Below, piece by piece: positions 1 to 64,000 of a DNA stretch of 64,000 bases. How positions within the stretch are numbered: the first letter of the stretch is position 1; each line of letters begins with the position of its first letter. This DNA comes from an uncultured Planctomycetales bacterium (GTDB lineage Bacteria > Omnitrophota > Gorgyraeia > Zapsychrales > JANLHA01): the NCBI GenBank assembly GCA_964450385.1, contig CAYVEC010000004.1, positions 22,148 through 86,147 of the forward strand. Reading direction: 5' to 3'. A program made the position numbers and the translations under genes. The notes beneath the pieces were generated by a model. That model saw nothing but the letters and a program-made list of their open reading frames with translations, had not been told where the DNA came from and made no database searches.

Positions 1-2
1 AG

Positions 3-1232
3 GACATTGCCAACGCGATGTTGGGCTCCTGCGCCTGGACAGAGGGCGGAGACTACTGGATTTATGATGATGAAGGAAATATTGTTCGACTCGAGAGCGA
101 AGACAATGAAGAGTATCAGGCATGGCTCAAGGCCAATATCGCGGCCTTTGAGGTCTTCAGCGCAAAGCTGCAGGCTCGGAGGTCTTTTCTTGAAGAGTTT
201 GTCAATAAGGCGGAAACGGTCCGGCGCCAGCTTGCCGAGGCCGTGGACCGGATCTCGGAGTTTTTGGATAATGGAACGCCGATCGGTACCGCTGTTCGGG
301 ATGACGACCACAATACTGTCGCGGACGGCCCGGTGGTGCGAGGGTCGATCGACCACGACGGGTTTTTGACCGAGTCGCTCGGTCTTCCGTATAACCGCTT
401 TGTTCCCTTGTATGATGAGGACGGGCATGTCGCGGGGCCCTATGACACCACAGGGACAGATTCGCCGGCTGAGATGATCATCCGCACACGCCAGGGGCTG
501 AGAGGCGGGGCGACGTCGAATTTTGCGATCTATGTCTGGCGCGGAGAATCGAGCGATCCCGACTGGTCTGACGGAAAGGTGACTCAGACGTCAGGGCTGC
601 TGCACGCGGTGAAGGTCGAGTCTCAGGTCCCGATGCGCTGCGCGAATTGCACCCTTAATGGTATGGGCGGCAAAAAATGGCCGTCGGTCGAGACATCATC
701 ATCGGGCTTTATGGACAGCGAGACCTGTTACTATCTGGTGAATCATTTTGGGATGACCAAGGCCCGGGTGATCCGGTTCGACCAGCGGCCGAACCTGCCG
801 AGCGCGGGGTCGCTGTTTAGCCGCATTCCTTTTTTCCGACCCACAGGCGCGCATCCCGACTTTAGCAGCCGCAACGTCACGGGCGGAGGCCTTTTTAATA
901 CTGTTAATAATCGATGCCTCGTTCACATTGATCCGATCTTGATAGACATGTCAGCAGCATTACCGGAGCAGAGTCCTCAGCTCCTTGAGGCCTTTATGAT
1001 CAATGAACCGCCTCGGCTGGATGATGGAACATTTGATAGAGATTTCACGACGGATGCGGGGCAGTGCTGGAACGATGTTCATGACTATATTTTGCGTTAC
1101 GGCATCCATTCCGAGAGTTGTGTTGGGTATTATTGGGGGAAGAAGAAGGGGGGCGCCTCCGCCGCCGGGGACGAGAGGGGCATGAGGATGCGGTTTACGA
1201 AGTGTGACCAAGCGTTTGCCGAGGGATGGTAG
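3..1232 (+). CDS. hypothetical protein, 5'-truncated at the window edge (open from position 3 in frame 3; first ATG at 18; stop TAG at 1230-1232)
   Basis: Continuous GC3-rich coding-like codon usage in + frame 3 from the window start; the ORF track gives 404 aa from the first ATG. No recognisable catalytic motifs; its position upstream of flp/tadBC suggests a pilus-locus accessory protein. It is not a CpaF/TadA ATPase because no Walker A motif is present. Confidence 0.5.
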   Translation, partial: DIANAMLGSCAWTEGGDYWIYDDEGNIVRLESEDNEEYQAWLKANIAAFEVFSAKLQARRSFLEEFVNKAETVRRQLAEAVDRISEFLDNGTPIGTAVRDDDHNTVADGPVVRGSIDHDGFLTESLGLPYNRFVPLYDEDGHVAGPYDTTGTDSPAEMIIRTRQGLRGGATSNFAIYVWRGESSDPDWSDGKVTQTSGLLHAVKVESQVPMRCANCTLNGMGGKKWPSVETSSSGFMDSETCYYLVNHFGMTKARVIRFDQRPNLPSAGSLFSRIPFFRPTGAHPDFSSRNVTGGGLFNTVNNRCLVHIDPILIDMSAALPEQSPQLLEAFMINEPPRLDDGTFDRDFTTDAGQCWNDVHDYILRYGIHSESCVGYYWGKKKGGASAAGDERGMRMRFTKCDQAFAEGW

Positions 1233-1243
1233 GAGCCGGAGAG

Positions 1244-1588
1244 ATGGATCAAAAAAGACAGAAAAACGGTTGCGGCGTGTCCACGGTTGAGTATATGATT
1301 CTTTTGGTCTTCTGTTTGGCGGCGCTCGTGCTCATGTCCGGGCCGGTCCAGCGGGCGATCCAGGGGCGCTGGAAGGCGACGGCCGACACCTTCGGCCAGG
1401 GCCGGCAATTCGAGCCGTCGAGCGGCGGGGCAGCGAAAAGGACGCGAGACTATTTTTTTGATGCCGATACACAGGACTGGATCAGCCAATATTGTTTTGA
1501 TCAGCGGTGTGATTGCAGTTTTGAAGAGATCGATCCTGCCTATGACGCACAGTGTGTTCGCTGCAAGGCTGGTTGTCGGGTCCCCTAG
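1244..1588 (+). CDS. flp: Flp/Fap-family (type IVb, Tad) prepilin-like protein with an unusual Cys-rich C-terminal extension
   Basis: N-terminus MDQKRQKNGCGVSTVEYMILLVFCLAALVLMSG fits the class-III prepilin motif G/xxxxEY followed by a hydrophobic helix, typical of Flp pilins. GGAGAG lies just upstream of ATG 1244 (the track's ATG 1226 overlaps the upstream stop). The roughly 60-aa C-terminal tail contains 6 Cys (CFDQRCDCSF...CVRCKAGC), unusual for Flp pilins. Confidence 0.55.
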   Translation: MDQKRQKNGCGVSTVEYMILLVFCLAALVLMSGPVQRAIQGRWKATADTFGQGRQFEPSSGGAAKRTRDYFFDADTQDWISQYCFDQRCDCSFEEIDPAYDAQCVRCKAGCRVP

Positions 1589-1624
1589 GTAGGGCGTAAC
1601 GGGGAAGCGGTCAACGGGGGGAGA

Positions 1625-2482
1625 ATGTTTCCATTGGCTTTATTCTTGGCGTTTCTGACGGCCGTGATCACGGGCTACTGGGTCCTCCCGGCGGTCTACG
1701 GTCAGGGCGTCGGGTTCCAGCAGCGGCGGGCGCAGCAGTTCACCTCGCGGCTTGAGCGCGTCGTCTCACGCCCGCAGGCCCAGCGGATCATCCAGCTCTA
1801 TCTTCTCGCTCCGTTGTTCCTCGCCGGCGTCATGTATTTCACGGCCCCGGCTCGGCTGCAGATCCTGGCCGGCGCGGCCGGACTCGCCCTGGGCCTTGTC
1901 GTCCCTACGTTCTACACACGGATCCTTGTCGCGGGCAATAAAAAGAAATTTGATGAACAGCTCATCGACACGCTCATGATCATGTCGAGCTCCTTCCGCG
2001 GGGGGCTGAGTCTCATGCAGTCGATCGAGGCGGTTGTTGAAGAGATGTCCGACCCGGCGGCCCAGGAGTTCGGGACCGTGCTCGGCGAGAACAAGATGGG
2101 CGTCTCGCTCGAGGAGTCGATGGAACACCTGTATAATCGTCAGCCGAGTCCGTCGCTGCAGCAGATGATCACCGCGATCCTCCTCGCGCGCGAGACCGGG
2201 GGGAACCTGCCGGCCATCTTTCAGCGGATCGTCGACGTGATCCGCCAGCGGCGCCGGATCCAGGGGCAGATTGACACCCTCACTCTTCAGGGGAAGATCC
2301 AGGGCGTCGTGATGTCGATCCTGCCGGTGGCCTTCTTTATGATCATCAGCTCGACGAACCCGGACCATTTTAAGGTGATGTTTGATACCGAGATCGGCCG
2401 CATTCTGCTTCTTGGTGCCCTGGTCGCGGAGATTATCGGCGCGTACATGATCTGGCAGATCAGCTCGTTGAAGGATTTTTGA
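1625..2482 (+). CDS. tadB: Tad pilus assembly inner-membrane protein TadB (type II secretion system F domain)
   Basis: 285 aa with an N-terminal TM helix and T2SS-F domain motifs (..LIDTLMIMSSSFRGGLSL.QSIE..; ARETGGNLPAIFQRIVDVIRQRRR; C-terminal TM helices), matching the TadB/GspF-like family pattern. Confidence 0.8.
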   Translation: MFPLALFLAFLTAVITGYWVLPAVYGQGVGFQQRRAQQFTSRLERVVSRPQAQRIIQLYLLAPLFLAGVMYFTAPARLQILAGAAGLALGLVVPTFYTRILVAGNKKKFDEQLIDTLMIMSSSFRGGLSLMQSIEAVVEEMSDPAAQEFGTVLGENKMGVSLEESMEHLYNRQPSPSLQQMITAILLARETGGNLPAIFQRIVDVIRQRRRIQGQIDTLTLQGKIQGVVMSILPVAFFMIISSTNPDHFKVMFDTEIGRILLLGALVAEIIGAYMIWQISSLKDF

Positions 2483-2503
2483 TATGAGACGGAGGCGTTA
2501 GAT

Positions 2504-3388
2504 ATGTTCCTCTTCTGTTTATTCCTGGCCTTTCTGTCGGCCTTCAGTTTTATCATGGGGATGTTCCCCGTCGATTGGGAATCCCGGCCGACGCTTGAGA
2601 CCTTCGGGTATGATGTGCGGATCAAAAAGCGGGGGGGCCGGCGGTTCTCGCTCCTCAGGATCGTTTCGCTTATCAACAAACCCCTCTGTGTGGGGGTCAT
2701 GGGTGCCCGTATCCGGAAAGACCTCGTCAAGGGGCGCGTGGCGATATCGCCTGAGGAATTTTTTCTGCTCAAAGAGATCAGCGTGATCCTCATCTCGATC
2801 GCGGCGGTGATGCTTATTCCCAAAGACATGCTCTCCCTCGGCCTCCTCATCGGCGTCATGGTGGGGTATCTCCTGCCCGAGTATTGGTTAAAGGGCAAGA
2901 TCAAACAGGTCCGCCAGACGATCCTGAAGGAACTCCCCGACGCGGTTGACCTCCTCGGGCTCTGCGTTAATGCCGGGCTGGATTTCATGCTTGCCCTCAA
3001 ATGGGTCGTCGAGAAATCCCCGCCGTCGGTGATGATCAATGAGCTCAACATCCTGCTTCAGGAGATCAACGTCGGGAAAACCCGCCGGGACGCGCTCAAA
3101 TCTCTCGCGCAGAAATATGATCTCCCCGATCTCTCGACGTTCACTCGGACGCTCATCCAGGCCGACAAGATGGGGACCTCGGTCGCCGAGGCCCTTAATA
3201 TTCTTTCGGAAGACATGCGGCTCGCCCGCTTCCGGCGCGGTGAGCAGCTCGCCATGAAGGCGCCGATCAAGCTCCTGGTCCCGCTCATGTGTTTTATCTT
3301 TCCGGTCGTGGGTATATTGGTCGCAGGCCCAATCTTTATTCAATTTATGACCGATAATCCGCTGAGCAAGATCGGCGGCAAGAAGTAA
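2504..3388 (+). CDS. tadC: Tad pilus assembly inner-membrane protein TadC (type II secretion system F domain)
   Basis: 294 aa with an N-terminal TM segment and T2SS-F domain (LPDAVDLLGLCVNAGLDFMLALKWVVEKSP...; LIQADKMGTSVAEALNILSEDMRLARFRRGEQLAMKAPIKLLVPLMCFIFPVV), classic TadC features. It sits 21 nt after the tadB stop. Confidence 0.8.
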   Translation: MFLFCLFLAFLSAFSFIMGMFPVDWESRPTLETFGYDVRIKKRGGRRFSLLRIVSLINKPLCVGVMGARIRKDLVKGRVAISPEEFFLLKEISVILISIAAVMLIPKDMLSLGLLIGVMVGYLLPEYWLKGKIKQVRQTILKELPDAVDLLGLCVNAGLDFMLALKWVVEKSPPSVMINELNILLQEINVGKTRRDALKSLAQKYDLPDLSTFTRTLIQADKMGTSVAEALNILSEDMRLARFRRGEQLAMKAPIKLLVPLMCFIFPVVGILVAGPIFIQFMTDNPLSKIGGKK

Positions 3389-3412
3389 CATAGAGTGACG
3401 CGTTGTGTGACA

Positions 3413-3442
3413 AGGGGACGATTATCGTCCCCTTTTGTATTT
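3413..3442 (+). terminator. Rho-independent terminator after tadC
   Basis: GGGGACGA-ttat-TCGTCCCC perfect 8-bp stem followed by TTTTGTATTT, 25 nt after the tadC stop codon. Confidence 0.6.
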
Positions 3443-3456
3443 AAAAAGGGAAAAAT

Positions 3457-3511
3457 AAATGTCCAATTTTAATGTCCAAAATGTGTCAAGAGGGGTTTTA
3501 ATGTCCAAAAC
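3457..3511 (+). promoter_or_regulatory. Cluster of direct repeats TTAATGTCCAAAA (operator-like); a fourth copy lies at 3955-3968 inside the start of the giant ORF
   Basis: Exact 13-mer TTAATGTCCAAAA at 3469-3481 and 3498-3510 with a near copy AAATGTCCAATTTT at 3457-3470; an identical TTAATGTCCAAAAT recurs at 3955-3968. Three exact copies of an AT-rich 13-mer within 500 bp of a GC-rich genome is non-random. Confidence 0.4.
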
Positions 3512-3674
3512 AGCGACGGATGCGGAAGAAAGCCCTTTCATTTTTTTGGGCGAAAAGGGTCATCCTGTCGGCTGCAAAGACCGAAAAAAATTTTTTATTT
3601 TTTTCTCGACAAAAATTTTTTTCCAATCACCAAAAGACGTTTGATTTTAAACGAGTTAAAGCATAAAAATTTTT

Positions 3675-3702
3675 TTGACCGATTTGCCCGCTCATATATA
3701 AC
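3675..3702 (+). promoter_or_regulatory. Candidate sigma70-type promoter for the giant gene (TTGACC-N16-TATAAC)
   Basis: TTGACC at 3675-3680 and TATAAC at 3697-3702 with 16-nt spacing, about 170 nt upstream of ATG 3871. It is flanked by A/T homopolymer tracts (3581-3630, 3664-3674) that could act as an UP element or bent DNA. Confidence 0.35.
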
Positions 3703-3870
3703 ATGATATACTCTTAGCGCACTAGCCCGGAGGAAAAAAGAACAGCCGTATCGCAGTTGTCAAGAACATAATTGTCCAATCACAAAAGTCGCCTGAACCG
3801 GCGACTTTCTTGTTTTATAAAAACCCCGGGCGTTTTCATAATGTACAGTCTGTAAATATAGGATTCTTTT

Positions 3871-6800
3871 ATGGACGACAGAATGGACATAAAAACGAGC
3901 GCCGAAACTGTATCCGCGTGCCATGAGCAGGCGGGTGAGGGAACGGTGCGTCTTAATGTCCAAAATACCGGGATCCTCCATGCCCCGGAAGCCGGGCATG
4001 GGTTCCAGAGCCGTTTTAAGGCCTGGATCCGGGTTGTCGCGGCCCTGATCGTCTTTGTCTTTGTGCCGGAACAGGTGAGCTGGGCCATGAGCTATAATCC
4101 GGCCGTGCTCTGGAGCCCCCAGCCGATCCCGCTCGCGGTCGGGGCCCCGGTTTCTGGACCGGACCTTGTCCCAGCTGCGCCTGAGCTTGAATTGCCCCAG
4201 GCCGAGGCTGCGGCCATGCTCGCCTCGAATATCGAGTCCCTCATGGGCCGGATCGCGCAGATGAATGCCCGGCAGATTGATCTTGAGATCGCGTCCGCTG
4301 ATCAAAAACGGTTCGCGGATATCAAGAACCTCCGTCTTTCGACCCGTAAAAGGATCGCGGCCGCGGATATCCAGGCGGCCGTGTCGTGGCTGAAACAGCC
4401 CGAGATCCATCCGCTCAACTGCGGTGTTTTTGCCGCCTATGACTTTTTAAAGCACTACAATCAGCCGGTCTCGATCGAGCAGGTCTCGCTCGCGACGCTC
4501 TCGGTGGACCTGCTGTCTGACATTATTAGGCCCGGCGACCCGACGCTGAAGACGTCACTGTTCGCGATCAACCGGGTGCTCTCCCTGTATCCCGTTAAGC
4601 ACGCGGTGATTAAGATGCATCCTGAGGCGATGCTGCGCCTCGCCCCGCCGTTTATCGCGAATTTCCAGAGCGAACACTTTGTCCTCGTGACCGGCGTCTC
4701 CGGTGAGACGCTGACGGTCCAGGATACGGGCCGCGTGCGCGAGGTCCCGATCCCAGACTTTTTGGCCCAGGCCTCGCCGTTCGTCGTGATCGCCGAGAGC
4801 GGGATCCCGGAGGGTGTTGAATATACTGAGGCTGGCGCGGCCGAGCAGGCTTATATCTGGGGTGACAAGTGGGTGGACCGGTCGGATGAACTGCCGGGTC
4901 TCATGGGCGATGTCAGCGATGTGATCCAGGACGTCTTGGTCGAAGTCGCGATCATTGTTGTATTGGCAATCATTCAGGTCCAGATGGCGCAGTGGATCCA
5001 GCGGGCGGCGGAGGGGGCCCAGCAAGCTGGCGAGGCCGCCTCGATGCTCCAAAAGCTTGCCGCCCAGATGAATAAATTAGATTATGTGAAAAATTCTGCC
5101 GACTTGGGCAAGGCGCTCGGGACGGCGATGGCAATGGTCGGGGTCAGTGATTTTGCGAATACGCTCAATCAGGTTGCAGTCCTTCAAGGCTGGTGGGATG
5201 AGGATCTGGGTTTTGTGATGAGTACGGCGATGTCCACGGTCTTGGCCGGGGCCGTCGTGGGGCCTGGAATCGATGGCGTAGTCACAGCGGCGGAGGGCCT
5301 CCCACAGAATGCTACGGGGTCTGTCATCTTGAGCGAGACAGCCAGGGGTTTTGCGAGCGGGGTCAGGTCTTCCTTCACGGCCTCTCGGATGGCCACGATC
5401 TTAGGCACGGCCGTGGTGTCGACGTCATCCAAGGTCGCCCTTCACAAGGCCCTTCCGGAGGGCATGAATCCGATCATGCGGAATTTTTTGATGGGCCTCG
5501 GCTCGAGCCTGATGACCCAGGCGGTCCTCGCGGCTGGAACCATGGCTTTTTCATCCATGAAGCAGGAGATCGGCGCCGGTAATACGGTTAAGGATCAGCT
5601 TGATCAAAAGTTGGCGGAGTGGCAAAAAAATAATCCCGGGAAGATCATGACCCCGGCCGAGAGGGAGGTCTTGGTCAACGAAGTACGCGCGGGCTTGATC
5701 GCTGGTATTAATAATGGTTCGATCGATCCAGAGTCGGCGCGAGAGGCCTTTGCCAGGGCCGAGGAGCGGGGCTACCTTGAAGAGAACGTCCCGCAGGAGG
5801 TGCGTGCTCAAATCGAGGCGGATTTTAAAGCATACGCGGCAACCCCTGCTTTTAATGAAGCGATGAATGCGTATGTTGCGAAAGCGCAAGCAAATGCTTC
5901 TTCTGGTTCGACAAACGACTTAAAAAACCTATATATTGAACAGCAACGGGGCGTCTTTACTTCTAATAAGATAGATGGGTACATCGCGTCACAGCTTGCC
6001 CTGAGCGACCGTTTTGTGAGTAAGGCGATGCAGGACAAGCGCGCGGGATGGCGGAATGAATTTGATGACAAGATAAAAGACATCGGCGTGTTGAAGGAGA
6101 TGGTCAGCCGCGGCTATTTTGATCGAACCTTTGTTCCCTTTAATACTCAAGAGACCTGGTCGTGGCTGGGGCGCAGCATGCTTTCGCAGACGATCGGGAT
6201 GAGCTTTGCCGCCGGGATCAAACTCCTCCTCGAAAAAGTTGATGAGGACACCTTCGGCCCTGAGACGGCCGTGGCCCAGGCCCTGGCCGGATTCGGGCAG
6301 ATGATGGGCGAGGTGGTGGCCCAGGGCTTTTTAACAGGCTGGAAGGCGCCGGGCGAGATCGCATCGGGCGGTGTCGAGTTTGAGCATGTGACCCAGGTCG
6401 ACGGGAAGGACATGGCGGTTGAATTGAGGGACAATGGCCAGTGGTATCGTGTGGCCGATGCGGGGAAACCTGTCGAGACGTTAACGCCGGTCGCGGTCGA
6501 ACAGATCGTCTCGCGTCCTATCGTGTATACACAATCAGGCGAAAAGGTCTATTTGACGTTTAATCCGGCAGGCGCTGTTGTTGCCCATCGTGGGTCTTCC
6601 GACGGAGAAGAGGTTGCGCTTTCCTGGAATGATCAGGGTGAGATCCTCGCAGGCCCTATAAATGGAAATGATGACGGATGGCAGAGGATGCAGGCAAAGC
6701 TGCGCCTTGCGCCATCAGTCGGCATGAACGGCCAGATCTCAGGGACGCTCGTTCAGGATCGCACCTGGGGGAAATTCCTTACGGCGAATCTTGTGCAGGC

Positions 6801-9800
6801 CGCGGTCGGTGGGGCGATCGGGTTCGGGATCGATCAATTGGAAGGGCTGTGGATTGATAAGGAAGACACAAGTTTGGACAATAAACGCAAGACCCTGCTC
6901 GTGAGGTCGCTCGTATTTACCGGGATGCTCGGCCTTGTCGAGGCCACGGGTGCCATGAAACGCTCGAAGCTCGCGGGGACGGCCGAGCCGTCGCCTGAGA
7001 GCGCCTTTGGGTATCTGTTCCTGAAGGGCGGGACCACCTTCCTTATGAATACGGCCATGGCCTTGGGGACGTTTAACGGCACGATGCCGGGTTCGGATGG
7101 GTTCAGGTCGCCGCAGCAGGCGGTCCAGTTCGCTGAGGCGGTCTCGGATCGTGTCGGGTTCGGCACGAGCACGTATCTCGCGATGTCGGGCATGCGTGAG
7201 GATATCGATAAGAGCGAGATGTCCGCTGCCCAGAAAGAGTATCAATTGAAGACCGGGATGATGACGGTTCTCGACGACGCGCACCGGGGCTGGATCTATG
7301 ACCAGCTTAACACCCAGCTCTCGGGCGGGTTCATGGGGTCGGATATCTTTGTCGAGGGAGGGATCGTCACCGCTGGCAAGACGGCCCTATCCATGCTTTT
7401 GTCCGGAGAGAACAATGCCTCGCGCGTCCGCGACCTCCTCGGGTTCACGTATTATCGGTGGGTCGTTCAGCCCGTGATCACTGCTGAGGCCCGCACATCT
7501 GAGCCGGCGGCTCTGACTGCCGCGCCGGGCACGACGCCCGCTACGCCGGCCGAGAGGCCTGAGGGCGACGCTGATCGCGCGGAGGAGCCCCCGGCCGAAA
7601 ACATTAAGAGAACGAATCTTTACGCCCTCGGCGCGTCATCCGCGGCTGATCCCTATCGGGAGACCTTTGACCTGCCGTCGCTCGGGGTGGCGCTTGGCCG
7701 CGGGGCCATTGTTAAGGATTGGGGCCGCGGATATCAGGAGATCACCCTTGCGCTGGGCAAGGACCTTCAGGAACGCTGGGGGATCAGCGCCGAGGATCTC
7801 CGACTCGGTCCGGTCGGCGGGGATTCGCTCCTTGGGGAAACGCCTGAAGAGATCGCCGAAAAGCAGAATCCGGCGCGGAGGGAGTTTATCCGGACGGCCG
7901 CCGGTAACAGCGCGGTCGGGCTGCGGGGCTTTATGTCGGATTTTCTCACCGAGCCGGGGCTGCGGACAGAGGGATTTGTCATCCTTGAGGACGATCTCGG
8001 CAAGGATCGTCAGGGCGTCTCTGCGCTCGTCTATCGGATCGATCCGGGCGCGCGCACGGCCACGAACGGCAGATGGGAAGGCGACCTGATCCGCGTTTTA
8101 GGCGACAACATGGAGCTGTTCGATGGGCATGTCATGAGCCATGTCGGACTTTCCGGAGAGGTTGCGCCAATCCATCCCGACGTGCTCCTGGCTCAAAAGG
8201 CTGAACGGATCGCAGATCTAACAGCGAGGATGGAACAACTTGAAGACGAGATGGTGGATTTAGAAATTCAGAAATTTTTTAATCCTGGATATGATGCGGA
8301 GTATTTATATCATCTGGTCAAGAATGAAGAGCATCAGGAAAGGCTTCAAGTTGAAATAGCAGCTTTAGCAAAGGAGATAAGTCAGAGTTCAGATCCCGGT
8401 CAGGTGGCGGATTTGGAAGCCCTCATTAGGGAGAAAGAGAATGAATCCACGAGGGTAGCGTTAGATGACCAGTTGTTGTCTAGGTCAGGCTGGAGTGACG
8501 ACACAAATTCAAATATCCTAATTAATAATAAACAGAAAGAGGGACTAGACATTGAGAAGTCTCTTGATAATCTTAAGGCCCTGAATCTCGACGCCGGGCT
8601 AAGCACGCGCGTTGAGACCGTTGCGCTCGGCCTCAAGGGCGAGGAAGGGAGCAAGTATGTGACCCTGAGCCGCAGCTCCCTGGACCGCCGGCAGTATTTT
8701 GAAAAGACAAAGACAGAGGCGTTCGCCCCCGTGGTTTATCGCCCGATCCCGTCGGACAAGAATCCGTTTGATCAGCAGGAGCCGGAGCGGCATGCCCTTT
8801 TCGGGGTGAGCGAGGATGCGCACACCTTGAGGGTTGTGCAGGCCCTGCGGGCTTCTGGATTTAACGATACGTTTATTTCGCGGCTGCAGAACGGCACGTT
8901 GACTGATGCGGAACAGAAAGACGCGATCAGGGTGCTTCAGGAACAGGGCGTGGTCGGTCAGGAGACAACGGGCCGGGCGCTCTTCGACCGCGTCCGCGGG
9001 CTCGCGCAGTCCACGTCGGGTATGAATGAGTTCTTTGACGTGTCGCTCCGGGATTCGTTGGGTAAGGCCGACAGCGTTGAGGCGGGTTTCTTTAGCGGAT
9101 ATCTCGAGGATGCGAACGGACCGAAGGGCCTGATCCGGCTCGCGGCTGCCCGGCTCACGCCCAAGGGGAATGATTGGCGCATGAACATGGCCTATCATGT
9201 CGTTGGCAATCGCTTTGTGGGGATGGATCCCCAGAATCTTTCGATCGATGAGACGGACCTTAACGGCCTTGCCCTTGTTGACGTGCGGACGAAAGGGATC
9301 TCGGCCCTGGATGTCTTTGACGGAAAGACGCGGCTTGATGACGGGATTCTCGGCGGGGTCGCGGGGCAGAGCGGTGTCGCGATGCGCCAGCGCGAGGCGG
9401 CGTTGAGGAGATCAACGGCCTCGACGGATCTTATCACGTTAGTGCAGGCCATTAACGTGGTGTCGTATGCGGAGGCTCAGACCAGGCTTTTTAAAGAGGC
9501 CACAGAAACGATAAACAAATTTTTTGCGAAAGAATTCCCTGCTGAGACGGTGCCGGAGGATATTGCTGGCAAGATCGGTCTTTTGAAGGCAAAAGTCGAT
9601 GAGAAGAAAGAGGACCTTAGAGCAGGGACACTCACTGTTGTGGGAGAGGGATTGTCTGCTCAGCCCAAGGAAGAGGCGATTGCCGCTTTGACGAAAAAAG
9701 TCAAAGACCTTGAACAAGTCGCTAAGTTTATTGAATCTCGGGAGCTCGGTGAGATGAACGTTGCGCAGACTCGGGCTGCCCTTCAAGAACAGATTGGTCG

Positions 9801-12800
9801 TCTTAATGAAGAGATTGAAGGTGTTTATTTTTCATCGGAAGACAGTGGTCCCGATGCTGTTGTAGAAGACTCTGTCGCCTGGGATAGGATTGAAAACCTT
9901 TCGAAAAATAGGGATGCCCTCCAGGGGCTGTTAAGCTTTTTCCCAGAAGGAGATGGTGATTTAATAAGCTTGAGTCAAAAAGGAGAGAGTGTTGAACAAA
10001 AGATTAATAAGTCAAAAGACGAAAGGGATAAGTTACAAGAAGCCTATGCCGCTTTCCGCTCAGGGATCGACACTCTTTTAACAGCAAACGCCCACACCCT
10101 GATCGCGATCGGAAGATATGAGCATCTGATCGGCGAGCTCGAGAAGGTCCAAAAGGGCCCGGTCAAGGTCCCCGAGGTCGAGGTGGCCGTCAGCAGCGAC
10201 GGGTCCAACCAGCTTTTTACTGCTGTAGGCACGATGAATGACGCGCTCGGCCTTGCCCCGGGCGAGACGCGGTTCTTGATCGTCCGTGAATTTTTGCCGG
10301 GCGAGGGCGGAAAACATCCTTTTGCCATGACGGCCTCGGCCTTTGCCCAGGGCGGTGTCACGTCGATCGGCGGGGCGTTCGACGCGCTCGCCGGCCGCGA
10401 CGCCTCGAAGGCCCGCGCCTTTATCGAACTGGTGCGTTTTCAGCAGAGCGGATATACGAATTTTTCTGGCCTCTGGAGACATACATTAAGCAAGGATGAC
10501 TTAGAGAAAATCAAAGCACAGCTTATCGCCTCAAACGGGAATATCAGCGCGGCGATGGCTGCGTTATTCGAAGGGAGCCCGGAGGTGATGGCCCGGCTTT
10601 CCGGCGGGGCCGCGAGGGAGAGTCCGGCTCAGGCCGTGCGCGCGGATGCTCTGTTAACATGGGCGCGTCCCGGCAGTTCAACGGTCGCGGATATTGAGGG
10701 GCTGAGCCAGCCGTTTGGCCGCCGGCCTTCGATGTATCTGGCCCGCGAGACAGTTGATGGGGGCGACGTTTCCTTAAATAATGGGTGGCTTGGATACCGG
10801 ACGCGCGGGATCGGCTCGATCGTTGATGTCCAGGGCGACCAGGCGGCTCTCTATACAGCGAAGAAGGATGATGTCATTAACGGCCACCAGGCGACCATCG
10901 TCTCGACGGAAAAAGGTGTCGAGGCGGGAGCCGGCACGATCCTACGTTTTGGGGAGGCCGGCGGCTGGGCCCCAGGCATGGCCGACACCTGGCTTCAACA
11001 TGCGGTCGTGGCGCAGGACGGGCTGACGACGGTATTTAGTCCGCTCATGGGTCAGAAGATCAGCCTTCTCCATGCCGGGATCTTTGACTGGGAGTATACG
11101 AGGACGGGGAAGGATGCGAATGGTAAGCAGCTCGCTCATAGGGCCACGGGCAAGGTCTTTGAGATCGCGGAGCGTGAGGCCTCAGGGCCGTTCGCTTTTT
11201 CGACCGAGATTTATACAGATAAAGAAGGGAATATCCGCACTCGCTCGACGTCGGATTTTGATCAGGCAGGGATCTCCCTTGTTCCAGGCCGGCAGGCCGC
11301 CTTCGGCTTTGATGGAGAGATCGTCTCCACATTTACGGGCGAGGACGCATTGCCTAAGGAACAAACGTATCGCCTGGAATCATTTGTTGGGTATGATCCG
11401 AAGGGGGCGCTGCGGGCGGGGCTGTTTAATGCTCAAGGCGAGTTTTTGCGCCATAGTGAGAAGGCAGATTCTCCGAAAGCGGCGAAGGAACAGGCCTCGC
11501 GTGAGTTTCTGGTTCCGGTCGAGACCACGTTCGGGCGGCCAACCGGGGTCTCTCAAGAGACAGCGAGTTTGATCTTTAACGCGTTACCGACCGGGATCAC
11601 GGGGGCACGCACGGTTGTTGTTCGCGCGGCAGGCAAGGATCGTCTGCTCGGCCAGGACGTTCTGCTCGTTGACGAGGGGTCTGGTCAGGTAGCGATGCTT
11701 GTCGATCAGGAGAAGCTCGGCCAGCCGGATCTTTTGGTAGCGGCTGCCCGCAGTAATACAAGGATTTTATCCGTTGCGGAGTATGAACAATCCGTCCCGC
11801 GTCAATCGCCCGGAGCTGCGGCTGAGGCGGCAGGGCCGGATCCGAGCGCGCCTACTCCACAGCAGGTTGTGGTTGTGACCGGTCCCGCGGCCGGGACCGC
11901 AACGATCGAGACGCCCGACGGGACCGTCACGCGCGATCTGGCGATGGTGGATCTCGCCCGAGGAGGGGCGACGTATGAGTTAATCGTGTCTGGAAAAAAT
12001 CAAGAAGATTCAAGCAGCTATCTCACGACAAATCTCACGCCCACCATGCTCGTGTATGCTATGAGCCCCGTTGAAGCAGGGTTCCATTCCGTGCAGGCCC
12101 AGTTCGAGATGAATAATAGCCGATATATTTATCTTCCAGAGGCGGTGGATCGGTTGACGGCGTCTGGGTGGCGTTTGTCGAACAACATCGAGCCGGTCCG
12201 TTCGCCGCTCGATCCTTTGAACGAGTCCCTTGCAAATTCCCAGAGCCAATCTCTCCTGAGCGGGATCATCGATCTGCGCGACGGTCAAACGCGGCTGGCC
12301 CCAGGGTCGCTCGTCCTTAATGAGAACGTCACGGTGAAGATGAACCAACGAGAGGGTTGGCCTTTAGGGAATTGGTTGACATTTGCGGAGCAACAAGGGC
12401 AGACGATTACGACGCGTGAGTATATCGGTCCGAGCGGCAGGCCGGAATTTATTCTTTCCCTTGACGCAAAGACAACGAGTGTTGAAAAGAGTATCTCTGA
12501 TTGGTGGACGGGTCCGACGGAGCCGATGATCGACAAACATGTTTCGCTCGTTTCAGAGAGGGACGTGATGCTGCGTGACGGCGATGGTGACATCGCGATT
12601 AACGGCGCGATTGTTAGCGGCACGGTCCATCGTTTTATCCATCCGGATCAGGCCCTTGCTGATGGCGCGAGCCGAGATTTTGTTTTCATCAGCGGGGGGC
12701 CGGGGTATCGCCACCGCCTGGCCGAGGCAACCGTGCCGTTAGACTGGGCGTATATTCGTAACGTGGCGAATCCCGGGGAAGGTTCGGACGCGCCGGAGGC

Positions 12801-15800
12801 CAAGAAGCTGGCCGAGAAGCCGTGGTCGTTGCGTCCCTTGTTCGGCGGCGCTCCGGATGTGGCGGATATCACCCGCTACGATGAGACGGCAAAGACCGTT
12901 GACCTCACGGGTCAGGTCGGTTTCGGGTTTGGTCAGCGCGTGGAAGGCGACCAGATCGCCCTCACCTTTGATCCCGGGCCTCGGCCGTTTGAGGTGCCGG
13001 GGTCAGCCTACACCGTGAAGGTCGGCGAGGCGGCCTTTATCAAAAACGAAGTAAAGATTATTCGAAATCCGAATGGGACCGAGGATTATGTCAATCAGTT
13101 AAGGGAGGCAGGAGATCAGGATCCGACGCGAATGGTTCGCGATGTCACCGGCGGGGTTCCGATTGCCGGGATGAGGGTTGTTGACGCGAGTAAGGTCCTT
13201 GGTCAGGGCGCGAGCGTGATCGACGTGAATCACCTCGGCCGGGTCGAGGTCCGTGACGGGAGTGTCGGGTATTTTCTGCCGCTCGGCGTTGATCAGGTGA
13301 AGATCGCGGGGACCATCGAGAATCAGCGGATCGATCGGGCGTTCTTGCTGACTCGTCCATTAAATATTGAAGCGATGCCGGTCACGAATAGTTTCTTGGT
13401 GCCGGTTCATGAATTTTTAAACGATGACACGATGGCGATGCGGGTTCGGGATCTTGCCGGCCGGATTGATCCATATCGTATTCGACATGACGATAAGGGA
13501 CTTGTCGCGCTGGTATATTCAGACCCGGAGATCACGAATAGCGATGAGCGCGTGGTTCGGAACCGCTTGTCCGCTGGTTGGGCGGGAGAGCCCGGCGACT
13601 GGATCGGCGGCGGCGTGTATGAGGCCCTGATCGACATTGAGCCGAGCGCCTCGCTCGGCGGCGGCCGTGTTGACCGCATCGCGGATATGCCGCTTAAGGT
13701 TCAGGCGATTGATGCAGCTAAGGTCACAGCGTATCAGCAGAAACCCGCGGGCGATGGCCCTGCGCCGCAATCAACAGATCTTGAGACCCTGGCCGTGATC
13801 GGCACTCTGACCGACGAGCAGAAGGCCCAGGTCGAGGACCAGCTTTATAAGAACTTGCGGGCTGCTGCTATCGCGAAGCGGGTGGATGCGGCACTAGCAA
13901 CAATCAAGGATCCCACGGACGCCGAGAAGAAAAGTATTCTTGAAAAAGAGACGGCCAACGTTCAGAACGATTCGACATTGATCGCTGAGTTAAAGAGCCA
14001 GGCTGACGCCGAGGCCGCACGATATAGCGCGATCCGGGCAACGCCGGGGAGCGCGGTCACGCTCCAGACGGCTTATGGTACAGGCAGTATCCTAGAGGGC
14101 GCGATGATCAATCTGTTCGCCCGGTATAGTGTGCCAGAGCTTGTTGAAAAAACAGGCATGTCAGCTAATGTGGCTGCGCAGCTCAAGGCGCATCTCAATG
14201 AGGTTGTCAAGAAGAACGGACAGATCAGTCAGTATGCGACATTTAAAGATTTTGCTGATGAGGTGCTTGGTCGAGGCCGGGATGCCGGGCTGGGCGAGAG
14301 CCGCTTGCTGGACGATCAGGTCGCGCGAATCCAGGCAGCGACGCGCGAGCTTATTCCGTCAGAGGCCGGGGTGGTTCTCCTGCCGGCGGCGGACACCCAG
14401 GAGGGATCGGCGTTTGAGGGCCGCACGAATCCGTTTGGCCCGATGGTCATGTCCGAGCCGGAGGGAAGCCTTCTTTTGTTGGGCAGGGACGTTGCCGGCG
14501 TTGATAGCGGGGTCCAGTCGGCATGGACACACGGCACAGGGGACACAAAATTTGAGATCGCGTCGAGCACCTTCCGCGGCTCCGACGGCGCGGCAACGGG
14601 TCTGTATTACTATACAGAGGAAGGCCAGAAGGCGCCGAGCGCGCATATTTTTAATAACACGAATCAATTTGTCTGGTTTTATAACGCGAAGGGCGAGGGG
14701 ATTCCGGCCCGGGTCAAGGCCATGGACCGGCCGGATATGAAGATGACGGTGCAGGATGCGGTGCTCACGATCTTGGCCGGGCAGGACAGCGGTTATGATG
14801 ATCCTTCGAAGGGCATGAGGCTCGGCGATGAGCGGCAGCGCGGATGGCTCATCCAACTCCTTCCGGAAATTTTCGCTCGGTATTCAAGCGACAATGAATT
14901 TATAACGGCGATGAAAAAACTGGGGATCGCTCAGGATGCCGCCGGAGATTTGTGGAAGGTCCGTTCTGCTGTTTCAGCCGCAACCAGCGGACCAGATGAC
15001 GCCGGGACATTTGTGTGGATATCCGACACTCAAGCGCCAATTATAGCGACCACCCATGTGGATCGGACCATTGAGGCCCGGAAGATCTTTGACGGATTGG
15101 ATCCGAATCAGCAGAGGGCCCTTGTTGATGCCCTTATTCCTGTTTATGCCCGTTATCTGGCACCCGGGAAAGGGCTTGATGAGACGTTCGATCCGGTCGC
15201 GGTTCTGTCAGGGGAGAATCCGGATGAGATCGGGAGCCTGGGGCTTGCGCAGTTCACAGGATTAGGCCGCGCCCGGCCGAACGCCATGATCACCGACGGC
15301 ATCAGCCATGTCATGCCGATCGTCGAGGGCGGGACGCTCTCGGGCATTCAGACACCGTTTGATCGTTTTGCCGTTGATGCCACGATCCGAACTGGGGACG
15401 GTTCGTTGGCGGCCCGCGCAAGGGAGATTAAGGTTTTTGAGGATGGCAGATGGGGGCTGACCTTCCGCGCAGGGGTCGATGGGAAGCCTGCCCAGATCCA
15501 GGTCCCGGTGAATAACGCGATACGAGCCGCGATGCTTGATCCTTTGATGCTGGTTGCCGATAGTTCAGATTATTTTACCGAAGACGGCCCCGGCGGTGCT
15601 TCGAGGAGTGGGTTTGTTGAATCAACGGCCAGACCGTATGAAATTTTAAATAATGGTCAGGGTCCGTGGCGTCTTGAGCTGGGCAGGGCCCATGGTGTGG
15701 TTTCGGAACTGACGCTGTTGTTCGGCGGGATCGGCGCGAATGGCGAGGTGACGTTGTCCTCAACGCTCGGCATGGTCGGCCGGCATTGGGTTCATGTGGA

Positions 15801-18800
15801 GGGTCAAAAAACGGCCCAGGCCCGAGCCGCAGAGACATTGCTCAATTATATGCAAGCGGTTGGCGCCTTTGGAAAGTATCGCGAAAACGGTCAGACGGCG
15901 TGGTTTGTCGGCAACCTTCCGGATACAGCGCGCATGGTTGAGCAGCTGCGCGGGGGGGAGAGCGTCAGAGGCAGTGACGGCAGATCGATCGATCCGTCTA
16001 AAAATGAGACGTTTGTCGCCGGGCCAGGGGGCGTTTTTTATCTCATGGATCCGCGCTCCGCTGAAAAGGGCGCGAAGGGATATGATCCTAAAAAGCATCT
16101 TGTCTTTGGCGACCGGTATGTGGATTTCAATGTTGACGGGAAACCCGGCCGGATCCTTTTGTCAGATCTTGGCCGCGGAGAGACAGACAAGGCCGAGGTG
16201 AAGGTCGTCCTCCGCTCGGGCCAGGGAGAGGCGGTCGGTTTTGTGCCGTTAAAGCGCTTTAATTTGATGAGCCGGTCGTTGGATGATTTTTTTAGTTTCA
16301 GCATGTTTTTTACTCCGGCCTTAGTATGGAGGTCCACCAAATCCGCCCTTCGTTCGTTTAGTCGGATTTCGTCGACAGCAGTGAACGAACATGGGGTTCC
16401 GGTCTTTGAGGCAAAAAGCGTTCTGGGGCATGAATTTTTTGTGGGCGGGAAGAAAGAATTGCTCCGCGGGGATTTTAAGGAAACGGCCTTAACCACAGGG
16501 GCTTCGTTTGCTCAGACATCCGCGGGCAAGGTGGTTGGGCTTGACGCGATTGATGTCTTGTTCGCCGAACCGATTTCGGCAAGGGATTTTGCGAATGCTT
16601 CTGACAAGCTGGGATTTTTTAGCAAGATCGGGCGCTTTGTCACCGGTCGTCAGGAGTCATCGGTCATGATGCAGAATTCTGACGGATCGGTATCATTCTA
16701 TAGGGCGGGGCATCAGACGAGCCGGATCGGAAGGGAACCCGAGGCGGGAGAATTTTTTAGCGATGCGGGTTTGTATCACGGCGACATTAAGAGACGGACG
16801 AATTATAATTTGGGTCTGTTAACCGGGATCGTTGACGGATTTGACGGGAACCAACGGACCGATGACGTCATTGTGGCAAGTGGTGGGTGGATCCGTCAGA
16901 TCGATTTTGATCCGGATCAGATGGGCGCCCTGTTTACGCGCGGGAAGACCGATGCGGAGGGCCGCGTTGTTGTGCCGCGCGGGCTGTGGGCCTCGGCCAA
17001 TTCGTGGGCGGCGACTGGCCGGACCCTGAATACCTTTAGCTATGTTCAGGGGGCAGGCGATGCGGTTAGTTGGGCGCTGATTGTTACGGGAATCGGCGCG
17101 GCCGTTGTTAAAGGGGTGGTCAAGGCAGGGGCGCATGCGGGTTCCAAAGTGATCATTAAAGAGATTACCAAGCAGTGGGTCTCGTATTATGGCCGGGAGA
17201 CCTTGCGGCAGCGTGCGGTTTTGACCGGGATCAATGTTGCCTTGACTGGATTTATGTCAGGCGGACAAGCTGATCTTTCAGATTATGCCGAGGCGGCATT
17301 TTTTACCGCCGCGGTGCCGTATAATTTTGTGCGGTCGGATAGTATTTCAGCGTTGATGTCCAGGGCGAAGTCTGCGCTGCGGTCGGTTCCTCTTCGGGTT
17401 GGCCCGACCACGGCAAAAGTGATTGGCGGCGTCGGAGCGGCTGCGGGCCTCGGTGTCGGCGCGTATATGTTGAAGGACGGGGTTCAGGGATGGGCTTGGC
17501 AGAGGGAAGGGGATGGTTCGGCGGGTCGTGGCTTATTGGGCTGGTATGACGGGAATAAGAAATGGATTGTTCCGGTCGCCTTTGGGCTGACCGCCTTCGT
17601 CGGCGTTAAAGGCGTTCAGTCGGCGATAGCGTCTGGGGCCTCTGGTCGTCAGACGGCTCTTCTTCTTTTGGGGTCGGCGGCTGCGGCAGGGATCGCCCTT
17701 CACCAGATGCGTAACGATTCCATGATCCAGATGTCCTCTTCGGGGGCCATGGTGGCTGCCCTTGTGATGGCAGCAGGGGGTCCCTTGTGGAAGGGTGTTG
17801 CGGGTTTTGCGGGCAGAGCGGCTCAAGCGGCGACAACAACGGCGGGCAGGAGAGCTGCGGTGGGGATCGGTGTTGGTCTTGCGGGGACTGGGGCTGCTGG
17901 TGTTTTGATTAATAGATACAATGATCGGCCCTGGTATGACGGTGATGGATTGGCCTGGGGGGTTGTCGGAACGGTCGGAGCCGCGTCGCTGATCGGGTTG
18001 TCCGTTCTTGCGGGCGCGGGGGGCCGGACAGCTCCGCGGTCGTTGCTGGCCATGGCCCGCCGGACAACGACGCTGGGGCGTGTCTTGGCGGTGGGCGGCG
18101 GAGTGGGCGGCACAGCGGTTCTCGTGAATAAACTTCAAGGCCGTTCAGCCTTTGATGTTGCCGGACTTAAGATGGCGGGCGGCGCTGCCATCGCTGGGAT
18201 CATGATTGGGGCGACGCATCGTTTCGCCCCGATGGCCTATCGCCAGTTAACGAGGCCGGGGATTCTGCTTCCCCTGACTCAGATGTCGGTCTTCCAAAAT
18301 ACAATTGATGCCCATTATGGCCTGGATCCCGAGAGCGCCTCATGGACGAGGAACGTGTTCCGGACGATTTTTTTGGCCCCTGGCCGCGGGTACATCAATG
18401 CGGTATCGTTCCATCATTATAAAGACGATGTTCGAAACTTTTTCGCCGGCCGCACCGCGGGTGAGCAGCGGATGATTATCTCGCAGGCTGAAGATCGTTT
18501 TGGCCGGTTATTAGCTAGCGGCGTTGTGTATCCGATCGCTTATGGGCGCGCGATGGTGAGCGCCCTCACAGGTTCATGGCAGGCGGACACGATCCTTTCT
18601 CCGTGGAACACAGTGAAGGCGGTGCTCGATCCGTTGCGTATCCCTGAAAAGGGGGCCAAGGCGCAGATGGATCAGGACGAATCGTTCACCTTGGCGCATG
18701 GCACATGGCTGATCGCGAGTCTGCTCGGGGCCAGGGCTGGTTTTCGAGGATTTAAATCGGGGTCAGGCGCCACGGCTGATCCAGGGTTTTGGGCAAGGAC

Positions 18801-21800
18801 TCAGTCCGGAGCGTCGACGATGATGTGGAATACGGCGCTTAATATTGCTGGGCCAAGCCTTTTTGGAGGCAACAATTCTGAATCGGTGCTCGACCGCGTT
18901 AAGGCCTCTTCGTATCAGGTTGATACGATCGCCCGCGGGGCGTTCCTCATGAGCATGACCGCAGGCCTGATGAGGGGAGCGATGAAAAAAGTTCACCTCG
19001 AGATGGCTCCTGCTCACCAGACACGGGTAGGCATCGGCCTAGTATTAGGCGGCCCAGCAGCACATGTGGCAGGTGCGGCGTGGAGCGAGGGCCTTGATGC
19101 CGAGAGTAATCCCCGGATGAAGATCGTCGCAAATACGGTGTCAAATTTGGGGACCTTAGCCTTTGGTCTGGGCGCCCTTGTTCTCCTCAAACGGTTCAAC
19201 CCCGAGGGATGGGTCAAGGCATACAACGCGCATACAGTGTCCGCTCGCTGGGATGCGTACGGAACATTAAAGGCCGACTTGGTGATGGCCTTTGGGGTGA
19301 AGCCGGCGGCCGCGATCGTGGGCAACGGGCTGGGGATGTTGGGCGCGGGCTCACTTGTCTATGGGGGCAAACGGCTCTTCGGGGATCTTGTTTTGAACGA
19401 ACTCGATGCGTACCGGGACCGTACGCAACGGACATTGCAGGATAGGGTCCGGGACACCACGCCGTATTTATTATTTCCGCGGAGTCTGCCAGACGGTCGT
19501 CAGATTGAGATCCGTTCTCTGGCCGGACGGTTAAAAGAACGGGATCCTTTACTTACCCAATTAAACGGAAGAGAACTGTCGGAATTTTCTGAGGACGATC
19601 AGGACATGGATCAATTGCGCCAGGAGGCTCGCAAGGCCCTTGGTGATGCAGTGTCAAAATATAATATTAGCGAGATCGAGCATGATGGTTTGATCGAACT
19701 GATCTTGACCCGACGGGTGGATGCTTTTATTGAGAAGCACGGCGTTAACGGCGAGTATCTCGTGAGCGGGCCGGACGATTCATATATCGTGGCACGCGAT
19801 CCAAAGACAGAAAGCTATTACCGAGCTGAAGAATATGCCGCCACTGATCGCGCGAATTTTGTTCTTAATGCGGCGCTGGTGGCCTCTCTCTTTAAGATGG
19901 CGCATCATGCGAGACAGCAGATGGCTGTTTTAAATGCGAATCCTAATGCTGCTGTGGGGGCGGGCAAGACGCTGCTTAAGACCTTGGGGCAATCTATTGA
20001 CGGAATGGGCGCGACTTATGAATCGGCTAAGGCGAATCCAGCGTTAATGAGCTTAAAATGGGCGGCGGCAGGCACCGCGGCCGCGGGATTAGGTTATGCG
20101 GTTGACGCGTGGGATCAACGCGATGGGACGACGAGCCAGACAGCGCAGAGATGGGCCGATGCCTTAAAAACAGGCGGGCTTGGTATGGTTGCCATTGGCG
20201 GGGGTGTTGCGGCAGGAGGGCTTGTTGATTCTTGGATGAAGCCCGGGACCTTAAGCGTTGCAGGGATCCTGCACGCGCTGCCTGTAGCCACAGGACGGAT
20301 GGCCGCGAGCTCGGTCAGCAATATTTTCTTTGTTATGACCCCGCTCTCCGGCGCCCTGGAGGTTGTCTCGATGGCGGCCAAGGTAGGGGCTCGTACCGGC
20401 GGGTCATCACTTGAGAGGAATTTTCATAATGCGACCACCGCCGCGTTTTGGGATAACACTCAGGTCTGGAGTGATGTCTCGCAAAAGATGGTTGATATGT
20501 CTGCCTTAAAGTATCAGGGGGCGAAGAGTTCTCTCGAGGTTGTTCTCCGTTCGTTTTCGAACGGGCTTTTTGGTGTTTATGAAAACGGGCCGCGGCGCGG
20601 GCAATTGAAGGTAACATCTTGGGCTGAGATGCCGAAGACCCTTCAGGAATTTCTGCCGTTACCGGCGTGGCTCGGCGGGGCGAAGTCTGAAGACTATAAA
20701 GGGATTCAGGGGCAGATGATCGGATTTTCTGTGTCGTTGGCCCTCTTGCGTGGCGCCACTCCGGTCCTGCAGAATATCAAGGCCGGTAATTTCGGCCGGT
20801 GGTTCCAGTCGATGAACCATGCCTTTGATAAGACATTTGAACTTGATCTTTTTAGACTCCCGGTCCGGCCGAACGCTTCGATATGGAGGAAAAGCGCATC
20901 GGAGGTAACAGGGTGGACCTATCGGATGCTTAGCGGGTCCATTGAGGAGATTGGAGAGCAATTCGCTCAGGTTGGGTTGATGCTGACGCCGATCGGTTAT
21001 GTGAGCCCGATCCTTCAGCAGTTTGGAGTTTCGGCCCCGAGTGCACGCGCCTTTGCGGAGCAATTTAATGAGGTCGTGCAGGAGATCGTTTTGAGCGGGA
21101 ACGCCATGGGGATTCGAAACGCCCGGTACAATATCGTGCCGGTGCTTGATGAGATGTTGAAGCCGGGGGCTACTGAGCCGACAATTCGGAAGAGCCTTGA
21201 GGGGTTAATTCCGCAGGCCCAGGCCGCCGGAGGTTCGTCCGGCGCAGCGGCGCCCGGGAGCTCACCCGGAGGCCAGGGCGCTTCGCCATCTCCTGTGGCA
21301 CCTCAAGAAACAGCGAGCGCCACTGGCCCATCCGTGGCAGGCGGCACAGCGCCGATCACGGCCGAGGACGTGCCGTTTATTCTTCAGGCGTACGAGGACG
21401 CTGGATTTTTAACTAAGGACGGGCTGACCGTCGAGGGGCGGGTGATCTTAACAGCGGCTCGGCAGATCGCGCAGAGAGCAGAAGGTTCATCTGATGGCGC
21501 TGTAAGCGGTCAGGAGTCTGCGGTGCGGGAGGTCTTGACGGCTGCAAAAGCAGCAGCGGCAGAGGACCGAGAGGAAACCCTTAAAAAATTGAAGGCAGTA
21601 GCAGCCTTTTTTTCAAACAGCGCTTCTCAGCTCAAGCGGATAAAGGCGAAGATCAAGGATGTGGAGAAGGCCAAGGTCGATGAAGATCGGCGTTTTGATG
21701 AGCTGATCAAGAATGCGGACGATATGATGATTACTGAGGCCGCGTCGCTGATCCTTCAATGGGGCGCCGGTCGCGGCCGAGATTCATCGATGGCCCGGTT

Positions 21801-24800
21801 GTCACAGGGCCTCCTCACCCGAGGCGGATTGTCATCGGGCTCGTTTATCGGGATGCCTTTTGGTTATATGGCAGCCATGATCAGAGAAGGAGCGTTCGGT
21901 AAAGGGCTTAAGACGGCGGAGCTTGAAGGCACGATGTCAGATAGCGGCACGAGGCGGCGATTTGGACAGCTACGGCCGGCAGGTCAATCTTGGTTGGCGG
22001 AACATTTCTTAAATCCTGATCGGACCAGGTCTGAGGAGGATACGCTTGACATGCAGATTGTTGATTTGGCCGGGCGAGATCGAGACGCTAAAGCAGTGTC
22101 GGCCACGGCTGCGGCAGCGCCGGCGGCGTCTAATCCGTTTGACGCTGTTGATGGCGTGGCGTTTTCGGGAGGCCATCAGGATTCTGTTGCGGCCCGGCAG
22201 GGCTTTGATTATGTGCGAGCCCATCATCAGGAGGCCGTGGAGGTCGGGGCTTATTATCAAGATCGAGGCGCCACACATCAGGCGACGGTTGATAGCAAGA
22301 GCGGGCGTTTTATCGGTGTTGACGGGCAGGTCCTGGATCCGGCACGAGTGACGGTTATTTATACGCTTGGCGGAATGCGTGAGGAGATGCGTGGTGATGA
22401 GGGCACGTCGGAGACAGTGGGACTGGGCGTTGGAGGGATCGATCGGGAGACGGGGCACATGGTGGTTGTTCTTGACCGGTCCGTTGCTTTTGATACGCAG
22501 AATCCGTTTGATAACAGCGTCGTCAATCAGGTGGTTCGTCATGAGCGGAATGAGATTGCTCGTATCCGTCGGGCAGAACAGCGGGTGGGGCACGCTGAGG
22601 CCGGGACGCCTGCGGCTCAACTGGCCCATGAGAATGCTGTCCCGCTTGATGGGCAGGCTGTTGCTGCGATTCAGGCCAGAACAATTGCGGCGTCGGAGCC
22701 GGAGCTCGGCGCGGCCCAGATCGCATTGCGCCTGATGAAGACGTCCGGGATATCGTTTGGGGAGGCGCTGGGGCATGCTCAAAGCGCTAAGGGCAGCGTC
22801 GGAGGCCGGCCTTTAATGGGCAGCGAGGCCTCTGGCGGTGAGACGCAGGGCGCAGCGGTATCGGGAGAGGCCAGGGAACAGGTTTCATCCGTTGGTTTGG
22901 GTAATGTCACCTTGGTTGCTGCGTCAGGCGGGCAAAAGGGCGCAGGCTCTTCGGGGGAATCGGCGTCGCAGGGGAGTCGACAGTTAAGTGAAGACCTTGC
23001 CAGGGTAAAAGAGAATCTTCGTGTGTCTCGGCAAGAGTTGCGCCGAGTTCCTTTTGCACATATCAAAGAGATTGTAACATTGAAAGGCCTGCGGAACATG
23101 AGGGCCGATAAGGCTCGTTGGAAGCGTGTGATAGCCCAGCTTGAGCGCGAGGCGCAACGATTACAAACCCCGGTGGAGACGAAGGCTGAAATGCCTCCTA
23201 CACCGGCTGTGCCGTCTGAAATGAAGACTGTTGAAGTGCCTGCCCCGGCCGAGGCGAAGGTTCCGGCCCCGGCGGCCCAAGCTCCGTCGCTGAGCACAGC
23301 CCTGTCACTTGAAGACTACTTGACCTTGGATCGATCAGGATCCTTAGGCCCCCAGACGGCCGCTTCCTTAAAGATTTTAGGCAAGGATCCAACATTGGTA
23401 GGTAGGACGATAAGGCACAAGGTTGAACGAGGAGATTCTGTTCATGACATCATGGATTCGCTGAATCGAATCACCGAAGGACTGTTGCTTCAGTCAGAAA
23501 TCGATCATATTCGAGCATATGTCCAGAATCTCGTGGCGCTTCAAACGAAGGGAAGGCAATCTACGTCGGCTTCTTCAACTGAAGCTGTTTCTGTCGCTGT
23601 TGAGAAGGCTCAGCCTGAGGTGGGACACGTTGCGGTGGCCCCTGCCGATGTGAAGGTTCAGGTTCCGGCGACGGAGGCTCCAGCTCCTGTTGAAGCGGCT
23701 CCAGCGCCTGTTGTTCCACAATCACCGGCACCTGTGGGTTCGGGTCGAACGGCTGTTCAGGCTTCTCAAGGAGAGGAACGATCGAAAAGGTCTGCAGCCG
23801 TTGAAAAGTATTTTGATCCGGGCGTTGTAAAGGAGGTTTCATCTGCACAGAAGGATGTTTTGACGCGCGCGAGAGCGGATTTGGATGCCTGGGAGTCGGG
23901 CCAAGCGGGCAAGGATCCTCAAGAGGCGTACTCGGTGCTGATGAATCTGCCACAAGAAGAGATCTCGGACTCTTCATGGAATATCGCCTTGGATTCGGCG
24001 CGTACACGCGCGAGGCGTTTGAGTGAAATGGATTTTGTTACTCATGGGGTTCGTGAGGTGACGGTTAAGGTCAAGGTTCAGCCAACAAAACCGGGCCAGG
24101 AAGCGAGCCACCAACCGCGCACGGTCATTATTAATAATAATGATCAAGAGCAGGAGATTTCAATCGGCAATGATCGACATATCGTGCTTCGCGCCAATGA
24201 GGCGATCCTTTTAGATGCCGATCGTCGAGGCGGATTGGTGTTTGCGTTTGATCGAAAAGATCGTGGGAAGATAGAGACGCGGATTCTTGATATTGCGAAT
24301 CGGACTTCAGATGGAGTCGTGGCCCGATTGGATTGGTCTGAGACGGACCAGGCGGCACAGCGGGCTGAGGTCACAGGTGGCAGCTGGACGAGACAGGTCT
24401 CGGCAGGATGGACGATAGAAAAAGATGCAAATGATCAGGTCACCGATGTTCGCGATGTGGTGTTGAGGCGAACGGTTTCCGTATCCCAAGGCGCGCGCGC
24501 AGAAACGATAGAGACGGGCGATGTGAACGGGTTTGCTCAATTATGGCGGTTCCTTAGGATCATGGCTGCGCCGTCGAGTTTGCAACCAGCACAGGCAGAG
24601 AAGCGCGACCGCGTGCTGAATTGGCTTGCGGAGGATGCGGCGCGCGCCGAGGCGTGGGTGCGAAGAACCGTACCGGCCGCGGTCGGGGATTATTTAGAGA
24701 TGGAGTATGGCAGTACCTGGGCGAGAGATGTTGGGCGTGTCCATGATCATCAGACAGCAACGAGGCTTTTTGCTGCGCTGAATGAGGCCTTGGCTAAGGC

Positions 24801-27800
24801 TCAGCGCGACCAGAACGTTCCTTCTCCGGCGGAGATCCGCGGGTCAACGGTTTTGGACACAGGCGCCGTCGTTGGAGTCGATCAACGGGTGATCGGATTT
24901 GTGAGCGATGATGGGCGGACGTTCTGGCGGGGAGAGGACTCAGACGACGTCGGGTCTGTCGGGGCTGAGGGGCTGGGTGATGCTGTTAATAGCGTCTTGA
25001 GGGGGCTCAGGGAAAAGACGGATGAGCCAAGATCTGTTGCTGTCTCGTCGCAAGGACTTATTGTGTCGGGAGAGAACGGTTCGACAGGATCGATGGAGCG
25101 AGCTTTTGTTATGGCCCGGGATCCTGAGACAGGGAAAATGGAGCACGTTGGATATGCCCTAAGGGATACCGGAGACGTAAATAAGACACAGGAGTATGTA
25201 AGTCGATTAACTGAGAGCCGGGATTATTCTTGGGACGCGACTGCTTCGGGATGGGCATTTTTTACCAAGGAGCAATATCGCAAGATTAAATTTGAAGGTT
25301 TTGAAGAGTTGTTGGCGCAGCCTCAGAACTGGCGATTAGAGGATGCGTATGATGAAGGCCGGGTGACGGAGATTAGCGGAACGACGGCTGCTAAAAAGCC
25401 CCATGAGAAGGCGGCGCAGGAGGGGTTGAAGCAGGCCGTGGCTGAGGCGGAGGGATTGCGTGATGTGGTTATTAGCGTAGAAGGCGCGGCACAGCCAAAC
25501 GTTGATATCGAAGAGAAACTTTTCGGCCGGTTACAAGCAGCGCATGACAGCTCCCTGCAGGGTGGGCAGCGGCGGCGGATCGTTTTGGAGCATATTGGTG
25601 AGGAGGGGATGAAAGAAAAATATTCGGCGTTTTTTGACCGCGTCATTGATTTTGAGGATACGGTCGGTGCTTCGAGCGTGAACGACTATACTGATTCTCA
25701 ATTAAGAGACTTATATTTTAAGAAAAAAGATATTTCTGCGCCGACAGCGCACCAGAAGAATGAAGCGCTTCATTTGGCTAGGGCCCTTAGAGAAATTTTT
25801 GGAAAAAACATGTCAGCCCGGGCGTTCGCGTTTGGGATGATGCAGACCATAAAGGACAAGCTCCTTTCAGCCCATTCTGGTCGGCATAGCCCTGACAAAA
25901 CCCCCACATGGACGGTGTATTTGTCTGAGATCACGAATATTTCTCCGTTCCGACAGGCGATCGAAGCGCCGCGGCTTCAGCCGGACCCCGAGATGATCGA
26001 TGATTATAAAGAGCTCATCATGCACGAGATGCTCGATGGCCTGACCCATTGGCAGGCTGTGGAATTCCGGCGCCTGATGCTCCTCGCGCCTCAGGTGCTT
26101 GAAATCAAGGCCGAGCATGTCCGTCATGATTTTAGGGATGGATCCGGATATGAGATCCTTGAGGTGACCGATACCAACGGGGGGAAGAAGACGATCCGTT
26201 CGGTCTTGACGGTGGTCGAACAGGGCGAGCGCAGGTTGCGTCATTTGGAGCATGGGAGGCTGAAGGCAGGAGAGGTGTATCAAGCGGGCAGTCTCAAGCC
26301 AGTTCCGAGGGCTCAGGCAGAGTCAATGATTAAGGCGTATGCACAGGTCCCGGTCATGCCTAGTCAGGACGAGGAGGCCGAATACGGCGCCTCTGTGGGG
26401 CGCTTGACAAATGATGTCAGGGAGCGGATCGAGCGCGGCTTTGCACAAGAGGACACGAACGATGGTTCGCTGCAGCTTTATTCATTCGATACCTCCGACG
26501 GGATTACCGTTAGGGTTTTCCGGGTCCCGGAACTCGCGCGGACCGAAGAGGGCCGCCCGGTGACCGGGTATATTCCCGAGGGCAAAAACGAGATCTGGCT
26601 CGCGGATATTGAGTGGACGGCCAAGACGCTTGCTGAGGCGGCGGGCTATGATCCTGACAGTACGAAAAAACTCATCACCGAGTCCCGGCTAGAGATTTTG
26701 ACCCATGAGCTCGCCGAGATCCGCGCCGGACGCGACCATAAGGCCGGGATGGGGGCGACCGGCGATTTTCGTGCCGAGGCCGCAGTCCGCTGGCAGATGT
26801 CGGAGCCTGAGCATCGTGCGGCGGCTTTCCGCGCGGGCGGCGTCGAGGAGGCTGCCTCGCCGTTTGCTGATCGCCCGGTCATCGATCCCGCTGCCGTGCT
26901 TCCCGCTGCACCGGCCGTGACCCCAGCGATCGGGGCTGAGGCTCTGCCGATCCTGACGCCGGTCGGTCCTGTTTCCCCTGTGCTACGGGGGCTGCCGCAG
27001 GCTCGTGATGGTCTGCCGCAGGATATTGAGGTTGTCAAGGCCGACGATGTCCCTCAGGCCGTTCAGCAGTATATCAATTCAGAAAATGATGTCTATATTT
27101 TGCACGAAGGCGGTCTCGAGCCGGTTCGGGTTAACGGTCAGGGTCGGGTTACGGTTGTCGCGAACACATTCCCTCCGTCATCGCCGATCGCCCGACGTCT
27201 TGTGGCCGAAGGCGCGGTGATCGATCCTCGGTTCCTTGACGGCGTGACTGACGTTGAGGGTGAGGCCGCATCGTTTGTTCGTCTCGCTGTCCCGGCATTA
27301 AAGGGCGGGTCAGCGGTTGATGCGGGCGCCCCGGTTTATGTGGACGCGCGCACGACGGCAGATTCTCCGGCGGGGGTTGGCGAGGGGCTGGTCCGTGTGA
27401 TCGCGGAGATCGAAGATCAGGCCGGGCGTCGGCCGGATGTGGTGCGGTTGACCGATGCCGGGGCCGTGGCAGATGTTGTATTGACGGAAACGCGAGACGG
27501 GCTGATCATCGCGGATGTCAGCCGCCGTGTTTTGGGCCGAGAGGACCGCGGGATCGTGGGCGCGATCGGCGCGGCGGCAAAAGAAGACGCGGGCCGTTCG
27601 ACGGTCGCTGGGCTGATCGCGAAGGCCACGGCCTGGACAGGGGCCTTGAGCATTGCGAGGGAGCGCGGTGCGGCCGCGAAAGATTTCTTATTTAGAGGGA
27701 TGAGCGAGCCGGAGATCCGCCGGATCGCTCCGCGTGAGTTGAGCGAACGGGTTCTTGGCGCTGGGCGCGGCGTTGGTGATGTGGATGTGAGGAAGGCTTT

Positions 27801-30800
27801 GGTCGGAAGGGCCGCAACAGCGGCGGCGAGCGGTATTCGTGATGACGCCGCGACAGGGCAGGCCTTGAAGGCGCACTTAATGGCGCAGACTACGGCGCTC
27901 AAGGATGCGCACACCTATTTCGCGGACGTTGTGCGAACGGTCGAGAGCGGGGCGCCGGTCAGTGATGTTCAGATTAAGACGTGGCTCGAACACGGGCAAG
28001 CGATTGTCAACGGGATTCGCTCCTTAGCGCAATCGAGTGATCCGCTCGCCCAGGCCATGGCGCAGAGTCTGACCGCGGGCGGTGAGTTGGCGCGATGGGA
28101 TTTGGCCGCAGCCATGACGACGATCACGACACTGATGCAGGTTTTGAATGATCCTGCTATTGAGCGGGCATCTATTTTACCCTCTATGAAGGAGGGGGTT
28201 GAGCGGATCGGCACGATTCTAGACAAGGTGGCGCGGACGGCCGCGGCTGATGCGGTGAGGATCGGCAGGACCGCTGATAATCGGCGGTTTGTTCATCTGG
28301 ACGATCACCTGGTCACAGACGCGGTTCCGGTCGCCACGATCCGCCTCGCGGAGAGCGCCGCGCGTCCGGCCGCGGTAGCGATCGGTAGCGAGAAAAAGCC
28401 TGCGCTCGTGACGCGTCCGGCGGTGCCGGGGTCGGTCTTTGTGGCCCAGGCCTCGACCGAGAACGCGGATCCGGCCATGCTCGCCCTCGATGACGGTGTC
28501 TGGTTTAAATATTATACGGATAAACTTTTGGCGAACGATGTTGATGTCTTTGATAAAGTCGTTGTCGCCTTGGCCAGCGATTCTGAATTGAGCGCGGAGA
28601 CGCGGCGCCGTTTTGCCGAGGCGAACGGGGATCCGGCGGCGTTTGAGCAGATTTTAGGCGAGATGATCGAAGGCTCTGATTTGACGGCGCGCCTGAGCGA
28701 GGTGGCGGCGGTCTGGACGAAGGCCTGGGAGGCTGCGCTCAAGTTGAGGCGTGAGCGTGAGGCTGTGGCCGTAACGACAATAGATGGAACGCAAACTATT
28801 GATATTGACGGTGACGGCGGCGCGGCATCTGTGCCTGTGCTCGAGCCGATGCCGTTCACACCGACACTTGTTCCGTTACCGATTCCGGCTCCGGCGTTTA
28901 TTTTAGGGAAGGCGGATGCGGGCGGCCGGTCACGGATCCCGCTTGGCCAAGATGACGCGGCGAATCAGCGGTCGCAGGCGGTCCTTCCGAATGCCGCGCA
29001 GCTGCCGTTACCGAGCGAGACAGACGCTGGCGGCGGGTCACCGGTCCCGGCTGGATCGGGACGGCACGCGGGGAATGCGCCGTTCGTTCAATTAGCCAGG
29101 GCGATCCACCCGTCGGCCGCGGACGCGGTTCGGGCCGGGACGAGTCCCGCACGCACAAGCGACGGCACACGGGCGACCTATATTGATTATTCGCAGGATA
29201 CACGGATGAATTTCGGTTCAACCGGTCTTAGCCCAACGGCGAAGGCCTCTGTCGCCCTTTCCACAAAGGGTCAGACAGACAAGCGGCAAGAGTGGAACGG
29301 ACTTGAAGAAGGTGCTGTAGATGTAGCTGTAGATGGTATTGAAAAGGTGGTTGTGGCTTGTGGGTTAAGCACCGGCGTAAGTGGTGTGACGCTTGGTGAG
29401 GGAGAAACGACGGCGTGGACAGACACGCAAGTAGTAGCTGTAGATGTAGATGTGGTTGTAGAAGTGGCTGTATCTGTACCTGAAGTGGTTGGTGCAGTGG
29501 CGGGGGCTGTTGACTCAGGGATGCTGAGCAGCGGTAACGCGACTGATGAGGGGGTGACCGCGCAGAAAGATGCGCATGTTGATGGTGCTGTAGCTGTACG
29601 TATTGAGAAGGGTGTACGAAGTAGCCGTAGACGTACGCTGTATCGTTCTTTGGATCGGTCGAATGGCGCTGTGCGCGGCCTTGCCGTGATCCTGCCGGTG
29701 GCGTTTGTGAAGGCAGGGGATCGCCTGGTCCGGGTGATCGGTGCTGTTGGGGACCGTATCCAGACGAAGTTGGTTGTTCTTGGTCGTCAACGAGGTGCAG
29801 AAGGTGTTCTGTCGGGCGTGAAGGGTGTGCCGGCTGTCTATGCGGCGGATCCTGTGGAAGTGCCGGCAGATTCCGGGCATCGATTCGTGGGCCGAAATGG
29901 GTCTGCGAACAGGGTTGTAGAGAGCCTGGAAGGTCGTAATCGCTCTGTTATCGGGTCTAGGGGTGCGCGCAGGGAAGATGTGCCTGCTCGCCGCGCTGTT
30001 GTGAACCATGCTGCTGTCTCTGGGCATCGTTCAGCGGCGCCTAGGATCGGTAGAGGTGCTTATAGAGGAAATCGTCACGCTGTCCGCAATGTAGGAACTG
30101 TTATCGGAAGGCGTGTTGTTGATAAGAGAGAGGTGCGTGGACCATTCGGCGGATCGAACGGGATGCCGAGTGGGGTGCGCATGAACGGTCCTGAAGGATC
30201 ACGAGGCTCAACGAAGAGCGCCTCCGATATTCAGGGAGACCGTATTTCTAGTGTCCGTACGATCGTGCGGACTTCTCGCGGGGCACGGGGCCAAGAGGCG
30301 GCCTCGATGTTCCATCAGTTTGTTCTGAGCCGGATTCGCTATACGATCCAACCACGATCAGCGAATATCGCAGAGGCCCTGCGTGTCGCTGGTTCCGCTG
30401 TTGTTTTCTTCTCCGGTTCTCTGCAGGCGGCAGAGGCCGGAACATCCTCTATTCTACCCACACTAGTTATTGCTCATCCTGTGATCATGGTCTTGGCCGT
30501 TTTGGCCGGGATCGCGGCGGTCATGATTCTCTATAATATCAGGTCTAACAAAGGAGGCCGAACATGGTACTCGTCAATACACAACCGGATATTGAATTCA
30601 AGTACTTCATCGACATCCCGAGCAGTCAATGCACGTTCTGCTCAGGAAGGGAATGCGGCACAGGCCGGATCCGGCTCTACCTGGTCTCGCACGAGCGCGG
30701 ACGCATCTATGTCCGACGCGGGCTCGCCGGTGTCTGGGACGAACTCAGTCCAGCTCACCGGGTCAGAATTGAGCGAGCCATTGCGGCAGCGTTTCGCGAT

Positions 30801-33800
30801 CCCCGCATCCCGCGCTACAGCAGCACCGTTAAAGTCTAATGAATTCGTCGAGGTTGGACGTAACCGTCAGGACAGCATCCGGGCGGCTCAGAGGCTCTGG
30901 ATGATGCTCCCGGGCCTGCTGGGGGCGGTTGTCGCGGGCGTGGTTGCGATCTTCTATGTGCCTGGTGTTGCCGCTATGGCGATCGCAATGGTTGTCTTCG
31001 GATCGTTAACCCTGTATAGCATGGTGAAGGTGAAGCGCGACGTCCTGGCGACACAGTATGTCCTTTATATCTCGCCGGTGACAAAGCGCTTGTTTGGGGT
31101 TGTCGCGCTGGCGGGCGCTCTGGTCATGTCCGCGGGCACGGCGCGCGCTGCGGTTGACGACTATGCCGCTGACGGGGCGCGCGAGGTCGAGGCCTTTGTG
31201 CAGAGCTTAAGAGAAGGGGCAGATTCTCGAAAGGCGCAGAATGAGGCAGCCCTTCGGGTGTGGCTCGAGGAACAGCGCCTGAAATTGGCTCAAGATGAGG
31301 CGTCTTCGCCGGCCGCTACTGATGGCGGGGCGGCAGATGAAGAAGCGGTGGGCGCGGAAACCGGATCGCCCGAAGCAACAACCGCGGTCGCGGCCGGGGC
31401 TCCGGCTGAGCCTGCCGCAGCACGAGATGTTGTCCCGGCCCCGGATGCCGTAGTTCCCCAGGAAACAACGCCCGCTGACAATGCACCTGCGGCGGAGGCA
31501 GCAGCCGTTCCTGTGACGATCAGCGATGTGGTCACGCCGCTCCAGGGTGTTCAGCCGCAGGCGGATCCGGTCAGGGTTGAATTGGATGTTGTGACGAGCA
31601 TGCCGAGCTATTTCTTCAGGCTTGATGAATTCTATCGTCATTTTGATTCGGTCAATCATGCCCAGAAGGTGATGATGGCTATGGCGAACGCGGCAAGCGG
31701 CATGCGGACATATTTTATGGATGAGGAGGCTGGGCGGAGAGGATTGTTTGGGCTGAGCGAGTGCGAGTGGAACGAGGCGGTGGGCTCCATGGAACACAGG
31801 GGCCTTGTTGATCGCGGCATGAGTTATGCGATGGTCTTTGATCAAAAGCAGAGCGCCAAGGTTGCTGCCTATCGTCTTCGATCGCTGCTGGACGAGGTGG
31901 CAGCGAGGGATCAGTTTAAGAACCTGCCGAAGGAGGCGATCTTAAGACAGGCCTTGATCGAGTATCGTGCGAATGATGCTGCCGCCGAGCCGTTTGCTGA
32001 TCAGGTCATCGAGGACAGCATCCGCATGCTTAAGGAATATGGTTATCGTCAATATTTTGAGAAAGACGATCCGCTGAATAACGTCGTGTCGAGCCAGGCC
32101 GCAGCGCAGATGATGGCTCCGGTGAACCCGGATGCCCGGATCGATACCGTGACGGACGCGCTGACCGGCGCAACACCCACGAAGACGGACGTTCTTCATG
32201 TTGTCGCGATCATCGAGAAGCCCGAACCCGCTCTCCCGAATGAAAAGGGTGCCGATCAACCGCATCTCCAGGTTGAATGGCCGGAAGGGTTAACAGCGGT
32301 CACGCTCGATCAGCCGCTTCAGGCTGCCTGGATCAATGAAGATGGAACGATCTCTGTGGTCAAGGGACGCGCGGCCGCGGTTGAAAGTCATGACGAGACG
32401 CTGAACGCGGCAGTCCGTGCGGCCCTGGGGGCCCGCCGAGGCCGCCAGCAGGGGATTGTGAAGATTATTCCGCCGACGTTCTGGCAGCTGAATGAGGGTG
32501 AGCGTGACGTGCGCCGCCTCGCCTTGATGGAGGGGCTTGGGGTCCGAGAGAATCGAGTCGTCGGCAGCGCCCCGATCGTGTATTTCTTGGATGAGGACGC
32601 GGAAGTCGCCGCGCGTGGGGTTGATATCGATAAGACACGTTTTGAAAAAACGATCCTCACCGGCAGAACCCAGCGTCTGCCTGGCGAGAAGATCGAGATC
32701 GCGCCGATCCATCTCATGACCCGGCCGAATGCGACTCAGCCGGAGGCGGTTCACGCGGGATGGGCGTATCGGGTGACGACACCGTTCTTGGCCCCGGCAC
32801 GGACCCTGATCGCTGGGACGGTCGAAGAGATCAAGCATGACGGGTACGGGTTTGCGGTCCTGGTTCGAGAGGAGAACGACGGGCGGTGGCAGGTCCTCAC
32901 CCATTTGTCAGGGCTGACGGTCCGTCGTGGTGACACGGTCCAGGCCGGACATCCCGTCGGCGTCGCCGGCAAGTCAGGGAAGGAATGGTATTACATGATG
33001 CGGTTTATCAATCCGGACGGCAGGGCTGATGTCGATAATATTATGGTGGATGCCGGGACCGGTACGGATCTTGGAACATTATTTAATGAGAATGTCACGA
33101 AAGATGTGGCGGCCCAGGTCGAGGGTGTTGTGATCGGGGCGCCAATGACCGCGCTCGCTCAGTTTGATGAGGCGGCGGCACAGAAGGCGGATCACGAGAC
33201 GGCGATCGAAGAGGGTAAGACGGAAATCGAGAGGATGAAACGATTGGCTGCGTTGCCAACTCCAGAAGAGCGGGCAAGGAAGGAAAAGGCGGCTGCGGAA
33301 GGGGCTATTCAAGGGTTGAGCCAGGTGCACACGTTCACGCCAGAGGCGCGGCGGGCAGCGGCTTTAAAGACGATCCGCGAGCTCATGGCGGCTGGCGAAC
33401 AGAGGTCGAAGACCTTCCTCTGGCTGTCATGGGGTTCGTTGATGGCAGGATTCCCTGGTTCCGTGGCCACGGATATCGGGCCGTTGAGTGTGGGGGCCGG
33501 GGTGTCTAATTCCGGGATCCCGATTATGGAGATGTTCAGCCGAGTCGTTGGCCTGACCGAGGCCATGTCGTTCGGAGGCCAAGAGGTCCTTAACGCGGTG
33601 GGTACGGGCGTGGAAGTCGCTAACGCGACCGTGCGAGGGTATCATGATCCTGAGCGCCGCCGCGGCAGCGTGACAACATTTGATCATGCGATCAATACAT
33701 GGTTATTTGAGATCCACACGGTCTTTGTCGGGTCACGTCCCGACGGGAAGGGCGGATGGATCAATGATGAGACCTATCCGCAGATCGGTCTGCCGTGGTA

Positions 33801-36800
33801 TGAGGCCTTAGGCCTGCCGACACGGCTTCTTCAGCATTCCTGGGAACGCGGGGCGTCATGGCTGTCAGGTACGCCGATGCCGAAGGACCCGAACCTCTGG
33901 CGTCCGTTCGTCGGCCGTCCGTTTGAAGGCGTCTGGCAGGCATCAGAAGATGAGCGGCGGATCGTGGCCCTGGCCTGGAATGATCCGGATGTGAAGAAGC
34001 TCTGGGCCGTGGTGCGCGAGGGCGAGTATGTCATGTATGTGAGCTATTCGAATGAGAACGGAGCGGTGACACGCACCGAGCATCTTCGGATCCGGCCGTT
34101 TGTGAGTAAGCAGGGATCGGGCGAGGTGTATGCAGGGAAATTCTTAGAGGATAGCAAGCACCCGTTCCGTGATCTTCAAGACAATACAGTGATGCCGTTG
34201 CCGAATCGTTATCGTCTTGAGCAGCTGCCTGACCTTCGAGAGCCCATGGTCGGGGGGCAGCCGGTGATTGCATGGCAGTCTGATCCTGCCGGCACGACCT
34301 GGACCCCGATCTTTGCCTCTGAGGGGATGCCGATGGTGGCTGACGGGCAAGTCCCGGCGTATGAGAAGGGCGCTTATCACAAGGGGACCCAGACCGCGCC
34401 GGTCAATATTATTCAGGGAATGGCGAACGGGGCCGGCCGGCCTGCGGCCCTGGCGACACGGCCGGCGGTGCTTCAGAATTTCTGGTTTGATGTGAAATAT
34501 AATGATGGCGAGACAGGTGCGTTTGTTGTGCTCAATGCCGACGGGACCTTTAAAGAGATCAAACGATATACCGGGGATGGCAGCGGGCTCCGCCAGACAG
34601 GATTCGCGGTCCGCCGTGACATGAAGGGGGTCCATGACGCGGTTCTCGGCGGAAAATATGGACGGATCGAACTCGCTGATGGATTCCCGCTCGTGGTCGA
34701 CGGTATCGAGCTCAATAATAAGCAGATCTCAGCCGAGGACGCCAAGGCGGCCGAGTCACCGCGCTTCTGGGCGCTCAAGGACGGCCGTTATATCGACGGA
34801 GAGGTCGCGGTCTTTGTGCCGGCCCTGCCGCGAGCCGAGATCCCGATCGCCCGCCGGAACGTGAATGGACGGATCACGTATCTCTATTCTGTCGGAGAAT
34901 TTAACAGCATGCGGGTCCGTTCGAATGAAAAGGCCTGGGGCCTGAGGATTCGGGTGGTTGATCCTGCAGGGAATGTCACCCACGATGAGGCGATCACCCA
35001 AGAGGGAGAATTCCAGCGCTTAGTTGGTGTCGGATTCAACGACGTGTTTACGACCTTTGACCTCGGCGCGAATTTCCCGAATGAATTTAAGATGCTGTTG
35101 GCCGAAGGGGTGCAGGGGAGCGAGGCTACGGCCGAAGGGTATGACATTTTTAGGGCTGATGACGCGCCGCCCACCAGAACGGTTCATGCCCGCGCGGTAA
35201 CGGTTGCGGCGCCGAAATCGATCGCTCGGCCCGTGACGCTTGAGGGGTATCTGGCGGGCCTGAGGGAGAAGACGGGCGGTTCTCTGGCCACGGCCCTTGT
35301 CAGCGAGGCCGAACGCTTTATCACCGCGCGCGCGGAGTTGGATAAGAAGCGCGGGGCCTATGAAGGCGCCATCGCCTCGCTCAGGAAGGCGCGTGAGGCG
35401 AAGGGCGCCGCGAGTGCGGAGGCCCGATCCAAGGCCACGAACGCGATCGAACGGGCCAGCGTCAACGAGAGTGAGAAGATGACCTCGGAAGATGCCCTCC
35501 GGCTGGTTTTGCATAAGATCGCGATCGCGAATGCCGATCATATGACGGTGGATGAATTTTTTGCTCAGCTGGATCGTGATGCTGAGCGTCATGGGTTTGA
35601 GGCCGCGGTCCGCCGTGTCCTGAGGCAGCATTTTAATCAACTGTCGATCTCGCTGATCGGCAGTGATGTCGGTTGGGTTAATGACGAGCTGTCTCGTCTC
35701 GCGGAGGCCGAGCGGCTTAACCGTGAGCTCTATGCGAGCCAGAATTTTATTACCGCCAATGAGGCCTATGAACTTGAAGCGGATCAAGAGGCGTTTGATT
35801 ATATTACAAGCGAGATTGAAGCCTTGAACGAGGCGATCACCGAGCTGACGGATGATATTGAAGATCGGAATTATGATGAGATTTATTTCCAATATCCTGA
35901 CGAGATTATCCGCGGCATCCGGTTCCGCGCTCAAGAAATTCAAGAGGTGATTAACGAGCGCATCCCGTATTGGACGGAACAGGCTCAGATTGCCGCGAAT
36001 TTGGCCGAGCAGAATGAGGTGTATCAGTCGTGGGCGAATTGGACCGCCGCGATGCTTAACTTAACCATGGATCATCTTGAGATCGCGCAGACGGCCCTCG
36101 ACATCCTGCAGTATCATGAAAACGTCTATCTGCGGCCCACATCGGTCTTCTATCCGCCCGGATACGTTCTTGGTCAGCGTCTGGAATTGGCCGAAATGAG
36201 TCTTGATGCTTACACGGAGCAACAGCGGCTGTTAACCGAGTCGTTACAGCCGATCGTCCCGGATTTCTCACGGCTCAATTTGATCCCGCTTCGGCGGATC
36301 TATCCTGAGAACGCGACGCCTGAAGAACGGGCCGCGATCGATGCCGTTCCGACCATTGCCGAGACGCGCGCCTGGATGAGAGGGCGTCTCGACGCGATCA
36401 GTCAGGGGATCGATTATTATAACGAAGGGTTGGCGTACAGCCGCGGGTCCGAAGGGATCTATTCGAACACAACATTGCAGATCATCGATGAGTTCATTGA
36501 TAATCTTGAGCGTGAGGCTGCGTTATATAACAACACCGAATATGGGCTGACAGGTCAGCTTGCCGCGGATCAGGCTCTTCAGCAGGGGAACTCTGAGGAG
36601 ACCCCGCTTGACGTGCTCGAGCGTCAATATCAGTATCAGCAGGCCTTGAGCGAGATTTATGCCGAGCGGGCGGGGCTGATGGCCCAGATGAACGCCCTTA
36701 TTGAGGAGGGTGGGTACTTTAGGCAGGATTTGGAGCGGCGGCTAAAGACGATCCTCCGGCGTGAGCGTGAGTTTGCCTTTAATGCGCATGAGACGGTCTC

Positions 36801-39800
36801 CCGGTTCTCGGGCGCCGGCCGGAATCCGCTCATGGAGATGCTCAAGGCGATGTCGGCCTTGAATGATGCGGCCGTGATCGAGTTCGAGGAAAAGGAGGCC
36901 CTCCATAAGGCAGAGGAGGCCGCCTCAGCCGGCCAGAATGATTTTGTCGCGGCCTTGAATCATGCTGCCTATGAACTTGAAAAGCTGAACCGCGCGCTGG
37001 ATGCGAGCCGTGATGAGGCGATCGCGCGGATCAAGACGCTTCCTATTTCGGAGAGCGAGCGCGAGGAGAGGATCTTCTGGGTCGAGGCCTACCGCGCACA
37101 TCTCTCGACCCTTCCTGAGTACAGCCTGCCGGGGATGGTGATTTTGCCGAACGGCGAAGTGTTCATCCATACGACCGGGGTCAGGGCTGAGATCCCGATG
37201 TCTGACCCGACGCGCGATTTCAGCGAGGCGATGTTCTTCCGCGGCGGCGGCGGGTATCAGCAATTCTACACGTCAACGGAATATGGAAATCTGGATTTTG
37301 CGATCGGTCAGATGGAGGCGGCGGTTCCGGGAGCGGCCCAGCATCAGAGCGCGATGGTGATGGTCAACCTGACGCCTGAGCAGTCGCGGCTGATCCTCCG
37401 GTCGGGGGTTGGGATGAGCGAACAATATCGGTATATCGACAGCGCGGATCCGAAAAAGGACGGCGAGGATCAGACGGAGCGGGCGATCCTCTTCCTTCAG
37501 ACCGTGGGCGCCGAAAGTGCTGACGGCAAATTACGGATGGTCGTGACGGGCTTTGCCCGGGTGAAGACACGGGGCGATCATGAGGTGATCGGCGGGGCTC
37601 AGGGCGGCGTGTATTATGACATCAATCCGGCGAATCAGGTGAAGTTCGAATTCGGGTCTGCCGGGGCTGACAGCCGTTCAGCCGGCAGGATCCTGATCGA
37701 GGATCCGTTCACCGGACGAAAGGTTGTTGACGAGAAGGTCTCGGTCGAGAACAAGGACCGTGTTAATTATCAACAGATGACATTTACCCATGCGCTTAAT
37801 GACAAGACAAAGGTGCGGATTTCGCTTCATCGTGAATTTGAGTCCGCGACCATGGGGCTTGGGTCTGACCGCGTTGACTATTTTGGTATGGTCGGGATGG
37901 AACGGCAATTTAAGGTCGGGGCCCAGACCCTGACCCTGTCGGGCGATGTCTCGCCTGATCTGAACAGGGCTGAGGCCGCGGCTCGGCTCGGACGATTCTA
38001 TGCGAGCGTCGGCATGGTCGAGGAGGCGCGGTATTACCGCCTTGCCGCGAAGATCACCGAGACGCTCACGGCCCAATTCGGCGAGTCTGCTGCGGGCGAG
38101 ATGGCCTACGGTCTTATGTATGGGAAGGGCGGGGTTGACTGGGTCGCGGGGATCAGCGGTGATGCCCCGGCGGCCGGGGTTCGGTTTGATGTAGAGGTCT
38201 TGGGGCATCTTCTCGCGAAATTGCACGGGGAAAATCCCGAGGCGGCGAAGACATTGTGGGAAGTGAACCGGCAGGATATTTCTCAATTGTCCGAGACGGA
38301 ACAGCAGGTCTTCGGCAGCCTCGGCGCAAAGATCGTTGATCAAGCCGTCGACATGCGCAAGCCCGATGAACACCGACGGTCGATGGAGACGTTCTTAGGG
38401 CTTTTTGTGAATGCTGCTACGGGCAACCGTATCCAGCGCAGCCCGCAGGCCATTCAGGAATATCTTGATGCTTTACAATATCCTGCGCCGCGGATGGTCG
38501 CCCAGCTCGTTTATGGATCGGGTCATTCTGATATCGCCGGAACATTCATGCTGACACCTGAGGACGTGGGGTTGGCCTATCAGGTGAAAAAGGTTTATGA
38601 GTCAAATGAGTACCGCGAGCGATATCACCTCGAACGCGATCCGATCGACGCGACGCGTTACACCATGCGCGGCATCTGGACGTCGCCTGAGGGGGAGGTC
38701 CTGCCGTTCACGGTTTCTCTTGGCGAGCGACAGCTCGTCATCCTGCCGGAGCATTTTGACCGGTTGTCCACCATGAAGGGGCTGTCTCACCAGTATCCGA
38801 TGGTTGCGATCGCCGCGAATCAGGCATGGCTCACACAGGAACAGACGAATGTTTACGGCTATGCGTATCATTGGGGCGAGACAAGGGTCTCGATCACGGA
38901 TAACAATTTTGACGCCTGGCTTGACGCGGTTTTCGCCAATGGGACGATCGAGACGATCACCTTGAAGCAGATCGATCGGGCGACAGGGTTGCAGGCGGAG
39001 CGTTTTGTGATGAGGGACGGCCAGGGTCGTCTCTGGGATCTTGAGCTTACGGCCGAAGGGATCAGCCGGATCGCGGATCGGACGCGTGAGATGTTTGCGA
39101 TCGTGACCGAGCATGGGACTGTCTATGTGCCGTCTGAGGATGAGGAAAAAGCTCAGCCGGCATACAGCATGTATTATCGCCGCGATCCCCAGATTGGAAA
39201 ATATATCTATTCTGTTCCTGCGCCGGAGAGGATGAGAGGCTCCGGAAAGACGTTTATCGGCGGGGAAGACGGCAGGGAATATATCGGGGTTAAGGTGCCG
39301 GCCAGCCAGGCGGCTCGTGAGAAGGCCCTTGACGAGAAGTGGAATGCCGAGGAGCCTGATTCAGTTCCGACTCCGGCGGCACAGGAGCAGGGCGGGGCAG
39401 CGACTGAGAAGGCGGCTCCGGCGGATTCTGATAGCGATGAGAAGACGTTAGATGAGTTGAAAAAGGAGCGGGACGCGATCATGAAGTCGATCATGGAGAA
39501 GCCCGCTGCTCAGCCGGCCGTTCCGAACGCGGGTCTTGAGGGGGCGGTGCTTCCGGTTGTACCGGCGGCCCTTCCGGTCATGGCCCCGGCCGTTTTGCCT
39601 GCGCCGATGGGATTATTCGCGCGGTGTTGGGAAGGCGTGGTTCTCGGGATCGAGGGGGTCTTTGGTGTGACCTCGGCGAGCGCTGATGAGACCCCGATGC
39701 CGGCAGGCGCTGATATTAGAGGATGGACGTTCTCTGATGTGGCAACCGGCAAGGGACTTCTGGATGGTCCGGCCTGGAACACAGCGCATCTTACCCCGAT

Positions 39801-42800
39801 AAAGGAGGCCGGTGCGAGCGTCGTTCGAACCTATACACCGCCGTCAGCGGCGTTTATCACGGCGGCCCAGGCCCAGGGCCTTCAGTTGATCGTTGGTATC
39901 CCGTGGCAGTCGCCTGTCCAGGGCGGGGTGGACATTAAGAGCGGCAATTATAAAGACTATATCGCGGCGTGGAAAGATTCAGGCGCTATTCGGTATTGGG
40001 AGCTTGGCAATGAATACAATTATCTCTTTAACAATCATCCGTCGCTGAGCCCGGACGGTCAAGGGGCTGATTCCTGGTACGCTGAATTAGAGAAGGCCGC
40101 TCAGGCGATTCGAGCGATTGATCCCAAGCACAGCGTGGCCACGGCTCATGGCGAGATCCCGAGCGCGGATGTTGTCAAGCGCGTGCCGAGCGTTCAGGTG
40201 TGGGGGATGAATATTTATCGTGATGATAACCCCGGGAGCGTGGTTGGCGAATGCGCTGAGCTTCGCGCCCAGTTCCCTGATCGCGACCTGAGGTTCTATA
40301 TTTCAGAGATGGGGGCAGATGCCTATGACGGCCGCGCGGCCCGCGAGGATGAGGAGGCCCAGGCCCGTATTGAAGCCGGCCTTTGGCGCGATCTCATGTT
40401 GGCGGTCTCGGCTGAGAAGGCCACGGCATGGTTCCACGGCGCGACGATGATGACATGGGTGGATGAGTATTGGAAGGATGCTACTGAAAATAATCCGGAG
40501 CAGCAGAGTGTCGGTTCCACCGGGGCGATCAATAATGCCGGCGACCGTCAGTCTCACGAGGAGTGGTATGGCGCGGTACGTGCGGATGGTACACCGAGGG
40601 CCGTCTATCGGCGGCTGCAGTCGATATGGGGGGGCCAGGGCGACATCGTGATCGTTGTTCAGAACGATGAGCGCTGGCAGCGGAAGGCCCAGTTGTCCCG
40701 CCTGGCAGCGATTGACCGCCGCATCAGGGCCATTGAGGCGAAGAAGGCGGTTGTAGCGGCCGCGGCGGCAAAGACGCCTGTGGATGCTGTTGCGAAGACC
40801 ACGAAGCCTGATGGCGAGGTCGTTTATCTGACAGCAGAACAGGTTAATAGTAACGACATGAAGGTCTCCTTCGTTCATTTAAAAGATCCGCTGAGGGGTG
40901 GGTATCTTTATTTCAATGATACGAACGAGAACGGCGAGATGGATAAGAATGAAGAGACGGTTGTTGAGCCCCAGCCTGATCAATCGACGCGCGGGGCTCG
41001 TTGGCTGCCCGTCTTGACCCCGGTCGTCGAGGCGCAGGGCCGGCAGGCCGTGGTTCAATTTAAAGCGAGCGCGCCGTACGTCCGCGAATTCCGCGCGCTT
41101 CATCAGGGGCGCCTCTACCTCTCCGAGGATGGCAAGACATTAAATATTGGAACCGAAGGGACCGTTGATCAATGGGTCATGGGCCGTATCGGGGTTTATG
41201 ATACCGAGGCGCAGCGTTTCTGGATCCCGTTGACGGTTCGGGGATGGCGCCGGCTCAATGACGCGGATCCGACGAACGGGTACATCACAGGGGTTGAGAT
41301 TGGCAAGGATGCTGCGAATGATCCGGTCTATAAACTCTATGCGCATCAGTTTACGACACAGGCCGGACAAACCGTCGAAGGGGCGGTTATCGAGCTTTCA
41401 CGGCTCGGGCGCACGTATGCCGAAAGTGAGGAGATGCGGCTCATGCGCGCGTTCGGGGTTGCTCAGACGGAAAATTTTGGGTCCGTTCCGTTCTCGCAGG
41501 GCGGCGTGATCCAGGGCATGCTCCGCGATGAGATGTATTTTACAGGCACGCCGGTTGAGGGGAAGACGGATCCGAAGGGGCGGTCGGTTTATCGGAACGA
41601 GGTCAATAACTTTACGGTTCAGGGGCCGGAAAGTCAGCCGATGCCGGCGGGGACAACGGTTTTGAAGATCGGCCGAGAGAGCGAATTCAACGAGACTGAA
41701 CTCCGCAGCCTGAGATCCGGCTATGGCTTCCTCGATCATCCGGTGCACGGTCGGTTCTATATTAACCGGGCCCTCTGGGAACAGTTGTCAGCCGACGGCG
41801 GTATTGAGGTTGAACAGGCCGCAGGCACAGACGGCACCCACAGAGAGGATTTTATCCTCAGGGCCGGTGCCAATGTCCAATATCAGAATATGGATCTTTC
41901 CGGCGCGGTCATGAAGCCGGGCAAACGCGCCCAGCCGTATCTCTATAAGGGGTATGCTGAGAAGGTTTTTGCTGGACATGATATTGTCCTGTTCCGTGAG
42001 GGGCAGGTCGACAAGATCTATCCATCTCTTGATGAATTAACACAATTGTGGCACGAGGACACAGGGCTTCTTGAGATATACGGTGAAGAGGTGATTGATG
42101 AGTTCGAAGAGGCGCAGACGGTGATGCGGATCGCGCGAGATGTCGGGCCGATGAAGAGGGGCGACGTCCTTGAGGTGAGAAAAGGGTCCGCTGCCGCGGC
42201 CTGGTTGGACAGCATCCGCAATAGATATTTTGGAGAAGACGTTCTCGGCGCTTATCACACACCGCAGGGAACGATCCTCATTAGTGAGGAGAGCGAGATT
42301 GCTTCGTTGATCGATCGGGAGGTCGGCAAGTCAGGGAAGATCAATCTCAGAGGCGTTCCGGTTCCTGGCAAAGATGCTCTGACCCTTCATGTGACGCGAG
42401 ATTTTGAAGTCAGAGGGATGGCGGTGGCAAAGGGCTCGGTCTTGGAATTCCATCCGAAGTCCCGGACAGCGGAAAAGATAGAGCTGGCGAAGGAGTCGTG
42501 GGAACTTGGCTCGGTTGATACATTCATGGGTTCATTTGAGTTAAGCGCGGACATGTTGTTGGATGTATTGATCAAAGCGAACGGCCGGATGGTGGTCACG
42601 CCGGCAGTCGACGCCTTCCATGATGTCGCGTATGTCTGGGAAGGACGCGATGTTGAGATCGCTGGCGTGCTCTATGACGAGGCTGTTTCTAATATGAAAG
42701 AGGAGGCCTTTGTCCATGTCAAACAAAGTATAGATGAACTTGCACAGGGCATGGATCTGGTCAGCGGCCGCGACGAGGTGCTCACTCACATCACCCTGCC

Positions 42801-45800
42801 TGATGGCGGTCAGATCCCGTTAACGATCGGGATGCTGTCAGATCTTATGCTCAGGCAGAACGGCGGCGCGAAGGGGGCTCTCGGGATCCTCTCACATCGC
42901 GATGAACGCGGCATCCGTCACGCTCAATGGGTGATCTTTGGTTATGTGCATCATGACGCGTCCGAGACTCGCGTGATCGACAGTGCACCGGTGGAGATGA
43001 CGCTCAAGATGATGGCTGCTATGAAGAGATTGTCTGCGGGCCGGTATGTGGTGACCGAAACAAACGGCACAGCCTACTACATGGATACGATCAATCTTGG
43101 TGAGATGTTGAGCCCGAAGAACGCGGGACGGTATAAGCAGGTTGCCTGGAATGGTGAGGATGGCGAGCCGGTGCGCCGCTACTACCTCGGTGATTCCCTT
43201 GAGACCACCCTGGTCGAGAGCATCGCGGTTTCGGATAGCAAGAATGCCGAGAGACCGATATATCGGGTGATGAGCGATGGGACATTGGGCGAGCAGATCG
43301 CCACGGCTAGATGGATGCGGGAGGTTGATCAAGAATTTGAGATCGACGGGGCACCTGAACGCATTCAGGCTCAGGTTTATGAAAAACGATCCTATCCGTC
43401 AGGGCTTTATGAGGACGCCCTTGGCGTTGCCCGTGACGGGAAGACGGTCCTTGAATTTTATCGGCGGCCGATCATTCTGGCCAATGGGAAATCGGTGGAA
43501 GGCAAGGTCATTGTCGGGTTCCGCAGCCGCGAGGATCGTCCAGTCTATTATTACAACACGAGTTATGAGCTTCTTGACCGCGAGGGGAATCCTCTCCGTG
43601 AGAGCACAAAGGATTGTGTTGTCGGCCGCGCGGTCAGGACCGGGGATCGGTTGGCCGAGCTTCCTGAAGGCCTGCCAGAGGCGTTCCGTAAGGCCTATGC
43701 CCGCGCCGAGGTTGTGGGCGGGATTTCGATCGCGGAGGAGAGGGATTTCAATGATAATTTCGTCCGCGGGTATCTCATCCAGATCGGCGGCAGGGATGAG
43801 ATCATAGGGCGTATTCAACAGTCTTTTGAAGGCACGGAAAGGAATCGTTTTTCGATTGAATTTTCCTTCAAGATAGACGGCAGAGAACAGCTTGTTAAAT
43901 ATGACGCGCACAAGAACGGCACCTTGTACACGACGGATGATGGGCCTCGTTCCGTGTTCTCTGTGGCAGCGGTGGATGCGACGAGCGGCAAGAAGGCGCT
44001 TGCCTATAGCTTTAAGGTAGAGAATCCTACCGAGGGCCTTGGAAAGCTTCTCCGAGTTGGCGCCACGAGTGAAGAGATCCTGCAGGGCCTTGCCGAAGCT
44101 GCTCAAGCCGGGATCCTTCAAGAGGCAACGATCCTTGAGTACCAGGGGGTTCCTGGGGCGCTGGGCCTTGCCAACCAATCAACAACGTATCGTTGGAATG
44201 AAGGATGGGAGGAGATAGACAGAAGCCGGTTGACGTATACCGATGGAAGCCTTATTGAGGACATTAACAATGCCGATGTGAGGCGGCTGCGCGATGGCAT
44301 GGATCGGATCTATTTCAGAGGCCAGAAGTCGTTTAGGCACGACGGCCTTCGTATGACAACTGAGTATGCGGAAAGCAAGACGATCTCGGGGGATATGGTA
44401 GCAACGGCTACGGGCAAGACAGGGGAAAATGGGGACTTCATCCCGAATTCTAAGATCTATAGTTTTTATTCACATGGCGAGCAGCTCAGCGGGGTTTATG
44501 ATGTGGCCTCTAAAACGGTGCGCACGATCTTTGATGAGAACGGACAGGAGAGGATCGACGGATATTCTAACAATACGGCCGTGAAGGACGGGAAGGTTTA
44601 TTACAAGACAAAGCAGGGTCAGGTGACCGATGAGGTGGCCCAGAAGTTTGCCGCAAGCGAGGACAAGTATGATTTTCTGGCAACACATTTGGCTAAGCAT
44701 CATGACATTTCGTTTAAACACATTAAATTGGTTCGAGAAGAAGTGCAGACTATCAATGGCCAATTAGTTGCCGTGATGAGCGGGCATCAGCAGCGCCAGG
44801 AAGACAACCGCCTGCCAGTTTCAGGAACAGCCAGATATATGATGACATTTGAGTATCCGACCCATGGAGAGCGGCGCTTTGCTAATGAGGTCGTGATGTA
44901 TGCGGTGAATCATGGCGACCTGAAGAATCCAGAGGTTTATGGGGAGAAACGCGAGATCAGCTGGTCAAAGAACCCGCGCTTTATGGTGGCGAAAGATGTT
45001 TCTGGTCAACCGGTTGCAGTCGTTGTTTATGACACAGAGGAAACCCGCAAGTCGAAACAAAGTCTGGCTGGCCGCGCGTTACGGTTAGATAACGGCAACA
45101 TCTTCGCAGAATACCAGCAAGGGAGATTTTTATCCACCAGAGATGCGGCGACCTTCTATTCAGAGCAGGGATTCCCTGTTCAGACGGATCGAGTGGCGAA
45201 TGGGTTTGACGCGGCTCTTGGTAATAGCGGCTTCAGGCGGCCGTTCCAGCGCCATTACATTGTTCAGGTCAATCCTGAGGATATGAGCTCTGAGGTCTCC
45301 AAGTTGGAGCGGAAGAACGGTCCTGTTAACGGATACTTCTTTATTTTCAATGAGGATGTCAGGTCAGGGCGCAGCGGCAGGGAGGTCTGCCTGGACATCG
45401 TTTCGTTTAACGATGCCTTCTTTAATAATAATTTATTGGGTGGTCTGCAGATGACAGAAGAGGTCTGGAACAGATATTTCGGTCCGCAGAGTGCCGGCCG
45501 GATTTTTGCGAATGTCGGGATCGGGGGCTATTCGAGCACGCGTGATCTGGTCCAACGCGGTGTTGCTTTATATCACGAAGACGACATGATTTATGAGAAG
45601 CCCAGCCTGATGAGCCCGGAGCGGTGGATGGATTATGAGGGCCGCGGGTTTAAGGAATATTTTGAGATTCATGACCGGCACAATGTGAAGAATTCCTGGA
45701 TCGGCAACGCCGGCAAATTACTTACAAACGAGTGCCTGTATCCGGTTGTCTTTGTAACAACCATCGCGTTTGTGCTCGTGTCGTTGATTACGGTTTTTGG

Positions 45801-48800
45801 TCTGATGAACACTACGGGATTGATTTCAGTGCTTCATTTTAGCGGACTTGGGAAGACCGAGTGGGGCCGCCGGCTGAACGAGGCATCGCAGAGTCTCGGC
45901 GTGAGAATAGCCGAGGCATGGTTGAAAAAGGTGTTTGGGTGGATCGTGGGTGCCGGCGTGATGTTTATGATCGGACTCATCGGGTCTAATATCGTGACCG
46001 GCGGGGAGCTGATCTTTTCGTCGTTCGGGCTTTCGATGGGGTATTGGATGATGGGGATCTGGCTTGGCATTATTTTTATTAAGCACGCCTTCATCCCCTT
46101 GGCCGGCTGGCTGCTCGCCAAGCGGGTGACGCCTAAAACACTGCCGAAACAATATCATCCGATGCGTTTTGATATATGGAAGCGTGTTCGCGCCGGCTTT
46201 ATTGATCGTCATTTGAATCTGGCGGGCGCGTTTTTTGAATATGAAATGATGCTCTATGATCAGGATTTGACACGGCTTATGGATCATTTTTATCCTGATC
46301 AGGGGGGCAATAAACGGATAATGGACTATCGCGTGGAGATTAGCAAAGACATTGAAACCTATAATCGCATGCAAGATGGTGATCCGCAAAAAGAAATACG
46401 GCGTCGTTCGATTATTGAGCGATGGTTTTTAAACCCGATCTTCCAGTTCTGGCTTATGGTCGAAACGGATCAGCACAAGAAGTCCGAAAATTATAATAAA
46501 GGGAAAAAGCCCCTTAAGTTGCTCGGGGTGTACGAGCGTCGCGGATTGGAGTACTTTGTCCTGAGCGACCGGGACCTCAGGCGGTTCTTTGAGGATTTCC
46601 TGAGCGAGGTTAAAAGAAATCCGGACGATTTTCTTAACGAAAAGAAGGAGCCGATGGCGAAATTTAATCTCCTTGAATATCTGATCAGGAAAGAATTGGC
46701 TACAGGGAAGGCCGATGATATCTACATTGCGGCTAAGGGCAGCAAACCTGACAAGGATTTTGATGTGATCGACGAGGCGTTCTTATTTGAGATTAAGAAG
46801 GCATTGAAAGAGAAATATAACGAGGTCGGGCTGAAACAGCCGTCGTTCCCGATTAAATTAAATAAGTGGTGGCACGTGATCTTTGTGTCTGCCGAGGCCA
46901 TCTTGTTTGTGTTAAGCGCCGTTATCCTTATTTCACCGATCTTGGCATGGATCGGCGTTCCTGGCATATCGGTTTTGATCGTGTCGTTGAGGGGCGCCTT
47001 GTTCTATGGCCTGGTCTTAGTCTGGTTTGGACGCATCATTGTGAAGTATCAGAAACATATTGTTTTCCATTTGACGGATTGGCCCAGGGCCTTGTTGAGG
47101 ATATTTGCGACGAAAAATGCTTATTATTATGATAAGGTCCGGACAGAGGATCTTACGGAGATTGTCGGACCCAGGGCGCCAGGATTATTTGATCGTCTTC
47201 TTGAACTTGGATATATCCGCCGGGATCGGGTGAATGCCTCCCGCGGCATTGTTCAAGATCTGAGTAGAGAGGTTACGTCTGAGCAGTTATTCGAAGCTAT
47301 CGGTGAGAGCGGATACACCGAGCAAGAGATCAAGGATGTACATCGTTTGTTGGTCAACCGCCTGAGACGGGCGGACCAGATCGCGGTTAAAGTTCATTTC
47401 TTCAAGGCGTATTGGACATGGCTCTTTTATTCGAATGCCGTTATCTGGTTGGGCGGGTGGTATTTCTTTAGCCTTGTCGCGCCTGGCGCATGGGCATGGG
47501 TTCCGGCGACATTCTTGCTGATCCTGATCTCGCGCGAGTCGATGAGAGGGTGGTGGTACCTCTTTGTTGAAGCGGCCATGCGGAGCATTGAGAAGAATCA
47601 GCGGTGGCATACATATAAATCCTACAAGCAGATTGACTGGGAGGGGATCGGTCTTGTCCGAGGCAATCCGCTGTTAAAAGAATTTTATAAAGAGGTTTTG
47701 GTGAACACGACCTTAAAGAAGATGTATCTTGTCGGGTCGGCCCACGCCGGAGCCCTCCTGCGCTTTATTGACGGGACCAGCGAGAGCATTGCGTCAGAGG
47801 TGCCCGGCATTGGGGCAGAGGCCCAGGAGGAGATCGTCAAATTCTTTAATCAGGTCATTATGGTGACGACCATCGCCGGCAGTGAAGAGAAGTTGATGCA
47901 GCAGATCGATGGGTGGGCATTACAGATGCTTTTACCGGCGGTCTTTAAGGGAACAGGGAAGAAGCGCATTCTGCCGTCTGTGGATTTCCTTGACGGGGAA
48001 GAGCTTGACGGCGAGAAATATAAGCAAAACAATCAGCTGATCAAGTCCGGGTTCTATATGTTAAAACACGCGAAGCATCAGTCGTGGAGGATCTTTATTG
48101 ATGAGGGCTTCCGGAAGGTCTTGGGCATTGAACTTGAACAGCGCGGGATGAAGGGGGTTCGGTTAACAGCCGATCAATGGAACGGGATGGTGGGGCAGCT
48201 CTTGGATTCTGACACGACCCTTCGACGATCGATCGACCTGGTTGCCGATTGCTTGTTGACCAATAAGCCTGGATTGGACAAAAAGAAGGTGCCTGAGGCT
48301 GTGGAGAGGGCGTTTATCACGGGGTGGATCATGTACCGTGCTGATGGGTATCTGAAGACACTGATCTTGAGTGAGATCGCGGCTGAGGCCGTTTATAAAG
48401 TATTTTTACGGTATCGGTATATGAAGATGCATCCGGATGCGGCCAGTCACTCCGAGAGCCAGGTGTGGCAGGGGATCTTCAGAGATGCGGTAACGGCTCG
48501 CTTGGCGCGGGTTGCCAGGCGGGATGGCCTGAGGGATCCGGAGTCAAATGATGTTGAGACCTTGATGAGCGGCCTCAGGAGTGACCTTGAGCGCCGCATG
48601 GGGGCGAAGCTTAGAAGGGATCTCGCGATCGAACTTGATAAGAAGGCCGCCGAGCTTACCGATGAGGAGTATGAGACGTACGTCTATAAAAAGCTTGCGT
48701 TGGCAGAATATCTTCAATTCGTTCATATCCATGAGGACATTGATCCGAATCTAAAAACAGCGGAGCAAAAAGAGGATCCGAAGGCGATCCGTGAGATCCT

Positions 48801-51800
48801 GGTGGATAACGGCGAATATGCCTTGAATAAGTACAACAATAAGACGATCGTCTCGACCATCGATCCTAAAAAGGGCGACCGCATTGCTGAGGAAGATTTG
48901 TCATTCGATTACGAAGCCGGGGCGAGTTGGGTTCCTAAAACGTCAAAGTGGGCGAATGCCACGCGATTTATCGAGAAGTTTTTAATGGATCGAGGACATG
49001 ATGACGCCATGGTCTTTAACCTTGACCGCGATCAGTTCTTCTCTCCGGCAGACTGGTTCTTGTTGCCCTTGGTGAACATCCAGTTTTCAGAGGATCCCAC
49101 GAAGGGCGCGGTCATGACGCGGATGGAAGATAAGGTGAGCTTTGTCGGTGACGTGGCCGCAGATCATAAGGTCGCGGAGGATGTCTGGAACCTCCGCGTC
49201 TTAGGAGCAGAGAGCCACATCGGGACACATTCGTTTTATGGTCCCGGGATCGTCCGTTGGAGGGTCATGGGGCAGTGGGGCGCGTATTTTACGAATATCG
49301 AGGATACCGGTGCCGCGCACGAGGCCCAGATGCTCGGCTATCGGATGGAATTCTGTCCGGAGATCCTGTTCGGGCGTCCGCGCGAGATGGTCCAGTCGTC
49401 GATCCTTGCCTTCCAGATGAGATTCGGCGGCCTGGTGCTCGACGAATTTTTGAGCACGCACAATCAGCGCTATATGTTATCTGATCAGCTTCATTGGACA
49501 GAAAAGCTCACGATCTTCCAGAATTTCGATTTCTATTTTAACAAACCCATGGTCACGATTTTCAATGTGTTGATTTTTATCTTTTCCATGTTTTTGCCTC
49601 TGGCCCCGTTTGCCTATTTTGCTCTTCCGCTGTTCTTTGTCATGATCCAGTATGTTATGGCAGAGGCGATCACGGCAGGTGGCGTGCGGCTCTTTACGAG
49701 CAAGTATGGGCTGGTCAAGGGGATCCTGAAGTATCTGGGCCGTATGTGGAGCATTGTCTTTACCTTTGGCGTCCTGGTTCCGCTTCATGATGAAAAGACC
49801 CGCGGGGCCCATGAGGGGACGGCCGGGTTGTTCAGCGGCGGCGTTAAAGACATTATTTATCCGCTCGCGACGTTTGAGGAATTGTACAACAAATATCGAA
49901 CGTCTATCCGCGTCGGCATGATGCTCTTGGCGATCATTGGGTTCGCGCCGGCGCATCCTTTGGCCATGGCGACGCAATGGTTTTTCTATCTTTTGCCGAT
50001 CGTCTTTATCTATGGCGGATTCATGAAGAACGGTTATAAGAGACGGGGCGTAACGGTCAGCATGGTCTCGTCCTTGGCGATTTATCTTGTTTTAGGCGGG
50101 GTGTCTGTGTTCGGCGTTATGGCGATCCCCGGGATCGTGATCGGCGCGGCCATGATGATTCCGTGGCTGGTCGTTCTTGTGTCTCAATTCATGAAGAATA
50201 AAGGGAATGTTAAGGCCACGTTCGAATATTTCTCGAGAGATCAAAAGATCCGCGGGATCGCCCACGGGACCATGGCAGCGCTTCTGATGGCAGTTGAGAT
50301 CTCCTTACAGCTTGTCTTTGCGGTCGCGGCCTTTGTAGACGCCGTTGGAACCATTCTCCTCAGCGCCGCGTTCTGGAAGGGGCAGATGGGGATCAAGGGG
50401 GTCATAAAAAATGGCAACGAGAGGTTTAGAAAGCATAATATTTTTGAAGATGTTTTTGCCTGGATATCATTAACGGTCAAGAGCAGCAAGATCGAAAAAG
50501 AGAAGGCGGCTCACTCAGCGTTGTCGATCATGGACTTTTATTTGGGGGCGGATCCTGGGGTGCTTGATACAGCGGTGAAGGGGCTGTGGTTTAATGCAGG
50601 GGCCAAACATGACAATGCGGTCAAATGGAACCGTCGTTATTCGGCTGGCTTCTGGGTGGCTGGGGCTGTTATCGTGGCCGGCCTCATATTCGATGCGGCC
50701 GCCGTGGCCTGGTTAGCCGGAGGGATGTTCGGAGCGATTGTTCTTCTCTACGCCGGGGCGAATATGAAACGCTTCGCATCAGGCAAACGTCCTGAGGCCA
50801 TCTATGGGAAGACCGTCGAGGATACAACAGCGATCAAGGCTGTTAAATTGGCGCTTGTCTATAGTTTAGTCGTGCCGTTCTATTGGCTCAACGAGGCCAT
50901 GAAGTGGCAGATCGCTGGAAAATCGTTGATACACATCATCAACGATCCTTCGGTGGATCAATACGATCGATTAGACGCGGTTAAGGCCTTAGGATCACCG
51001 CTTCTTGGACTTAAGGGCAACCCGATCGTGTTCGAGAAATTTATAACGATCGCTCGAGACGGGAAGGATCTGTATCGTGGGTATCGAGCAGAGACGGTTG
51101 AAAAGATCCGTGTCGCTGCGATCGAGGGGTTGGCCGCGCTTAAATATAAGGACGCTGTTCCTTTGCTTAACCAGTTGGCTGGTTTGAACGAATCTGAAGG
51201 TATACGTGAAGCGGCTGTCAAGGCCCTTCTCGCGTTGAAGGCCTCCCAGGAGCTTCTGATCTCGGTGTTAGAGCATGCTATATCTGATCAGGATGTGAAG
51301 AGTTTGACCAAAAGCAAGGCGCGTGATTTCTTGGCCTGCTTGGATCGGACAGATCCGGTCACGGATGCAGAGTTGTTTGAGGTGGTTTTGGATGAGGAGG
51401 AAGATGCTGCCGCTGCGCCTGAGCAGGGGGCACAGACCGCGGTATCGGCAGAAACAGATGCCAATCGTTCGCAGGCGCCGCCAGCCGGTGAGAATCCTGA
51501 AACGCAGGCTGCGGCCCGGCCCGATACGACCACCGACACGAATCGTTCACAGGGCCCGCCGGCAGACCGTGCGATGATCGTTAAGCACGCTGATCAGGTA
51601 ACGGAAGAGGAGTGGGCGCGCGTTCGTGAGATCAGAGTCTTCACTGAATTTGAAGAACAGACATACCGTTTTCTCCATCCGGATGTTCTTTCCGCTCGAA
51701 AAGGACCGACTTTTATCGTTGAGCGGATCCACAATAAATATAATCAGGGTCTCGATTTAAAAGAGGTAGAGTCAAAGCTTTCCTCTGGATATCCTTTTGT

Positions 51801-54800
51801 CTCGATCCTTGAAGGAGACCAGGTCTGGTTTGATGCCTTGCGTAATGCCGTTCGGTCTGAGGGCAATCCGTCAGGACTTCTGGATGCGGAGGTAACAAGT
51901 ATTTTTGTTGCGCCGCTGGATATCGCTGAAGCCCCTGCCCAGGTGGCGGCGCAGAAGGAGGAGACTTTTGAGGCCGAGGTAAGAAGGGCCAATGAGGACC
52001 GGATCGCGTATGTCTCTGATCAAGAAACAATGGCGATGTTATGGGAAATTCGTATTGTCGGATTTGTGAAGGCCTTTACGAAATTTGATGCTGTCAGGAT
52101 TCAGTCCTTTATTAAACATATTGACTCTGATGCGGTCTCTTCATGCACGATCACTGATGAGGAGCGACGGCACATCTCAGCAGAGATCAGCCGCGTTATC
52201 AGCGAGGATGAGACGATCGCGGATAAAAGGTCTGCTAATCGGACGGCTCAGGATGTCCTTTCCGCGTTGAGCGGCCATGAAATTAAAGTCCTCTTGTTCT
52301 TCCAGCAGGTTCTTTTCACACAGATGCTTCAGCGGTTGGCCCTTCGATCAATGAAGAACAACAAGCCGCTTCCGATGAATCGCCGGACTCCGGACGGAAA
52401 AAAGGCCGATACGATCACGCGCGTCGCCAATTCCTTAAAAGAGATGATCGGCGCGGCGGACTATAAATATACCATTATCAATTCCTATGATCCCACTCTT
52501 CAAAAACTTGAACGGGCCAAGCGGCAATTCTTCGTTTATGTCTTTTCAGACCTGTTGCGGGCTGCTGAGCAGCGCGGGAATCTCCCGGCCGGCAATAGTA
52601 TCGCAGCCCTTCTTGGGCGAATGGCGAATGTTGATGATGAAGAGGCTTGTTGGGCCGCTTTGGATGAGGCGGCACGTCTTCTCGAAGCGGCTGTGAAGAA
52701 CGGATTAGCAGGGTCATCAAAATTGAGCATCTTTTCGGGCCCGTCTGCCGGCGGCAAGGGCGAGATGTGGAGCGCCTGCTGCAGCCGGTATCCGAAGCTG
52801 TTTAGAAAATTAATGCTGTATGCTGATCATGATCGGGAGCCCGATGGCAAGGGACGCCGTTTTGCTTCGGTGACGAAGAACGATGGCGTCCTGTTTGAGG
52901 ATCTTATTGAGTATCTTCGGGCGCCGCAGAACGCGAAACCGAACATCACGGCTTGGGGTCATAAAAAGGTCATTATTGCCGCGGCATCTGTTTTGAAGGG
53001 ACAGCAGTTCATTCGTATTTACACGGCCCTGATGCGGATCTTGTCTAATAAGAAGATGGATCCAAAGGTACTGGCTGGGGTGAAAAAGGCTGTTCCGGTT
53101 TTGATTGCTGCGCTCGCCATTCCTGATCTCACCGGCGTCGTTAAGGACCTTTCCGATAAGTATCAGGGCATCAAGACCACGGCAAAGCTAATCATCTATT
53201 CCGGCCCGCCCGGTGGAGGCAAGAGCCTGGTCTGGGATGGTTTTCAAGCGGGCATGAAAGAACTTTTTGATCGAGGGCTTGTTGATAAGTTTATTTTATT
53301 CCACACGCGAGGTATTCGCCAAGGCGAAACGCAAGGCAAAGAGTATCATTTCCGCACGGAGGCGCATCTAAAGGAATTGGAGAGAAGAGGGCTCATTATT
53401 ACGGCGGTCGTTAATGACCAGCTGCAGGGCTTAGCTTTGGTAGATTTTGAGGATGAATTTGACGATCCTACTCAGGGCGGGGTGACGAATAAAGCGCAGA
53501 TCGCGGGCTTGGCATCAAAACTCATTCAGGATAAGATCACCATCCTCGAGGGCGGATTGGGGTGGTTTGATCAATTAAATGTGTTTTTTGCGGATCGGAT
53601 GGCTTCCCGGAGCGAGTTTGCGGGTGTCAATAATGATGGATTGATGAGCATTTTTGTCTCGCCTTTTACAGAAGACAGGATTAAGGAGATTGAAAAGGCG
53701 CACGCGGATGAGATCGTGAAGATGCAGCGAGGATATGAGCGGGGGATCGCGTTGCACGAAGAGGAGTATCAGGCCGCGGTGGCCAGGCAGGCTATCCTGA
53801 AACCGGAAATTGAATCGTTGATCGCTCAGGGCAGAGAGGCATTAGCAGCAGCGTGGCCGAATTTAAAAACACGGATGTTTGATATGATGGGTCACGCCGC
53901 CTTTGATGAGGATGTTCAGGCGGCCAGTAAATCGGCGACGGGCAAGGACGAGAGCGCAACGAAAGAGGGCGCTCTACGCATGGCGTCACAGCGTGAAACC
54001 GTTATTCGTATTCATAAGAGAGAAACGGGTGAGGCTAAAAAAGTCATTGACACTGTCGAGCAGATGATTAAAAACGGTGAACTCGACAAGATACAGGGGT
54101 TATTGGGAAAGACAGACACTATTCGCAAGGTTCTGTATACGCCGATCAAGGAAAAGGAATTAAGAGATCGTGCCGCTGAGGCCGGAACGCAGGTTATTCG
54201 GCGCGGTGATTATCATACCCGTCTTTATAATATCTTTAAAAAGACGGACGACGAAGTTAAGAAATTAAAGCTCGAGCTGGGTACTGATTTTGCGATTGCC
54301 GCCCTCGTGAATTTATATCAAAAAATGGAAGCCCTAAAGGCCCGTCGTCAAAATACCCCTGACCAGCATGCAGAGGCCCGTCAACAGACGGTTGCCAACA
54401 ATCCTGATGTTCACGCTCCTCCGGCGCAGGCCCAGGGCGCAGAGCGCGCACCTCAGCCCCGCTCGCAGGACAGGGGCATGCTGGGCAGGGCGGATCGGCG
54501 CGAGAATCGCTCAGACGCTGCTCGGCCGATTCCTAATCGGTCGATGCCGCAGGCAGAGGTTGTGACCGCCGAGATCGCACGACATGATTTAAACACATTT
54601 ATTGCCTTAGGGCCGAATAACGCGATGGTCAAGTTAGCCATGTCGATGCTCCGTGCGGTCGGCAAGGGCGAGAAGGCGGATAAGCTCGAATGGATGTCGA
54701 GGGCCGGATTGGTCCGGGCGGGCCCGGTTGAAGGGATCCTGGCCACAACAGCGGCCATTAATGGCTTAGAGGCGATTGTCCTTTCGAATGCGTATCCGGC

Positions 54801-57800
54801 ATACAACACAATTATTGAGCATGCTTTAAGTCTTGTCCACGAGATCGGGGCCGTTGCGCCATTTTATGTTGATCACGCCGGTAATGAGCTGCGCGAATTT
54901 ACCGCCCGCAGTTGGTTGCATCGAGATGAAAATGGGCGGAAGGCGGCAGAAGCGGCCATGCAGGATCCGGCGTTTTCTGCTTTTGTTGGGCTTGAGATCG
55001 CCAAGAGGATTCACAGCCGCGAGGTAAAGGAGGCGGATAAGGTCGCGACGCGATCACGAGAGAATCAGGCGGCGGGCAAGAAGGCGCAGAAATTTTATGT
55101 TCCGACGCCTCAAAAAGAGTTTGTCAAACGTATCAGTGAGGCCGTTGTGCAGGTTGCTCGGCGGCACGAATATAAGAAGGTCTTGGTGAACACGTGGGCT
55201 AACAGCGAGGCTGAATATGAGGAGCTGATCGAGCGGCTGACCGAGGAGTTCGCGCTGACGATTTTCCGCAACATCGCCCGTGCTGTCGGGATGACAGGGA
55301 TCGATCATTTATCGGCAAAGGACCTGGCAGACAGGATCCGCGTGATCGATCTGAGTCAATATGATACGATCGCAAAATTTGTGATTTACAGCGGTCCGCC
55401 TGGCGGCGGCAAGGGGGCAGTATGGGATCGGTTTGAAGAGTTATATGGCGATATGATCAGTAAGTTTGTCTTGTTCCATACGCGCAATATTCGCGACGGC
55501 GAGCAGATGGGCAGGAATTATCATTATCGTAATGAGCAGGCACTTGATGATCTGGCCGTCCAAGGAAAGATCATCACCGCTTTAATTAATGGACAAAAAC
55601 AAGGGATGGCGATCAAAAGTTTTTCTGATCAATATTCATACATTGATCCGCAAACGAAAAAACAATATGACGGGACGGCAGACGTCTTCGGGCTGGAAGG
55701 GGTCTTTAAAGGAAATAAAATTGTGGTGTTGGAATGCGGACTGGCGTGGTTCGAAGCGCTTTATAAGCAGTACGATGACGAATTGACGAGCATTTTTATC
55801 TCGCCGTTCAGCGATCGGGAGATCGAGGATGCGGTGAATGATATGGAGAAAAGCAGGGCCGCCTTTATTGGTCTAGAGATTGCAAAACGCATTCACAGCA
55901 GGGAGGTCAAGGAGGCAGAGGTGGTGGCGAAAGAGAACGCCCTCAAACAGGAGAAAGACGAGGCGATCTCGAAATTCTATCTGCCTACCCCGCAGAAGGA
56001 ATTTGTTAATCGGATCATTGAGGCCTCGGTCCAGGTGGCCCGCCGTCATGAATATCAGGAGGCCCTTGTTAATACGTGGGCCCATAGCGAGGCAGAATAT
56101 GTGGCTATGATCGAGCGATTGACGGAGCAATTCGCCGTAACTATTTTCCGAAAGATCGCGGATGCGGTCGGGATTCCGTACACACCATCGACAACGGCCC
56201 ACGAGCTCGCCGAGCGGATCCGAGCCGTCGATCTAAGCCAGTATGACACGATCGCGAAATTCGCGATCTATAGCGGACCGCCCGGCGGAGGGAAGGGCGC
56301 GGTCTGGGATCGGTTCAAAGAGCTTTATGGTGACATGGTGGATAAATTTGTTCTCTTCCATACACGGAACATCCGCAAGGGTGAAAAGATGGGCGTGAAT
56401 TATCATTATCGCAATCCAGGCCCATTAAAGTCGTTGGAGCAAGAGGGCGGGGTGATCACGGCGTTAGTGAATGGGCAATTACAGGGTTTGGCGGTTGAGA
56501 GCTTCCAAGACAAGTATGGGTATGTTGATCCCCAGTCTGGCGAGAGACATGAGGGTGAGACGTTCATCTCCGGGCTCGATCGAGTCTTTGCCGGAAAGAA
56601 GATCGTCATTCTTGAGTGCGGGCTGGCCTGGTTTGAATCCCTTCACCAGAAGTATGGCGACGCGCTGACGAGTATTTTTATTTCGCCGTTCAGCGATAGC
56701 GAGCTCGCGTGGGCAGAGGAGAGCCTTGTTGATCAACAGAGCCTCCTGACCACGGAAGAGGCTCGAGAGCTGGTTGGATATTTCCATGGTCAAGGCGCAG
56801 AGCTTATTGCCCAGTTGTTCCGGTGGCAGGTTGAGTATTATTTTAAATTAGGAAAGAGCTTAACGCTTGTGCAGATGCTTCAACAGGAGTATTTCGAGCT
56901 CTTGGATGAGAACGGGAACATGACGGGAACTGTCAAGCCGCGCGGGCTGGTCCATTATGACGGCGATTGGCACCGTGATATCCGTGTCATCATGGTGAAT
57001 CATCGCGGTGAAATGCTTATTCAAAAACGTGGGAATCAAAAGGATATTGAGCCTGGTCTTTTTGCAGAGTCAGTAGGGGGGCACACCAAATTAGGCGAGA
57101 GCTATGATCAGAATGTTCATCGTGAGATACGTGAAGAGATCGGCGTTGATCAGATTGATGAACGGCGGCTGGAACGGCTAGGCGTCTTTAAGGACAAAGT
57201 GTTCGGGGCCAGGCACGCGATTAACCGGTCTCACTATGCCGCATATGTGTATGTCATGAACCCGGAGGAAGAGGCGAGGATTGTTATTGATTACGCCGAT
57301 GGGATCGCCGCTGCGTTCTGGGTGCCGATGGCAGAATTGAGGGCCCAGATCCTGGCCGCCCCTGAGGCGTATACAAAATCATTGGTCAATGCGTTCACGG
57401 ATGGTGAGAGTTTTGAAAAACTGTCCGGGTTCGTCGCCCAGGCCGTACATGGCAGGGATTCGGGGATGATCGGCGCCGAGGATGATCAGAGGTCATCGGC
57501 TGTGTCAGGAGGCGGGAAAAAGCTCATTATTTATTCGGGCCCATCCGCTGTCGGCAAGAGCCCGCTTTGGGAGCAGGTCGCGAGGCGGTATCCGGGGGTT
57601 TTTGAACGGGTCGTTCTCTATCATTCACGACTGCCCCGGGCCGGAGAGATCGATGGTGTTCATTATAAATTTACGACGCCCGAGCACATTCGCGATGTTT
57701 TGATACGGACGCCTACCTTTATTGATATTGAGCTCAATGGAGAGCTACACGGCCTGGATATCCGAGATGTCGATGCGGCGATCGCCGGGAACAAGATCGG

Positions 57801-60800
57801 CGTGGCCGAGACGTGTGTCGCATTAGCGCAAAAACTCAAAGAGCGGTATCCCGCGATCGTGTTTACGATCTTTATTTCTCCGTTAACGGATGAGGAGATC
57901 GAACGCCGGAAGGCCGAGGGGGGCAAGACAGAGGAAGAGGTGATTTATGAGGAGATGCGGCGGCGGCAAGAAGAGCGGAACCGGGAGATCCCGATCGAAG
58001 AGAAAAAGCGGGAGGCGCGGGCCCGAACGGCTGTGACAGAAATGGCGCGTCGGCATGATTATGATGCGATGATCGTCATCTCGGATCTGCGTGATATTAA
58101 GGCTCATGCGGATCGCTGGCAGGGAGAAGAGGGGTCGGCCCTCGTTGAGCATTTTATGGGATTGGTCAGAACCGCGGCAGGGATCACCGTCGGTGGGGCA
58201 GGGGAGGCGGAGACAGATCAGGGGATGATATCAGAAGGGGATCAGGCGCTCGTTGAGGATATAGTGACGGTTCTTTCTTGGAGTGCGGAACGACAAACAA
58301 TTCCAAACGGATTTGATCTTTTGTGGATTATGGGCTCACCGAATCGCAGGACCCCAGGGACAGCGATCCAAATTTTAAAGCATCACCCTGAGGCCAAAGT
58401 CCTTATTACGGGCGGTACAGGGAAGAATAATATGCAGACGCCGGAGTGGTTCCTTGCGGGAAGACCTCTTTTTGCAAAGGCGGCTCAATATCTTGATCAG
58501 GCCTTGGATGCCCTGGATAAAATGAGGTCCACAGACGAGGAATTATTCTGGAACATAATGAAAGAGCGTTTTGGCATTTCCCGCGGTGCGGGTTCGGCCA
58601 AAGACCATTCTAATGAGCGATATCGATGGGATATTATTGTGGGACTCAAAGGATATCAGTGCCTCTCTCGATTAAGAAACACAACGATCGAGGAGGCGGT
58701 TTTAGATGACCTGCTTAATAGAGAGACTCGTCCCCATACATTTGTTCCTGAGGCGATGCTCTATTACGCCGTTTTAGCAGCAGAAGGGGTTCCGGAAGAG
58801 AACATGGTCATGGAGTGCCAATCGACGTCTTCGCTTGAGAATATTGAATTTGGCGCCACGTCATTAAAGGTAAACAACATTAGCCCGCGAGATATTGTTC
58901 TGATCCAGCAGGGATATAATCAGCGTCGAGGCAGATTGACGTTTCAAAAGAACTTTCCGAAATTTTTCCCGAATTGGCAAGGGACCGTGACAAGCTGGGC
59001 TGGTCATTTATTTGATGGCAGCGATGGAGCCGATGAATTCGATCTCCATCAAATACGAGATCCAGAGCAATTAGAGTATTGGCGCCAAAGAGCAGTCCGC
59101 GAGGTTGAAAGGATTTTAAATTATGCGGGCCAACATGATGAAAATATTATTGTAAAGGAGCCGGTCCCTGCACAAGTATTTGATGCGGCAAAACGTCTTG
59201 TTGCGGGTAGGGAGAATGAAGGGTGGCACAACGCAGAGCGCGAGTATCGATCATCTAATAATGGGCCCAATAAAGATGAAGGCATGCTGGCCGCTGACGA
59301 TGCAAGAAGAGATGATGGGCTGAAAGGCTTTGGATCGAGCTCTGTCCAGATGCAAACATATTCAGACTTGGCCGGGACATTTGAGGATGATATCACGCTT
59401 GGTGTTCGGGTCGATCAAAAAGGCCCGATCAAGGTAACGGTGCCGGTCCTTAAAGAGAGGCGAAACCCTGTTCGCGAAAAACGAGTTCAGGAGATCGCGG
59501 CGTTATTTAATGAGGCGTTTGTCTTATTAGAGGAGACCGTTTCAACAATAGGGGCGGAAGAGCTGAAGGTGCATTATAGCGGATTATTGGCTCATCCGCA
59601 GAACAAGAGCCCGCCAGCCGATAAGCCTCAGAACATCGTTCGCTTTAGCAGGGAATTGCGTCGCGATTCGGCGCGTTATTTTAATAAGAATGCCCACCGG
59701 GTTGAGTTTATTTTTAATGTGGACTTTATCGATCAATTATTGAGCGGGCATGCGGATCATTCTAAACCCGTTCAGTATATTCTGGCCCAGCGCCTGTTCC
59801 ATGAGATCGGGCACAATAACGACAAAACGAATTTATATGGTCAGGTCCGGGAAGAGTTCGAAATGGTCATCTGGGACCTCAAGCTGTTCGAGCTCTATGA
59901 ACGGATTGGGGCTACCGCAGGGATTAGTGCGTATTATATGCAAGAATTTCCGAACGGCACGGGATTTATCAATCGGACATTTAGGGAATTAGCCAAGACG
60001 AATAGCGACCTGAGGGATCAGGCTCAGCCGCTTTATAAAGCGGTGAAATCGGCCCTAACAGAGATGAATGCGATTGAAGAATTACCGGAGAAAGAGGTAG
60101 GGGCTTTTGTTCAAGAGTTCAGGACCAAATATCCCGCCGTGTATGAAGAGATGGGAGAGGCGGCACGAGTCACCTTTGTCAACATCTTAGAGTGCGTGCG
60201 GCGAGAGACCATTCCTTATGAGGGGGGATACATACGGACCATTATCAAGCTTTCGCGGATGATGAAGGCTAAGCCGGAGCTTTTGCTTCAGTTGAGGGAT
60301 AAGATCGATGAGCTTGAAAGGGTCGAGAATGAGGCGTTGGTGGATTATGTTAAAAATACTCGATCCGTTCATGGGGCCTATGATTTGGCAAATGACGAGG
60401 CTCTGAGGGACAGGGTTCGGGGGCGGGTTGATTATGTACGGGGCAGTTTAATGCCGGCGTTCCAAATACAGTTGCCGGCTGCGCGGCCGTATACATTCTT
60501 GCAGGATTATATGAGCCAGTTAAACATCCGCGCTAATATTGTTGCTGCCGAGAATCTGTTTTATTTGACCGGGACGCAGCAGGTCAGCGTGGTCCCCTGG
60601 CGGCATATTAATCTTCTCAATTTCCGCGGAAATGGCGATGGGACGATTCGTCAATATTTGAATTTCGCGATGAATTGGAGCCAGGCTCTTGGATTCGGGA
60701 TGACACGGGCGGAGAATAATATCGGAGGCCGACAGCGGCCGCACACGCATCCTAATGTCGAGCGCACCCTTTCTCTTTCGGATGATACCTTTGTTGTGAA

Positions 60801-63800
60801 CTATGCCAGGATCATGCAGGATGTGATCCTTGAGTTACAAGAAAAGGCCGGCATCTTAAAAGGCGAGGCCCAGGGGGGCGCGCTTTATAGAGCGATTACG
60901 GCAGCCTTGGCCGCTGATGTGATCGAACGCTTTGGTTCCGGACTGGCAGCGGCCAAGTTTTTGACGGAAGTTGCGTCAGAGAAACCTCACAAAGACTTTG
61001 TTGCTGTAATGAAGGCATGCGAGCGGTTAAGTGATTTAGAAAAAATGGAATTTTCAAGGGCCATAGAGTATATATCGGCACATGTTGCCAAAAGATTGCC
61101 GGAGCTTGAGGCCAAACACGGATTCTCATTAAAGTTCGCCCATATTAGTTATATTCCGCCAGAGGTCTCTCATTATATTAAGAACTCCAGCGGTTCGGTG
61201 CCTAGTGCTGACTGCACCATGAAGGACCTCTTTTTGCAGTTGTATAAGATTGTCGGGACTCCGGGGACGCAGGCGAGCGTTGAAAGTCTTCCGCCGAGGA
61301 CAGAATCACGGCACGACTGGGGCGAGGTTTTTGAACAGGTCCTGACAGAGGTCACGTCAAAAGTAGCGACCGATCCTAACGGAGAAATATACTTTGCTTA
61401 TGATGCGCGCGGGCGATACAACCCGATTTCAGTCGAAAGGGTGGCGCTGCGGGAGACGCTGATTACGGTCAGACCGGGCCAGCAGACAATGACTTTCGAT
61501 ATGGCACGTTATTTTGGCAAGCCGATTGGAGATGGAGTTTATATCGTCGCTCTTCAGCCGTGGCCGAAGGTTGTGCCCGAGCATTGGATGTTTGTTGATC
61601 CTGCAAAAGGGAACGCTCCCGTAGATCCGAAACGCCTCGTGTGTCAGATAGAGCTCTTTACCTCAGGAAGTTTAACACCGGTAGATGTTAAGACGCTGCG
61701 CGGCGGTGAACAGTTGGTGATTAACAATCGCGAGTCGCGCGAAAAAATTACACACATGAGGATTCGAAATGACTCAGAAAATATTAATAGCCATGAAGAC
61801 GCTTCAACGATCGTCATTTTAATTCCAGGTATTGAGGAGGACAATCCATTAAAGTGTTTTGGCGGACAGTCCTTTGTTGGGGCTGATTATGGGATGACGG
61901 GCGATGCGTTTGAGCAGGATTCGCGATTCATCGAGATGGCCGAGACATATTTCACAGGCGACAGGGACGCGACTAGGAAGGCGCTCATTTCTTGGCAAGA
62001 GGGATTTAAGAGCCGTTTAAATAAGGACGTCTCGATCGAACAATTGTTAAACGTGAAGATCGCGGAAGACCAGAAAGGGGCCACGGAATATTTTTATGTT
62101 CTTAATGCTGATGGGACAAGGACCGGACAGATCAAGCCGCGTCACCTTGTTCATCGAGACGGAGACTGGCACGCGTCTGTTTATGTGATGCTTTTTGACA
62201 AAGAAGGGAATGTTATTCTTCAGCGTCGATCCAAGAATCGGCAGACGGATCCTTTCAGGCTTGATGGCGCGGCCTGTGGCCATACCGCTCTTGAGCTTGA
62301 TTATCGAAAAGCGGCGGCCAAGGAGGCGAATGAGGAATTAGGGCTTGAGATCGAGCCACAGGACCTTATTTTAATCGGCCGAGAGAATCAGTATCTTGAT
62401 GTTTTTGATATGGTGGATAGGGATGGAAATGAGCTCCACAACAGAGGCATGACAACGGTTTTTGCCTACGTGCTTCCTGACGGCATAACATCGCAGGACC
62501 TGCGTTTTAGCAGGGAAGAGGTCGACAGCCTGGAAAGCCGGCCGTTTGCTGACGAAGTGTGGCGCGTTCAGCAACTGCCGGGCGACTATGCGACAGTTAA
62601 GAATTTCCTTCAGCCGGGGTCTGAGGTCGTCCGGCTCCTTGGGGAAGCGTTTGAGAACGAGGTGCGCCAGCGTCTTGAGGCTCCTGGAATCTTCATCAGT
62701 GATAAAGATGGTACGATCGTAGAGGCCAGCGAGGCGATCGATCCGGAGATGCTGCAGCAGTTGATGGTGCTGCTCGGTTTGAATATGCACGTGATGATCC
62801 TGACCGGTGCTATTTTTGAACATGGGCTTGCGACGGTGATCGACCCGATCGAGGCCGAGGCCCGGCGCCGTGGCCTGGCAGATCGTCTGCCGAACATCCG
62901 GTATTACTTTATCAGCGGCAATGGATGGATGACATGGGATCAGGAAGGCCGGCGCGCGATCCGTTATATTGAGCAGAGGTTCTCTGACGATGAGCTTTGT
63001 ATCATGGCCGTGAGTTTGGCGTCCTCGTTTATGGATGGCGTTGGGGAGAGGGCCGGCGGCGAGATCATTCTTGAGCCGTATCGCTCTCGGATTGACGCCG
63101 TGCGGTCGATCACGGAAGCGCAGCAGGTCTTCGGGGAATTCATTGAAAGGAATATTGAGACGACCGGTTTTGTCCGGATCGATAATGGCGATGATCGCAT
63201 GGTCATTCTCGAATTAAAGGCCTCACAGCACCGGCTTGCCCGGCCGGCATGGCGTCGAGATGATTTTGTGAGGGTTGTGTATGAGCGCGCATTGTCGCGC
63301 CTCACGGAGCGTGGGGTTACGGTGCCGGTCCATCATTATGGCGCGACGTTCATTGATTTCAACCAGCGCAACAAGAAAGAAACGTTCCGCAGGATCATGG
63401 ACGAGCCGGCCTTCCGGAGGTCTCCGGTCTATGCCTTTGGAGATGGGGCCAATGACTACGAGTTTTTGAATGATCCGGTATCTTATGGCCGAAAGAAGGC
63501 CTTCCTTGTTCGGGCGCCGCAGAGCGGATCCGAGGAACGATTAAAGAATGTCACGATCTGGAGAGCAGAAGGACCCGCAGGCACGAAGGAGATCATTAAG
63601 TCTATTGTTTTTCCTGAAATGATCGGACGAAGGTGGGGCATGGGTGTTGGTAAGGATATCGCGGAGATGATGTCGTTCTTCGGCGGCGACATCGAAAGGG
63701 CCCGCGGGGCCTTGATCGGGTGGCAGCGTGAGTTGAAGGAAAAGATCGGTCAGGACAAGAGCCTCGAGCAGATGACGACCTTTAAGGATGACGCGCATTC

Positions 63801-64000: not shown

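What the first reader, a model, noticed from the sequence alone, without database searches (positions are those of the whole stretch)
1244..64000. Giant membrane-anchored multi-enzyme gene directly downstream of a Tad/Flp pilus locus: candidate host-attachment/interaction system
flp, tadB and tadC are followed within 480 bp by the giant gene on the same strand. Its product carries membrane anchors plus peptidase-like (C39, M23), glycosidase-like (GH-A) and glycosyltransferase-like modules, the kind of toolkit expected for attacking or remodelling another cell's envelope. Tad pili mediate tight adherence. The combination suggests one contact-dependent system. This is inference: a terminator and a separate promoter lie between the two units, and the resemblance to giant ORFs reported in Omnitrophota is from memory and cannot be verified here.
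Basis: inference. Interest (0 to 1): 0.75.

Follow-up and report, generated by a model that had tools for sequence, protein, structure and literature searches.

The report
Omnitrophota giant gene beside Tad locus
This is the first 60 kb of one of the already described "giant genes" of the ultra-small Omnitrophota bacteria, in its usual place just after a Tad pilus locus; new here, it carries a hidden cellulose/glucan-synthase-like module paired with a glycosidase.

Summary
A stop-free frame runs from 3862 to the window end (first ATG 3871, at least 20,043 codons). It starts 482 bp after tadC, behind a terminator and a promoter-like site. A pilin-like ORF, tadB and tadC lie upstream.

All named relatives of TadB, TadC and the giant's N-terminal head come from Omnitrophota MAGs. 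In 50 of 58 species-level loci, a homologous giant ORF with a C39-like head follows tadC on the same strand. Full-length relatives reach 17,642–30,865 aa. This adjacency and the attachment/predation reading are already published (Seymour 2023; West-Roberts 2023; Nielsen & Lui 2026). The window therefore holds a new member of a known kind.

All four module calls were verified and refined:
- **C39-like head:** the Cys-His-Asp triad is invariant across 23 species.
- **M23 domain:** it lacks its zinc ligands, so it is probably non-catalytic.
- **GH-A barrel:** both catalytic Glu are present.
- **"GT-like" module:** it is a BcsA/Fks1-type processive synthase that Pfam does not detect.

The synthase keeps a conserved order with the GH-A and the GK/Nudix domains in other giant fragments. 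This suggests the protein builds and trims a surface glycan as much as it attacks prey; that reading is inference. A conserved AATGTCCAA operator-like motif marks the giant gene's upstream region.

The parts
3..1232 (+). C-terminal 409 aa of a large Tad-locus protein (1,250-1,590 aa in relatives), function unknown
   Evidence: No Pfam hit. tblastn finds it at the same position in 52 loci. Full-length neighbours are 1,252-1,587 aa.
1226..1588 (+).
   Evidence: G|VSTVEYMILLVF motif. Positional orthologues at 32-42% identity, plus paralogous small pilins upstream in relatives. One paralogue reaches Class_IIIsignal (28.3 bits, above the cut-off) and the orthologue hits Flp_Fap weakly. The window ORF itself has no relevant Pfam hit.
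1625..2482 (+). TadB-like platform protein (single T2SSF domain, 285 aa)
   Evidence: Pfam T2SSF E 1.1e-18. 60-70% identical orthologues in 83 loci.
2504..3388 (+). TadC-like platform protein (single T2SSF domain, 294 aa)
   Evidence: Pfam T2SSF E 1.2e-13. 891 homologues; the named ones are Omnitrophota, and JGI calls them TadC.
3412..3444 (+). Terminator-like hairpin plus T-run after tadC
   Evidence: 10-bp stem with 6 GC pairs, then a T-rich tail. This is a consensus match only.
3458..3508 (+). Three TTAATGTCCAAAA boxes; further copies at 3771-3783, 3955-3963 and inverted at 3884-3896. Candidate operator array.
   Evidence: TGTCCAA is 10-fold enriched in this intergenic region across 55 loci and occurs at least twice in 42 of them. 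Consensus AATGTCCAATCTGA. Inverted pairs about 25 nt apart.
3675..3712 (+). Sigma-70-like promoter candidates for the giant gene
   Evidence: TTGACC-18-TAACAT and TTGCCC-17-TATACT with a TG extension. This is a consensus match only.
3785..3817 (+). Leader hairpin plus T-run about 60 nt before the ATG (candidate attenuator)
   Evidence: Conserved with compensatory stem changes in L004 and L015. No Rfam family.
3871..63999 (+). Giant ORF, first 20,043 codons; the 3' end lies beyond the window
4003..4905 (+). Conserved N-terminal head (aa 45-345): TM1 (aa 53-71) plus a C39-like cysteine peptidase domain. TM2 follows at aa 355-373 (nt 4933-4989).
   Evidence: 30-45% identity in 61 loci. Invariant NCGV (C184), EHFV (H269) and D285 in 23 species. 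Profile hit to 6mpz at E 5.5e-4. Homologues carry PF03412.
32752..32991 (+). Degenerate LytM/M23 domain (aa 9628-9707)
   Evidence: Pfam M23 31.5 bits. The alignment to LytM lacks the HxxxD and HxH zinc ligands.
39703..40695 (+). Clan GH-A (beta/alpha)8 glycoside hydrolase domain (aa 11945-12275), preceded by a signal-peptide-like hydrophobic stretch (aa 11891-11937)
   Evidence: 111 homologues at 30-38% identity, annotated GH2 TIM-barrel. Invariant WELGNE (E12048) and SEMG (E12146). Model pLDDT 79.5. Foldseek hits GH158/GH157/GH2 at E about 1e-13.
45745..47529 (+). Transmembrane cluster 1 (aa 13959-14553, about 6 helices) upstream of the synthase catalytic domain
   Evidence: Hydropathy scan. 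Region conserved in other giant fragments.
48700..50754 (+). BcsA/Fks1-type processive glycosyltransferase: catalytic core (aa 14944-15226) plus TM cluster 2 / channel (aa 15227-15628)
   Evidence: Only 60 homologues among 1.84 billion representatives. Invariant D (NLDRD), ED (NIEDT), FYGPG and the RFGG motif. Profile hits Fks1 at E 1.1e-6 and BcsA at 1e-4. Model pLDDT 69.7. Foldseek top hits are all membrane synthases. Pfam finds nothing here.
51100..51294 (+). HEAT repeats (aa 15744-15808)
   Evidence: Pfam HEAT_2 E 1.7e-7.
52708..56652 (+). Guanylate-kinase-like P-loop domains: aa 16280-16650 (P-loop intact at 16445) and a tandem pair at aa 17036-17300 / 17330-17594 (66% identical, no canonical P-loop)
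   Evidence: Self-BLAST and motif scan.
56875..57450 (+). Nudix domain resembling isopentenyl-diphosphate isomerase / YfcD (aa 17669-17860), canonical Nudix box at 17737
   Evidence: Pfam NUDIX E 1e-23. NCBIfam IDI 125 bits against a cut-off of 127. PDB IDI hits. Nudix box.
57517..57975 (+). Guanylate kinase domain (aa 17883-18035), P-loop GPSAVGKS intact
   Evidence: Pfam E 1e-27. TIGR03263 141 bits against a cut-off of 160. PDB guanylate kinases at E 8e-11.
58744..58983 (+). DUF218 domain (aa 18292-18371)
   Evidence: Pfam 27.5 bits against a cut-off of 27.6. Borderline.
61948..62349 (+). Second Nudix-like domain (aa 19360-19493), Nudix box not canonical
62692..63474 (+). HAD-IIB-like hydrolase (aa 19608-19868)
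   Evidence: NCBIfam HAD-SF-IIB E 8e-5 and Pfam Hydrolase_3 E 0.009, both below their cut-offs.
63664..63999 (+). Third Nudix-like domain (from aa 19932), cut by the window end
   Evidence: Self-BLAST against the other two copies.

Best explanation
The window holds the tail of an Omnitrophota Tad-type pilus locus: a large unknown protein, an Flp/TadE-like pilin, TadB and TadC. Next comes a separately transcribed 'giant gene' of the multi-enzyme (Archaeovorin-like) class, in the position such genes usually occupy in this phylum.

Shown here:
- The product has at least 20,043 aa and several clusters of membrane helices.
- It starts with a TM helix and a C39-like cysteine peptidase head. The Cys-His-Asp triad of that head is invariant across species.
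- It carries a LytM domain without zinc ligands, a GH-A glycosidase with both catalytic Glu, and a BcsA/Fks1-type processive polysaccharide synthase between two TM clusters.
- Its tail holds guanylate-kinase-like, Nudix, DUF218 and HAD-like domains.
- The order GH-A, TM cluster, synthase, GK/Nudix recurs in other giant fragments.

Inferred mechanism:
- The protein sits in the inner membrane beside the Tad machinery.
- The synthase polymerises a nucleotide sugar in the cytoplasm and extrudes a glycan through its own TM channel. The linkage is unknown. A beta-glucan is a guess, based on the Fks1 and BcsA hits and on GH158/157-like fold matches.
- The GH-A domain trims or releases that polymer, as BcsZ does for cellulose.
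- The cytoplasmic kinase, Nudix and phosphatase domains handle nucleotides and sugar phosphates.
- The C39 head cleaves the giant chain or a partner protein.
- Pilus and glycan/protein coat together serve attachment to a host or prey cell.
- Expression is controlled by a dedicated regulator that binds the AATGTCCAA boxes.
For: Identity and synteny:
- TadC, TadB and head homologues with names are all from Omnitrophota.
- 50 of 58 loci with at least 3 kb downstream of tadC carry the homologous C39-headed ORF on the same strand. In 42 of these it starts within 3 kb and runs off the locus end.
- Called gene lengths are 30,695, 26,408 (cut by the contig end), 17,642, 30,865 and 25,316 aa.

Literature:
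- Giant Omnitrophota genes are generally preceded by a T2SS/T4P-like system and start with C39 domains.
- The V. archaeovorus Tad complex is expressed in co-culture, and giant-protein peptides rise 3-fold in attached cells.

Domains:
- C39 triad.
- GH-A.
- Synthase.
- GK, Nudix and HAD.
- Conserved order, and GH-A with the synthase in P0252, P0254, P0257 and P0265.

Separate regulation: terminator, promoter-like site, conserved boxes and leader hairpin.

A further fit from the literature: pilZ genes downstream of most giants and GGDEF domains within them. This matches c-di-GMP-gated BcsA-type synthases from established knowledge. It is inference, because no PilZ or GGDEF lies in the window.
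Against: - No experiment links the Tad pilus and the giant protein. They are separate transcription units, and the operator-like motif is almost absent from the 10 kb of Tad genes.
- Membrane topology is unresolved. The hydropathy scan gives an even number of helices between GH-A and the synthase core, which would put GH-A in the cytoplasm.
- The synthase assignment rests on distant similarity. Profile E-values are 1e-6 to 1e-4, Foldseek TM-scores are 0.3-0.46, and the model pLDDT is 70. The QxxRW motif reads FQMRF in this protein.
- Substrate and product are unknown.
- About 85% of the 20,043 aa has no detectable homology.
- The 3' part of the gene and its downstream neighbours lie outside the window.
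- The published reading stresses degradation of prey walls, not synthesis.
Confidence: 0.55

Rival explanations
1. Published reading: the giant protein is mainly a predation weapon. It is a membrane-anchored, largely extracellular adhesin and hydrolase array that binds prey and digests its cell wall, and the neighbouring T2SS/Tad-like system exports it or provides attachment.
For: - Proposed by West-Roberts 2023 and adopted by Nielsen & Lui 2026.
- Giant-protein peptides rise 3-fold in attached V. archaeovorus cells.
- This protein has an apparently active GH-A glycosidase, a peptidoglycan-hydrolase-type M23 fold and a cysteine peptidase head.
Against: - The M23 domain lacks all three zinc ligands.
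- Only one glycosidase was found in 20,043 aa.
- The conserved partner of that glycosidase is a polymer-exporting synthase.
- At least 2,400 aa are nucleotide and sugar-phosphate enzymes that need cytoplasmic substrates.
- No adhesin, dockerin, lectin or lytic transglycosylase domain was detected in the window part.
Confidence: 0.25
2. The giant ORF is a polyprotein. It is a string of otherwise independent enzymes released by the C39 head or other proteases. Its position next to tadBC is inherited gene order without functional coupling.
For: - The C39 triad is invariant at the very N-terminus. West-Roberts raise cleavage as a possibility.
- The GH-A domain's closest homologues are stand-alone proteins of about 335 aa, and it keeps a signal-peptide-like stretch in front.
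- Separate terminator, promoter and operator boxes.
- The body diverges fast while the head is conserved.
Against: - The adjacency survives across TadC identities from 50 to 70%, while the rest of the giant gene diverges almost beyond recognition. This argues for selection on the arrangement.
- The domain order around the synthase is conserved.
- No cleavage sites are known.
Confidence: 0.15
3. Artefact: the long frame results from assembly chimerism, a reassigned stop codon, or chance.
For: GC falls from 0.58 to 0.50 near nt 44,000. The contig comes from a metagenome.
Against: - The fall is in codon positions 1 and 2 (amino-acid composition), while GC3 stays steady.
- The upstream genes end in ordinary stop codons.
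- At this base composition, 20,046 stop-free codons are not a chance event.
- Regions on both sides of the GC shift are collinear with other giant fragments, for example P0240, P0243 and P0270.
- The head, GH-A, synthase, GK and Nudix domains all have homologues with intact catalytic motifs.
Confidence: 0.02

Closest known systems
Omnitrophota giant genes / 'Archaeovorin'-type giant proteins (V. archaeovorus LiM 39,678-aa protein; West-Roberts et al. 2023; Seymour et al. 2023; 'multi-enzyme metabolic cluster' class of Nielsen & Lui 2026)
   Same: Omnitrophota origin. N-terminal C39 domain next to a TM/signal region. Many TM helices. Mostly unannotated sequence with HEAT, NUDIX, HAD, GH, GT and peptidase domains. 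Located directly after a Tad/T2SS-like locus with class-III-signal pilins.
   Different: Only the first 20,043 aa are visible, so the total length is unknown. No SecA_DEAD, GT5/GT1, methyltransferase, TPR or GGDEF domain was found in this part. The BcsA/Fks1-type synthase module and the multiple guanylate-kinase-like domains are not mentioned in those two giant-gene papers.
Tad (tight adherence) / Flp type IVb-like pilus systems
   Same: Two single-T2SSF platform proteins of about 290 aa (TadB, TadC) in tandem. They are preceded by a small protein with a G/xxxxEY-type class III signal motif. Relatives carry several such pilins upstream.
   Different: The ATPase, secretin, TadZ and prepilin peptidase are not in the window. 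The pilin-like ORF is 120 aa with a Cys-rich extension and gets no Flp or TadE Pfam hit. The locus includes large unknown proteins (1,250-1,590 aa) that are not part of canonical Tad loci.
Synthase-dependent exopolysaccharide systems: bacterial cellulose synthase BcsA with endoglucanase BcsZ and PilZ/c-di-GMP control; fungal Fks1 (GT48) with glucan remodelers
   Same: A GT-A catalytic core with D, DxD-like and (T/N)ED motifs, followed by a TM bundle. TM clusters lie on both sides, as in Fks1. It recurs in a fixed order with a glycoside hydrolase.
   Different: It is embedded in a polypeptide of more than 20,000 aa instead of being a free-standing protein. The QxxRW motif is altered (FQMRF in the window, RKW in distant members). 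There is no PilZ domain in the module. Sequence similarity is very low (10-14% in fold alignments). The product is unknown.
C39 peptidase domains of bacteriocin/PCAT ABC exporters (e.g. PCAT1, 6mpz)
   Same: Cys, His and Asp are in the right order. The His-to-Asp spacing of 16 matches my recollection of ComA. His and Asp align to the PCAT-type active site in the profile match.
   Different: The domain is not fused to an ABC transporter. It lies between two TM helices at the start of a giant protein. The window sequence is below the Pfam cut-off. No conserved oxyanion Gln is obvious. The substrate is unknown.
Degenerate LytM (dLytM) factors such as EnvC, NlpD and SpoIIQ
   Same: M23 fold signature with the metal-binding residues missing.
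   Different: No coiled-coil or LysM partner domains were recognised. A role as an amidase activator is untested.

Membership tests
Omnitrophota giant gene (Seymour 2023: ORF over 20 kb; West-Roberts 2023: over 30,000 aa) | Single ORF longer than 20 kb (Seymour) or longer than 90 kb (West-Roberts) | tested here: met
   At least 60,129 nt are stop-free and the 3' end is cut. This meets the 20-kb criterion. The 30,000-aa criterion cannot be judged from the window; the source contig is 98,661 bp.
Omnitrophota giant gene | Encoded in an Omnitrophota genome | tested here: met
   All named TadC homologues and nearly all of the 80 genome loci are Omnitrophota MAGs. Head homologues are also named Omnitrophota. 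No marker-gene phylogeny of the contig itself was possible.
Omnitrophota giant gene | N-terminal C39 (or S8) peptidase domain near a signal/TM segment | tested here: met
Omnitrophota giant gene | Numerous transmembrane helices | tested here: met
   About 20 hydrophobic segments in five clusters, by Kyte-Doolittle scan only. No dedicated TM predictor was available.
Omnitrophota giant gene | Divergent SecA_DEAD domain (present in 'most', so not strictly defining) | tested here: not met
   No SecA hit in Pfam, NCBIfam or PDB searches of aa 1-20,043. It may lie beyond the window.
Omnitrophota giant gene | Preceded by a T2SS/T4P/Tad-like locus with class III signal pilins | tested here: met
Tad/Flp pilus locus | TadB and TadC: two separate single-T2SSF inner-membrane platform proteins | tested here: met
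   JGI names the homologues TadC.
Tad/Flp pilus locus | Flp pilin with a G/xxxxEY processing motif | tested here: inconclusive
   The motif is present and there are orthologues and paralogues. There is no Flp_Fap, TadE or Class_IIIsignal hit for the window ORF. One paralogue passes Class_IIIsignal, and the orthologue hits Flp_Fap at E 0.095.
Tad/Flp pilus locus | TadA/CpaF ATPase, RcpA/CpaC secretin, TadV prepilin peptidase | not testable with these tools
   These would lie upstream of the window. None carries a recognisable Pfam domain in the 10 kb upstream of tadC in relatives. The literature reports gspD, gspE and rcpC further upstream, and a complete Tad complex in V. archaeovorus.
Peptidase family C39 | Catalytic Cys and His (plus Asp) in a papain-like fold; Pfam PF03412 above its gathering score | tested here: inconclusive
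   The triad is invariant. The profile hits 6mpz at E 5.5e-4, with His and Asp aligned. Homologues carry PF03412. The window sequence scores 17.3 against a cut-off of 22, and the fold was not modelled.
Active M23 (LytM-type) metallopeptidase | Zinc ligands HxxxD and HxH | tested here: not met
   The alignment to LytM has gaps at H210 and D214, and YMM/MMR where HLH should be. The domain itself passes the Pfam cut-off.
Clan GH-A glycoside hydrolase | (beta/alpha)8 barrel with an acid/base Glu after Asn on strand 4 and a nucleophile Glu on strand 7 | tested here: met
   WELGNE and SEMG are invariant in 35 sequences. The model shows alternating strands and helices. Foldseek hits GH158, GH157, GH2 and GH5. 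Assignment of the two Glu to strands 4 and 7 follows the motif pattern and was not checked by structural superposition.
Membrane-integrated processive GT (GT2 BcsA/Chs/HAS; GT48 Fks1) | GT-A core with D, DxD, (T)ED and QxxRW motifs, followed by a TM channel | tested here: inconclusive
   Invariant D (LDxxH), invariant ED and a following TM bundle are present. Sequence profile and fold searches both point only to this superfamily. QxxRW is replaced by xxRF/RKW. Similarity is remote and Pfam finds nothing. Assignment to a CAZy family is not possible.
Guanylate kinase | P-loop GxxGxGK[ST] and a full-length match above the equivalog cut-off | tested here: inconclusive
   P-loops are intact at aa 16445 and 17890. 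Pfam E 1e-27. TIGR03263 scores 141 against a cut-off of 160.

The most novel reading that the evidence does not exclude
Omnitrophota giant proteins of this type may contain a complete, so far unannotated exopolysaccharide machine. Its parts would be a BcsA/Fks1-like processive synthase with its own TM channel, a cognate GH-A glycanase, and fused cytoplasmic nucleotide and sugar-phosphate enzymes. The module is conserved in domain order across Omnitrophota and reaches Elusimicrobiota.

On this reading the giant protein is primarily a factory for the cell's glycan coat or tether (the 'velamen'). The coat would work with the Tad pilus in host attachment. A dedicated AATGTCCAA-box regulator would switch the gene on, and the downstream PilZ proteins reported in the literature would add c-di-GMP control.
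Probability: 0.3. Interest if true: 0.7.

Novelty: new member of a known kind. Interest (0 to 1): 0.42.

Why it matters
What the giant proteins of Omnitrophota do is an open question. They are among the longest predicted proteins known, yet most of their sequence is unannotated.

This window adds nothing new on the headline point. The link between Tad loci and giant genes is already published.

It does give the question a concrete, testable handle. The conserved stretch from about aa 13,940 to 15,650 resembles a cellulose/beta-glucan-synthase-type enzyme. It recurs in a fixed order with a glycosidase that looks active and with nucleotide-handling domains.

If confirmed, part of the 'weapon' would be a polymer-building machine. 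That would change how the coat and the attachment of these episymbionts are understood. The conserved operator-like motif offers a way to find the regulator that switches giant genes on.

Tried and rejected
- **Exact look-up of the window's TadC and of P0001 in the contig index:** nothing on record, so the source contig, its sample and the rest of the gene could not be fetched. Cluster look-up gave only 'NCBI, contig 98,661 bp' without an accession.
- **Rfam at gathering thresholds over the whole window:** no RNA family, so no riboswitch in the leader.
- **Pfam, NCBIfam and PDB phmmer on four 5,000-aa chunks:** most of the protein stays dark.
- **Chunk boundary check:** the first chunking split the protein at aa 15,000/15,044, inside the synthase module. 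Re-scanning the unsplit region still gave no Pfam hit.
- **GC drop at about 44 kb as a sign of chimerism or foreign DNA:** rejected. It lies in codon positions 1 and 2, and GC3 is steady.
- **Internal repeats as a source of length:** rejected for the first 16,000 aa. Self-similarity is confined to the GK and Nudix tail.
- **Shared regulation of the Tad genes and the giant gene through the TGTCCAA boxes:** not supported. The boxes cluster between tadC and the giant start and are nearly absent from the 10 kb upstream.
- **M23 as an active peptidoglycan hydrolase:** rejected.
- **C39 head as the missing prepilin peptidase of the Tad locus:** considered and not pursued. The pilin-like proteins lack Gly-Gly sites before the TxEY motif.
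- **Literature searches combining Omnitrophota with tight adherence, GT48 or glucan synthase:** no extra papers.
Full report
**1. Observation**

Frame +1 of the window has no stop codon from 3862 to 63999, which is 20,046 codons. The first ATG is at 3871, and the ORF runs off the 3' end. GC3 stays at about 0.5-0.75 and exceeds GC1+2 over the whole length, as expected for real coding sequence.

Overall GC falls from 0.58 to 0.50 near nt 44,000. The fall lies in codon positions 1 and 2, so it reflects amino-acid composition: Ala/Gly/Arg-rich 'dark' sequence gives way to membrane and globular domains. It is not a sign of foreign DNA or a chimeric assembly.

Upstream on the same strand lie four ORFs:
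- A 409-aa C-terminal fragment of an unknown protein (3-1232).
- A 120-aa ORF (1226/1244-1588) with a G|VSTVEY prepilin-type motif.
- Two T2SSF proteins of 285 and 294 aa, TadB-like and TadC-like.

The tadC stop and the giant ATG are 482 bp apart. The spacer holds a strong terminator-like hairpin right after tadC (3412-3434) and sigma-70-like promoter matches at 3675-3712.

**2. Origin and synteny**

TadC has 891 homologues. The best non-identical ones are 61-70% identical, and every named one is from Candidatus Omnitrophota. An identical protein sits on a 98,661-bp NCBI contig. The contig index did not return that contig.

Neighbour look-ups in relatives show the same gene order: small class-III-signal pilins, a 1,250-1,590-aa protein, a pilin of about 122 aa, TadB, TadC, a gap of 0.4-1.5 kb, and then a giant gene.
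- The giant gene is 30,695, 17,642, 30,865 or 25,316 aa long, with one further example cut by a contig end at 26,408 aa.
- Two exceptions were a 968-aa C39 gene on a long-read contig and a locus with an inserted reverse-strand gene.

A scan of one genome per GTDB species with a TadC alignment returned 80 loci, nearly all labelled Omnitrophota. A few carry labels such as 'uncultured Planctomycetales'.
- 58 loci have at least 3 kb downstream of tadC.
- In 42 of them, a stop-free frame starts within about 3 kb and runs to the locus end.
- In 50 of them, tblastn finds a homologue of the window's N-terminal head on the same strand, 0.4-5.9 kb after tadC.
- Only aa 45-345 of the giant protein is broadly conserved (30-45% identity). 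The body diverges beyond recognition except in the closest species.

The adjacency is conserved.

**3. Prior knowledge**

All of this has been described.
- Seymour et al. 2023 list Tad complexes and ORFs over 20 kb as symbiosis traits of Omnitrophota. They note that the V. archaeovorus Tad complex is expressed in co-culture and that giant-protein peptides rise 3-fold in attached cells.
- West-Roberts et al. [quoted passage not shown] That system is of T2SS/T4P type with class III signal peptides, and pilZ genes follow the giant gene.
- Nielsen & Lui 2026 find secretion or pilus flanks at 13 of 14 giants, including Tad cassettes. They define a 'multi-enzyme metabolic cluster' class.

The window is a further member of this kind.

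**4. Modules of the giant protein**

*C39-like head*
- Pfam gives only 17.3 bits against a cut-off of 22.
- All seven database homologues of the first 1,500 aa carry PF03412.
- An alignment of 23 species shows invariant NCGV (Cys184), EHFV (His269) and Asp285.
- The alignment's profile hits double-glycine protease domains (6mpz at E 5.5e-4; PCAT1). The His and Asp align to the PCAT-type active-site region.
- The domain lies between two hydrophobic helices, aa 53-71 and 355-373.
- Cys is extremely rare in this protein: 29 in 20,043 residues, and only C17 and C184 in the first 8,400.

*M23 domain*
- Residues 9628-9707 pass the Pfam cut-off.
- The alignment with LytM shows that HxxxD and HxH are both missing.
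- It is therefore a degenerate LytM domain of the EnvC/NlpD type, and probably not a peptidase.

*GH-A domain*
- Pfam shows only a trace, GH44 at E 0.034.
- Residues 11931-12290 have 111 homologues at 30-38% identity. These are mostly free-standing proteins of about 335 aa annotated as GH2 TIM-barrel proteins.
- WELGNE (E12048) and SEMG (E12146) are invariant.
- A model with pLDDT 79.5 matches GH158, GH157 (both beta-1,3-glucanases), GH2 and GH5 at E down to 2e-13.
- A signal-peptide-like hydrophobic stretch precedes the domain. This suggests capture of a once-secreted enzyme.

*GT-like module*
- Between two TM clusters (aa 13959-14553 and 15227-15628) lies a segment with the motifs NLDRD, FYGPG, NIEDT and FQMRFGG.
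- Pfam finds nothing there, even when the region is scanned unsplit.
- An exhaustive phmmer search of 1.84 billion representatives found only 60 homologues. Nearly all are fragments of very large proteins. The ten I looked up include seven with names: five partial Omnitrophota proteins, one labelled only 'bacterium', and, more distantly, one Elusimicrobiota protein of 7,525 aa. None is annotated as a synthase.
- In an 18-sequence alignment, the D of LDxxH, the ED of (I/A)ED(T/S), the G of YG(K/P)G and a Lys are invariant.
- The profile hits yeast Fks1/Gsc2 1,3-beta-glucan synthase (E 1e-6). The match includes the NEDIYAG region and a second stretch in the TM domain (FAPFVFNP against FGPFLKNP). 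It also hits BcsA cellulose synthase at E 1e-4.
- An AlphaFold model (pLDDT 69.7) retrieves only membrane-integrated processive synthases: BcsA, chitin synthases, hyaluronan synthases, Fks1/2, plant CesA and cyclic glucan synthase. E-values run from 1e-5 to 1e-2 and TM-scores from 0.3 to 0.46.

*Tail (aa 15,700-20,043)*
- HEAT repeats.
- Four or five guanylate-kinase-like P-loop domains. Two have intact P-loops, and one tandem pair is 66% identical.
- Three Nudix domains. One has a canonical Nudix box and scores 125 bits on the isopentenyl-diphosphate isomerase model, against a cut-off of 127.
- A borderline DUF218 domain and a HAD-IIB-like hydrolase.
- No SecA_DEAD, GT5/GT1, GGDEF or methyltransferase domain occurs in the visible part.

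**5. Conserved cassette**

BLAST of the window protein against the 60 synthase-bearing fragments shows a collinear order:
- blocks at aa 13,4xx-14,000, 14,105-14,420 and 14,502-14,850;
- the synthase at aa 14,944-15,490;
- GK-like and Nudix domains after it.

In P0252, P0254, P0257 and P0265, one or two copies of the GH-A domain lie 1,500-3,000 aa upstream of the synthase. A synthase that recurs with a glycanase is the hallmark of synthase-dependent exopolysaccharide systems, such as BcsA with BcsZ. That comparison rests on established knowledge. The pilZ genes and GGDEF domains reported around giant genes would fit c-di-GMP control of such a synthase. This step is inference, because neither lies in the window.

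**6. Mechanism**

*Shown:* identity, synteny, domain inventory, catalytic motifs and separate regulatory signals.

*Inferred:* the protein is a multi-pass inner-membrane mega-enzyme next to the Tad machinery.
- Its synthase extrudes a glycan of unknown linkage.
- The GH-A domain trims that glycan.
- The cytoplasmic tail handles nucleotides and sugar phosphates.
- The C39 head cleaves the chain or a partner.
- Pilus and coat together serve host or prey attachment.

The published alternative is a mainly degradative predation weapon. It remains possible, but this protein supports it less well. The M23 domain is inactive, only one hydrolase was found, and that hydrolase's conserved partner is a synthase.

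A polyprotein without functional coupling to Tad cannot be excluded. Topology is unresolved: the hydropathy count between GH-A and the synthase is even, which conflicts with the expectation that GH-A is outside.

**7. Regulation (seen in passing)**

- The tadC-giant spacer carries TTAATGTCCAAAA boxes at 3458, 3471 and 3500. A variant lies at 3771, an inverted copy at 3884-3896, and another copy at 3955.
- Across 55 loci, TGTCCAA is 10-fold enriched in this spacer relative to the 10 kb upstream. It occurs at least twice in 42 loci. Apart from overlapping pieces of this motif, the other top-ranked 7-mers are A/T-rich and far less enriched. The consensus is AATGTCCAATCTGA.
- It occurs in both orientations, often as inverted pairs about 25 nt apart just after tadC. 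That points to a DNA-binding regulator specific for the giant gene.
- A hairpin plus T-run 60 nt before the ATG is conserved with compensatory changes in the two closest relatives. No Rfam family matches it.

**8. Verdict**

The conserved adjacency and the Omnitrophota identity hold. The claim of a single contact-dependent attack system is not shown.
- The finding is a new member of a known kind.
- The added value is the unannotated BcsA/Fks1-like synthase and GH-A cassette, together with the operator-like motif. Both make the function of these proteins testable.

Noticed in passing
window 3458-3508, 3771-3783, 3884-3896, 3955-3963; same spacer in L001-L084: AATGTCCAA(TCTGA) boxes cluster between tadC and the giant gene's start. 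TGTCCAA is 10-fold enriched there across 55 Omnitrophota loci and occurs at least twice in 42 of them. It is often found as inverted pairs about 25 nt apart, and it is nearly absent from the Tad genes upstream. This looks like an operator for a giant-gene-specific regulator.
   Followed up: partly
window 3785-3817; L004 about 11385-11415; L015 about 11460-11490: A hairpin plus T-run lies in the 5' leader about 60-75 nt before the giant ATG. It is conserved with compensatory stem changes in the two closest relatives and is not evident in more distant ones. It may be an attenuator or the end of a small upstream transcript. No Rfam match.
   Followed up: partly
window 48700-50754 (aa 14944-15628); P0240-P0299: The synthase module has only 60 homologues among 1.84 billion representative proteins. 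Nearly all sit inside very large proteins, including a 7,525-aa Elusimicrobiota protein (MCG3204206.1). Public annotations do not recognise it as a glycosyltransferase.
   Followed up: yes
window 39541-39681 (aa 11891-11937): A Pro/Val/Ala-rich hydrophobic stretch ending in ...SASA|DE lies directly before the GH-A domain. It looks like the relic of a signal peptide. The domain's nearest homologues are free-standing proteins of about 335 aa from Bacteroidota, Sumerlaeota and others, which suggests domain capture.
   Followed up: partly
window 3871-63999: Cysteine is almost excluded: 29 Cys in 20,043 residues (0.14%). Only C17 and the catalytic C184 occur in the first 8,400 residues.
   Followed up: no
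window 54976-56652 (aa 17036-17594): Two adjacent guanylate-kinase-like domains are 66% identical, which indicates a recent tandem duplication. Both lack a canonical P-loop. Copies at aa 16445 and 17890 keep it.
   Followed up: partly
window 56875-57450 (aa 17669-17860): This Nudix domain scores 125.1 bits on the NCBIfam isopentenyl-diphosphate delta-isomerase equivalog, against a cut-off of 127. It also keeps a perfect Nudix hydrolase box. It is unclear whether it acts as an isomerase or a hydrolase.
   Followed up: no
window about 44000 onward: GC drops from about 0.58 to about 0.50. The drop is in codon positions 1 and 2 only, and GC3 stays steady. It marks a change in protein composition at the start of the membrane/synthase/enzyme-rich part, not foreign DNA.
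   Followed up: yes
window 1226-1588 and orthologues (e.g. L004:8714-9091, L013, L042): The pilin-like protein next to tadB carries a conserved Cys-rich C-terminal extension (CxC ... CxxC). This is unusual for Flp pilins. The upstream paralogues lack it.
   Followed up: no
L007, L009, L011, L026, L056, L057 and others (titles): Many contigs with Omnitrophota-type TadC and giant-gene heads are deposited as 'uncultured Planctomycetales'. A few are labelled Gammaproteobacteria or Lysobacterales. The cause is probably taxonomy labels or binning errors in the source records.
   Followed up: no
L087 5443-6909; L090 3945-5510: There are two exceptions to the usual layout. On one long-read contig the gene after tadC is called as only 968 aa with a C39 domain, possibly a frameshifted giant. 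In the other locus a 521-aa reverse-strand gene follows tadC, and no giant starts within 3 kb.
   Followed up: no
window 1-64000: GC skew is positive throughout (0.07-0.20), so the cumulative skew rises monotonically. This is consistent with one long coding strand.
   Followed up: no

What the first reader, a model, noticed from the sequence alone, without database searches (positions are those of the whole stretch)
3457..3968. Exact 13-mer TTAATGTCCAAAA present three times, with a fourth near-copy, around the giant-gene start
Exact copies at 3469, 3498 and 3955 (the last inside the first 100 nt of the coding sequence) plus a variant at 3457. This is a likely binding-site array for a dedicated regulator of the giant gene and possibly the tad operon. 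A single intragenic copy at 41874 (AATGTCCAA) is probably chance.
Basis: seen in the sequence. Interest (0 to 1): 0.6.

Follow-up and report, generated by a model that had tools for sequence, protein, structure and literature searches.

The report
Regulator boxes flanking giant-gene promoter
The repeated 13-mer is real and is one local version of a short DNA box (AATGTCCAAT) that sits in the same places around the start of giant genes across the uncultured phylum Omnitrophota, most likely as binding sites for a helix-turn-helix protein encoded in the neighbouring pilus/secretion gene cluster.

Summary
Composition-matched simulations expect 0.07.

The box is conserved. In 61 Omnitrophota loci carrying the same giant gene, ATGTCCA/TGGACAT is about 13-fold enriched around the gene start and present in 55 loci. 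The layout is also conserved:
- a distal array of 2-4 boxes, in mixed orientation, just after the TadC-like gene
- a sigma-70-like promoter (cTTGcc-N17-TGnTATACT)
- a long leader
- boxes at about -20, +14 and +85 from the ATG

Synonymous codons inside the intragenic boxes are fixed, so selection acts on the nucleotides.

A candidate binder exists. In 11 lineages the same boxes lie on or beside the promoter or 5' UTR of a ~290-aa (up to 686-aa) gene inside the Tad-like cluster. That protein has an N-terminal Tc3-transposase-like helix-turn-helix domain. Two contigs carry both that array and the giant-gene array, with matching box variants.

My reading is a DNA operator array for an autoregulated, cluster-encoded regulator. 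Binding is untested, the sign of regulation is unknown, and the regulator gene lies outside this window. No paper in the searchable library describes the box or the protein.

The parts
2504..3388 (+). TadC-like gene (T2SSF domain), last gene of the Tad/T2SS-like cluster before the giant gene; TadB-like paralogue at 1625-2482
   Evidence: Pfam PF00482, E 1.2e-13 and 1.1e-18. The same gene order is seen in relatives.
3412..3442 (+). Intrinsic-terminator-like hairpin plus T-rich tail, ending the upstream operon just before the distal boxes
   Evidence: Terminator scan: 10-pair stem, 6 G-C pairs, T-rich tail.
3456..3470 (+).
   Evidence: Weight-matrix score 15.7 bits; core exact.
3469..3483 (+). 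Distal box 2, TTAATGTCCAAAATG (exact 13-mer copy 1)
   Evidence: 17.3 bits; exact 13-mer.
3498..3512 (+). Distal box 3, TTAATGTCCAAAACA (exact 13-mer copy 2)
   Evidence: 13.6 bits; exact 13-mer.
3540..3683 (.). A/T-tract-rich spacer between the distal array and the promoter (about 36% GC), with A5-7/T5-7 runs and short AT palindromes; possibly intrinsically bent
   Evidence: Composition profile and repeats I1-I4, I14, D3. The bending is my inference.
3684..3712 (+). Sigma-70-like promoter of the giant gene: -35 TTGCCC (3684-3689), 17-nt spacer, TG (3704-3705), -10 TATACT (3707-3712); transcription start inferred near 3719
   Evidence: Promoter scan. The same cTTGcc-N17-TGnTATACT is found upstream of the giant gene in about 50 of the 61 sequences scanned (the window and 60 related loci). 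The TATACT hexamer is found 56 times on the + strand against 15 reverse copies.
3719..3870 (+). 5' leader (about 150 nt); its 5' end, CTAGCCCGGAGG (3722-3733), is conserved with L001 and L002 and predicted to pair with CCCCGGGC near 3824-3831
   Evidence: Alignments A4 and A5. RNA fold of 3719-3990 has z -3.44. No Rfam family matches.
3769..3783 (+). Leader box, TAATTGTCCAATCAC; the aligned position in L001 and L002 carries the box on the opposite strand
   Evidence: 12.0 bits. L001 5885-5899 (-) scores 10.2 and L002 5881-5895 (-) scores 8.9. Alignment A4.
3785..3818 (+). Terminator-like hairpin (9-pair stem) plus CTTGTTTT tail inside the leader; candidate attenuator, conserved in L001 and L002
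   Evidence: Terminator scan and alignment A4.
3838..3852 (+). Degenerate proximal box, ATAATGTACAGTCTG, about 30 nt before the ATG; relatives carry a (-) box at about -17 to -36
   Evidence: 14.6 bits; positions in relatives.
3860..3873 (+). Ribosome-binding site AGGA (3860-3863) and ATG (3871) of the giant ORF
   Evidence: Read from the sequence. In-frame stop at 3859, and the ORF stays open to the end of the window.
3879..3893 (-). Intragenic box in inverted orientation (TGGACAT at 3884-3890), over codons 4-8 of the giant ORF (the core spans Met-Asp-Ile, codons 5-7)
   Evidence: 17.4 bits; inverted repeats I6, I7 and I10. A (-) box at this position (+19, or +7 to +28) is called in about 33 of the 60 related loci. 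The Asp codon is GAC in 33 of 39 loci against 31% background.
3953..3967 (+). Intragenic box, TTAATGTCCAAAATA (exact 13-mer copy 3), over codons 28-32 (the core spans Asn-Val-Gln, codons 29-31), in a non-conserved part of the protein
   Evidence: 15.9 bits; exact 13-mer. Val-Gln dipeptides in residues 16-50 use the Val codon GTC in 20 of 21 cases against 25% background. The protein alignment shows the segment is variable.
3871..64000 (+). Giant ORF, at least 20,043 codons and running off the window; N-terminal transmembrane segment and Peptidase_C39-like domain (the Omnitrophota 'Archaeovorin' type)
   Evidence: Translation. Pfam match is weak, but homologues carry PF03412. 61 related loci.

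Best explanation
The 13-mers are this genome's version of a roughly 13-15 bp DNA box, consensus wwAATGTCCAATCTG. I propose it acts on double-stranded DNA as the recognition site of a sequence-specific protein. The most likely binder is the Tc3-transposase-like helix-turn-helix protein (about 290 aa in most lineages, up to 686 aa) encoded inside the Tad-like secretion cluster upstream of the giant gene.

Proposed mechanism:
1. The protein binds single boxes as a monomer-like unit. Box number, spacing and orientation vary between lineages.
2. At its own gene the boxes lie on or beside the promoter, mostly between the -10 element and the ATG, which implies negative autoregulation.
3. At the giant gene, a distal array just after the TadC-like stop codon lies about 215-255 bp upstream of the inferred transcription start. 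Further boxes lie in the leader and in the first 32 codons (+58 to +242). Together they bracket the promoter.
4. I infer that bound protein bridges the two sets through the A/T-tract spacer, or blocks RNA polymerase at the start of the ORF. Either would set the expression of an ORF longer than 60 kb in step with the pilus genes.

What is shown: the motif, its conservation, its fixed layout, nucleotide-level selection inside the ORF, and its recurrence at the HTH gene.

What is inferred: the identity of the binder, DNA looping, and repression rather than activation.
For: - Clustering in the window: 7 boxes in 600 bp against 0.07 expected.
- Unbiased 7-mer enrichment around the giant-gene start in 61 Omnitrophota loci: 168 observed against 12.6 expected, in 55 loci.
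- Weight-matrix hits are 27-fold denser there than in the flanks.
- The layout relative to a conserved promoter is fixed.
- The distal arrays lie upstream of that promoter and have mixed orientation. The leader box changes strand between the window and L001/L002. Both sense and antisense copies occur in the transcribed part. All three points fit recognition of double-stranded DNA and argue against an RNA-binding protein.
- Synonymous codons are fixed in the intragenic boxes: GAC in 33 of 39 loci, p 9e-12, and GTC in 20 of 21 cases, p 2e-11.
- Boxes lie at the promoter or 5' UTR of the HTH gene in 11 lineages that are 35-95% identical. That is 20 hits in 1.4 kb against 8 in 110 kb.
- The HTH gene is part of the same cluster, about 8-10 kb upstream of the giant gene.
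- L186 and L191 carry both arrays on one contig, and the box variant matches within each: TTAATGTCCAATTTA in L186, TTGTCCA in L191.
Against: - No binding data exist.
- The HTH gene is not in this window or in the 6-kb flanks of L001-L061. Its presence in this genome is assumed from relatives.
- The Pfam HTH matches are weak (E about 0.02), and the C-terminal two thirds of the protein match no known fold.
- No box overlaps the giant-gene promoter, so repression needs looping or a roadblock. Activation from a distance is equally compatible.
- The proximal boxes are fixed relative to the start codon rather than the promoter. In about 10 loci the +14 and +85 boxes close a predicted mRNA hairpin, which hints at an additional or alternative RNA-level role.
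- Some lineages (L182, L184) have no intergenic array before the giant gene at all.
Confidence: 0.65

Rival explanations
1. RNA-level element. The inverted intragenic boxes (+14 TGGACAT, +85 ATGTCCA) exist to close an mRNA hairpin of about 85 nt over codons 5-31. This hairpin would tune translation initiation or early elongation of the giant ORF, and the DNA copies upstream would be secondary. It could also act alongside the DNA-level role.
For: - In the window's minimum-free-energy fold the two boxes pair, and the region 3719-3990 has z -3.44.
- The boxes pair in the minimum-free-energy fold in 9 of 10 loci that have both. The interior is more structured than shuffles, mean z -2.35.
- Own 5' and 3' halves fold better than chimeras made from unrelated loci: -19.2 against -13.8 kcal/mol. 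They also fold better than downstream coding segments of equal length.
- Inner stems differ in sequence between loci, for example TCTGC/GCAGA, CTCTAA/TTAGAG and ATCCGC/GCGGGT.
Against: - The core sequence is invariant across a phylum and identical to the non-transcribed distal boxes and to the boxes at the HTH gene. Intramolecular pairing alone would not require that.
- About 10 loci have only same-orientation boxes at -17 and +19, which cannot pair.
- L186 and L191 have no proximal boxes.
- RNAalifold recovers only the invariant box-box helix.
- The chimera test is significant for only 3 of 10 loci taken individually.
Confidence: 0.2
2. The boxes are genuine protein-binding DNA sites, but for a factor other than the cluster-encoded HTH protein, such as a global regulator or nucleoid protein encoded elsewhere. 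The HTH gene would be just another target.
For: - Assigning the binder rests only on co-location and on boxes in front of its gene.
- HTH detection by sequence is weak.
Against: - Boxes occur at chance density outside the two target regions, in about 720 kb of Omnitrophota sequence.
- Within the 20-kb clusters only the HTH gene and the giant gene carry arrays.
- The structural match is to a sequence-specific DNA-binding domain.
- Box variants co-vary between the two arrays of one genome.
Confidence: 0.12
3. Invertible promoter or phase-variation switch. The inverted boxes (for example 3495-3507 and 3884-3896, 13 nt, 92% complementary, 376 bp apart) would be recombination sites flanking the promoter. 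Inversion would disconnect the promoter, ribosome-binding site and first codons from the ORF.
For: - Inverted repeats flank the promoter (I6 and I10).
- The size is typical of invertible elements (my own knowledge of fimS and Bacteroides switches).
- The candidate binder has a transposase-type DNA-binding domain.
Against: - The promoter points toward the gene wherever it is found in the sequences scanned. TATACT occurs 56 times on the + strand, against 15 reverse copies in AT-rich DNA.
- No recombinase gene is present in the window or in the conserved cluster.
- The HTH family has no conserved acidic triad (invariant columns) and no DDE-fold match.
- Many arrays are all-direct. L186 has direct arrays only.
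Confidence: 0.04
4. Generic dispersed repeat (REP/BIME-like or a mobile-element remnant), or a chance repeat with no function.
For: - The clusters sit just after a stop codon in mixed orientation.
- Y1-transposase (IS200/RAYT-type) genes lie next to the HTH-gene array in L187, L188, L189 and L193.
Against: - The box is not dispersed. Its density outside the two target regions equals the composition-matched expectation.
- It is conserved at orthologous positions across lineages whose proteins are only 30-49% identical.
- It is not a hairpin-forming palindrome.
- Codon-level selection acts inside the ORF.
Confidence: 0.02

Closest known systems
Autoregulated HTH regulators with multi-operator, looping control (lambda CI at OL/OR, GalR, AraC, DeoR); from established knowledge
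   Same: There are several copies of one short box. Some lie far upstream and some downstream of the regulated promoter. Boxes also lie over the regulator's own promoter or 5' UTR.
   Different: The protein family is unrelated. The boxes are non-palindromic single sites with variable number, spacing and orientation. Two of them lie inside the first 32 codons of the target ORF. Looping and the sign of regulation are not demonstrated.
Tc3 / Tc1-mariner / IS630 transposase N-terminal DNA-binding domain (PDB 1u78, 1tc3)
   Different: There is no DDE catalytic domain, no terminal inverted repeats, and no sign of mobility. The gene holds a fixed position in a conserved operon. The C-terminal 200 aa have no known fold.
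Response-regulator promoters with scattered heptamer boxes (NarL heptamers; the Spo0A '0A box' TGTCGAA); recalled from memory, a lead only
   Same: Short asymmetric boxes lie in either orientation, upstream and downstream of promoters. TGTCCAA differs from the 0A box by one base.
   Different: The candidate binder has no receiver domain. Spo0A is restricted to Firmicutes. The resemblance was not tested.
Published description of the Omnitrophota giant-gene neighbourhood (West-Roberts et al. 2023, bioRxiv 10.1101/2023.11.21.568195)
   Same: The locus is the same: a conserved T2SS/Tad-like cluster (rotamase, RcpC, secretin, ATPase, GspF-like genes, small class-III-signal proteins) upstream of giant genes with N-terminal C39 domains.
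   Different: That paper, and the 2026 complete-genome preprint, do not contain the words promoter, helix-turn-helix or riboswitch. Neither describes a DNA motif or an HTH regulator in the locus.

Membership tests
Transcription-factor operator array (cis-regulatory DNA boxes) | Motif over-represented in the regulatory region relative to composition-matched chance and to the surrounding DNA | tested here: met
   7 boxes against 0.07 expected in 3389-3990, and 4 in the other 63 kb. The 13-mer with up to 2 mismatches occurs 6 times against 1.06 expected.
Transcription-factor operator array (cis-regulatory DNA boxes) | Conservation of the motif at orthologous regulatory regions in diverged genomes | tested here: met
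   Present in 55 of 61 loci, with 13-fold 7-mer enrichment and 27-fold weight-matrix enrichment. Positions -20, +14 and +85 are conserved.
Transcription-factor operator array (cis-regulatory DNA boxes) | Orientation-independent occurrence, with copies outside the transcript (DNA-level rather than RNA-level recognition) | tested here: met
   The distal arrays lie upstream of the conserved promoter and have mixed orientation. The leader box changes strand between the window and L001/L002.
Transcription-factor operator array (cis-regulatory DNA boxes) | A cognate DNA-binding protein physically binds the boxes | not testable with these tools
   Support is indirect only: boxes at the candidate's own gene in 11 lineages and a Tc3-like HTH fold.
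Transcription-factor operator array (cis-regulatory DNA boxes) | The candidate regulator gene is present in the same genome as this window | not testable with these tools
   The window starts 3.9 kb upstream of the giant gene. In relatives the HTH gene lies about 8-10 kb upstream. No homologue is found in the window or in L001-L061.
Invertible-promoter phase-variation switch | Inverted repeats flanking a promoter | tested here: met
   3495-3507 and 3884-3896, 13 nt, 92% complementary.
Invertible-promoter phase-variation switch | Both orientations of the segment seen among independent assemblies | tested here: not met
   The promoter faces the gene wherever it is found in the 61 sequences scanned.
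Invertible-promoter phase-variation switch | Site-specific recombinase encoded nearby | tested here: not met
   None in the window or in the conserved cluster. The HTH protein shows no recombinase or DDE fold.
REP/BIME-type dispersed extragenic repeats | Many copies dispersed over unrelated intergenic regions; an imperfect palindrome | tested here: not met
   Chance-level density outside the two target regions in about 720 kb. The box is only a weak pseudo-palindrome (TG-N2-CA), read from the sequence.
c-di-GMP-I (GEMM-I) riboswitch, considered for the leader at 3719-3870 | Match to the Rfam covariance model at or near the gathering score | tested here: not met
   No c-di-GMP family appears among matches up to E 10 in 3300-4200. 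Leaders of some relatives do resemble it: L008 scores 23.5 bits, E 0.023, below the cut-off of 35.
CsrA-type GGA sites or another RNA-binding-protein array | All functional copies lie in the transcript, in one orientation | tested here: not met
   The distal arrays are upstream of the promoter. The boxes at the HTH gene are in the opposite sense to the proximal giant-gene boxes.

The most novel reading that the evidence does not exclude
The boxes work at two levels. On DNA, the cluster-encoded Tc3-like protein bridges the distal array (at the end of the pilus operon) and the boxes around the start codon, which gates the promoter. Once the region is transcribed, the two intragenic boxes form the base of a conserved, roughly 85-nt mRNA hairpin over codons 5-31. 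That hairpin sets how often ribosomes start on an ORF longer than 60 kb. Together with the terminator-like hairpin in the leader, which relatives replace with c-di-GMP-riboswitch-like leaders, this would be a three-layer checkpoint dedicated to committing the cell to a giant protein.
Probability: 0.15. Interest if true: 0.75.

Novelty: new member of a known kind. Interest (0 to 1): 0.55.

Why it matters
Omnitrophota giant genes encode the largest predicted bacterial proteins: at least 20,043 aa here and 32,492 aa in L191. The organisms are uncultured and nothing is known about how these genes are controlled.

A conserved box, a conserved promoter and a candidate cognate regulator give the first concrete and testable handle on that control. 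The tests are EMSA or DAP-seq with one small protein, and reporter assays with a 500-bp fragment.

The box also ties expression of the giant gene to the Flp-pilin part of the adjacent secretion cluster. It could be used to find the rest of the regulon in complete genomes.

Tried and rejected
- **Exact-protein look-up of the TadC-like gene to find the source contig.** Not on record.
- **Rfam on 3300-4200.** Only sub-threshold matches appeared. The best was Termite-leu, 31.7 bits against a cut-off of 51, driven by the terminator hairpin.
- **Pfam on the upstream 1061-aa and 125-aa proteins of relatives.** No families found, so no regulator lies in the 6-kb flanks.
- **Metagenome scan for three spaced AATGTCCA copies.** Almost all were unrelated tandem repeats, and none carried a giant-gene N-terminus. 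The regulon question is therefore unanswered. The scan was useful only because L078 and L144 exposed the HTH gene.
- **PDB sequence search with the HTH family profile.** Nothing found.
- **Fold search against afdb50.** The library was unavailable.
- **RNAalifold on the +14 to +85 region.** It recovered only the invariant box-box helix.
- **RNAalifold on the three window-type leaders.** Too few sequences to judge.
- **Rfam on the L186 and L191 leaders.** No match.
- **Rejected readings.** A sigma-54 promoter, DnaA boxes or iterons, and an RfaH ops site do not fit: the sequence does not resemble them, and the copies occur in both orientations and outside the transcript. REP elements and an invertible switch are treated under the rival explanations.
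Full report
**The observation**

TTAATGTCCAAAA occurs exactly three times, at 3469, 3498 and 3953 on the + strand. With up to two mismatches it matches six times in the window against 1.06 expected, and no shuffle out of 100 reaches that.

The repeat search revealed an inverted copy at 3884-3896, TGGACATAAAAAC, over the first codons of the ORF. It also revealed a variant, ATAATTGTCCAAT, at 3767-3779.

A weight matrix derived from related loci finds seven boxes between 3456 and 3967. First-order Markov simulations of that AT-rich stretch give a mean of 0.07 and a maximum of 2 in 1000 runs. The other 63 kb contain four hits. The isolated copy at 41872 is what chance predicts.

**Setting**

- The ORF starting at ATG 3871 (AGGA at 3860) stays open to the end of the window, at least 20,043 codons.
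- Its N-terminus has a transmembrane segment and a Peptidase_C39-like domain.
- Upstream lie two T2SSF (TadB/TadC-like) genes and a Flp-type prepilin-like ORF.
- The 482-bp intergenic region is 38% GC, against 56% for the window as a whole.
- That region contains, in order:
  - a terminator-like hairpin after the TadC-like gene
  - three boxes
  - an A/T-tract spacer
  - a sigma-70-like promoter (TTGCCC, 17 nt, TG-n-TATACT, 3684-3712)
  - a leader of about 150 nt, which carries a box and a second terminator-like hairpin
  - a degenerate box
  - the ribosome-binding site
- Homologues of the N-terminus are annotated as Candidatus Omnitrophica/Omnitrophota. This is the giant-gene locus described by West-Roberts et al. 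2023.

**Comparative test**

A scan of species-representative genomes returned 61 loci encoding relatives of the N-terminus, at 30-49% identity.

An unbiased count of all 7-mers in -1200 to +150 around the gene start, compared with the 6-kb flanks, puts ATGTCCA/TGGACAT among the two most enriched words. It is seen 168 times against 12.6 expected, in 55 of 61 loci. AATGTCC is marginally higher, and the only other word above them is the low-complexity ATATATA. The aligned instances give the consensus wwAATGTCCAATCTG. Weight-matrix hits are 27 times denser near the gene start than elsewhere: 234 in 77 kb against 68 in 614 kb.

The positions are bimodal. A distal cluster of 2-4 boxes in mixed orientation begins a median of 55 bp after the upstream stop codon. 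Almost no boxes lie between -350 and -50. Proximal boxes sit at about -17 to -36 (-), at +14 (-) and at +82 to +91 (+).

Between the two sets, about 50 of the 61 scanned sequences have the same promoter, cTTGcc-N17-TGnTATACT, and it always faces the gene. The last distal box lies 61-760 bp upstream of the -10 element, and the leaders run up to about 590 nt.

**DNA or RNA, protein or nucleotide**

The intragenic boxes fall in the only poorly conserved part of the N-terminus, yet their codons are fixed. The Asp codon of Leu/Met-Asp-Ile is GAC in 33 of 39 loci, against 31% elsewhere in the same genes (p 9e-12). The Val codon of Val-Gln is GTC in 20 of 21 cases, against 25% (p 2e-11). Selection therefore acts on the nucleotides.

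Three facts favour recognition of double-stranded DNA by a trans-acting factor:
- The distal arrays lie upstream of the conserved promoter.
- The distal arrays have mixed orientation, and the leader box sits on opposite strands in the window and in L001/L002.
- Sense copies (at the HTH gene, see below) and antisense copies (around the giant-gene start codon) are both transcribed.

An RNA contribution is not excluded. The +14 and +85 boxes pair in the minimum-free-energy fold in 9 of 10 loci that have both. The interior folds better than shuffles (mean z -2.35), better than chimeras of unrelated halves (-19.2 against -13.8 kcal/mol), and better than downstream coding segments. However, about ten loci have only same-orientation boxes, L186 and L191 have none, and RNAalifold recovers only the invariant helix.

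**A candidate binder**

The single metagenome scan, for three spaced AATGTCCA copies, returned mostly unrelated tandem repeats. Two contigs, L078 and L144, were different. They showed three boxes between a promoter and the ATG of a 288-aa protein, followed by two Flp-type pilin genes and preceded by a DUF192 gene.

The family is known only from sequences annotated as Omnitrophota or left unannotated. It has no Pfam family apart from weak HTH_32 and HTH_Tnp_Tc3_2 matches.

Fetching homologues showed that the gene sits inside the same cluster. The order is rotamase, RcpC, secretin, TadZ/TadA fusion, DUF192, the HTH gene, several small pilin-like genes, unknown genes, TadB, TadC, then the giant gene.

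In all 11 lineages examined (35-95% identity), boxes lie at its promoter or 5' UTR. In most they fall between the -10 element and the ATG, with conserved spacings of 19-21 and 12-13 bp. That is 20 hits in 7 x 200 bp against 8 in 110 kb elsewhere.

L186 (giant gene 5,282 aa) and L191 (32,492 aa) carry both this array and a TadC-to-giant-gene array on one contig. The box flavour matches within each genome: TTAATGTCCAATTTA with spacing 20 and 12 in both L186 arrays, and the TTGTCCA variant in both L191 arrays.

**Mechanism**

Shown:
- a conserved box
- a conserved layout around a conserved promoter
- nucleotide-level selection in the ORF
- the same box at the gene of a cluster-encoded HTH protein

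Inferred:
- The HTH protein binds the boxes.
- Boxes on and beside its own promoter give negative autoregulation.
- At the giant gene, protein bound at the distal array (centres near -256, -243 and -214 relative to the inferred start at 3719) and at the leader and intragenic boxes (+58, +127, +168, +242) either loops out the promoter across the A/T-tract spacer or blocks elongation at the start of the ORF.

Activation from the distal array cannot be excluded. I put about 0.65 on the DNA-operator-plus-cluster-HTH model as a whole, and less on repression specifically.

**Rivals**

- An invertible promoter is unsupported. The promoter orientation is uniform, there is no recombinase, and there is no DDE fold.
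- A REP-like dispersed repeat is contradicted by chance-level density outside the two target regions.
- A different, unlinked binder remains possible.

**Novelty**

The two papers that describe these loci do not mention a promoter, a DNA motif in the locus, or an HTH regulator. Searches for the box sequence and for Omnitrophota transcription found nothing relevant.

In kind this is an ordinary operator array with an autoregulated HTH protein. What is new is the box, the protein family, and the target, which is the largest class of bacterial genes.

Noticed in passing
window 3719-3870 (hairpin 3785-3808, T-rich tail to 3818): The giant-gene leader contains a terminator-like hairpin followed by CTTGTTTT. 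Its 5' end, CTAGCCCGGAGG, is conserved with L001 and L002 and is predicted to pair with CCCCGGGC after the hairpin. It looks like an attenuator or a structured leader, but matches no Rfam family.
   Followed up: partly
L186 11060-11200 and 19540-19680; L191 11150-11310 and 18100-18230; L182 10900-11040; L008 5559-5663; L044, L046: In several relatives the leaders of both the Flp-pilin operon and the giant gene are paralogous. They share the strings ACGAAAAGG, a hairpin, AGCAAAGCCACGG, and GGGCUGCCGAAA overlapping a terminator stem. These resemble the c-di-GMP-I / c-di-GMP-I-GGC consensus. Rfam gives only a sub-threshold match in L008 (23.5 bits, E 0.023, cut-off 35) and nothing in L186 or L191. 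This may be a divergent c-di-GMP-type riboswitch class controlling pilins and giant genes.
   Followed up: partly
L182 20344-20420: A c-di-GMP-I-GGC riboswitch above the Rfam gathering score (60.9 against 59 bits) lies between the 466-aa C39-domain gene and the next gene. A strong box lies about 105 nt into that next gene (20595, -, 18.9 bits).
   Followed up: partly
about 50 of the 61 sequences scanned (L001-L060 and the window), upstream of the giant gene; also upstream of the pilin and HTH genes in L182-L193: A very uniform extended -10 promoter, cTTGcc/TTGACA-N17-TGnTATACT (or TATATT), recurs at these genes. It may be a useful promoter model for Omnitrophota.
   Followed up: partly
window 3881-3965, and the equivalent in L001-L007, L058, L009: Codons 5-31 of the giant ORF form a predicted imperfect hairpin of about 85 nt with three nested helices. 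The helix sequences differ between loci, for example TCTGC/GCAGA, CTCTAA/TTAGAG and ATCCGC/GCGGGT.
   Followed up: partly
L184 9500-9886; L187 9120-9605; L188 9153-9638; L189 9006-9686; L193 9252-9734: The short gap between the DUF192 gene (the ATPase gene in L193, where no DUF192 gene is called) and the HTH gene repeatedly holds a Y1 (IS200/RAYT-type) transposase gene on the opposite strand, or a 23S_rRNA_IVP-family gene. It is either an insertion hot spot or a conserved accessory gene next to the box array.
   Followed up: no
L182/L183 18830-18834; L184 19692-19696: In one lineage the giant (or C39-domain) gene starts 3 nt after the TadC-like gene, with no intergenic array or promoter. There the only array in the cluster is the one at the HTH gene.
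   Followed up: partly
window 1226-1588 and 3-1232: The 120-aa ORF has a Flp/TadE-like prepilin N-terminus (G/VSTVEY followed by a hydrophobic helix). The ORF at the window's start is the C-terminal part of a conserved protein of about 1,060 aa with no Pfam family.
   Followed up: partly
window 3407-3491: A sub-threshold Rfam match to Termite-leu RNA (31.7 bits, cut-off 51, E 7.7e-5 in this small search) spans the operon terminator hairpin and the first two boxes. It is probably driven by the hairpin.
   Followed up: no
L065, L077, L112, L156, L161, L174, L180, L181 (gut and other metagenome contigs): The metagenome pattern scan picked up a recurring, near-identical 21-nt-period repeat, (c/g)AATGTCCActttt..., on many unrelated contigs. 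It has nothing to do with Omnitrophota and looks like a coding tandem repeat.
   Followed up: no

What the first reader, a model, noticed from the sequence alone, without database searches (positions are those of the whole stretch)
3871..64000. Single unterminated ORF of over 60 kb (at least 20,043 codons): a giant gene
Frame 1 of the + strand is open from ATG 3871 to the last base of the window. The ORF track, which otherwise reports every ATG-to-stop ORF of 60 aa or more, has no frame-1 + entry anywhere in this span. The simplest explanation is one ORF lacking a stop inside the window. Codon usage is coding-like throughout and recognisable protein domains occur along its entire length, so this is not a stop-free non-coding artefact. 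Genes this size are extremely rare and have been reported mainly in uncultivated host-associated bacteria such as Omnitrophota. The true length is unknown because the 3' end lies outside the window.
Basis: seen in the sequence. Interest (0 to 1): 0.95.

Follow-up and report, generated by a model that had tools for sequence, protein, structure and literature searches.

The report
Omnitrophota giant gene, over 60 kb
The window really does contain one unbroken gene of at least 20,043 codons, but it belongs to an already described class: the membrane-threaded giant proteins that Omnitrophota bacteria encode next to a Tad-type pilus/secretion locus.

Summary
The + frame holding ATG 3871 has no stop codon from 3862 to 64000, where about 500 to 850 would be expected by chance. 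Coding periodicity and synonymous codon usage are uniform along all 60 kb, and there are no repeats that could have been collapsed in assembly.

The gene sits directly downstream of two T2SSF (TadB/TadC-like) genes. It opens with a conserved transmembrane helix and a C39 cysteine-peptidase domain with its catalytic residues intact. In 55 of 82 related loci, nearly all labelled Omnitrophota, the same gene head lies downstream of the same TadC-like gene. In 49 of those 55 its ORF runs off the fetched DNA.

This matches the published Omnitrophota giant genes (Seymour 2023; West-Roberts 2023; Nielsen & Lui 2026). Those papers report thousands of proteins of 10,000 aa or more, up to 147,155 aa.

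- The first 15,000 aa have only a weak C39 hit and a degenerate M23 domain.
- The last ~4,300 aa carry HEAT, five guanylate-kinase-like, three Nudix, DUF218 and HAD modules.

Most of the body has few or no detectable homologues. One feature I did not find in the literature is extreme cysteine depletion, with an 8,312-aa stretch free of cysteine.

Verdict: real, and a new member of a known kind.

The parts
18..1232 (+). C-terminal part of a large conserved protein of the Tad-like locus. Its ORF is open to the window start and it is Cys-rich. It corresponds to a 1,376-aa gene in locus L001.
   Evidence: 26% identity to L001 5282-6202. No Pfam hit.
1226..1588 (+). Small Cys-rich protein with a Flp/TadE-like 'G-VSTVEY' motif followed by a hydrophobic helix; a putative pseudopilin.
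   Evidence: Sequence. Homologous ORFs occupy the same position in L001 and L002. No Pfam support, so the assignment rests on the motif alone.
1625..2482 (+). TadB-like platform protein (T2SSF domain).
   Evidence: PF00482, 67.8 bits. 56% identity to the syntenic gene in L001.
2504..3388 (+). TadC-like platform protein (T2SSF domain).
   Evidence: PF00482, 51.6 bits. It has 233 relatives in GTDB genomes; the best 80 (50-68% identity) are nearly all Omnitrophota MAGs.
3389..3870 (+). 482-nt leader or intergenic region. It has terminator-like hairpins at 3412-3434 and 3785-3808, and promoter-like sites at 3675-3712 and 3814-3842.
   Evidence: consensus matches only. Not conserved at the DNA level in relatives. 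No Rfam family.
3871..64000 (+). Giant ORF of >=20,043 codons with no stop. Its 3' end lies outside the window.
4015..4071 (+). Conserved N-terminal transmembrane helix or signal anchor (aa 49-67), followed by the conserved motif PEQ.SWA.
4348..4845 (+). C39-type papain-like cysteine peptidase domain (aa ~160-325), with Cys184, His269 and a downstream Asp.
   Evidence: Pfam PF03412 scores 20.7 bits, just below its cut-off of 22. All 7 database homologues carry PF03412. The motifs IHPLNCG and EHFV are conserved in >=80% of 54 homologues. The AF2 core has pLDDT 67-93, and its best PDB folds are the double-glycine proteases 6mpz, PCAT1 and ComA, with TM ~0.7.
4423..29358 (+). Cysteine-free stretch of 8,312 aa (aa 185-8496).
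4933..5262 (+). Hydrophobic (TM-like) segments at aa 355-373 and 446-464.
   Evidence: Kyte-Doolittle, 19-aa window, >=1.6; a crude method.
17053..18018 (+). Cluster of TM-like segments (aa 4395-4716).
30478..31143 (+). Cluster of TM-like segments (aa 8870-9091).
32464..38454 (+). ~2,000-aa module (aa 9532-11528) collinear with an Omnitrophota protein fragment (HRZ39514.1). It is more distantly similar to a 3,545-aa protein of Ca. Zapsychrus exili.
32752..32991 (+). Degenerate M23/LytM-like domain (aa 9628-9707) that lacks the HxxxD and HxH zinc ligands.
   Evidence: PF01551 scores 33.8 bits against a cut-off of 28.7. Alignment to LytM 2b44 and the raw sequence show the ligands missing.
45745..47529 (+). 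Cluster of ~7 TM-like segments (aa 13959-14553).
   Evidence: The word-index search found no homologue for aa 13901-15900.
49549..50706 (+). Cluster of 5 TM-like segments (aa 15227-15612).
51100..51294 (+). HEAT repeats (aa 15744-15808).
   Evidence: PF13646, 32.1 bits against a cut-off of 27.7.
52717..57975 (+). Five guanylate-kinase-like P-loop modules, with P-loops at about aa 16290, 16445, 17175, 17469 and 17890. This span includes an in-frame 882-nt tandem duplication at ~54976-56739 (~75% DNA identity).
   Evidence: PF00625, 97.5 bits. TIGR03263 matches four stretches, 141 bits against a cut-off of 160. Repeats.
56971..57348 (+). Nudix domain 1 (aa 17701-17826), IDI/YfcD-like, with an intact Nudix box.
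   Evidence: PF00293, 53 bits. NF002995 scores 112 bits, below its cut-off of 127. Sequence.
58744..58983 (+). DUF218 domain (aa 18292-18371).
   Evidence: PF02698, 31.5 bits against a cut-off of 27.6.
59800..59814 (+). The only HExxH motif in the ORF (HEIGH, aa 18644). It may mark an unannotated metallopeptidase.
   Evidence: motif only.
62170..62550 (+). Nudix domain 2 (aa 19434-19560).
   Evidence: PF00293, 39-42 bits.
62692..63474 (+). HAD-IIB (Cof-type) phosphatase-like domain, with DKDGT and GDGAND motifs.
   Evidence: TIGR01484 and PF08282, both below their cut-offs. Motifs visible.
63823..63999 (+). Start of a third Nudix-like module (aa 19985-20043), cut off by the window end.
   Evidence: Self-similarity to aa 19359-19468 and 17633-17728.

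Best explanation
This is the 5' 60 kb of a genuine single giant gene of an Omnitrophota bacterium. It is the positional orthologue of the giant gene found across that phylum directly downstream of a Tad-type (TadB/TadC, pseudopilin) pilus/secretion locus.

What is shown:
- The product begins with a conserved membrane helix and a catalytically intact C39 cysteine peptidase.
- It carries roughly 26 hydrophobic segments, in six or seven clusters.
- About 15,000 aa are fast-evolving, globular-looking, almost cysteine-free sequence with no recognisable families apart from a degenerate LytM domain.
- A C-terminal array of nucleotide-handling modules follows: five guanylate-kinase-like, three Nudix, DUF218 and HAD, together with HEAT repeats.

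What is inferred:
- The protein is inserted co-translationally into the cytoplasmic membrane.
- The cysteine-free N-terminal two thirds are mostly displayed outside the cell as an envelope coat or contact surface. This surface would work with the adjacent Tad machinery in attaching to and exploiting a host or prey cell, as proposed for Velamenicoccus archaeovorus.
- The nucleotide-dependent enzyme modules stay on the cytoplasmic side.
- The C39 domain may process the giant protein or a partner.
For: Real single ORF: there are no stops in 20,046 codons, against 506-855 expected. Frame-specific GC pattern holds throughout. RSCU correlates at 0.87-0.93 among the three thirds and 0.71-0.81 with the upstream genes, against 0.44-0.64 for out-of-frame controls. 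There are no tandem or long repeats apart from one 75%-identical 882-nt duplication.

Family and taxon: the only database homologues of the first 1,500 aa are 7 C39-carrying proteins; the four that carry a source name are all Omnitrophota/Omnitrophica. The TadC-like gene has 233 relatives, the best 80 almost all Omnitrophota MAGs. In 55 of 82 loci the homologous gene head lies downstream of the TadC-like gene, and in 49 of those 55 the ORF runs off the locus end, at up to 3,258 codons.

C39 domain: residues are conserved and the predicted fold matches.

Cys depletion: 0.14% observed against 1.44% expected from composition. The gene heads of 42 relatives have 0.18%, against 2.7% in their upstream ORFs.

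A mid-body module is conserved at 26-34% identity in other Omnitrophota proteins, which indicates protein-level selection.

Published descriptions of the same kind report C39 N-termini, many TM helices, gspF/Tad flanks, HEAT/NUDIX/HAD content, poor conservation, and proteomic detection in V. archaeovorus.
Against: - No expression or read-coverage data are available for this locus.
- The SecA_DEAD domain reported in most full-length giants was not found in the visible 20,043 aa. It may lie beyond the window.
- The only cell-wall-hydrolase-like domain (M23) lacks its zinc ligands. No glycoside hydrolase or glycosyltransferase passes threshold. The cell-wall-degradation part of the published model therefore has no direct support here.
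- TM calls come from a crude hydropathy scan, so the inside/outside assignment is inference.
- The phylum assignment rests on best hits, not on marker genes.
Confidence: 0.8

Rival explanations
1. Polyprotein reading. The ORF is translated as one chain and then cut into many independent proteins, by its own N-terminal C39 peptidase or another protease. On this reading the 'giant protein' never functions as a single molecule.
For: A catalytically intact C39 domain is conserved at the N-terminus. In some relatives (L001, L002, L015, L062, L073, L080) the homologous gene head ends after 576-2,265 codons. In L001 the next gene overlaps the stop of the first (12904 against 12907), as in translationally coupled separate genes, so equivalent modules can exist as separate proteins. 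The body looks like a string of unrelated globular modules. West-Roberts et al. raise the same idea.
Against: The canonical double-glycine leader motif is not enriched: 1 strict match against 1.5 expected, and 5 loose matches against 5.5. GG dipeptides are in fact depleted, 127 against 161 +/- 12. No recurring linker or cleavage motif was found among repeated 6-mers. The split genes in relatives could also be assembly frameshifts.
Confidence: 0.2
2. Assembly or sequencing artefact. Several genes, or two strains' genes, were joined or frame-corrected into one apparent ORF.
For: Overall GC falls from ~0.58 to ~0.51 after about 44 kb. The locus could not be found in public contig collections, so it could not be cross-checked.
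Against: The GC drop lies mostly in codon positions 1 and 2, reflecting amino-acid composition: less Ala and Gly, more Ile, Phe and Lys. GC3 and RSCU stay consistent. A stop-free 60 kb cannot arise from joining unrelated sequence. There are no repeats to collapse or mis-join on. Orthologous loci in dozens of independent assemblies show the same open-ended ORF.
Confidence: 0.03
3. A different class of very large bacterial gene: an NRPS/PKS megasynthase or a repeat-built adhesin (RTX, Bap, Ig-like or dockerin/TSP3 type).
For: These are the commonest causes of very long bacterial ORFs (general knowledge).
Against: No condensation, adenylation, KS, AT, PP-binding, cadherin, Ig-like, RTX, dockerin or TSP3 hit appears at E <= 1 anywhere in 20,043 aa. 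There are no tandem DNA repeats. Self-similarity is confined to aa 16280-20043.
Confidence: 0.01

Closest known systems
Omnitrophota giant proteins with an N-terminal C39 domain next to Tad/T2SS genes. These are the 'Archaeovorin'-type of West-Roberts et al. 2023 (bioRxiv 10.1101/2023.11.21.568195), and the PF03412 architecture cluster and 'multi-enzyme' class of Nielsen & Lui 2026 (bioRxiv 10.64898/2026.06.07.730766).
   Same: - Omnitrophota affiliation.
- A gspF/TadBC genes-then-giant-gene order.
- An N-terminal TM/signal segment plus a C39 domain.
- About one TM helix per 770 aa.
- HEAT, NUDIX, HAD, peptidase and kinase-like content.
- Very few annotated domains and near-singleton sequence.
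- No nucleotide tandem repeats.
   Different: - No SecA_DEAD, glycosyltransferase, methyltransferase or glycoside hydrolase domain in the visible part.
- The enzyme content is dominated by guanylate-kinase-like and Nudix modules.
- The M23 domain is degenerate.
- Total length is unknown (>=20,043 aa, against their >30,000-aa 'giant' set).
Velamenicoccus archaeovorus LiM giant protein: 39,678 aa, 42 predicted TM helices, detected by proteomics (as summarised in Seymour et al. 2023, PMC10066038).
   Same: Same phylum. It is linked to a Tad complex, threads the membrane, has sparse domains, and is proposed to form a surface coat used when attached to a host or prey cell.
   Different: Homology beyond the N-terminal ~500 aa is unlikely given how quickly relatives diverge. 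There are no expression data for this locus.
C39 double-glycine peptidase domains of PCAT/AMS ABC transporters (LahT150 6mpz, PCAT1, ComA).
   Same: Papain-like fold (TM ~0.7) and a conserved Cys/His/Asp.
   Different: Here the domain is not fused to an ABC transporter. It lies after a TM helix at the head of a giant protein. No double-glycine leader substrate is evident.
Degenerate LytM domains (EnvC, NlpD, SpoIIQ).
   Same: M23 fold signature with the metal ligands lost. 4bh5 (EnvC) and 3uz0 (SpoIIQ) appear among the weak PDB matches.
   Different: The domain is embedded in the middle of a giant polypeptide. A role in peptidoglycan binding or hydrolase activation is only an analogy.

Membership tests
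Omnitrophota Tad-linked giant proteins (West-Roberts 2023; Seymour 2023; Nielsen & Lui 2026) | Encoded in an Omnitrophota genome | tested here: met
   The homologues of the N-terminus that carry a source name are all Omnitrophota proteins. The best 80 relatives of the TadC-like gene are nearly all Omnitrophota MAGs, at up to 68% identity. This is a best-hit inference; the window contains no marker gene.
Omnitrophota Tad-linked giant proteins | Very long single ORF (>20 kb in Seymour; >=10 kAA in Nielsen & Lui; >90 kb for the West-Roberts 'giant' set) | tested here: met
   60,129 nt and 20,043 codons with no stop. This meets the first two thresholds. The >90 kb threshold cannot be judged because the 3' end lies outside the window.
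Omnitrophota Tad-linked giant proteins | Preceded by type II/IV secretion or Tad pilus genes (gspF/TadB/TadC, class III signal-peptide proteins) | tested here: met
   Two T2SSF genes lie at 1625-2482 and 2504-3388. The gene order is the same as in L001. The homologous gene head lies downstream of the TadC-like gene in 55 of 82 loci.
Omnitrophota Tad-linked giant proteins | N-terminal C39 (or S8) peptidase near a signal/TM segment | tested here: met
Omnitrophota Tad-linked giant proteins | Numerous transmembrane helices | tested here: met
   26 hydropathy peaks in clusters. The method is crude and at least two peaks (aa 8521, 11891) are doubtful.
Omnitrophota Tad-linked giant proteins | Divergent SecA_DEAD / preprotein-binding domain (present in 'most', reported near the C-terminus) | tested here: inconclusive
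   No PF07517 hit at E <= 1 in aa 1-20,000, and no SecA among the PDB sequence hits. The C-terminal part of the gene is outside the window.
Omnitrophota Tad-linked giant proteins | Followed by PilZ genes, solute-binding proteins and glycosyl hydrolases | not testable with these tools
   The 3' flank is outside the window. The contig was not found in public collections.
Archaeovorin subtype (West-Roberts 2023) | Domain set of GT, methyltransferase, GH, peptidases, NUDIX and HEAT | tested here: inconclusive
   HEAT, NUDIX (three), a peptidase (C39, plus a degenerate M23) and HAD are present. No GT, MT or GH passes threshold; GH44 reaches only E = 0.006 at 16.9 bits.
Dockerin-type giant proteins | Many dockerin / TSP3 repeats | tested here: not met
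   No PF00404 or PF18884 hit. No tandem repeats.
Peptidase C39 (double-glycine bacteriocin-processing peptidases) | Papain-like fold with a catalytic Cys and His (plus Asp) | tested here: met
   Foldseek's best hits are 6mpz, PCAT1 and ComA. C184 and H269 are invariant in alignment A1. The Pfam score of 20.7 is just under the cut-off of 22.
Peptidase C39 | Acts on a substrate with a double-glycine leader; fused to an ABC exporter | tested here: not met
   No ABC transporter domain is present. The GG-leader motif is not enriched in the giant ORF. The substrate is unknown.
Peptidase M23 (LytM/lysostaphin) | HxxxD and HxH zinc-binding motifs | tested here: not met
   The HMM hit is above its cut-off (33.8 against 28.7), but both motifs are absent in the sequence and in the alignment to LytM. 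The domain should be filed as a degenerate LytM domain, not as an active peptidase.
Guanylate kinase (TIGR03263 equivalog) | Score above the equivalog cut-off; P-loop and GMP-binding residues | tested here: not met
   The score is 141.2 bits summed over four stretches, against a cut-off of 160.45. P-loops are intact in all five copies, but the YG(S/T) GMP-site motif is altered (compared with the motif from memory). The modules are GK-like kinases of unknown specificity.
Isopentenyl-diphosphate isomerase type 1 | Score above cut-off; catalytic Cys in the NSVCGHP motif | tested here: not met
   NF002995 scores 112 bits against a cut-off of 127. The sequence reads ESVGGHT, with no Cys (the reference motif is from memory). 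The Nudix box is intact, so a Nudix hydrolase is more likely.
NRPS/PKS megasynthases | Condensation, adenylation, KS, AT and carrier domains | tested here: not met
   No such Pfam or NCBIfam hits.

The most novel reading that the evidence does not exclude
The near-total absence of cysteine, including an 8,312-aa Cys-free run that starts right after the catalytic Cys of the C39 domain, is conserved in the orthologous gene heads of 42 other genomes, while the neighbouring genes are Cys-rich. On the most novel reading, this marks a physical division of one polypeptide between two compartments. An exported, disulfide-free N-terminal ~15,000 aa would form the host-contact coat. A cytoplasmic C-terminal array of guanylate-kinase-like, Nudix and HAD enzymes would handle nucleotides. 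A single chain would then couple the contact surface to nucleotide salvage from the host. I did not find this compositional rule in the three papers I read.
Probability: 0.2. Interest if true: 0.6.

Novelty: new member of a known kind. Interest (0 to 1): 0.3.

Why it matters
Giant genes test the limits of transcription, translation, membrane insertion and folding, and their function in Omnitrophota is still unproven. This locus adds a cleanly assembled, repeat-free example of more than 60 kb with the canonical Tad-locus and C39-head context. It also has an unusual, nucleotide-centred enzyme tail.

It does not change the picture, because thousands of such genes are already catalogued. Two points are worth carrying forward:
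- The conserved cysteine depletion is a cheap, alignment-free signature. It could be tested across the published catalogues as a proxy for topology.
- The only 'cell-wall hydrolase' domain here is catalytically dead. That cautions against reading Pfam names as support for the cell-wall-degradation model.

Tried and rejected
**Finding the source contig or a close relative, to extend the ORF downstream.**
- Exact 60-mer scans of genome contigs and metagenome contigs found nothing.
- An exact-protein look-up of the TadC-like gene found nothing.
- A protein-pattern scan of metagenome contigs with the last 1,000 aa found nothing.

**Whole-protein homology searches.**
- Queries of 5,000 and 3,500 aa timed out.
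- aa 13901-15900 and the last 2,000 aa gave no hit at E <= 1e-5.
- PDB sequence searches of four 5,000-aa chunks found only LytM, guanylate kinases and IDI/Nudix.

**Structure of the conserved mid-body module (aa 10690-11350).**
- Only a helical bundle was predicted confidently, and it had no significant PDB fold match.

**Test of the polyprotein hypothesis.**
- Enrichment of the double-glycine leader motif was negative.

**Chimera hypothesis prompted by the GC drop at ~44 kb.**
- Rejected on GC3 and RSCU consistency.

**Other searches that led nowhere.**
- Structured RNA or a catalytic intron inside the ORF or in the leader: none in Rfam at gathering thresholds.
- DGR-type template/variable repeat pairs or inverted repeats: none.
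- Internal terminators and promoters in the first 20 kb: no more than chance.
- Conservation of the 482-nt leader: none.
- NRPS/PKS and repeat-adhesin readings: rejected for lack of any domain hit or repeat.
Full report
**1. Observation**

The + frame containing position 3871 has 48 stop codons, all at or before 3859, and none from 3862 to 64000. That is 20,046 open codons. The other two + frames carry 861 and 1,344 stops, and the longest open stretch in any other frame is 1,227 nt.

The first start codon is ATG 3871, preceded by an AGGA about 8 nt upstream. Alignments to homologues begin at residue 1, with consensus 'MD...'. The start and the figure of 20,043 complete codons are therefore both sound.

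From the ORF's own position-specific base frequencies, 506 stops would be expected (log10 P of none = -222). From window mononucleotide frequencies, 855 would be expected. Every 1.5-kb bin shows the coding pattern of GC1 > GC2 with high GC3, 0.50-0.73.

**2. Is it an artefact?**

Total GC falls from about 0.58 to about 0.51 after ~44 kb. That could suggest a chimeric join. However, the drop sits mainly in codon positions 1 and 2. It reflects amino-acid composition: Ala falls from 12% to 9% and Gly from 10% to 7.5%, while Ile, Phe and Lys rise.

Relative synonymous codon usage correlates at 0.87-0.93 among the three thirds of the ORF. It correlates at 0.71-0.81 with the small upstream gene set, and at only 0.44-0.64 with out-of-frame controls.

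There are no tandem repeats and no long direct or inverted repeats. The one exception is an in-frame 882-nt duplication whose copies are only ~75% identical. Nothing is therefore available to collapse or mis-join on. Read-level evidence is not available.

**3. Context and relatives**

Four genes lie upstream:
- The C-terminal part of a large unannotated protein (18-1232).
- A 120-aa Cys-rich protein with a Flp/TadE-like G-VSTVEY motif (1226-1588).
- Two T2SSF-domain genes, TadB-like and TadC-like (1625-2482 and 2504-3388).

The first 1,500 aa of the giant have only seven database homologues. All carry PF03412 (C39), and the four that carry a source name are all labelled Omnitrophota/Omnitrophica. 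They align only over roughly aa 45-520. One of them sits on a 348-kb contig in the same gene order: large protein, 121 aa, T2SSF, T2SSF, then the C39 head.

A scan of GTDB species genomes with the TadC-like protein gave 233 relatives. The best 80 (50-68% identity) are almost all Omnitrophota MAGs.

In 55 of the 82 loci held, the giant's N-terminus (28-45% identity) lies 0.3-3.5 kb downstream of the TadC-like gene. In 49 of those 55, the ORF runs off the end of the fetched DNA, at up to 3,258 codons.

Beyond aa ~600, almost nothing aligns even in the closest relatives, L010 and L011. The gene is thus the positional orthologue of a phylum-wide giant gene with a conserved head and a variable body.

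**4. Anatomy**

*N-terminus.* A conserved hydrophobic helix (aa 49-67) is followed by the motif PEQ.SWA. A C39 papain-like peptidase follows. Its IHPLNCG (Cys184) and EHFV (His269) motifs and a downstream Asp are conserved in >=80% of 54 homologues. An AlphaFold model built on an 8-sequence alignment is confident for aa ~160-325. Its best PDB matches are the double-glycine proteases LahT150, PCAT1 and ComA, with TM ~0.7.

*Membrane segments.* A Kyte-Doolittle scan finds about 26 TM-like segments. They cluster at aa 355-464, 4395-4716, 8870-9091, 13959-14553 and 15227-15612, with a few isolated ones.

*Body.* Pfam and NCBIfam find essentially nothing in the first 15,000 aa apart from the weak C39 hit and an M23/LytM hit at aa ~9628-9707. 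That M23 domain lacks both the HxxxD and the HxH zinc-ligand motifs. It is a degenerate LytM domain, not an active peptidase. Amino-acid composition is ordinary and globular-like throughout.

*Tail.* aa 15,700-20,043 contain:
- HEAT repeats.
- Five guanylate-kinase-like P-loop modules.
- Three IDI/YfcD-like Nudix modules with an intact Nudix box. They lack the IDI catalytic Cys (reference motif recalled from memory).
- A DUF218 domain.
- The only HExxH motif in the ORF.
- A Cof-type HAD domain with DKDGT and GDGAND motifs.

The ORF is still open, inside a third Nudix-like module, at the window end.

**5. How unique is the body?**

Word-index searches with aa 13901-15900 and with the last 2,000 aa gave no hit at E <= 1e-5.

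A full HMMER scan of aa 10001-11200 against 1.84 billion representative proteins gave only 8 hits. The best is a 2,532-aa Omnitrophota fragment annotated as 'M23 family metallopeptidase'. It is collinear with aa 9532-11528 at 26-31% identity. Another is a 3,545-aa protein of Ca. Zapsychrus exili.

The body is therefore coding sequence under protein-level constraint, but it is close to a sequence singleton. This matches the published finding that 80% of such proteins cluster alone.

A structure prediction of the conserved part gave a confident helical bundle with no significant PDB match.

**6. Cysteine depletion**

The ORF has 29 Cys in 20,043 aa, or 0.14%. Its base composition predicts 1.44%. 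There is no Cys at all between the catalytic Cys184 and aa 8497. The enzyme-rich tail has about 0.4%.

The four upstream genes have 1.8% overall. In 42 relatives the giant-gene heads have 0.18% Cys, against 2.7% in their upstream ORFs.

Neither giant-gene preprint mentions cysteine. From general knowledge, strong Cys avoidance is typical of exported or surface proteins. I take it as indirect support for an extracytoplasmic location of the N-terminal two thirds.

**7. Mechanism**

*Shown:*
- One ORF with a conserved head (TM helix plus active-looking C39).
- Conserved linkage to the Tad locus.
- Many hydrophobic segments.
- A Cys-poor, fast-evolving body.
- A nucleotide-enzyme tail.

*Inferred, with help from the literature:* the product is a membrane-threaded envelope megaprotein that works with the adjacent Tad machinery in contacting and exploiting a host or prey cell. 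In V. archaeovorus, a 39,678-aa homologue-in-kind is detected by proteomics and is more abundant in attached cells.

The cell-wall-degradation part of the published model has no direct support in the visible part of this gene, because the M23 domain is dead and no GH or GT passes threshold.

Whether the C39 domain cuts the giant chain is open. The canonical double-glycine leader motif is not enriched. However, in a few relatives the equivalent gene is split into adjacent genes.

**8. Comparison with what is known, and novelty**

All defining features that could be tested are met:
- Omnitrophota origin.
- An ORF of more than 20 kb and more than 10 kAA.
- A gspF/TadBC upstream flank.
- An N-terminal C39 domain.
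- Many TM segments.
- Sparse HEAT, NUDIX and HAD content.

SecA_DEAD was not found, but it is reported near C-termini, which lie outside the window. The downstream PilZ flank cannot be tested. Dockerin-type, NRPS/PKS and repeat-adhesin classes are excluded.

Such genes are described by Seymour et al. 2023 (PMC10066038), West-Roberts et al. 2023 and Nielsen & Lui 2026. The last of these reports 3,650 proteins of >=10 kAA in its own samples, a maximum of 147,155 aa, and a >=10 kAA protein in 93.8% of complete Omnitrophota genomes.

This is therefore a new member of a known kind. It is real and well formed, but it would not surprise a specialist. The interest score is 0.3.

Noticed in passing
window 4423-29358 (aa 185-8496), and loci L003-L082 gene heads: Extreme cysteine depletion of the giant ORF: 0.14% observed against 1.44% expected, with an 8,312-aa stretch free of Cys. 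It is conserved in 42 relatives (0.18%), while their neighbouring upstream ORFs have 2.7% Cys. It is not mentioned in the giant-gene papers I read.
   Followed up: partly
window 32752-32991: The M23/LytM-like domain scores above the Pfam cut-off but lacks the HxxxD and HxH zinc ligands, so it is probably non-catalytic. Its closest database relative is nevertheless annotated 'M23 family metallopeptidase'.
   Followed up: yes
window ~54976-56739: An in-frame tandem duplication with a period of 882 nt (294 aa). The copies are ~75% identical in DNA and 66% in protein, and each carries one guanylate-kinase-like P-loop module. It is the only sizeable repeat in the 64 kb.
   Followed up: partly
window 1226-1588: A 120-aa protein with 8 cysteines and a Flp/TadE-like 'G-VSTVEY' prepilin-type motif followed by a hydrophobic helix. 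It has no Pfam hit. Homologous small ORFs occupy the same position in L001 and L002.
   Followed up: partly
L001 10001-22907; also L002, L015, L062, L073, L080: In a few relatives the homologous C39-headed gene ends after 576-2,265 codons. In L001 it is followed by further large ORFs (1,943, 738 and >2,265 aa), the first of which overlaps the stop of the C39 gene. These are either genuinely split versions of the giant gene or frameshift errors in those assemblies.
   Followed up: no
window 3389-3870: An unusually long (482-nt) leader between the TadC-like gene and the giant gene. It has two terminator-like hairpins (3412-3434, 3785-3808) and promoter-like sites. Relatives also have long leaders (366-1,481 nt) but without DNA conservation, and there is no Rfam match.
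   Followed up: partly
loci L003, L005, L007, L022, L051, L052, L078 and others: Many GTDB MAGs that carry the Omnitrophota-type TadC-like gene are titled 'uncultured Planctomycetales', and others Gammaproteobacteria, Lysobacterales, Planctomycetales or Elusimicrobia; several of the 'uncultured Planctomycetales' ones (e.g. L003, L005, L007) also carry the C39 giant-gene head, whereas L022, L051, L052 and L078 showed no head hit. The record labels look unreliable for this lineage.
   Followed up: no
window 59800-59814 (aa 18644-18648): The single HExxH motif (HEIGH) in 20,043 aa lies in an unannotated stretch between the DUF218 and Nudix-2 modules. It may mark an unrecognised metallopeptidase.
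   Followed up: no
window 1-64000: GC skew is positive in every 2-kb bin (0.03-0.25), including the upstream genes. G exceeds C on the coding strand along the whole window.
   Followed up: no

What the first reader, a model, noticed from the sequence alone, without database searches (positions are those of the whole stretch)
4380..4780. C39-like cysteine peptidase domain immediately after the N-terminal membrane anchor
Q..x..CG and HFVLV..(16 aa)..D geometry matches the C39 catalytic triad. C39 domains normally cleave double-glycine leaders on ABC exporters. At the N-terminus of a giant anchored protein it may instead autoprocess the mega-protein or act on a target. Several Gly-Gly pairs occur further along the protein (for example ...AAEGAQQAGEAAS...).
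Basis: partly seen in the sequence, partly recalled or inferred. Interest (0 to 1): 0.6.

Follow-up and report, generated by a model that had tools for sequence, protein, structure and literature searches.

The report
C39 protease head of Omnitrophota giant protein
The flagged stretch is a real C39-type cysteine protease domain near the start of a giant (more than 20,000 amino acid) protein of an Omnitrophota bacterium, a feature of these giants that two preprints have already described, so it is a correct but not a new finding.

Summary
Confirmed. Window nt 4357-4836 (+) encode a papain-fold C39-family domain (giant-protein aa 163-322). It sits in an ORF that starts at nt 3871 and runs off the window end (>20,043 aa).

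- **Catalytic residues.** Cys184, His269 and Asp285 are at the stated codons. Across about 160 domains from cluster representatives they are Cys 157/161, His 154/156 and Asp/Glu 133/153.
The Gln is not at the canonical position (Cys-6 is Glu178) and is not conserved. The "Gly-Gly" example contains no Gly-Gly.
- **Context.** All 18 related genomic loci are MAGs, 16 labelled Omnitrophota. In each the domain heads a very long ORF, and 15 have the same Tad/T2SS-like genes upstream.
- **Topology.** Charge bias and an (A/S)-x-A motif predict the domain is exported, unlike the cytoplasmic C39 of ABC exporters.
- **Substrate.** Unknown. No double-glycine leader-like sites are enriched.

N-terminal C39 domains on Omnitrophota giants, with the same autoprocessing-or-target speculation, were published by West-Roberts et al. 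(2023). Low-to-moderate interest.

The parts
3871..64000 (+). Giant ORF, truncated by the window end: 20,043 aa within the window.
   Evidence: No stop codon from nt 3862 to the window end. The start at M3871 matches the ortholog N-termini, MDxRxD.... Pfam hits are sparse: C39, M23, HEAT, NUDIX, guanylate kinase, DUF218. There are 24 hydrophobic segments.
3871..4017 (+). Variable N-terminal extension (aa 1-49) ahead of the hydrophobic segment.
   Evidence: Length varies among orthologs; only the MDxRxDN start is conserved.
4018..4101 (+). Basic n-region, hydrophobic core (TM1 or signal-peptide h-region, aa 50-68) and the conserved motif FVPEQ-x-[AS]-[WQ]-A-x-x-Y-[ND]-P (aa 64-77).
   Evidence: KD hydrophobic peak at aa 49-67. 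K/R counts are 55 on the N-side against 2 on the C-side over 20 sequences. Many positions are more than 90% conserved in about 146 family representatives, with small residues at -3 and -1 of A72.
4198..4356 (+). Family-specific N-terminal extension of the domain: a helix plus a beta hairpin (aa 110-162).
   Evidence: AF2 model elements H68-89, E93-98 and E112-115; pLDDT block means are 81-84 over the helix and about 49-66 over the hairpin.
4357..4836 (+). C39-family papain-fold peptidase core (aa 163-322).
4420..4422 (+). Predicted catalytic Cys184, in the motif PLNCG.
   Evidence: Aligned to the Cys of the ECG motif in the LahT150 chain 6mpz. Invariant in 20 orthologs. Cys in 157/161 family domains, Ser in 4. 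One of only 2 Cys in the first 8,496 aa.
4507..4563 (+). Family-specific loop between helix 2 and helix 3, with invariant Asp213 and the K-T-S-L-F motif (aa 227-231).
   Evidence: Asp213 is present in 160/160 domains; Ser229 in 148/158. The segment is longer than in canonical C39 domains, judged from alignment to the 6mpz and PCAT1 sequences.
4675..4677 (+). Predicted catalytic His269, in the motif EHFV.
   Evidence: Aligned with the His of LahT150 and PCAT1. His in 154/156 family domains.
4723..4725 (+). Predicted third triad residue Asp285, 16 residues after the His.
   Evidence: Aligned with the Asp of LahT150. Asp in 113 and Glu in 20 of 153 family domains.
4858..4902 (+). Conserved post-domain motif WG(D/S/N)KW-D-S-D-LPGL (aa 330-344).
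   Evidence: Conserved in the close orthologs. Gly331 is present in 92/94 domains.
4933..5001 (+). TM2 (aa 355-377), the strongest hydrophobic segment of the N-terminal region.
   Evidence: KD 2.51 over 19 residues. A hydrophobic segment lies at the same place in the orthologs.
1226..3388 (+). Upstream Tad/T2SS-like genes: a pilin-like protein with a class III signal (1226-1588) and two T2SS-F (TadB/TadC-like) proteins (1625-2482 and 2504-3388).
   Evidence: Pfam T2SSF at E 1e-18 and 1e-13. The same gene order precedes the giant ORF in 15 of 18 related loci. The pilin-like N-termini have G or A at -1 and E at +5.

Best explanation
Window nt 4357-4836 encode a C39-family (clan CA, papain-fold) cysteine peptidase domain with an intact Cys184-His269-Asp285 triad. 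It belongs to a conserved N-terminal 'head' of an Omnitrophota giant protein. The head consists of a variable extension, a basic and hydrophobic signal or anchor segment, a linker, the C39 domain, and TM2. The giant gene lies directly downstream of a Tad/T2SS-like gene cluster.

**Shown**
- The fold and the family.
- Conservation of the triad.
- The N-terminal position and the conserved gene neighbourhood.
- Absence of the canonical oxyanion Gln.
- Absence of any ABC-transporter part in the 20,043 aa available.

**Inferred**
1. The domain is catalytically active (about 0.7).
2. It is exported to the outer face of the cytoplasmic membrane and held there by TM2, the opposite side from the C39 domain of ABC exporters (about 0.7).
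3. It performs limited proteolysis that matures the giant polypeptide itself, in cis or between neighbouring copies, rather than removing a classical double-glycine leader (about 0.4).
4. If not that, the other option is cleavage of a partner or prey protein.
For: **Family and fold**
- PF03412 passes its cut-off in the window protein (26.6 bits), in the nearest homolog P0001 (42.4 bits), and in the precomputed domains of 8 of 9 further homologs.
- The profile hits LahT150 at E 1.3e-5, with the Cys and the His/Asp segments both in register.
- The AF2 core has pLDDT 85-95.

**Likely activity**
- Cys, His and Asp are invariant in 19-20 orthologs down to 26% identity.
- Across about 160 family domains they are Cys 157/161, His 154/156 and Asp/Glu 133/153.
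- Cys184 is a lone cysteine in a protein almost free of Cys.

**Export**
- K/R counts are 55 on the N-side against 2 on the C-side of the hydrophobic segment.
- (A/S)-x-A is conserved at -3/-1, with Pro at -7.
- Ortholog cysteines come mostly in close pairs, as in exported proteins.

**A functional unit**
- The head is the only part of the first ~2,300 aa that is alignable between orthologs.
- 142 of 176 family hits include the signal segment, at a median start of residue 28.

**Precedent for self-processing**
- The same proposal has been published for this protein class.
Against: - No activity, topology or cleavage data exist for any member.
- The canonical oxyanion Gln is missing: Glu178 here, and E/D/S/G/N/K or a gap across the family.
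- No Gly-Gly occurs in the first 832 aa.
- There is no StbD-like GG in the linker upstream of the Cys.
- Double-glycine-leader-like patterns are not enriched in the giant protein, at 1 observed against 2.6 expected. GG is depleted.
- The Pfam model aligns only profile positions 44-106 of 133.
- The topology rests on charge bias and motif reading. No dedicated predictor was run.
Confidence: 0.55

Rival explanations
1. The domain is an active C39 peptidase whose substrates are other proteins, not the giant protein itself. Candidates are proteins handled by the adjacent Tad/T2SS-like machinery, or surface or cytosolic proteins of prey cells.
For: - The catalytic-residue conservation is the same as for the best explanation.
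- No plausible self-cleavage motif was found in the head.
- The StbD-CT C39 domain cleaves GyrB and ParE of target cells at Gly-Gly.
- Linkage to a secretion-system locus is conserved.
- The published discussion allows this reading.
Against: - The domain sits between two hydrophobic segments at the membrane-proximal end of the protein. It is therefore poorly placed to reach prey.
- The neighbouring pilin-like proteins carry class III signals with G or A at -1 and a variable -2 residue. They have no GG, and their cleavage site would be on the cytoplasmic face.
- No small double-glycine-leader genes were seen in the 3.8 kb upstream.
Confidence: 0.3
2. The domain is a non-catalytic C39-like module, as in the haemolysin exporter HlyB. 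It would bind or chaperone an unfolded polypeptide, possibly the nascent giant chain, during export.
For: - The canonical oxyanion Gln is absent.
- West-Roberts et al. mention the chaperone precedent.
Against: - HlyB-type C39-like domains are known for loss of the catalytic Cys (established knowledge, not tested here). Here Cys is kept in 157/161 domains and His in 154/156, even though the proteins otherwise almost exclude Cys.
Confidence: 0.1
3. The motif match is a chance resemblance, or the fold belongs to another papain-like family such as NlpC/P60, CHAP or a pseudomurein endoisopeptidase that acts on cell walls.
For: - The Pfam alignment is only partial.
Against: - Only PF03412 is hit in Pfam.
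- The sequence profile reaches solved C39 domains directly.
Confidence: 0.03

Closest known systems
N-terminal C39 peptidase domains of Omnitrophota giant proteins ('Archaeovorin'-type), described by West-Roberts et al. 2023 (bioRxiv 10.1101/2023.11.21.568195). A 24-protein PF03412 architecture cluster is reported in bioRxiv 10.64898/2026.06.07.730766.
   Same: - The nearest relatives are Omnitrophota MAGs.
- The ORF is giant, with many TM segments.
- The C39 domain lies near the N-terminus, next to a predicted signal peptide.
- A T2SS/Tad-like locus with class III signal-peptide genes lies upstream.
- NUDIX and peptidase domains occur further along the protein.

   Different: Nothing essential differs.
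- This copy is only 26-46% identical to the relatives found, and its TadC gene product is not in the public gene index.
- No SecA_DEAD domain lies in the 20,043 aa available, but the ORF continues beyond the window.
Peptidase domains of peptidase-containing ABC transporters (PCATs): LahT150 (6mpz), PCAT1 (4ry2, 7n87), ComA (3k8u, 5xe8). MEROPS C39, Pfam PF03412.
   Same: - Cys in a CG motif at the start of helix 1.
- His and Asp 16 residues apart.
- Pfam score above the cut-off.

   Different: - There are no ABC transporter membrane or ATPase domains.
- A signal or anchor segment precedes the domain, so it is predicted to lie outside the cytoplasm.
- The oxyanion Gln is absent.
- There is an extra N-terminal helix-hairpin and a longer loop carrying an invariant Asp213 and the KTSLF motif.
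- No double-glycine-leader substrate is evident.
C39 toxin domain of the CdiA-like protein StbD from Citrobacter rodentium (8ssm, 8ssk; bioRxiv 10.64898/2026.05.07.723447).
   Same: - A C39 domain carried on a very large surface protein rather than on an ABC exporter.
- It shows that such a domain can both self-process and cleave targets.
   Different: - In StbD the domain is C-terminal, is delivered into target cells and is neutralised by an immunity protein.
- StbD self-cleaves after a Gly-Gly 25 residues upstream of the Cys. No such GG exists here.
HlyB-type C39-like domain (3zua).
   Different: By established knowledge, not tested here, the C39-like domain lacks the catalytic Cys and is cytoplasmic. 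Here the Cys is conserved and the domain is predicted to be exported.

Membership tests
Peptidase C39 (Pfam PF03412 / MEROPS C39) | Match to the family profile above the curated cut-off. | tested here: met
   Scores of 26.6 bits (domain alone) and 22.7 bits (first 510 aa) against a cut-off of 22. The nearest homolog P0001 scores 42.4 bits. Only profile positions 44-106 of 133 are aligned, and the score falls to 17.3 bits when a 5,000-aa piece is scanned.
Peptidase C39 (Pfam PF03412 / MEROPS C39) | Papain-like alpha+beta fold closest to solved C39 domains. | tested here: met
   [not shown]
Peptidase C39 (Pfam PF03412 / MEROPS C39) | Catalytic Cys at the start of helix 1, plus His and Asp about 16 residues apart, conserved in relatives. 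| tested here: met
   Cys184, His269 and Asp285 align in register with the CG, HFV and D residues of the LahT150 chain. In family domains they are Cys 157/161, His 154/156 and Asp/Glu 133/153.
Peptidase C39 (Pfam PF03412 / MEROPS C39) | Oxyanion-hole Gln six residues before the Cys. | tested here: not met
The position is Glu178 here and E/D/S/G/N/K/A or a gap across the family.
Peptidase C39 (Pfam PF03412 / MEROPS C39) | Cleaves after Gly-Gly (or Gly-Ala, Gly-Ser) of a leader peptide. | not testable with these tools
   No candidate substrate was found. Neighbouring pilin-like proteins lack GG. Leader-like patterns are not enriched. No GG occurs in the first 832 aa.
Peptidase-containing ABC transporter (PCAT / bacteriocin exporter) | C39 domain fused to ABC transmembrane and ATPase domains, lying in the cytoplasm. 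| tested here: not met
   No ABC_membrane or ABC_tran hit in 20,000 aa. The best NCBIfam hit is 14.6 bits against a cut-off of 853. Export is predicted from charge bias and the A-x-A motif.
Omnitrophota giant protein with N-terminal C39 head (West-Roberts et al. 2023) | Giant ORF with many TM segments and a C39 domain near the N-terminus, next to a signal-peptide-like segment. | tested here: met
   More than 20,043 aa, 24 hydrophobic segments, and the C39 domain at aa 163-322 after the segment at aa 50-68.
Omnitrophota giant protein with N-terminal C39 head (West-Roberts et al. 2023) | Omnitrophota genome, with a conserved T2SS/Tad-like locus upstream. | tested here: met
   All 18 related loci are MAGs, 16 of them labelled Omnitrophota or Omnitrophica. 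TadB and TadC lie upstream in 15 of 18 loci, with the pilin-like gene detected in 11 and the orf404-like gene in 9.
Omnitrophota giant protein with N-terminal C39 head (West-Roberts et al. 2023) | Divergent SecA DEAD helicase domain, present in 'most' such proteins. | tested here: inconclusive
   No SecA_DEAD hit in the 20,000 aa scanned. The ORF is cut by the window end, and the published domains are described as highly divergent.
HlyB-type C39-like domain (non-catalytic) | Catalytic Cys lost. | tested here: not met
   Cys is retained in 157/161 family domains.

The most novel reading that the evidence does not exclude
The signal segment, exported Gln-less C39 domain and TM2 together form a dedicated 'launch and processing' module shared by the Tad-linked Omnitrophota giants. 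This head is the only alignable part of proteins that otherwise diverge rapidly. In this reading the unusually conserved signal segment is recognised by a specific export route. The periplasm-facing C39 domain then cuts the emerging polypeptide at non-double-glycine sites into working pieces. That would answer the open question of whether these giants function as one chain or as many.
Probability: 0.25. Interest if true: 0.6.

Novelty: new member of a known kind. Interest (0 to 1): 0.3.

Why it matters
Whether bacterial proteins of 20,000-150,000 aa act as single chains or are cut into parts is an open question, and a conserved protease at their very start is the obvious candidate for doing the cutting. 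Three details found here sharpen the published idea into testable statements, but none overturns it:
- The triad is nearly invariant although the proteins otherwise almost exclude cysteine.
- The canonical Gln is lost.
- The domain probably sits on the outer side of the membrane.

As a discovery the feature is already in the literature.

Tried and rejected
1. **Single-sequence search against PDB sequences.** It found nothing relevant: one peptide deformylase hit at E 0.17. A 19-sequence profile was needed.
2. **Word-index homolog search.** It gave only 1 and then 9 homologs. The exhaustive representative search gave 480.
3. **Exact look-up of the window's TadC product.** Not on record, so the source contig could not be identified.
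4. **Neighbouring pilin-like proteins as C39 substrates.** Rejected. They carry class III signals with G or A at -1 and a variable -2 residue, and no GG.
5. **Recurring double-glycine-leader-like sites in the giant protein.** Rejected. The strict pattern occurs once against 2.6 expected, and the relaxed pattern 8 times against 9.3.
6. **GG depletion as avoidance of self-cleavage.** GG is depleted in the window protein, at 127 against 162 +/- 10. The effect is weak across orthologs (225 against 250), so I do not rely on it.
7. **Additional C39 copies in the window protein.** None were found with the family HMM, although some relatives carry 2-4 copies.
8. **Minus-strand ORFs 3760-4410 and 4555-5052, and the small ORF 3459-3644.** No Pfam hit. 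I treat them as shadow ORFs.
9. **Weak Rfam 'Termite-leu' match at 3407-3491.** It is below the gathering score and absent from five orthologous loci. I read it as a terminator-like hairpin.
10. **afdb50 fold library.** Unavailable.

Full report
**Observation**

The frame that contains nt 4420 on the + strand is open from nt 3862 to the end of the window. The first Met is at nt 3871, so the window holds 20,043 codons of a truncated ORF.
- Cys184 at nt 4420-4422, in PLNCG.
- His269 at nt 4675-4677, in EHFVLV.
- Asp285 at nt 4723-4725, 16 residues after the His.

**Is it a C39 domain?** Four lines of evidence say yes.
- **Pfam.** Peptidase_C39 (PF03412) is the only hit in the N-terminal 510 aa. 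It passes its cut-off at 22.7 bits, or 26.6 bits for the domain alone, against 22. It aligns only profile positions 44-106 of 133.
- **Profile against solved structures.** The single sequence found no solved relative. A profile of 19 orthologous sequences (A3) hit the LahT150 peptidase domain 6mpz at E 1.3e-5, the PCAT1 peptidase domain at 2.8e-3 and ComA at 0.09. The Cys segment (eihplnCG against QMEALECG) and the His...Asp segment are both in register.
- **Predicted structure.** An AlphaFold2 model of aa 43-345, built on an 11-sequence alignment, has pLDDT block means of 85-95 over the core.

**Conservation**

A scan of one genome per GTDB species found 18 related loci. All are metagenome-assembled genomes, and 16 are labelled Omnitrophota or Omnitrophica. 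In 17 of them the domain heads an ORF that runs off the fetched DNA, up to about 2,380 aa; in L015 the ORF ends at a stop codon after 745 aa. Cys, His and Asp are invariant in this set, down to 26% identity.

The exhaustive search of 1.84 billion cluster representatives found 480 proteins at E <= 1e-3. Of these, 94 reach E <= 1e-30, and many are fragments of proteins up to 7,820 aa. In 180 domain hits taken from the best 150 representatives plus the other homologs:

| Position | Count |
|---|---|
| Cys | 157/161 (4 Ser) |
| His | 154/156 |
| Asp or Glu | 133/153 |
| Asp213 (family-specific) | 160/160 |
| Ser229 | 148/158 |

Q176 lies at Cys-8 and is Gln in only 10 domains. The canonical Cys-6 position is Glu178 here, and E/D/S/G/N/K/A or a gap elsewhere.

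The window protein has only 29 Cys in 20,043 aa, and only two in the first 8,496 aa: C17 and the catalytic C184. Orthologs have 2-7 Cys in about 2,300 aa, mostly close pairs plus the lone catalytic Cys. Keeping this one cysteine argues for catalysis.

**Architecture and topology**

The domain does not immediately follow the hydrophobic segment. The order along the protein is:
- aa 1-49: variable extension.
- aa 50-68: basic and hydrophobic segment.
- aa 64-77: conserved motif FVPEQ-x-[AS]-[WQ]-A-x-x-Y-[ND]-P, overlapping the end of that segment.
- aa ~71-108: low-confidence linker.
- aa 110-162: helix plus hairpin.
- aa 163-322: C39 core.
- aa 330-344: motif WGDKW..LPGL.
- aa 355-377: TM2.

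Over 20 sequences, the 15 residues before the hydrophobic core hold 55 K/R and the 15 after it hold 2. Across about 146 representatives the residues at -3 and -1 of A72 are A/S and A, with Pro at -7. This reads as an extended, possibly cleavable, Sec-type signal. Either way the C39 domain is predicted to be exported and held by TM2. That is the opposite side of the membrane from the C39 domain of ABC exporters. The prediction is an inference, because no dedicated topology predictor was available.

No ABC transporter domain occurs anywhere in the 20,000 aa scanned. The only other Pfam hits are M23 peptidase, HEAT, NUDIX, guanylate kinase and DUF218.

**Neighbourhood**

Four genes lie upstream of the giant gene:
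- A conserved ORF of unknown function (nt 18-1232).
- A pilin-like gene with a class III signal (nt 1226-1588).
- Two T2SS-F (TadB/TadC-like) genes (nt 1625-2482 and 2504-3388).

TadB and TadC homologs lie upstream of the giant ORF in 15 of 18 loci, with the pilin-like gene detected in 11 and the orf404-like gene in 9. By contrast, aa 501-1500 of the window protein have no detectable similarity to the orthologs' first ~2,300 aa. The head is therefore the conserved part of a fast-diverging protein.

**Substrate**

Nothing found here identifies a substrate.
- GG dipeptides number 127 against 162 +/- 10 expected. Double-glycine-leader-like patterns are not enriched.
- The GG depletion is weak across orthologs.
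- The pilin-like neighbours have G or A at -1 and a variable -2 residue, typical of prepilin peptidase sites, and are not C39 substrates.
- The linker upstream of the Cys has no GG, unlike StbD-CT.

**What is known**

West-Roberts et al. [quoted passage not shown] They say these might cleave the giant proteins or other substrates, and that a T2SS-like locus with class III signal-peptide genes lies upstream. A 2026 preprint lists a 24-protein PF03412 architecture cluster among Omnitrophota long proteins.

**Verdict**

The family assignment is supported. The proposed function remains open. My best reading is an active, exported, membrane-tethered C39-family peptidase that most likely matures the giant polypeptide. 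Step confidences are 0.95 for family, about 0.7 for activity, about 0.7 for export and about 0.4 for self-processing. The feature is a new member of a described kind, and interest is low to moderate.

Noticed in passing
window 4009-4101: The signal or anchor segment and the following motif are more than 90% conserved at many positions (S47, F49, W52, R54, A57, F64, P66, Q68, A72, Y75) across about 146 family representatives. That is far more than ordinary signal peptides. Small residues sit at -3 and -1 of A72, and a 45-100 aa extension precedes the segment. This suggests a dedicated recognition signal.
   Followed up: partly
window 3871-64000: The giant protein almost excludes cysteine. It has 29 Cys in 20,043 aa and only C17 and C184 in the first 8,496 aa. 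Orthologs show mostly close Cys pairs (i to i+5..8) plus the lone catalytic Cys.
   Followed up: partly
window 5371-8371 against L001-L018: Beyond about aa 500 the window protein has no detectable similarity (tblastn E <= 1e-3) to the first ~2,300 aa of its orthologs. Only the N-terminal head is conserved.
   Followed up: partly
window 18-3388: A conserved gene order lies upstream of the giant gene: an ORF of unknown function, a pilin-like protein with a class III signal and a Cys-rich C-terminus, TadB-like, then TadC-like. TadB and TadC are found upstream in 15 of 18 Omnitrophota loci.
   Followed up: yes
window 3407-3491: A GC-rich hairpin followed by a U-run lies just after the tadC stop (fold z -4.3). 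It gives a weak Rfam 'Termite-leu' match of 31.7 bits, below the gathering score of 51. It was not found in five orthologous loci and is probably an intrinsic terminator. The intergenic gap to the giant gene is about 480 nt.
   Followed up: partly
window 32788-32982: A Peptidase_M23 domain (31.5 bits, above the cut-off) lies at about aa 9640-9704 of the giant protein. It is a possible peptidoglycan endopeptidase.
   Followed up: no
window 51100-58983: A cluster of enzyme-type domains lies deep in the giant protein: HEAT (51100-51294), NUDIX (56971-57348), guanylate kinase (57517-57975) and DUF218 (58744-58983).
   Followed up: no
P0050, P0069, P0122 (representative-search hits): Some relatives carry two to four internal copies of this C39 subtype in proteins of 2,400-3,200 aa, without the signal segment.
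   Followed up: partly
window 5107-5262 and ortholog loci: Most orthologs have a conserved C-x-M-x-G-x-C-x-E motif just before the third hydrophobic segment. The window protein has lost both cysteines (AVLQGWWDED).
   Followed up: no

What the first reader, a model, noticed from the sequence alone, without database searches (positions are those of the whole stretch)
29280..30560. About 1.3-kb segment with shifted codon usage, GTAGATGTAGCTGTAGATG microrepeats and an Arg/Gly-rich basic stretch
Third-codon positions are T-biased here, unlike the G/C bias elsewhere in the ORF. The DNA has short GTAGAT/GCTGTA repeats and encodes a VDVAVD-type low-complexity run followed by a highly basic RG-rich region (more than 30 Arg in about 230 aa). 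A TM module and an S/T-rich probable glycosylation linker follow immediately. Possibilities are a horizontally inserted cassette, a slippage-prone variable region, or an RNA/nucleic-acid-binding or disordered segment.
Basis: seen in the sequence. Interest (0 to 1): 0.55.

Follow-up and report, generated by a model that had tools for sequence, protein, structure and literature searches.

The report
Odd low-complexity spacer in giant gene
The flagged 1.3 kb is a real but orphan low-complexity stretch (a valine/acid-rich micro-repeat patch followed by the most arginine-rich part of the protein) that sits just before a membrane-spanning module inside a more than 20,000-codon giant gene of an Omnitrophota bacterium; it looks home-grown rather than imported, and its function is inferred, not shown.

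Summary
All three observations are confirmed. The segment lies in one stop-free frame of more than 20,046 codons (nt 3862 to the window end). Its N-terminus and upstream T2SSF genes match Candidatus Omnitrophota MAGs, so this is an Omnitrophota-type giant gene.

- **Codon usage:** the most deviant 300 codons of the ORF start at nt 29212 (G=140, z=5.6, null maximum 82).
- **Where the deviation sits:** it is concentrated in a 100-codon acidic Val-rich block (29302-29601). That block holds imperfect GTN-GNN hexamer repeats and most of the 14 (of the ORF's 92) rare GTA codons that cluster in nt 29257-29616.
- **Arg-rich block (29602-30384):** it has 39 Arg per 230 aa and net charge +28. Both are ORF maxima. 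Its codon usage is only mildly deviant (z=2.2).
- **Origin:** bulk GC equals the ORF mean. No homologue of the segment or its flanks exists in 1.84 billion representatives or in three contig collections. No mobile-element marks were found. Import is therefore unsupported.

Best reading: an in-situ generated, fast-evolving spacer whose basic arm is the cytoplasmic juxtamembrane side of a five-helix module that sends the following acidic region and M23 peptidase domain outward. Topology and function are inferred. In passing, a +3-frame 91-codon ORF (30564-30839) with a perfect SD and weak AMMECR1 similarity overlaps the "S/T linker".

The parts
3871..63999 (+). Giant ORF. It is stop-free from 3862, its first ATG is at 3871, it spans more than 20,046 codons and it continues beyond the window. 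The finding lies at aa 8473-8900 of it.
   Evidence: Six-frame stop scan. N-terminal 900 aa: 12 homologues, all with PF03412 (C39); the seven that carry an NCBI name are all Candidatus Omnitrophota/Omnitrophica. Pfam M23, HEAT_2, NUDIX, guanylate kinase and DUF218.
1625..3388 (+). Two T2SSF (TadB/TadC-like platform) genes immediately upstream of the giant gene (1625-2482 and 2504-3388).
   Evidence: Pfam PF00482, E 1e-18 and 1e-13. The same T2SSF-T2SSF-C39 giant-start order occurs in Omnitrophota MAG contig DAOTDK010000008.1. The first T2SSF is 69% identical to its counterpart there.
29302..29601 (+). Acidic Val-rich block (aa 8481-8580, net charge -14) with alternating V-x runs (VDVAVD; VVAVDVDVVVEVAVSVPEVV). 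This is the core of the codon-usage anomaly.
   Evidence: G=113, z=6.9, with 0 of 775 other 100-codon windows as deviant. Composition.
29314..29335 (+). Microrepeat 1: GCTGTA/GTAGAT hexamers, about 3 copies.
   Evidence: TRF, repeat family D1, pattern search.
29434..29495 (+). Microrepeat 2: GTAGAT/GTGGTT hexamers, or a 12-nt unit GTAGATGTGGAT. TRF array 29434-29472 has 4.8 copies of 6 nt; degenerate copies continue to 29495.
   Evidence: TRF, D1 copies, GTA codon positions.
29602..30384 (+). Basic Arg/Gly/Val-rich block (aa 8581-8841; 43 R, 6 K, net charge +30). It is the most Arg-rich and most positively charged part of the ORF.
   Evidence: No internal protein repeat beyond shuffles. pLDDT 25-45. 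No family or homologue.
30385..30537 (+). Weakly hydrophobic helix h1 (aa 8842-8859, KD 1.16), a short turn, then strong TM helix h2 (aa 8866-8892, KD 2.03). Proposed helical hairpin.
   Evidence: Hydropathy. AlphaFold helices at aa 8834-8859 and 8865-8896, with pLDDT 50-76.
30538..30894 (+). S/T-rich loop of the giant frame (aa 8893-9011; 26% S+T; net charge +7).
   Evidence: It also has the lowest coding score and loss of codon phase.
30895..31143 (+). TM helices h3 and h4 (a tight VPGV hairpin) and h5. An acidic region follows (net charge -12 over 106 aa).
   Evidence: Hydropathy and loop charges.
32788..32982 (+). Peptidase M23 domain, about 550 aa after h5.
   Evidence: Pfam PF01551, E 2.1e-07, 31.5 bits, above the 28.7-bit gathering cut-off. 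Weak ShyA and Pgp3 NCBIfam hits.
30564..30839 (+). Alternative-frame (+3) ORF of 91 codons. AAAGGAGG ends 6 nt before its ATG, and it overlaps the S/T-rich loop. Noticed in passing; status unresolved.
   Evidence: the ORF listing. C3 is 0.47, and its codon score is equal to or better than the giant frame over the same span. The +3 phase is preferred in 270-nt windows starting at 30515-30571, which cover about 30515-30840. Weak AMMECR1-family hits in Pfam, NCBIfam and PDB, E 0.13-0.21.

Best explanation
The segment is a lineage-specific, in-frame spacer of an Omnitrophota giant multi-pass membrane protein. It arose and is evolving in place; it was not imported.

Origin (partly shown):
- Its first 100 codons are an acidic, valine-rich patch built by small in-frame duplications of GTN-GNN hexamers.
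- Those duplications carried a codon that is otherwise rare here (GTA) to high local frequency. This founder effect produces most of the 'shifted codon usage'.
- The next roughly 260 codons are an Arg/Gly/Val-rich arm that is probably poorly structured, with net charge +30.

Function (inferred from the positive-inside rule and the order of elements):
- The arm lies on the cytoplasmic face, directly before a five-helix membrane module.
- The proposed path is: weak helix plus strong helix as a hairpin; a basic S/T-rich cytoplasmic loop; a second tight hairpin; then a fifth helix crossing in-to-out.
- The arm acts as a charge block and tether that fixes the orientation of that module.
- As a result, the following acidic region and the M23 peptidoglycan-peptidase domain end up outside the cell.

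What is shown: the composition, the repeat structure, the codon statistics, the orphan status and the Omnitrophota context. What is inferred: the topology and the topogenic role.
For: - Continuous frame of more than 20,046 codons. No other frame in 29.0-31.0 kb is open throughout or scores better by codon likelihood.
- Omnitrophota context, matching giant genes described next to T2SS-like loci (bioRxiv 10.1101/2023.11.21.568195).
- Founder-effect signature. The 120 codons at nt 29257-29616 hold 14 of the 92 GTA codons, and most of them lie in the block with TRF arrays. Codon deviance there is z=6.9, against only z=2.2 in the basic block. This stretch also has the highest repeated-8-mer count in the ORF.
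- Not foreign. GC is 0.564 vs 0.556. There are no homologues of the segment or of its flanks.
- The giant N-terminus (45% identity) diverges faster than the neighbouring T2SSF gene (69%) relative to the same relative. Published clustering finds 80% of such proteins to be singletons at 30% identity (10.64898/2026.06.07.730766).
- Charge and topology. The block holds the ORF maxima of Arg and net charge. All loops assigned to the inside are net positive (+30, +7, +3), and the region after h5 is net -12, then -17 up to the M23 domain.
- Across the ORF, windows within 150 aa of a TM helix are more positive than the rest (+0.25 vs -1.55 per 60 aa).
- M23 peptidases act on peptidoglycan outside the membrane (established knowledge), which fits the proposed in-to-out crossing at h5.
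- Low AlphaFold confidence over the arm, and confident helices only in the TM part.
Against: - The topology is unproven. Helix h1 is only weakly hydrophobic (KD 1.16 over 18 aa). If it does not span the membrane, the Arg-rich arm would be on the outside, or the M23 domain on the inside.
- No dedicated topology predictor could be run. Published work warns that TM predictions for these proteins are unreliable.
- The classical positive-inside effect acts over about 15-25 residues next to a helix. The 30 residues just before h2 are nearly uncharged, so 260 residues of charge is far more than a topogenic signal needs.
- The basic block still shows a T3/C3 shift that microrepeats do not explain.
- Both AlphaFold runs were single-sequence, so low pLDDT is weak evidence of disorder. 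The charge-hydropathy values I calculated by hand from the composition are borderline for the basic block and 'folded-like' for the Val block.
- No relatives were available, so neither age nor constraint could be measured.
Confidence: 0.5

Rival explanations
1. Relic of frame change or overprinting. The 1.7-kb island (about 29131-30846) is old coding sequence, or former gene-boundary sequence, that the giant frame now reads in a different phase. This would yield Arg-, Gly- and Ser/Thr-rich 'nonsense' that is tolerated as a spacer. The +3 ORF at 30564-30839, with its SD-ATG and AMMECR1-like motif, would be the trace of the older frame, or a nested gene that is still expressed.
For: - This is the only long run of near-zero or negative codon-likelihood in the 60-kb ORF (minimum -15 vs mean 25.5, sd 8.7).
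- Two of the only four places where the giant codon phase is not the best-scoring phase lie here: windows covering about 29930-30300 and 30515-30840.
- The +3 ORF has AAAGGAGG upstream of its ATG. Its position-specific GC (0.59/0.50/0.67) is closer to the gene's normal profile than the giant frame's is there. Its codon score is equal or better (-5.8 vs -8.9 bits; -0.7 vs -31.5 with upstream-gene training).
- The same family, AMMECR1, is the top weak hit in Pfam (E 0.21), NCBIfam (E 0.13 and 0.17) and PDB 1wsc (E 0.19, with 'AIAAAF.DPR.P').
Against: - Every AMMECR1 hit is above E 0.1, and the hits are not independent of one another.
- Only about 35-55 of roughly 170 domain positions are matched, and nothing continues the domain in any frame.
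- AAGGAGG occurs at chance frequency in the window (10 found vs 8.8 expected).
- No alternative phase reaches a positive score; the signal is loss of phase, not a clear shift.
- Alternative frames across the Arg-rich block are full of stops, and their open stretches give no significant family hit (only HisK-N-like at E 0.072, far below its cut-off).
- Selection for Ser/Thr/Ala in the giant frame would by itself make the +3 third position C-rich.
Confidence: 0.17
2. Nucleic-acid-binding or polyanion-binding arm. The Arg/Gly-rich block is a membrane-tethered disordered region. It would bind RNA, DNA, polyphosphate or anionic lipids, for example to hold the translating giant mRNA or ribosome at the membrane.
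For: The block holds the highest Arg content and net charge of the whole ORF. Arg is strongly preferred over Lys (43:6). AlphaFold confidence is low. It lies next to the membrane.
Against: There are no RGG/RG repeat motifs (0 RGG; RG 9 vs 5.6 expected). No match to any family or structure of nucleic-acid-binding proteins was found. There are no homologues to show conservation. The block is 13% Val, which is atypical for known Arg-rich RNA-binding IDRs (inference).
Confidence: 0.13
3. Length-variable (slippage-prone) surface or spacer region. The hexamer repeats at 29314-29495 would expand and contract between strains, tuning spacer length.
For: Real in-frame period-6 and period-12 arrays are present. 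This is the most internally repetitive DNA of the ORF. Only four weak tandem arrays exist in the whole 64 kb, and this one has the most copies.
Against: There are only 3-5 copies at 78-84% match. Such short imperfect arrays have low slippage rates (established knowledge). The period is a multiple of 3, so no on/off switching is possible. No second strain or read data could be found.
Confidence: 0.1
4. Horizontally acquired in-frame cassette from an unknown donor.
For: The segment shows the strongest synonymous-codon deviation in the ORF. The boundaries of the low coding score are fairly sharp, at about 29131 and 30846.
Against: - Bulk GC is unchanged.
- No donor-like sequence appears in 1.84 billion representatives or in viral, genome or metagenome contigs.
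- The flanks are equally orphan.
- There is no target-site duplication. The only bracketing inverted repeat is 13 nt, which is at chance level (10 such pairs in 2.4 kb).
- Most of the deviance is explained by repeated GTA-containing hexamers.
Confidence: 0.06
5. Highly divergent SPFH/band-7 (flotillin-like) membrane-scaffold domain hidden in the Arg-rich block.
For: There is a single marginal PDB hit to the mouse flotillin-2 SPFH domain (1win_A), at E 0.07-0.14 and 14-16 bits, aligned over aa 8627-8702. A membrane-proximal position would fit.
Against: The Pfam Band_7 model gives nothing even at E<=10. hhalign of a 24-sequence flotillin profile against the block gives a probability of 5%. No other SPFH structure was hit. 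Part of the match is to the GSSG cloning tag of 1win.
Confidence: 0.03

Closest known systems
Omnitrophota giant proteins: 'Archaeovorin'-type (West-Roberts et al. 2023, bioRxiv 10.1101/2023.11.21.568195) and the multi-enzyme, inner-membrane-anchored class (Nielsen & Lui 2026, bioRxiv 10.64898/2026.06.07.730766)
   Same: - A single ORF of more than 20,000 codons.
- Many hydrophobic helices in clusters.
- An N-terminal C39 peptidase region; a 24-protein PF03412 architecture cluster is described in the 2026 preprint.
- HEAT, NUDIX, HAD-like and peptidase domains scattered in otherwise unannotated sequence.
- A T2SS/Tad-like platform locus directly upstream.
- Interior sequence without relatives, in line with the published figure of 80% singletons at 30% identity.
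   Different: No SecA DEAD-like domain was found in the 20,046 residues available, and the gene continues past the window. Neither preprint's main text holds the search terms tried (arginine, codon, frameshift, disorder, low complexity), so a codon-deviant micro-repeat patch or an extreme Arg-rich juxtamembrane block appears undescribed there. This particular protein is not in the protein collections searched.
Positive-inside cytoplasmic loops and juxtamembrane basic regions of bacterial inner-membrane proteins (von Heijne's rule; established knowledge)
   Same: A Lys/Arg-rich segment flanks TM helices. Alternate loops are basic, and the exported side is acidic. ORF-wide, positive charge is enriched near TM helices.
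   Different: The scale is very different: 260 residues with net charge +30, almost all Arg, against the usual handful of charges within about 20 residues. The residues nearest the helix are uncharged. The topology has not been tested.
Low-complexity regions born from in-frame microsatellite or minisatellite expansion in coding sequence (general phenomenon)
   Same: The repeat unit is a multiple of 3. The copies are imperfect. Local codon usage is dominated by the codons of the founding unit (GTA). The protein product is a simple alternating pattern (V-D/A/E).
   Different: Copy number is very low, and the region is not obviously polymorphic. It sits inside a gene where such arrays are otherwise almost absent.
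RGG/RG-motif disordered RNA-binding regions
   Same: High Arg and Gly content, a strong positive charge and low predicted order.
   Different: There are no RGG triplets and no RG periodicity. The block is Val-rich, is bacterial and is membrane-tethered.

Membership tests
Omnitrophota giant (Archaeovorin-type / multi-enzyme membrane-anchored) proteins | A single ORF of tens of thousands of codons | tested here: met
   Stop-free over 20,046 codons and still open at the window end.
Omnitrophota giant (Archaeovorin-type / multi-enzyme membrane-anchored) proteins | Origin in phylum Omnitrophota | tested here: met
   All 12 N-terminal homologues carry PF03412, and the seven with an NCBI name are all called Candidatus Omnitrophota/Omnitrophica. 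Synteny with MAG GCA_035453615.1 and 69% identity of the T2SSF gene. The source contig itself was not identified.
Omnitrophota giant (Archaeovorin-type / multi-enzyme membrane-anchored) proteins | Numerous transmembrane helices along the polypeptide | tested here: met
   25 segments with KD>=1.8 over 19 residues, grouped in six clusters. This is a hydropathy scan only, not a topology predictor.
Omnitrophota giant (Archaeovorin-type / multi-enzyme membrane-anchored) proteins | Scattered enzyme and scaffold domains (NUDIX, HEAT, peptidases, HAD, etc.) | tested here: met
   NUDIX 1.5e-23, guanylate kinase 1e-27, HEAT_2 1.7e-07, M23 2.1e-07, DUF218 3.3e-06, weak C39 and HAD.
Omnitrophota giant (Archaeovorin-type / multi-enzyme membrane-anchored) proteins | Divergent SecA DEAD-like domain (present in 'most') | tested here: not met
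   No SecA family hit at E<=0.01 in the 20,000 residues scanned. The 3' part of the gene is outside the window, so absence from the whole protein is not established.
Omnitrophota giant (Archaeovorin-type / multi-enzyme membrane-anchored) proteins | T2SS-like locus adjacent to the giant gene | tested here: met
   Two T2SSF genes at 1625-3388, conserved in the relative's contig.
Horizontally transferred cassette / genomic islet | Base composition different from the host gene | tested here: not met
   GC is 0.564 against an ORF mean of 0.556 (flanks 0.60-0.62). Only synonymous-codon choice differs.
Horizontally transferred cassette / genomic islet | Homologues in other lineages or mobile elements | tested here: not met
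   No hits.
Horizontally transferred cassette / genomic islet | Insertion hallmarks (target-site duplication, terminal repeats, integrase) | tested here: not met
   Only chance-level 12-15-nt repeats were found. There is no paralogue in the window.
Simple-sequence contingency locus (phase or length variation) | A long, near-perfect tandem array | tested here: not met
   3.2-4.8 copies at 78-84% match.
Simple-sequence contingency locus (phase or length variation) | Observed length polymorphism between strains or reads | not testable with these tools
   No second copy of this locus exists in any collection searched. There is no read data.
RGG/RG-motif nucleic-acid-binding region | Clustered RGG or RG repeats | tested here: not met
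   0 RGG. RG 9 and GR 5, against 5.6 expected from composition.
SPFH / band-7 domain | Significant match to the Band_7 profile or an SPFH fold | tested here: not met
   Pfam gives no hit at E<=10. hhalign probability is 5%. The only hit is a single PDB match at E 0.07.
Positive-inside cytoplasmic loop | Excess of Lys+Arg in the loop flanking TM helices, with an opposite-side loop that is short or acidic | tested here: met
   Net charges are +30, +7 and +3 for the proposed inside loops. The turns are uncharged, and the stretch after h5 is -12.
Positive-inside cytoplasmic loop | Experimentally or algorithmically established cytoplasmic location | not testable with these tools
   No topology predictor or experiment was available. 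Single-sequence AlphaFold of aa 8781-9153 was uninformative.
Diversity-generating retroelement target (variable repeat) | A template repeat copy and a reverse transcriptase nearby | tested here: not met
   No second copy of the segment exists on either strand of the 64-kb window. No RT domain appeared among the Pfam hits.

The most novel reading that the evidence does not exclude
The 1.7-kb island (about 29131-30846) may be a caught-in-the-act example of how giant genes gain new sequence. Hexamer slippage would create the Val-rich patch. A frame change over older coding sequence would produce the Arg-rich and S/T-rich 'nonsense' that is then co-opted as a membrane-proximal spacer. On this reading, the +3 ORF at 30564-30839 (SD-ATG, AMMECR1-like motif) is either the fossil of the former frame or a still-functional gene nested inside the giant gene.
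Probability: 0.12. Interest if true: 0.6.

Novelty: new member of a known kind. Interest (0 to 1): 0.3.

Why it matters
Giant genes of Omnitrophota are a recently recognised and largely unannotated class. How they grow, and how a polypeptide of tens of thousands of residues is threaded through the membrane, are open questions.

This segment is the single most atypical stretch of a gene longer than 60 kb, by codon usage, internal repetition and charge, and it sits exactly at a membrane-crossing module. If the in-situ origin and the topogenic role are right, it gives a concrete, testable example of two things:
- local sequence birth inside a giant gene;
- a charge block that sets which parts (here an M23 cell-wall peptidase) are exported.

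If it is only a tolerated filler, it is ordinary. It is still a useful caution for annotation: low-complexity islands with odd codon usage in such genes need not indicate transfer.

Tried and rejected
1. **Homology of the segment plus TM module.** All searches were empty: the word-indexed search of 5.8 billion proteins; full HMMER against 1.84 billion representatives with aa 8427-9613; and genome, metagenome and viral contig scans. The upstream flank and downstream flank were also empty, so no comparative test of insertion or variability was possible.
2. **Source contig.** An exact look-up with the two T2SSF proteins found nothing on record.
3. **Family and structure libraries.** Pfam, NCBIfam and PDB sequence searches of the segment gave nothing significant.
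4. **SPFH/flotillin lead.** The PDB hit at E 0.07 was rejected after a Pfam no-hit and an hhalign probability of 5%.
5. **Internal protein repeats in aa 8471-8850.** The best diagonal score was 30, against a shuffle mean of 29.8. BLASTP against itself and against the giant protein found only the identity match.
6. **Copy elsewhere in the window.** blastn and tblastx found no duplicated, inverted or frame-shifted copy of the segment.
7. **RNA element.** No Rfam family reaches its gathering score anywhere in the window.
8. **Internal promoter or terminator.** Counts are at shuffle expectation.
9. **Antisense ORF 29515-30027 and other alternative-frame stretches.** They have junk-like composition and no significant Pfam hit; only HisK-N-like at E 0.072, 13.7 bits vs a 27.8-bit cut-off.
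10. **AlphaFold without an alignment.** The segment and the TM module both gave low confidence. No fold search was attempted because the matches would be meaningless.
11. **Rare-codon pause for membrane targeting.** Rejected because the deviant codons lie upstream of the TM helix, not downstream of it, and other TM clusters in the ORF show no such shift.
12. **Bracketing inverted repeat 29244-29256 / 30426-30438.** It is 13 nt with one mismatch and at chance level among 10 similar pairs. By my own reading of the sequence, there is no target-site duplication.

Full report
**What is at the coordinates**

The finding (nt 29280-30560) lies inside one stop-free reading frame. The frame runs from nt 3862 to the end of the window, which is 20,046 codons and still open at the 3' end. 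The first ATG is at 3871. The list of complete ORFs shows nothing long on the + strand here only because the frame runs off the window. In protein terms the finding covers aa 8473-8900.

**Context**

- Two T2SSF (TadB/TadC-like) genes lie directly upstream, at 1625-2482 and 2504-3388.
- Pfam finds only scattered domains in the 20,000 residues:
  - a weak C39 peptidase near the N-terminus;
  - M23 peptidase at nt 32788-32982;
  - HEAT_2, NUDIX, guanylate kinase and DUF218 at 51-59 kb.
- The first 900 residues have 12 homologues. All carry PF03412, and the seven that carry an NCBI name are all called Candidatus Omnitrophota/Omnitrophica. The best is 45% identical.
- That best hit sits on a MAG contig (GCA_035453615.1, DAOTDK010000008.1) with the same gene order: T2SSF, T2SSF, then the giant-gene start. 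Its first T2SSF is 69% identical to the window's.
- This matches the published description of Omnitrophota giant genes: many TM regions, C39, NUDIX and HEAT content, and a T2SS-like locus upstream (10.1101/2023.11.21.568195; 10.64898/2026.06.07.730766).
- The object as a whole is therefore a new member of a known kind.

**Checking the observation: codon usage**

- In 200-codon windows, GC3 drops from 0.64-0.72 in the flanks to 0.49-0.50. T3 rises to 0.33-0.355, which is the ORF maximum (mean 0.251, sd 0.038).
- Similar raw GC3 occurs elsewhere in the ORF, so I controlled for amino-acid content with a synonymous-codon G statistic. The 300 codons starting at nt 29212 are the most deviant of the whole ORF: G=140, z=5.6. 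The largest value in 20 synonymous-shuffle nulls was 82.
- The shift is a loss of C-ending codons:
  - GTC 0.08 vs 0.33;
  - GGC 0.17 vs 0.37;
  - GCC 0.08 vs 0.32.
- The gains are in GTA (0.27 vs 0.04), GGT and GCT.
- Dissection shows the anomaly is concentrated in the first 100 codons, nt 29302-29601 (z=6.9; none of 775 other windows reaches it). The Arg-rich block is only mildly deviant (z=2.2; 13 of 762 windows exceed it).

**Checking the observation: microrepeats**

- TRF reports period-6 and period-12 arrays at 29314-29332 and 29434-29472.
- The 120 codons at nt 29257-29616 hold 14 of the ORF's 92 GTA codons.
- This stretch has the most repeated 8-mers of any 900-nt window in the ORF (44 vs 13.5, sd 7.2).
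- The arrays are short and imperfect: 3-5 copies at 78-84% match.
- Only four weak tandem arrays exist in all 64 kb.

**Checking the observation: basic stretch and what follows**

- The 230 residues from aa 8581 contain 39 Arg (ORF mean 15.7, sd 4.5) and carry net charge +28 (mean -4.5, sd 8.0). Both are ORF maxima.
- The block has 43 Arg to 6 Lys, no RGG, and RG dipeptides near composition expectation. 'RG-rich' here is composition, not a motif array.
- An acidic Val-rich block (net -14) precedes it. Hydrophobic helices and a 26% S+T loop follow it.

**A wider island**

- A codon-likelihood scan trained on the ORF itself gives one long run of near-zero or negative scores in the whole 60 kb. 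It covers nt about 29131-30846, with a minimum of -15 against a mean of 25.5 (sd 8.7).
- A stop-blind phase test finds the giant phase best in 99.64% of 270-nt windows. Two of the only four exceptions lie in this island, in windows covering about 29930-30300 and 30515-30840.
- No alternative phase reaches a positive score there, so the signal is loss of the usual periodicity rather than a clean shift.
- No other frame is open through the island, and none scores better by codon likelihood.
- By my estimate, keeping 570 codons free of stops by chance is about 1e-10 at this base composition. The frame is therefore maintained.

**Is it foreign?**

- Bulk GC is 0.564, against an ORF mean of 0.556.
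- Nothing similar to aa 8427-9113 or 8427-9613 exists in:
  - the word-indexed collection of 5.8 billion proteins;
  - a full HMMER scan of 1.84 billion representatives;
  - GTDB species genomes, JGI metagenome contigs or IMG/VR.
- The upstream flank (aa 7401-8426) and downstream flank (aa 9095-10000) are equally without relatives. The segment is therefore no more orphan than its surroundings.
- The published figure of 80% singleton clusters among such proteins makes this unsurprising.
- There is no paralogue, inverted copy or frame-shifted copy in the window.
- There are no insertion hallmarks.
- Most of the codon deviance coincides with repeated GTA-bearing hexamers. This is what a founder effect of micro-duplication produces. 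I therefore read the segment as home-grown.

**How it most likely works**

The local order of elements is:

| Element | Residues | Property |
|---|---|---|
| Acidic Val block | aa 8481-8580 | net -14 |
| Arg-rich arm | aa 8581-8841 | net +30 |
| Helix h1 | aa 8842-8859 | weakly hydrophobic, KD 1.16 |
| Turn | 6 residues | uncharged |
| Helix h2 | aa 8866-8892 | strong TM helix, KD 2.03 |
| S/T-rich loop | aa 8893-9011 | net +7 |
| Helices h3 and h4 | aa 9012-9055 | joined by VPGV |
| Loop | aa 9056-9075 | net +3 |
| Helix h5 | aa 9076-9094 | TM helix, KD 1.61 |
| Acidic sequence up to the M23 domain | aa 9095-9640 | net -12, then -17 |

- One topology puts every basic loop inside and the acidic, M23-bearing part outside. 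It is: arm inside, h1-h2 hairpin, loop inside, h3-h4 hairpin, loop inside, then h5 crossing in-to-out.
- M23 peptidases cleave peptidoglycan, so an outside location makes sense (established knowledge).
- Across the ORF, windows near TM helices are more positive than the rest.
- On this reading the Arg-rich arm is the cytoplasmic, membrane-proximal tether and charge block of the module. The 'glycosylation linker' is a cytoplasmic loop.
- This is inference. h1 is marginal as a TM helix, the 30 residues next to h2 are nearly uncharged, and +30 over 260 residues exceeds any topogenic need.
- I could not run a topology predictor, and single-sequence AlphaFold models were uninformative apart from helices in the TM part.

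**Rivals**

1. Frame-change or overprinting relic.
   - For: the island's loss of codon phase, the extreme Arg:Lys ratio, and the +3 ORF at 30564-30839.
   - That ORF has AAAGGAGG ending 6 nt before its ATG and a C-rich third position. Its codon score is equal to or better than the giant frame's over the same span.
   - The same weak top hit, AMMECR1, appears in Pfam, NCBIfam and PDB (E 0.13-0.21; 'AIAAAF.DPR.P').
   - Against: none of these hits is significant and they are not independent. AAGGAGG is at chance frequency. Selection for Ser/Thr/Ala in the giant frame would itself make the +3 third position C-rich.
2. Polyanion-binding or nucleic-acid-binding arm. Composition fits, but there is no motif, family or conservation evidence.
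3. Length-variable repeat region. The arrays are too short and imperfect, their period is a multiple of 3, and no population data are available.
4. Imported cassette. See the section on foreign origin above.
5. Divergent SPFH domain. A single flotillin-2 hit at E 0.07 was not backed by the Pfam Band_7 model or by hhalign with a flotillin profile (probability 5%).

**Novelty and interest**

- The giant gene is a new member of a described class.
- The segment is a low-complexity, orphan spacer of a kind expected in such proteins, although it is the statistical extreme of this one.
- The main texts of the two preprints hold none of the terms I searched for (arginine, codon, frameshift, disorder, low complexity), so such an island appears undescribed there.
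- It becomes interesting only if it documents sequence birth inside a giant gene, or a nested gene. I rate that as possible but unlikely on present evidence.
- Overall interest is 0.3.

Noticed in passing
window 30564-30839 (+ strand, frame +3 relative to the giant ORF): A 91-codon alternative-frame ORF with a perfect Shine-Dalgarno (AAAGGAGG, 30550-30557) ending 6 nt before its ATG, and a protein-like translation (MVLVNTQPDIEFKYF...CTFCSGREC...). Its third position is C-rich (0.47). AMMECR1 is the weak top hit in Pfam, NCBIfam and PDB (E 0.13-0.21). It overlaps exactly the 'S/T-rich linker' of the giant frame, which has the ORF's lowest coding score. It could be a by-product of Ser/Thr codons, a fossil frame or a nested gene.
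   Followed up: partly
window 29131-30846: The atypical region is wider than the finding. It is the only long run of near-zero or negative codon-likelihood in the 60-kb ORF, and it contains two of the four places where the giant codon phase is not the best-scoring phase.
   Followed up: yes
window 3862-63999: The whole window downstream of nt 3862 is one open frame of more than 20,046 codons that continues past the window. The interior (at least aa 7401-10000) has no detectable relatives, while the N-terminal C39 region does. The giant N-terminus is 45% identical to the same relative whose neighbouring T2SSF gene is 69% identical, which suggests faster evolution of the giant gene.
   Followed up: partly
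window 23362-24260 and 58462-59360: These hold the second and third most codon-deviant 300-codon stretches (G=115 and 96). The first contains Pro/Ala/Val-rich linker sequence. The second covers the DUF218 domain and is one of the four phase-ambiguous spots.
   Followed up: no
window 21720-22040: Another short stretch where the +3 phase scores better than the giant phase (margin about 10 bits, all scores negative). The giant frame there reads Gly/Ser/Arg-rich sequence (…GAGRGRDSSMARLSQGLLTRGGLSSGSF…).
   Followed up: no
window 17000-18300 (aa about 4400-4790): A Gly/Ala/Val-rich cluster of weak hydrophobic segments. The 1-kb window 17001-18000 has the window's highest GC skew (0.282) and strongest T-over-A skew (-0.219). 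This may be an unusual glycine-zipper-like membrane module.
   Followed up: no
window 3389-3870: A 480-nt AT-rich intergenic region with long A/T runs lies between the second T2SSF gene and the giant-gene start. It presumably holds the promoter and leader of the giant gene.
   Followed up: no
window 29740-29967 (aa 8627-8702): A marginal phmmer match to the SPFH domain of mouse flotillin-2 (PDB 1win_A, E 0.07-0.14). It was not confirmed by the Pfam Band_7 model or by hhalign (probability 5%).
   Followed up: yes
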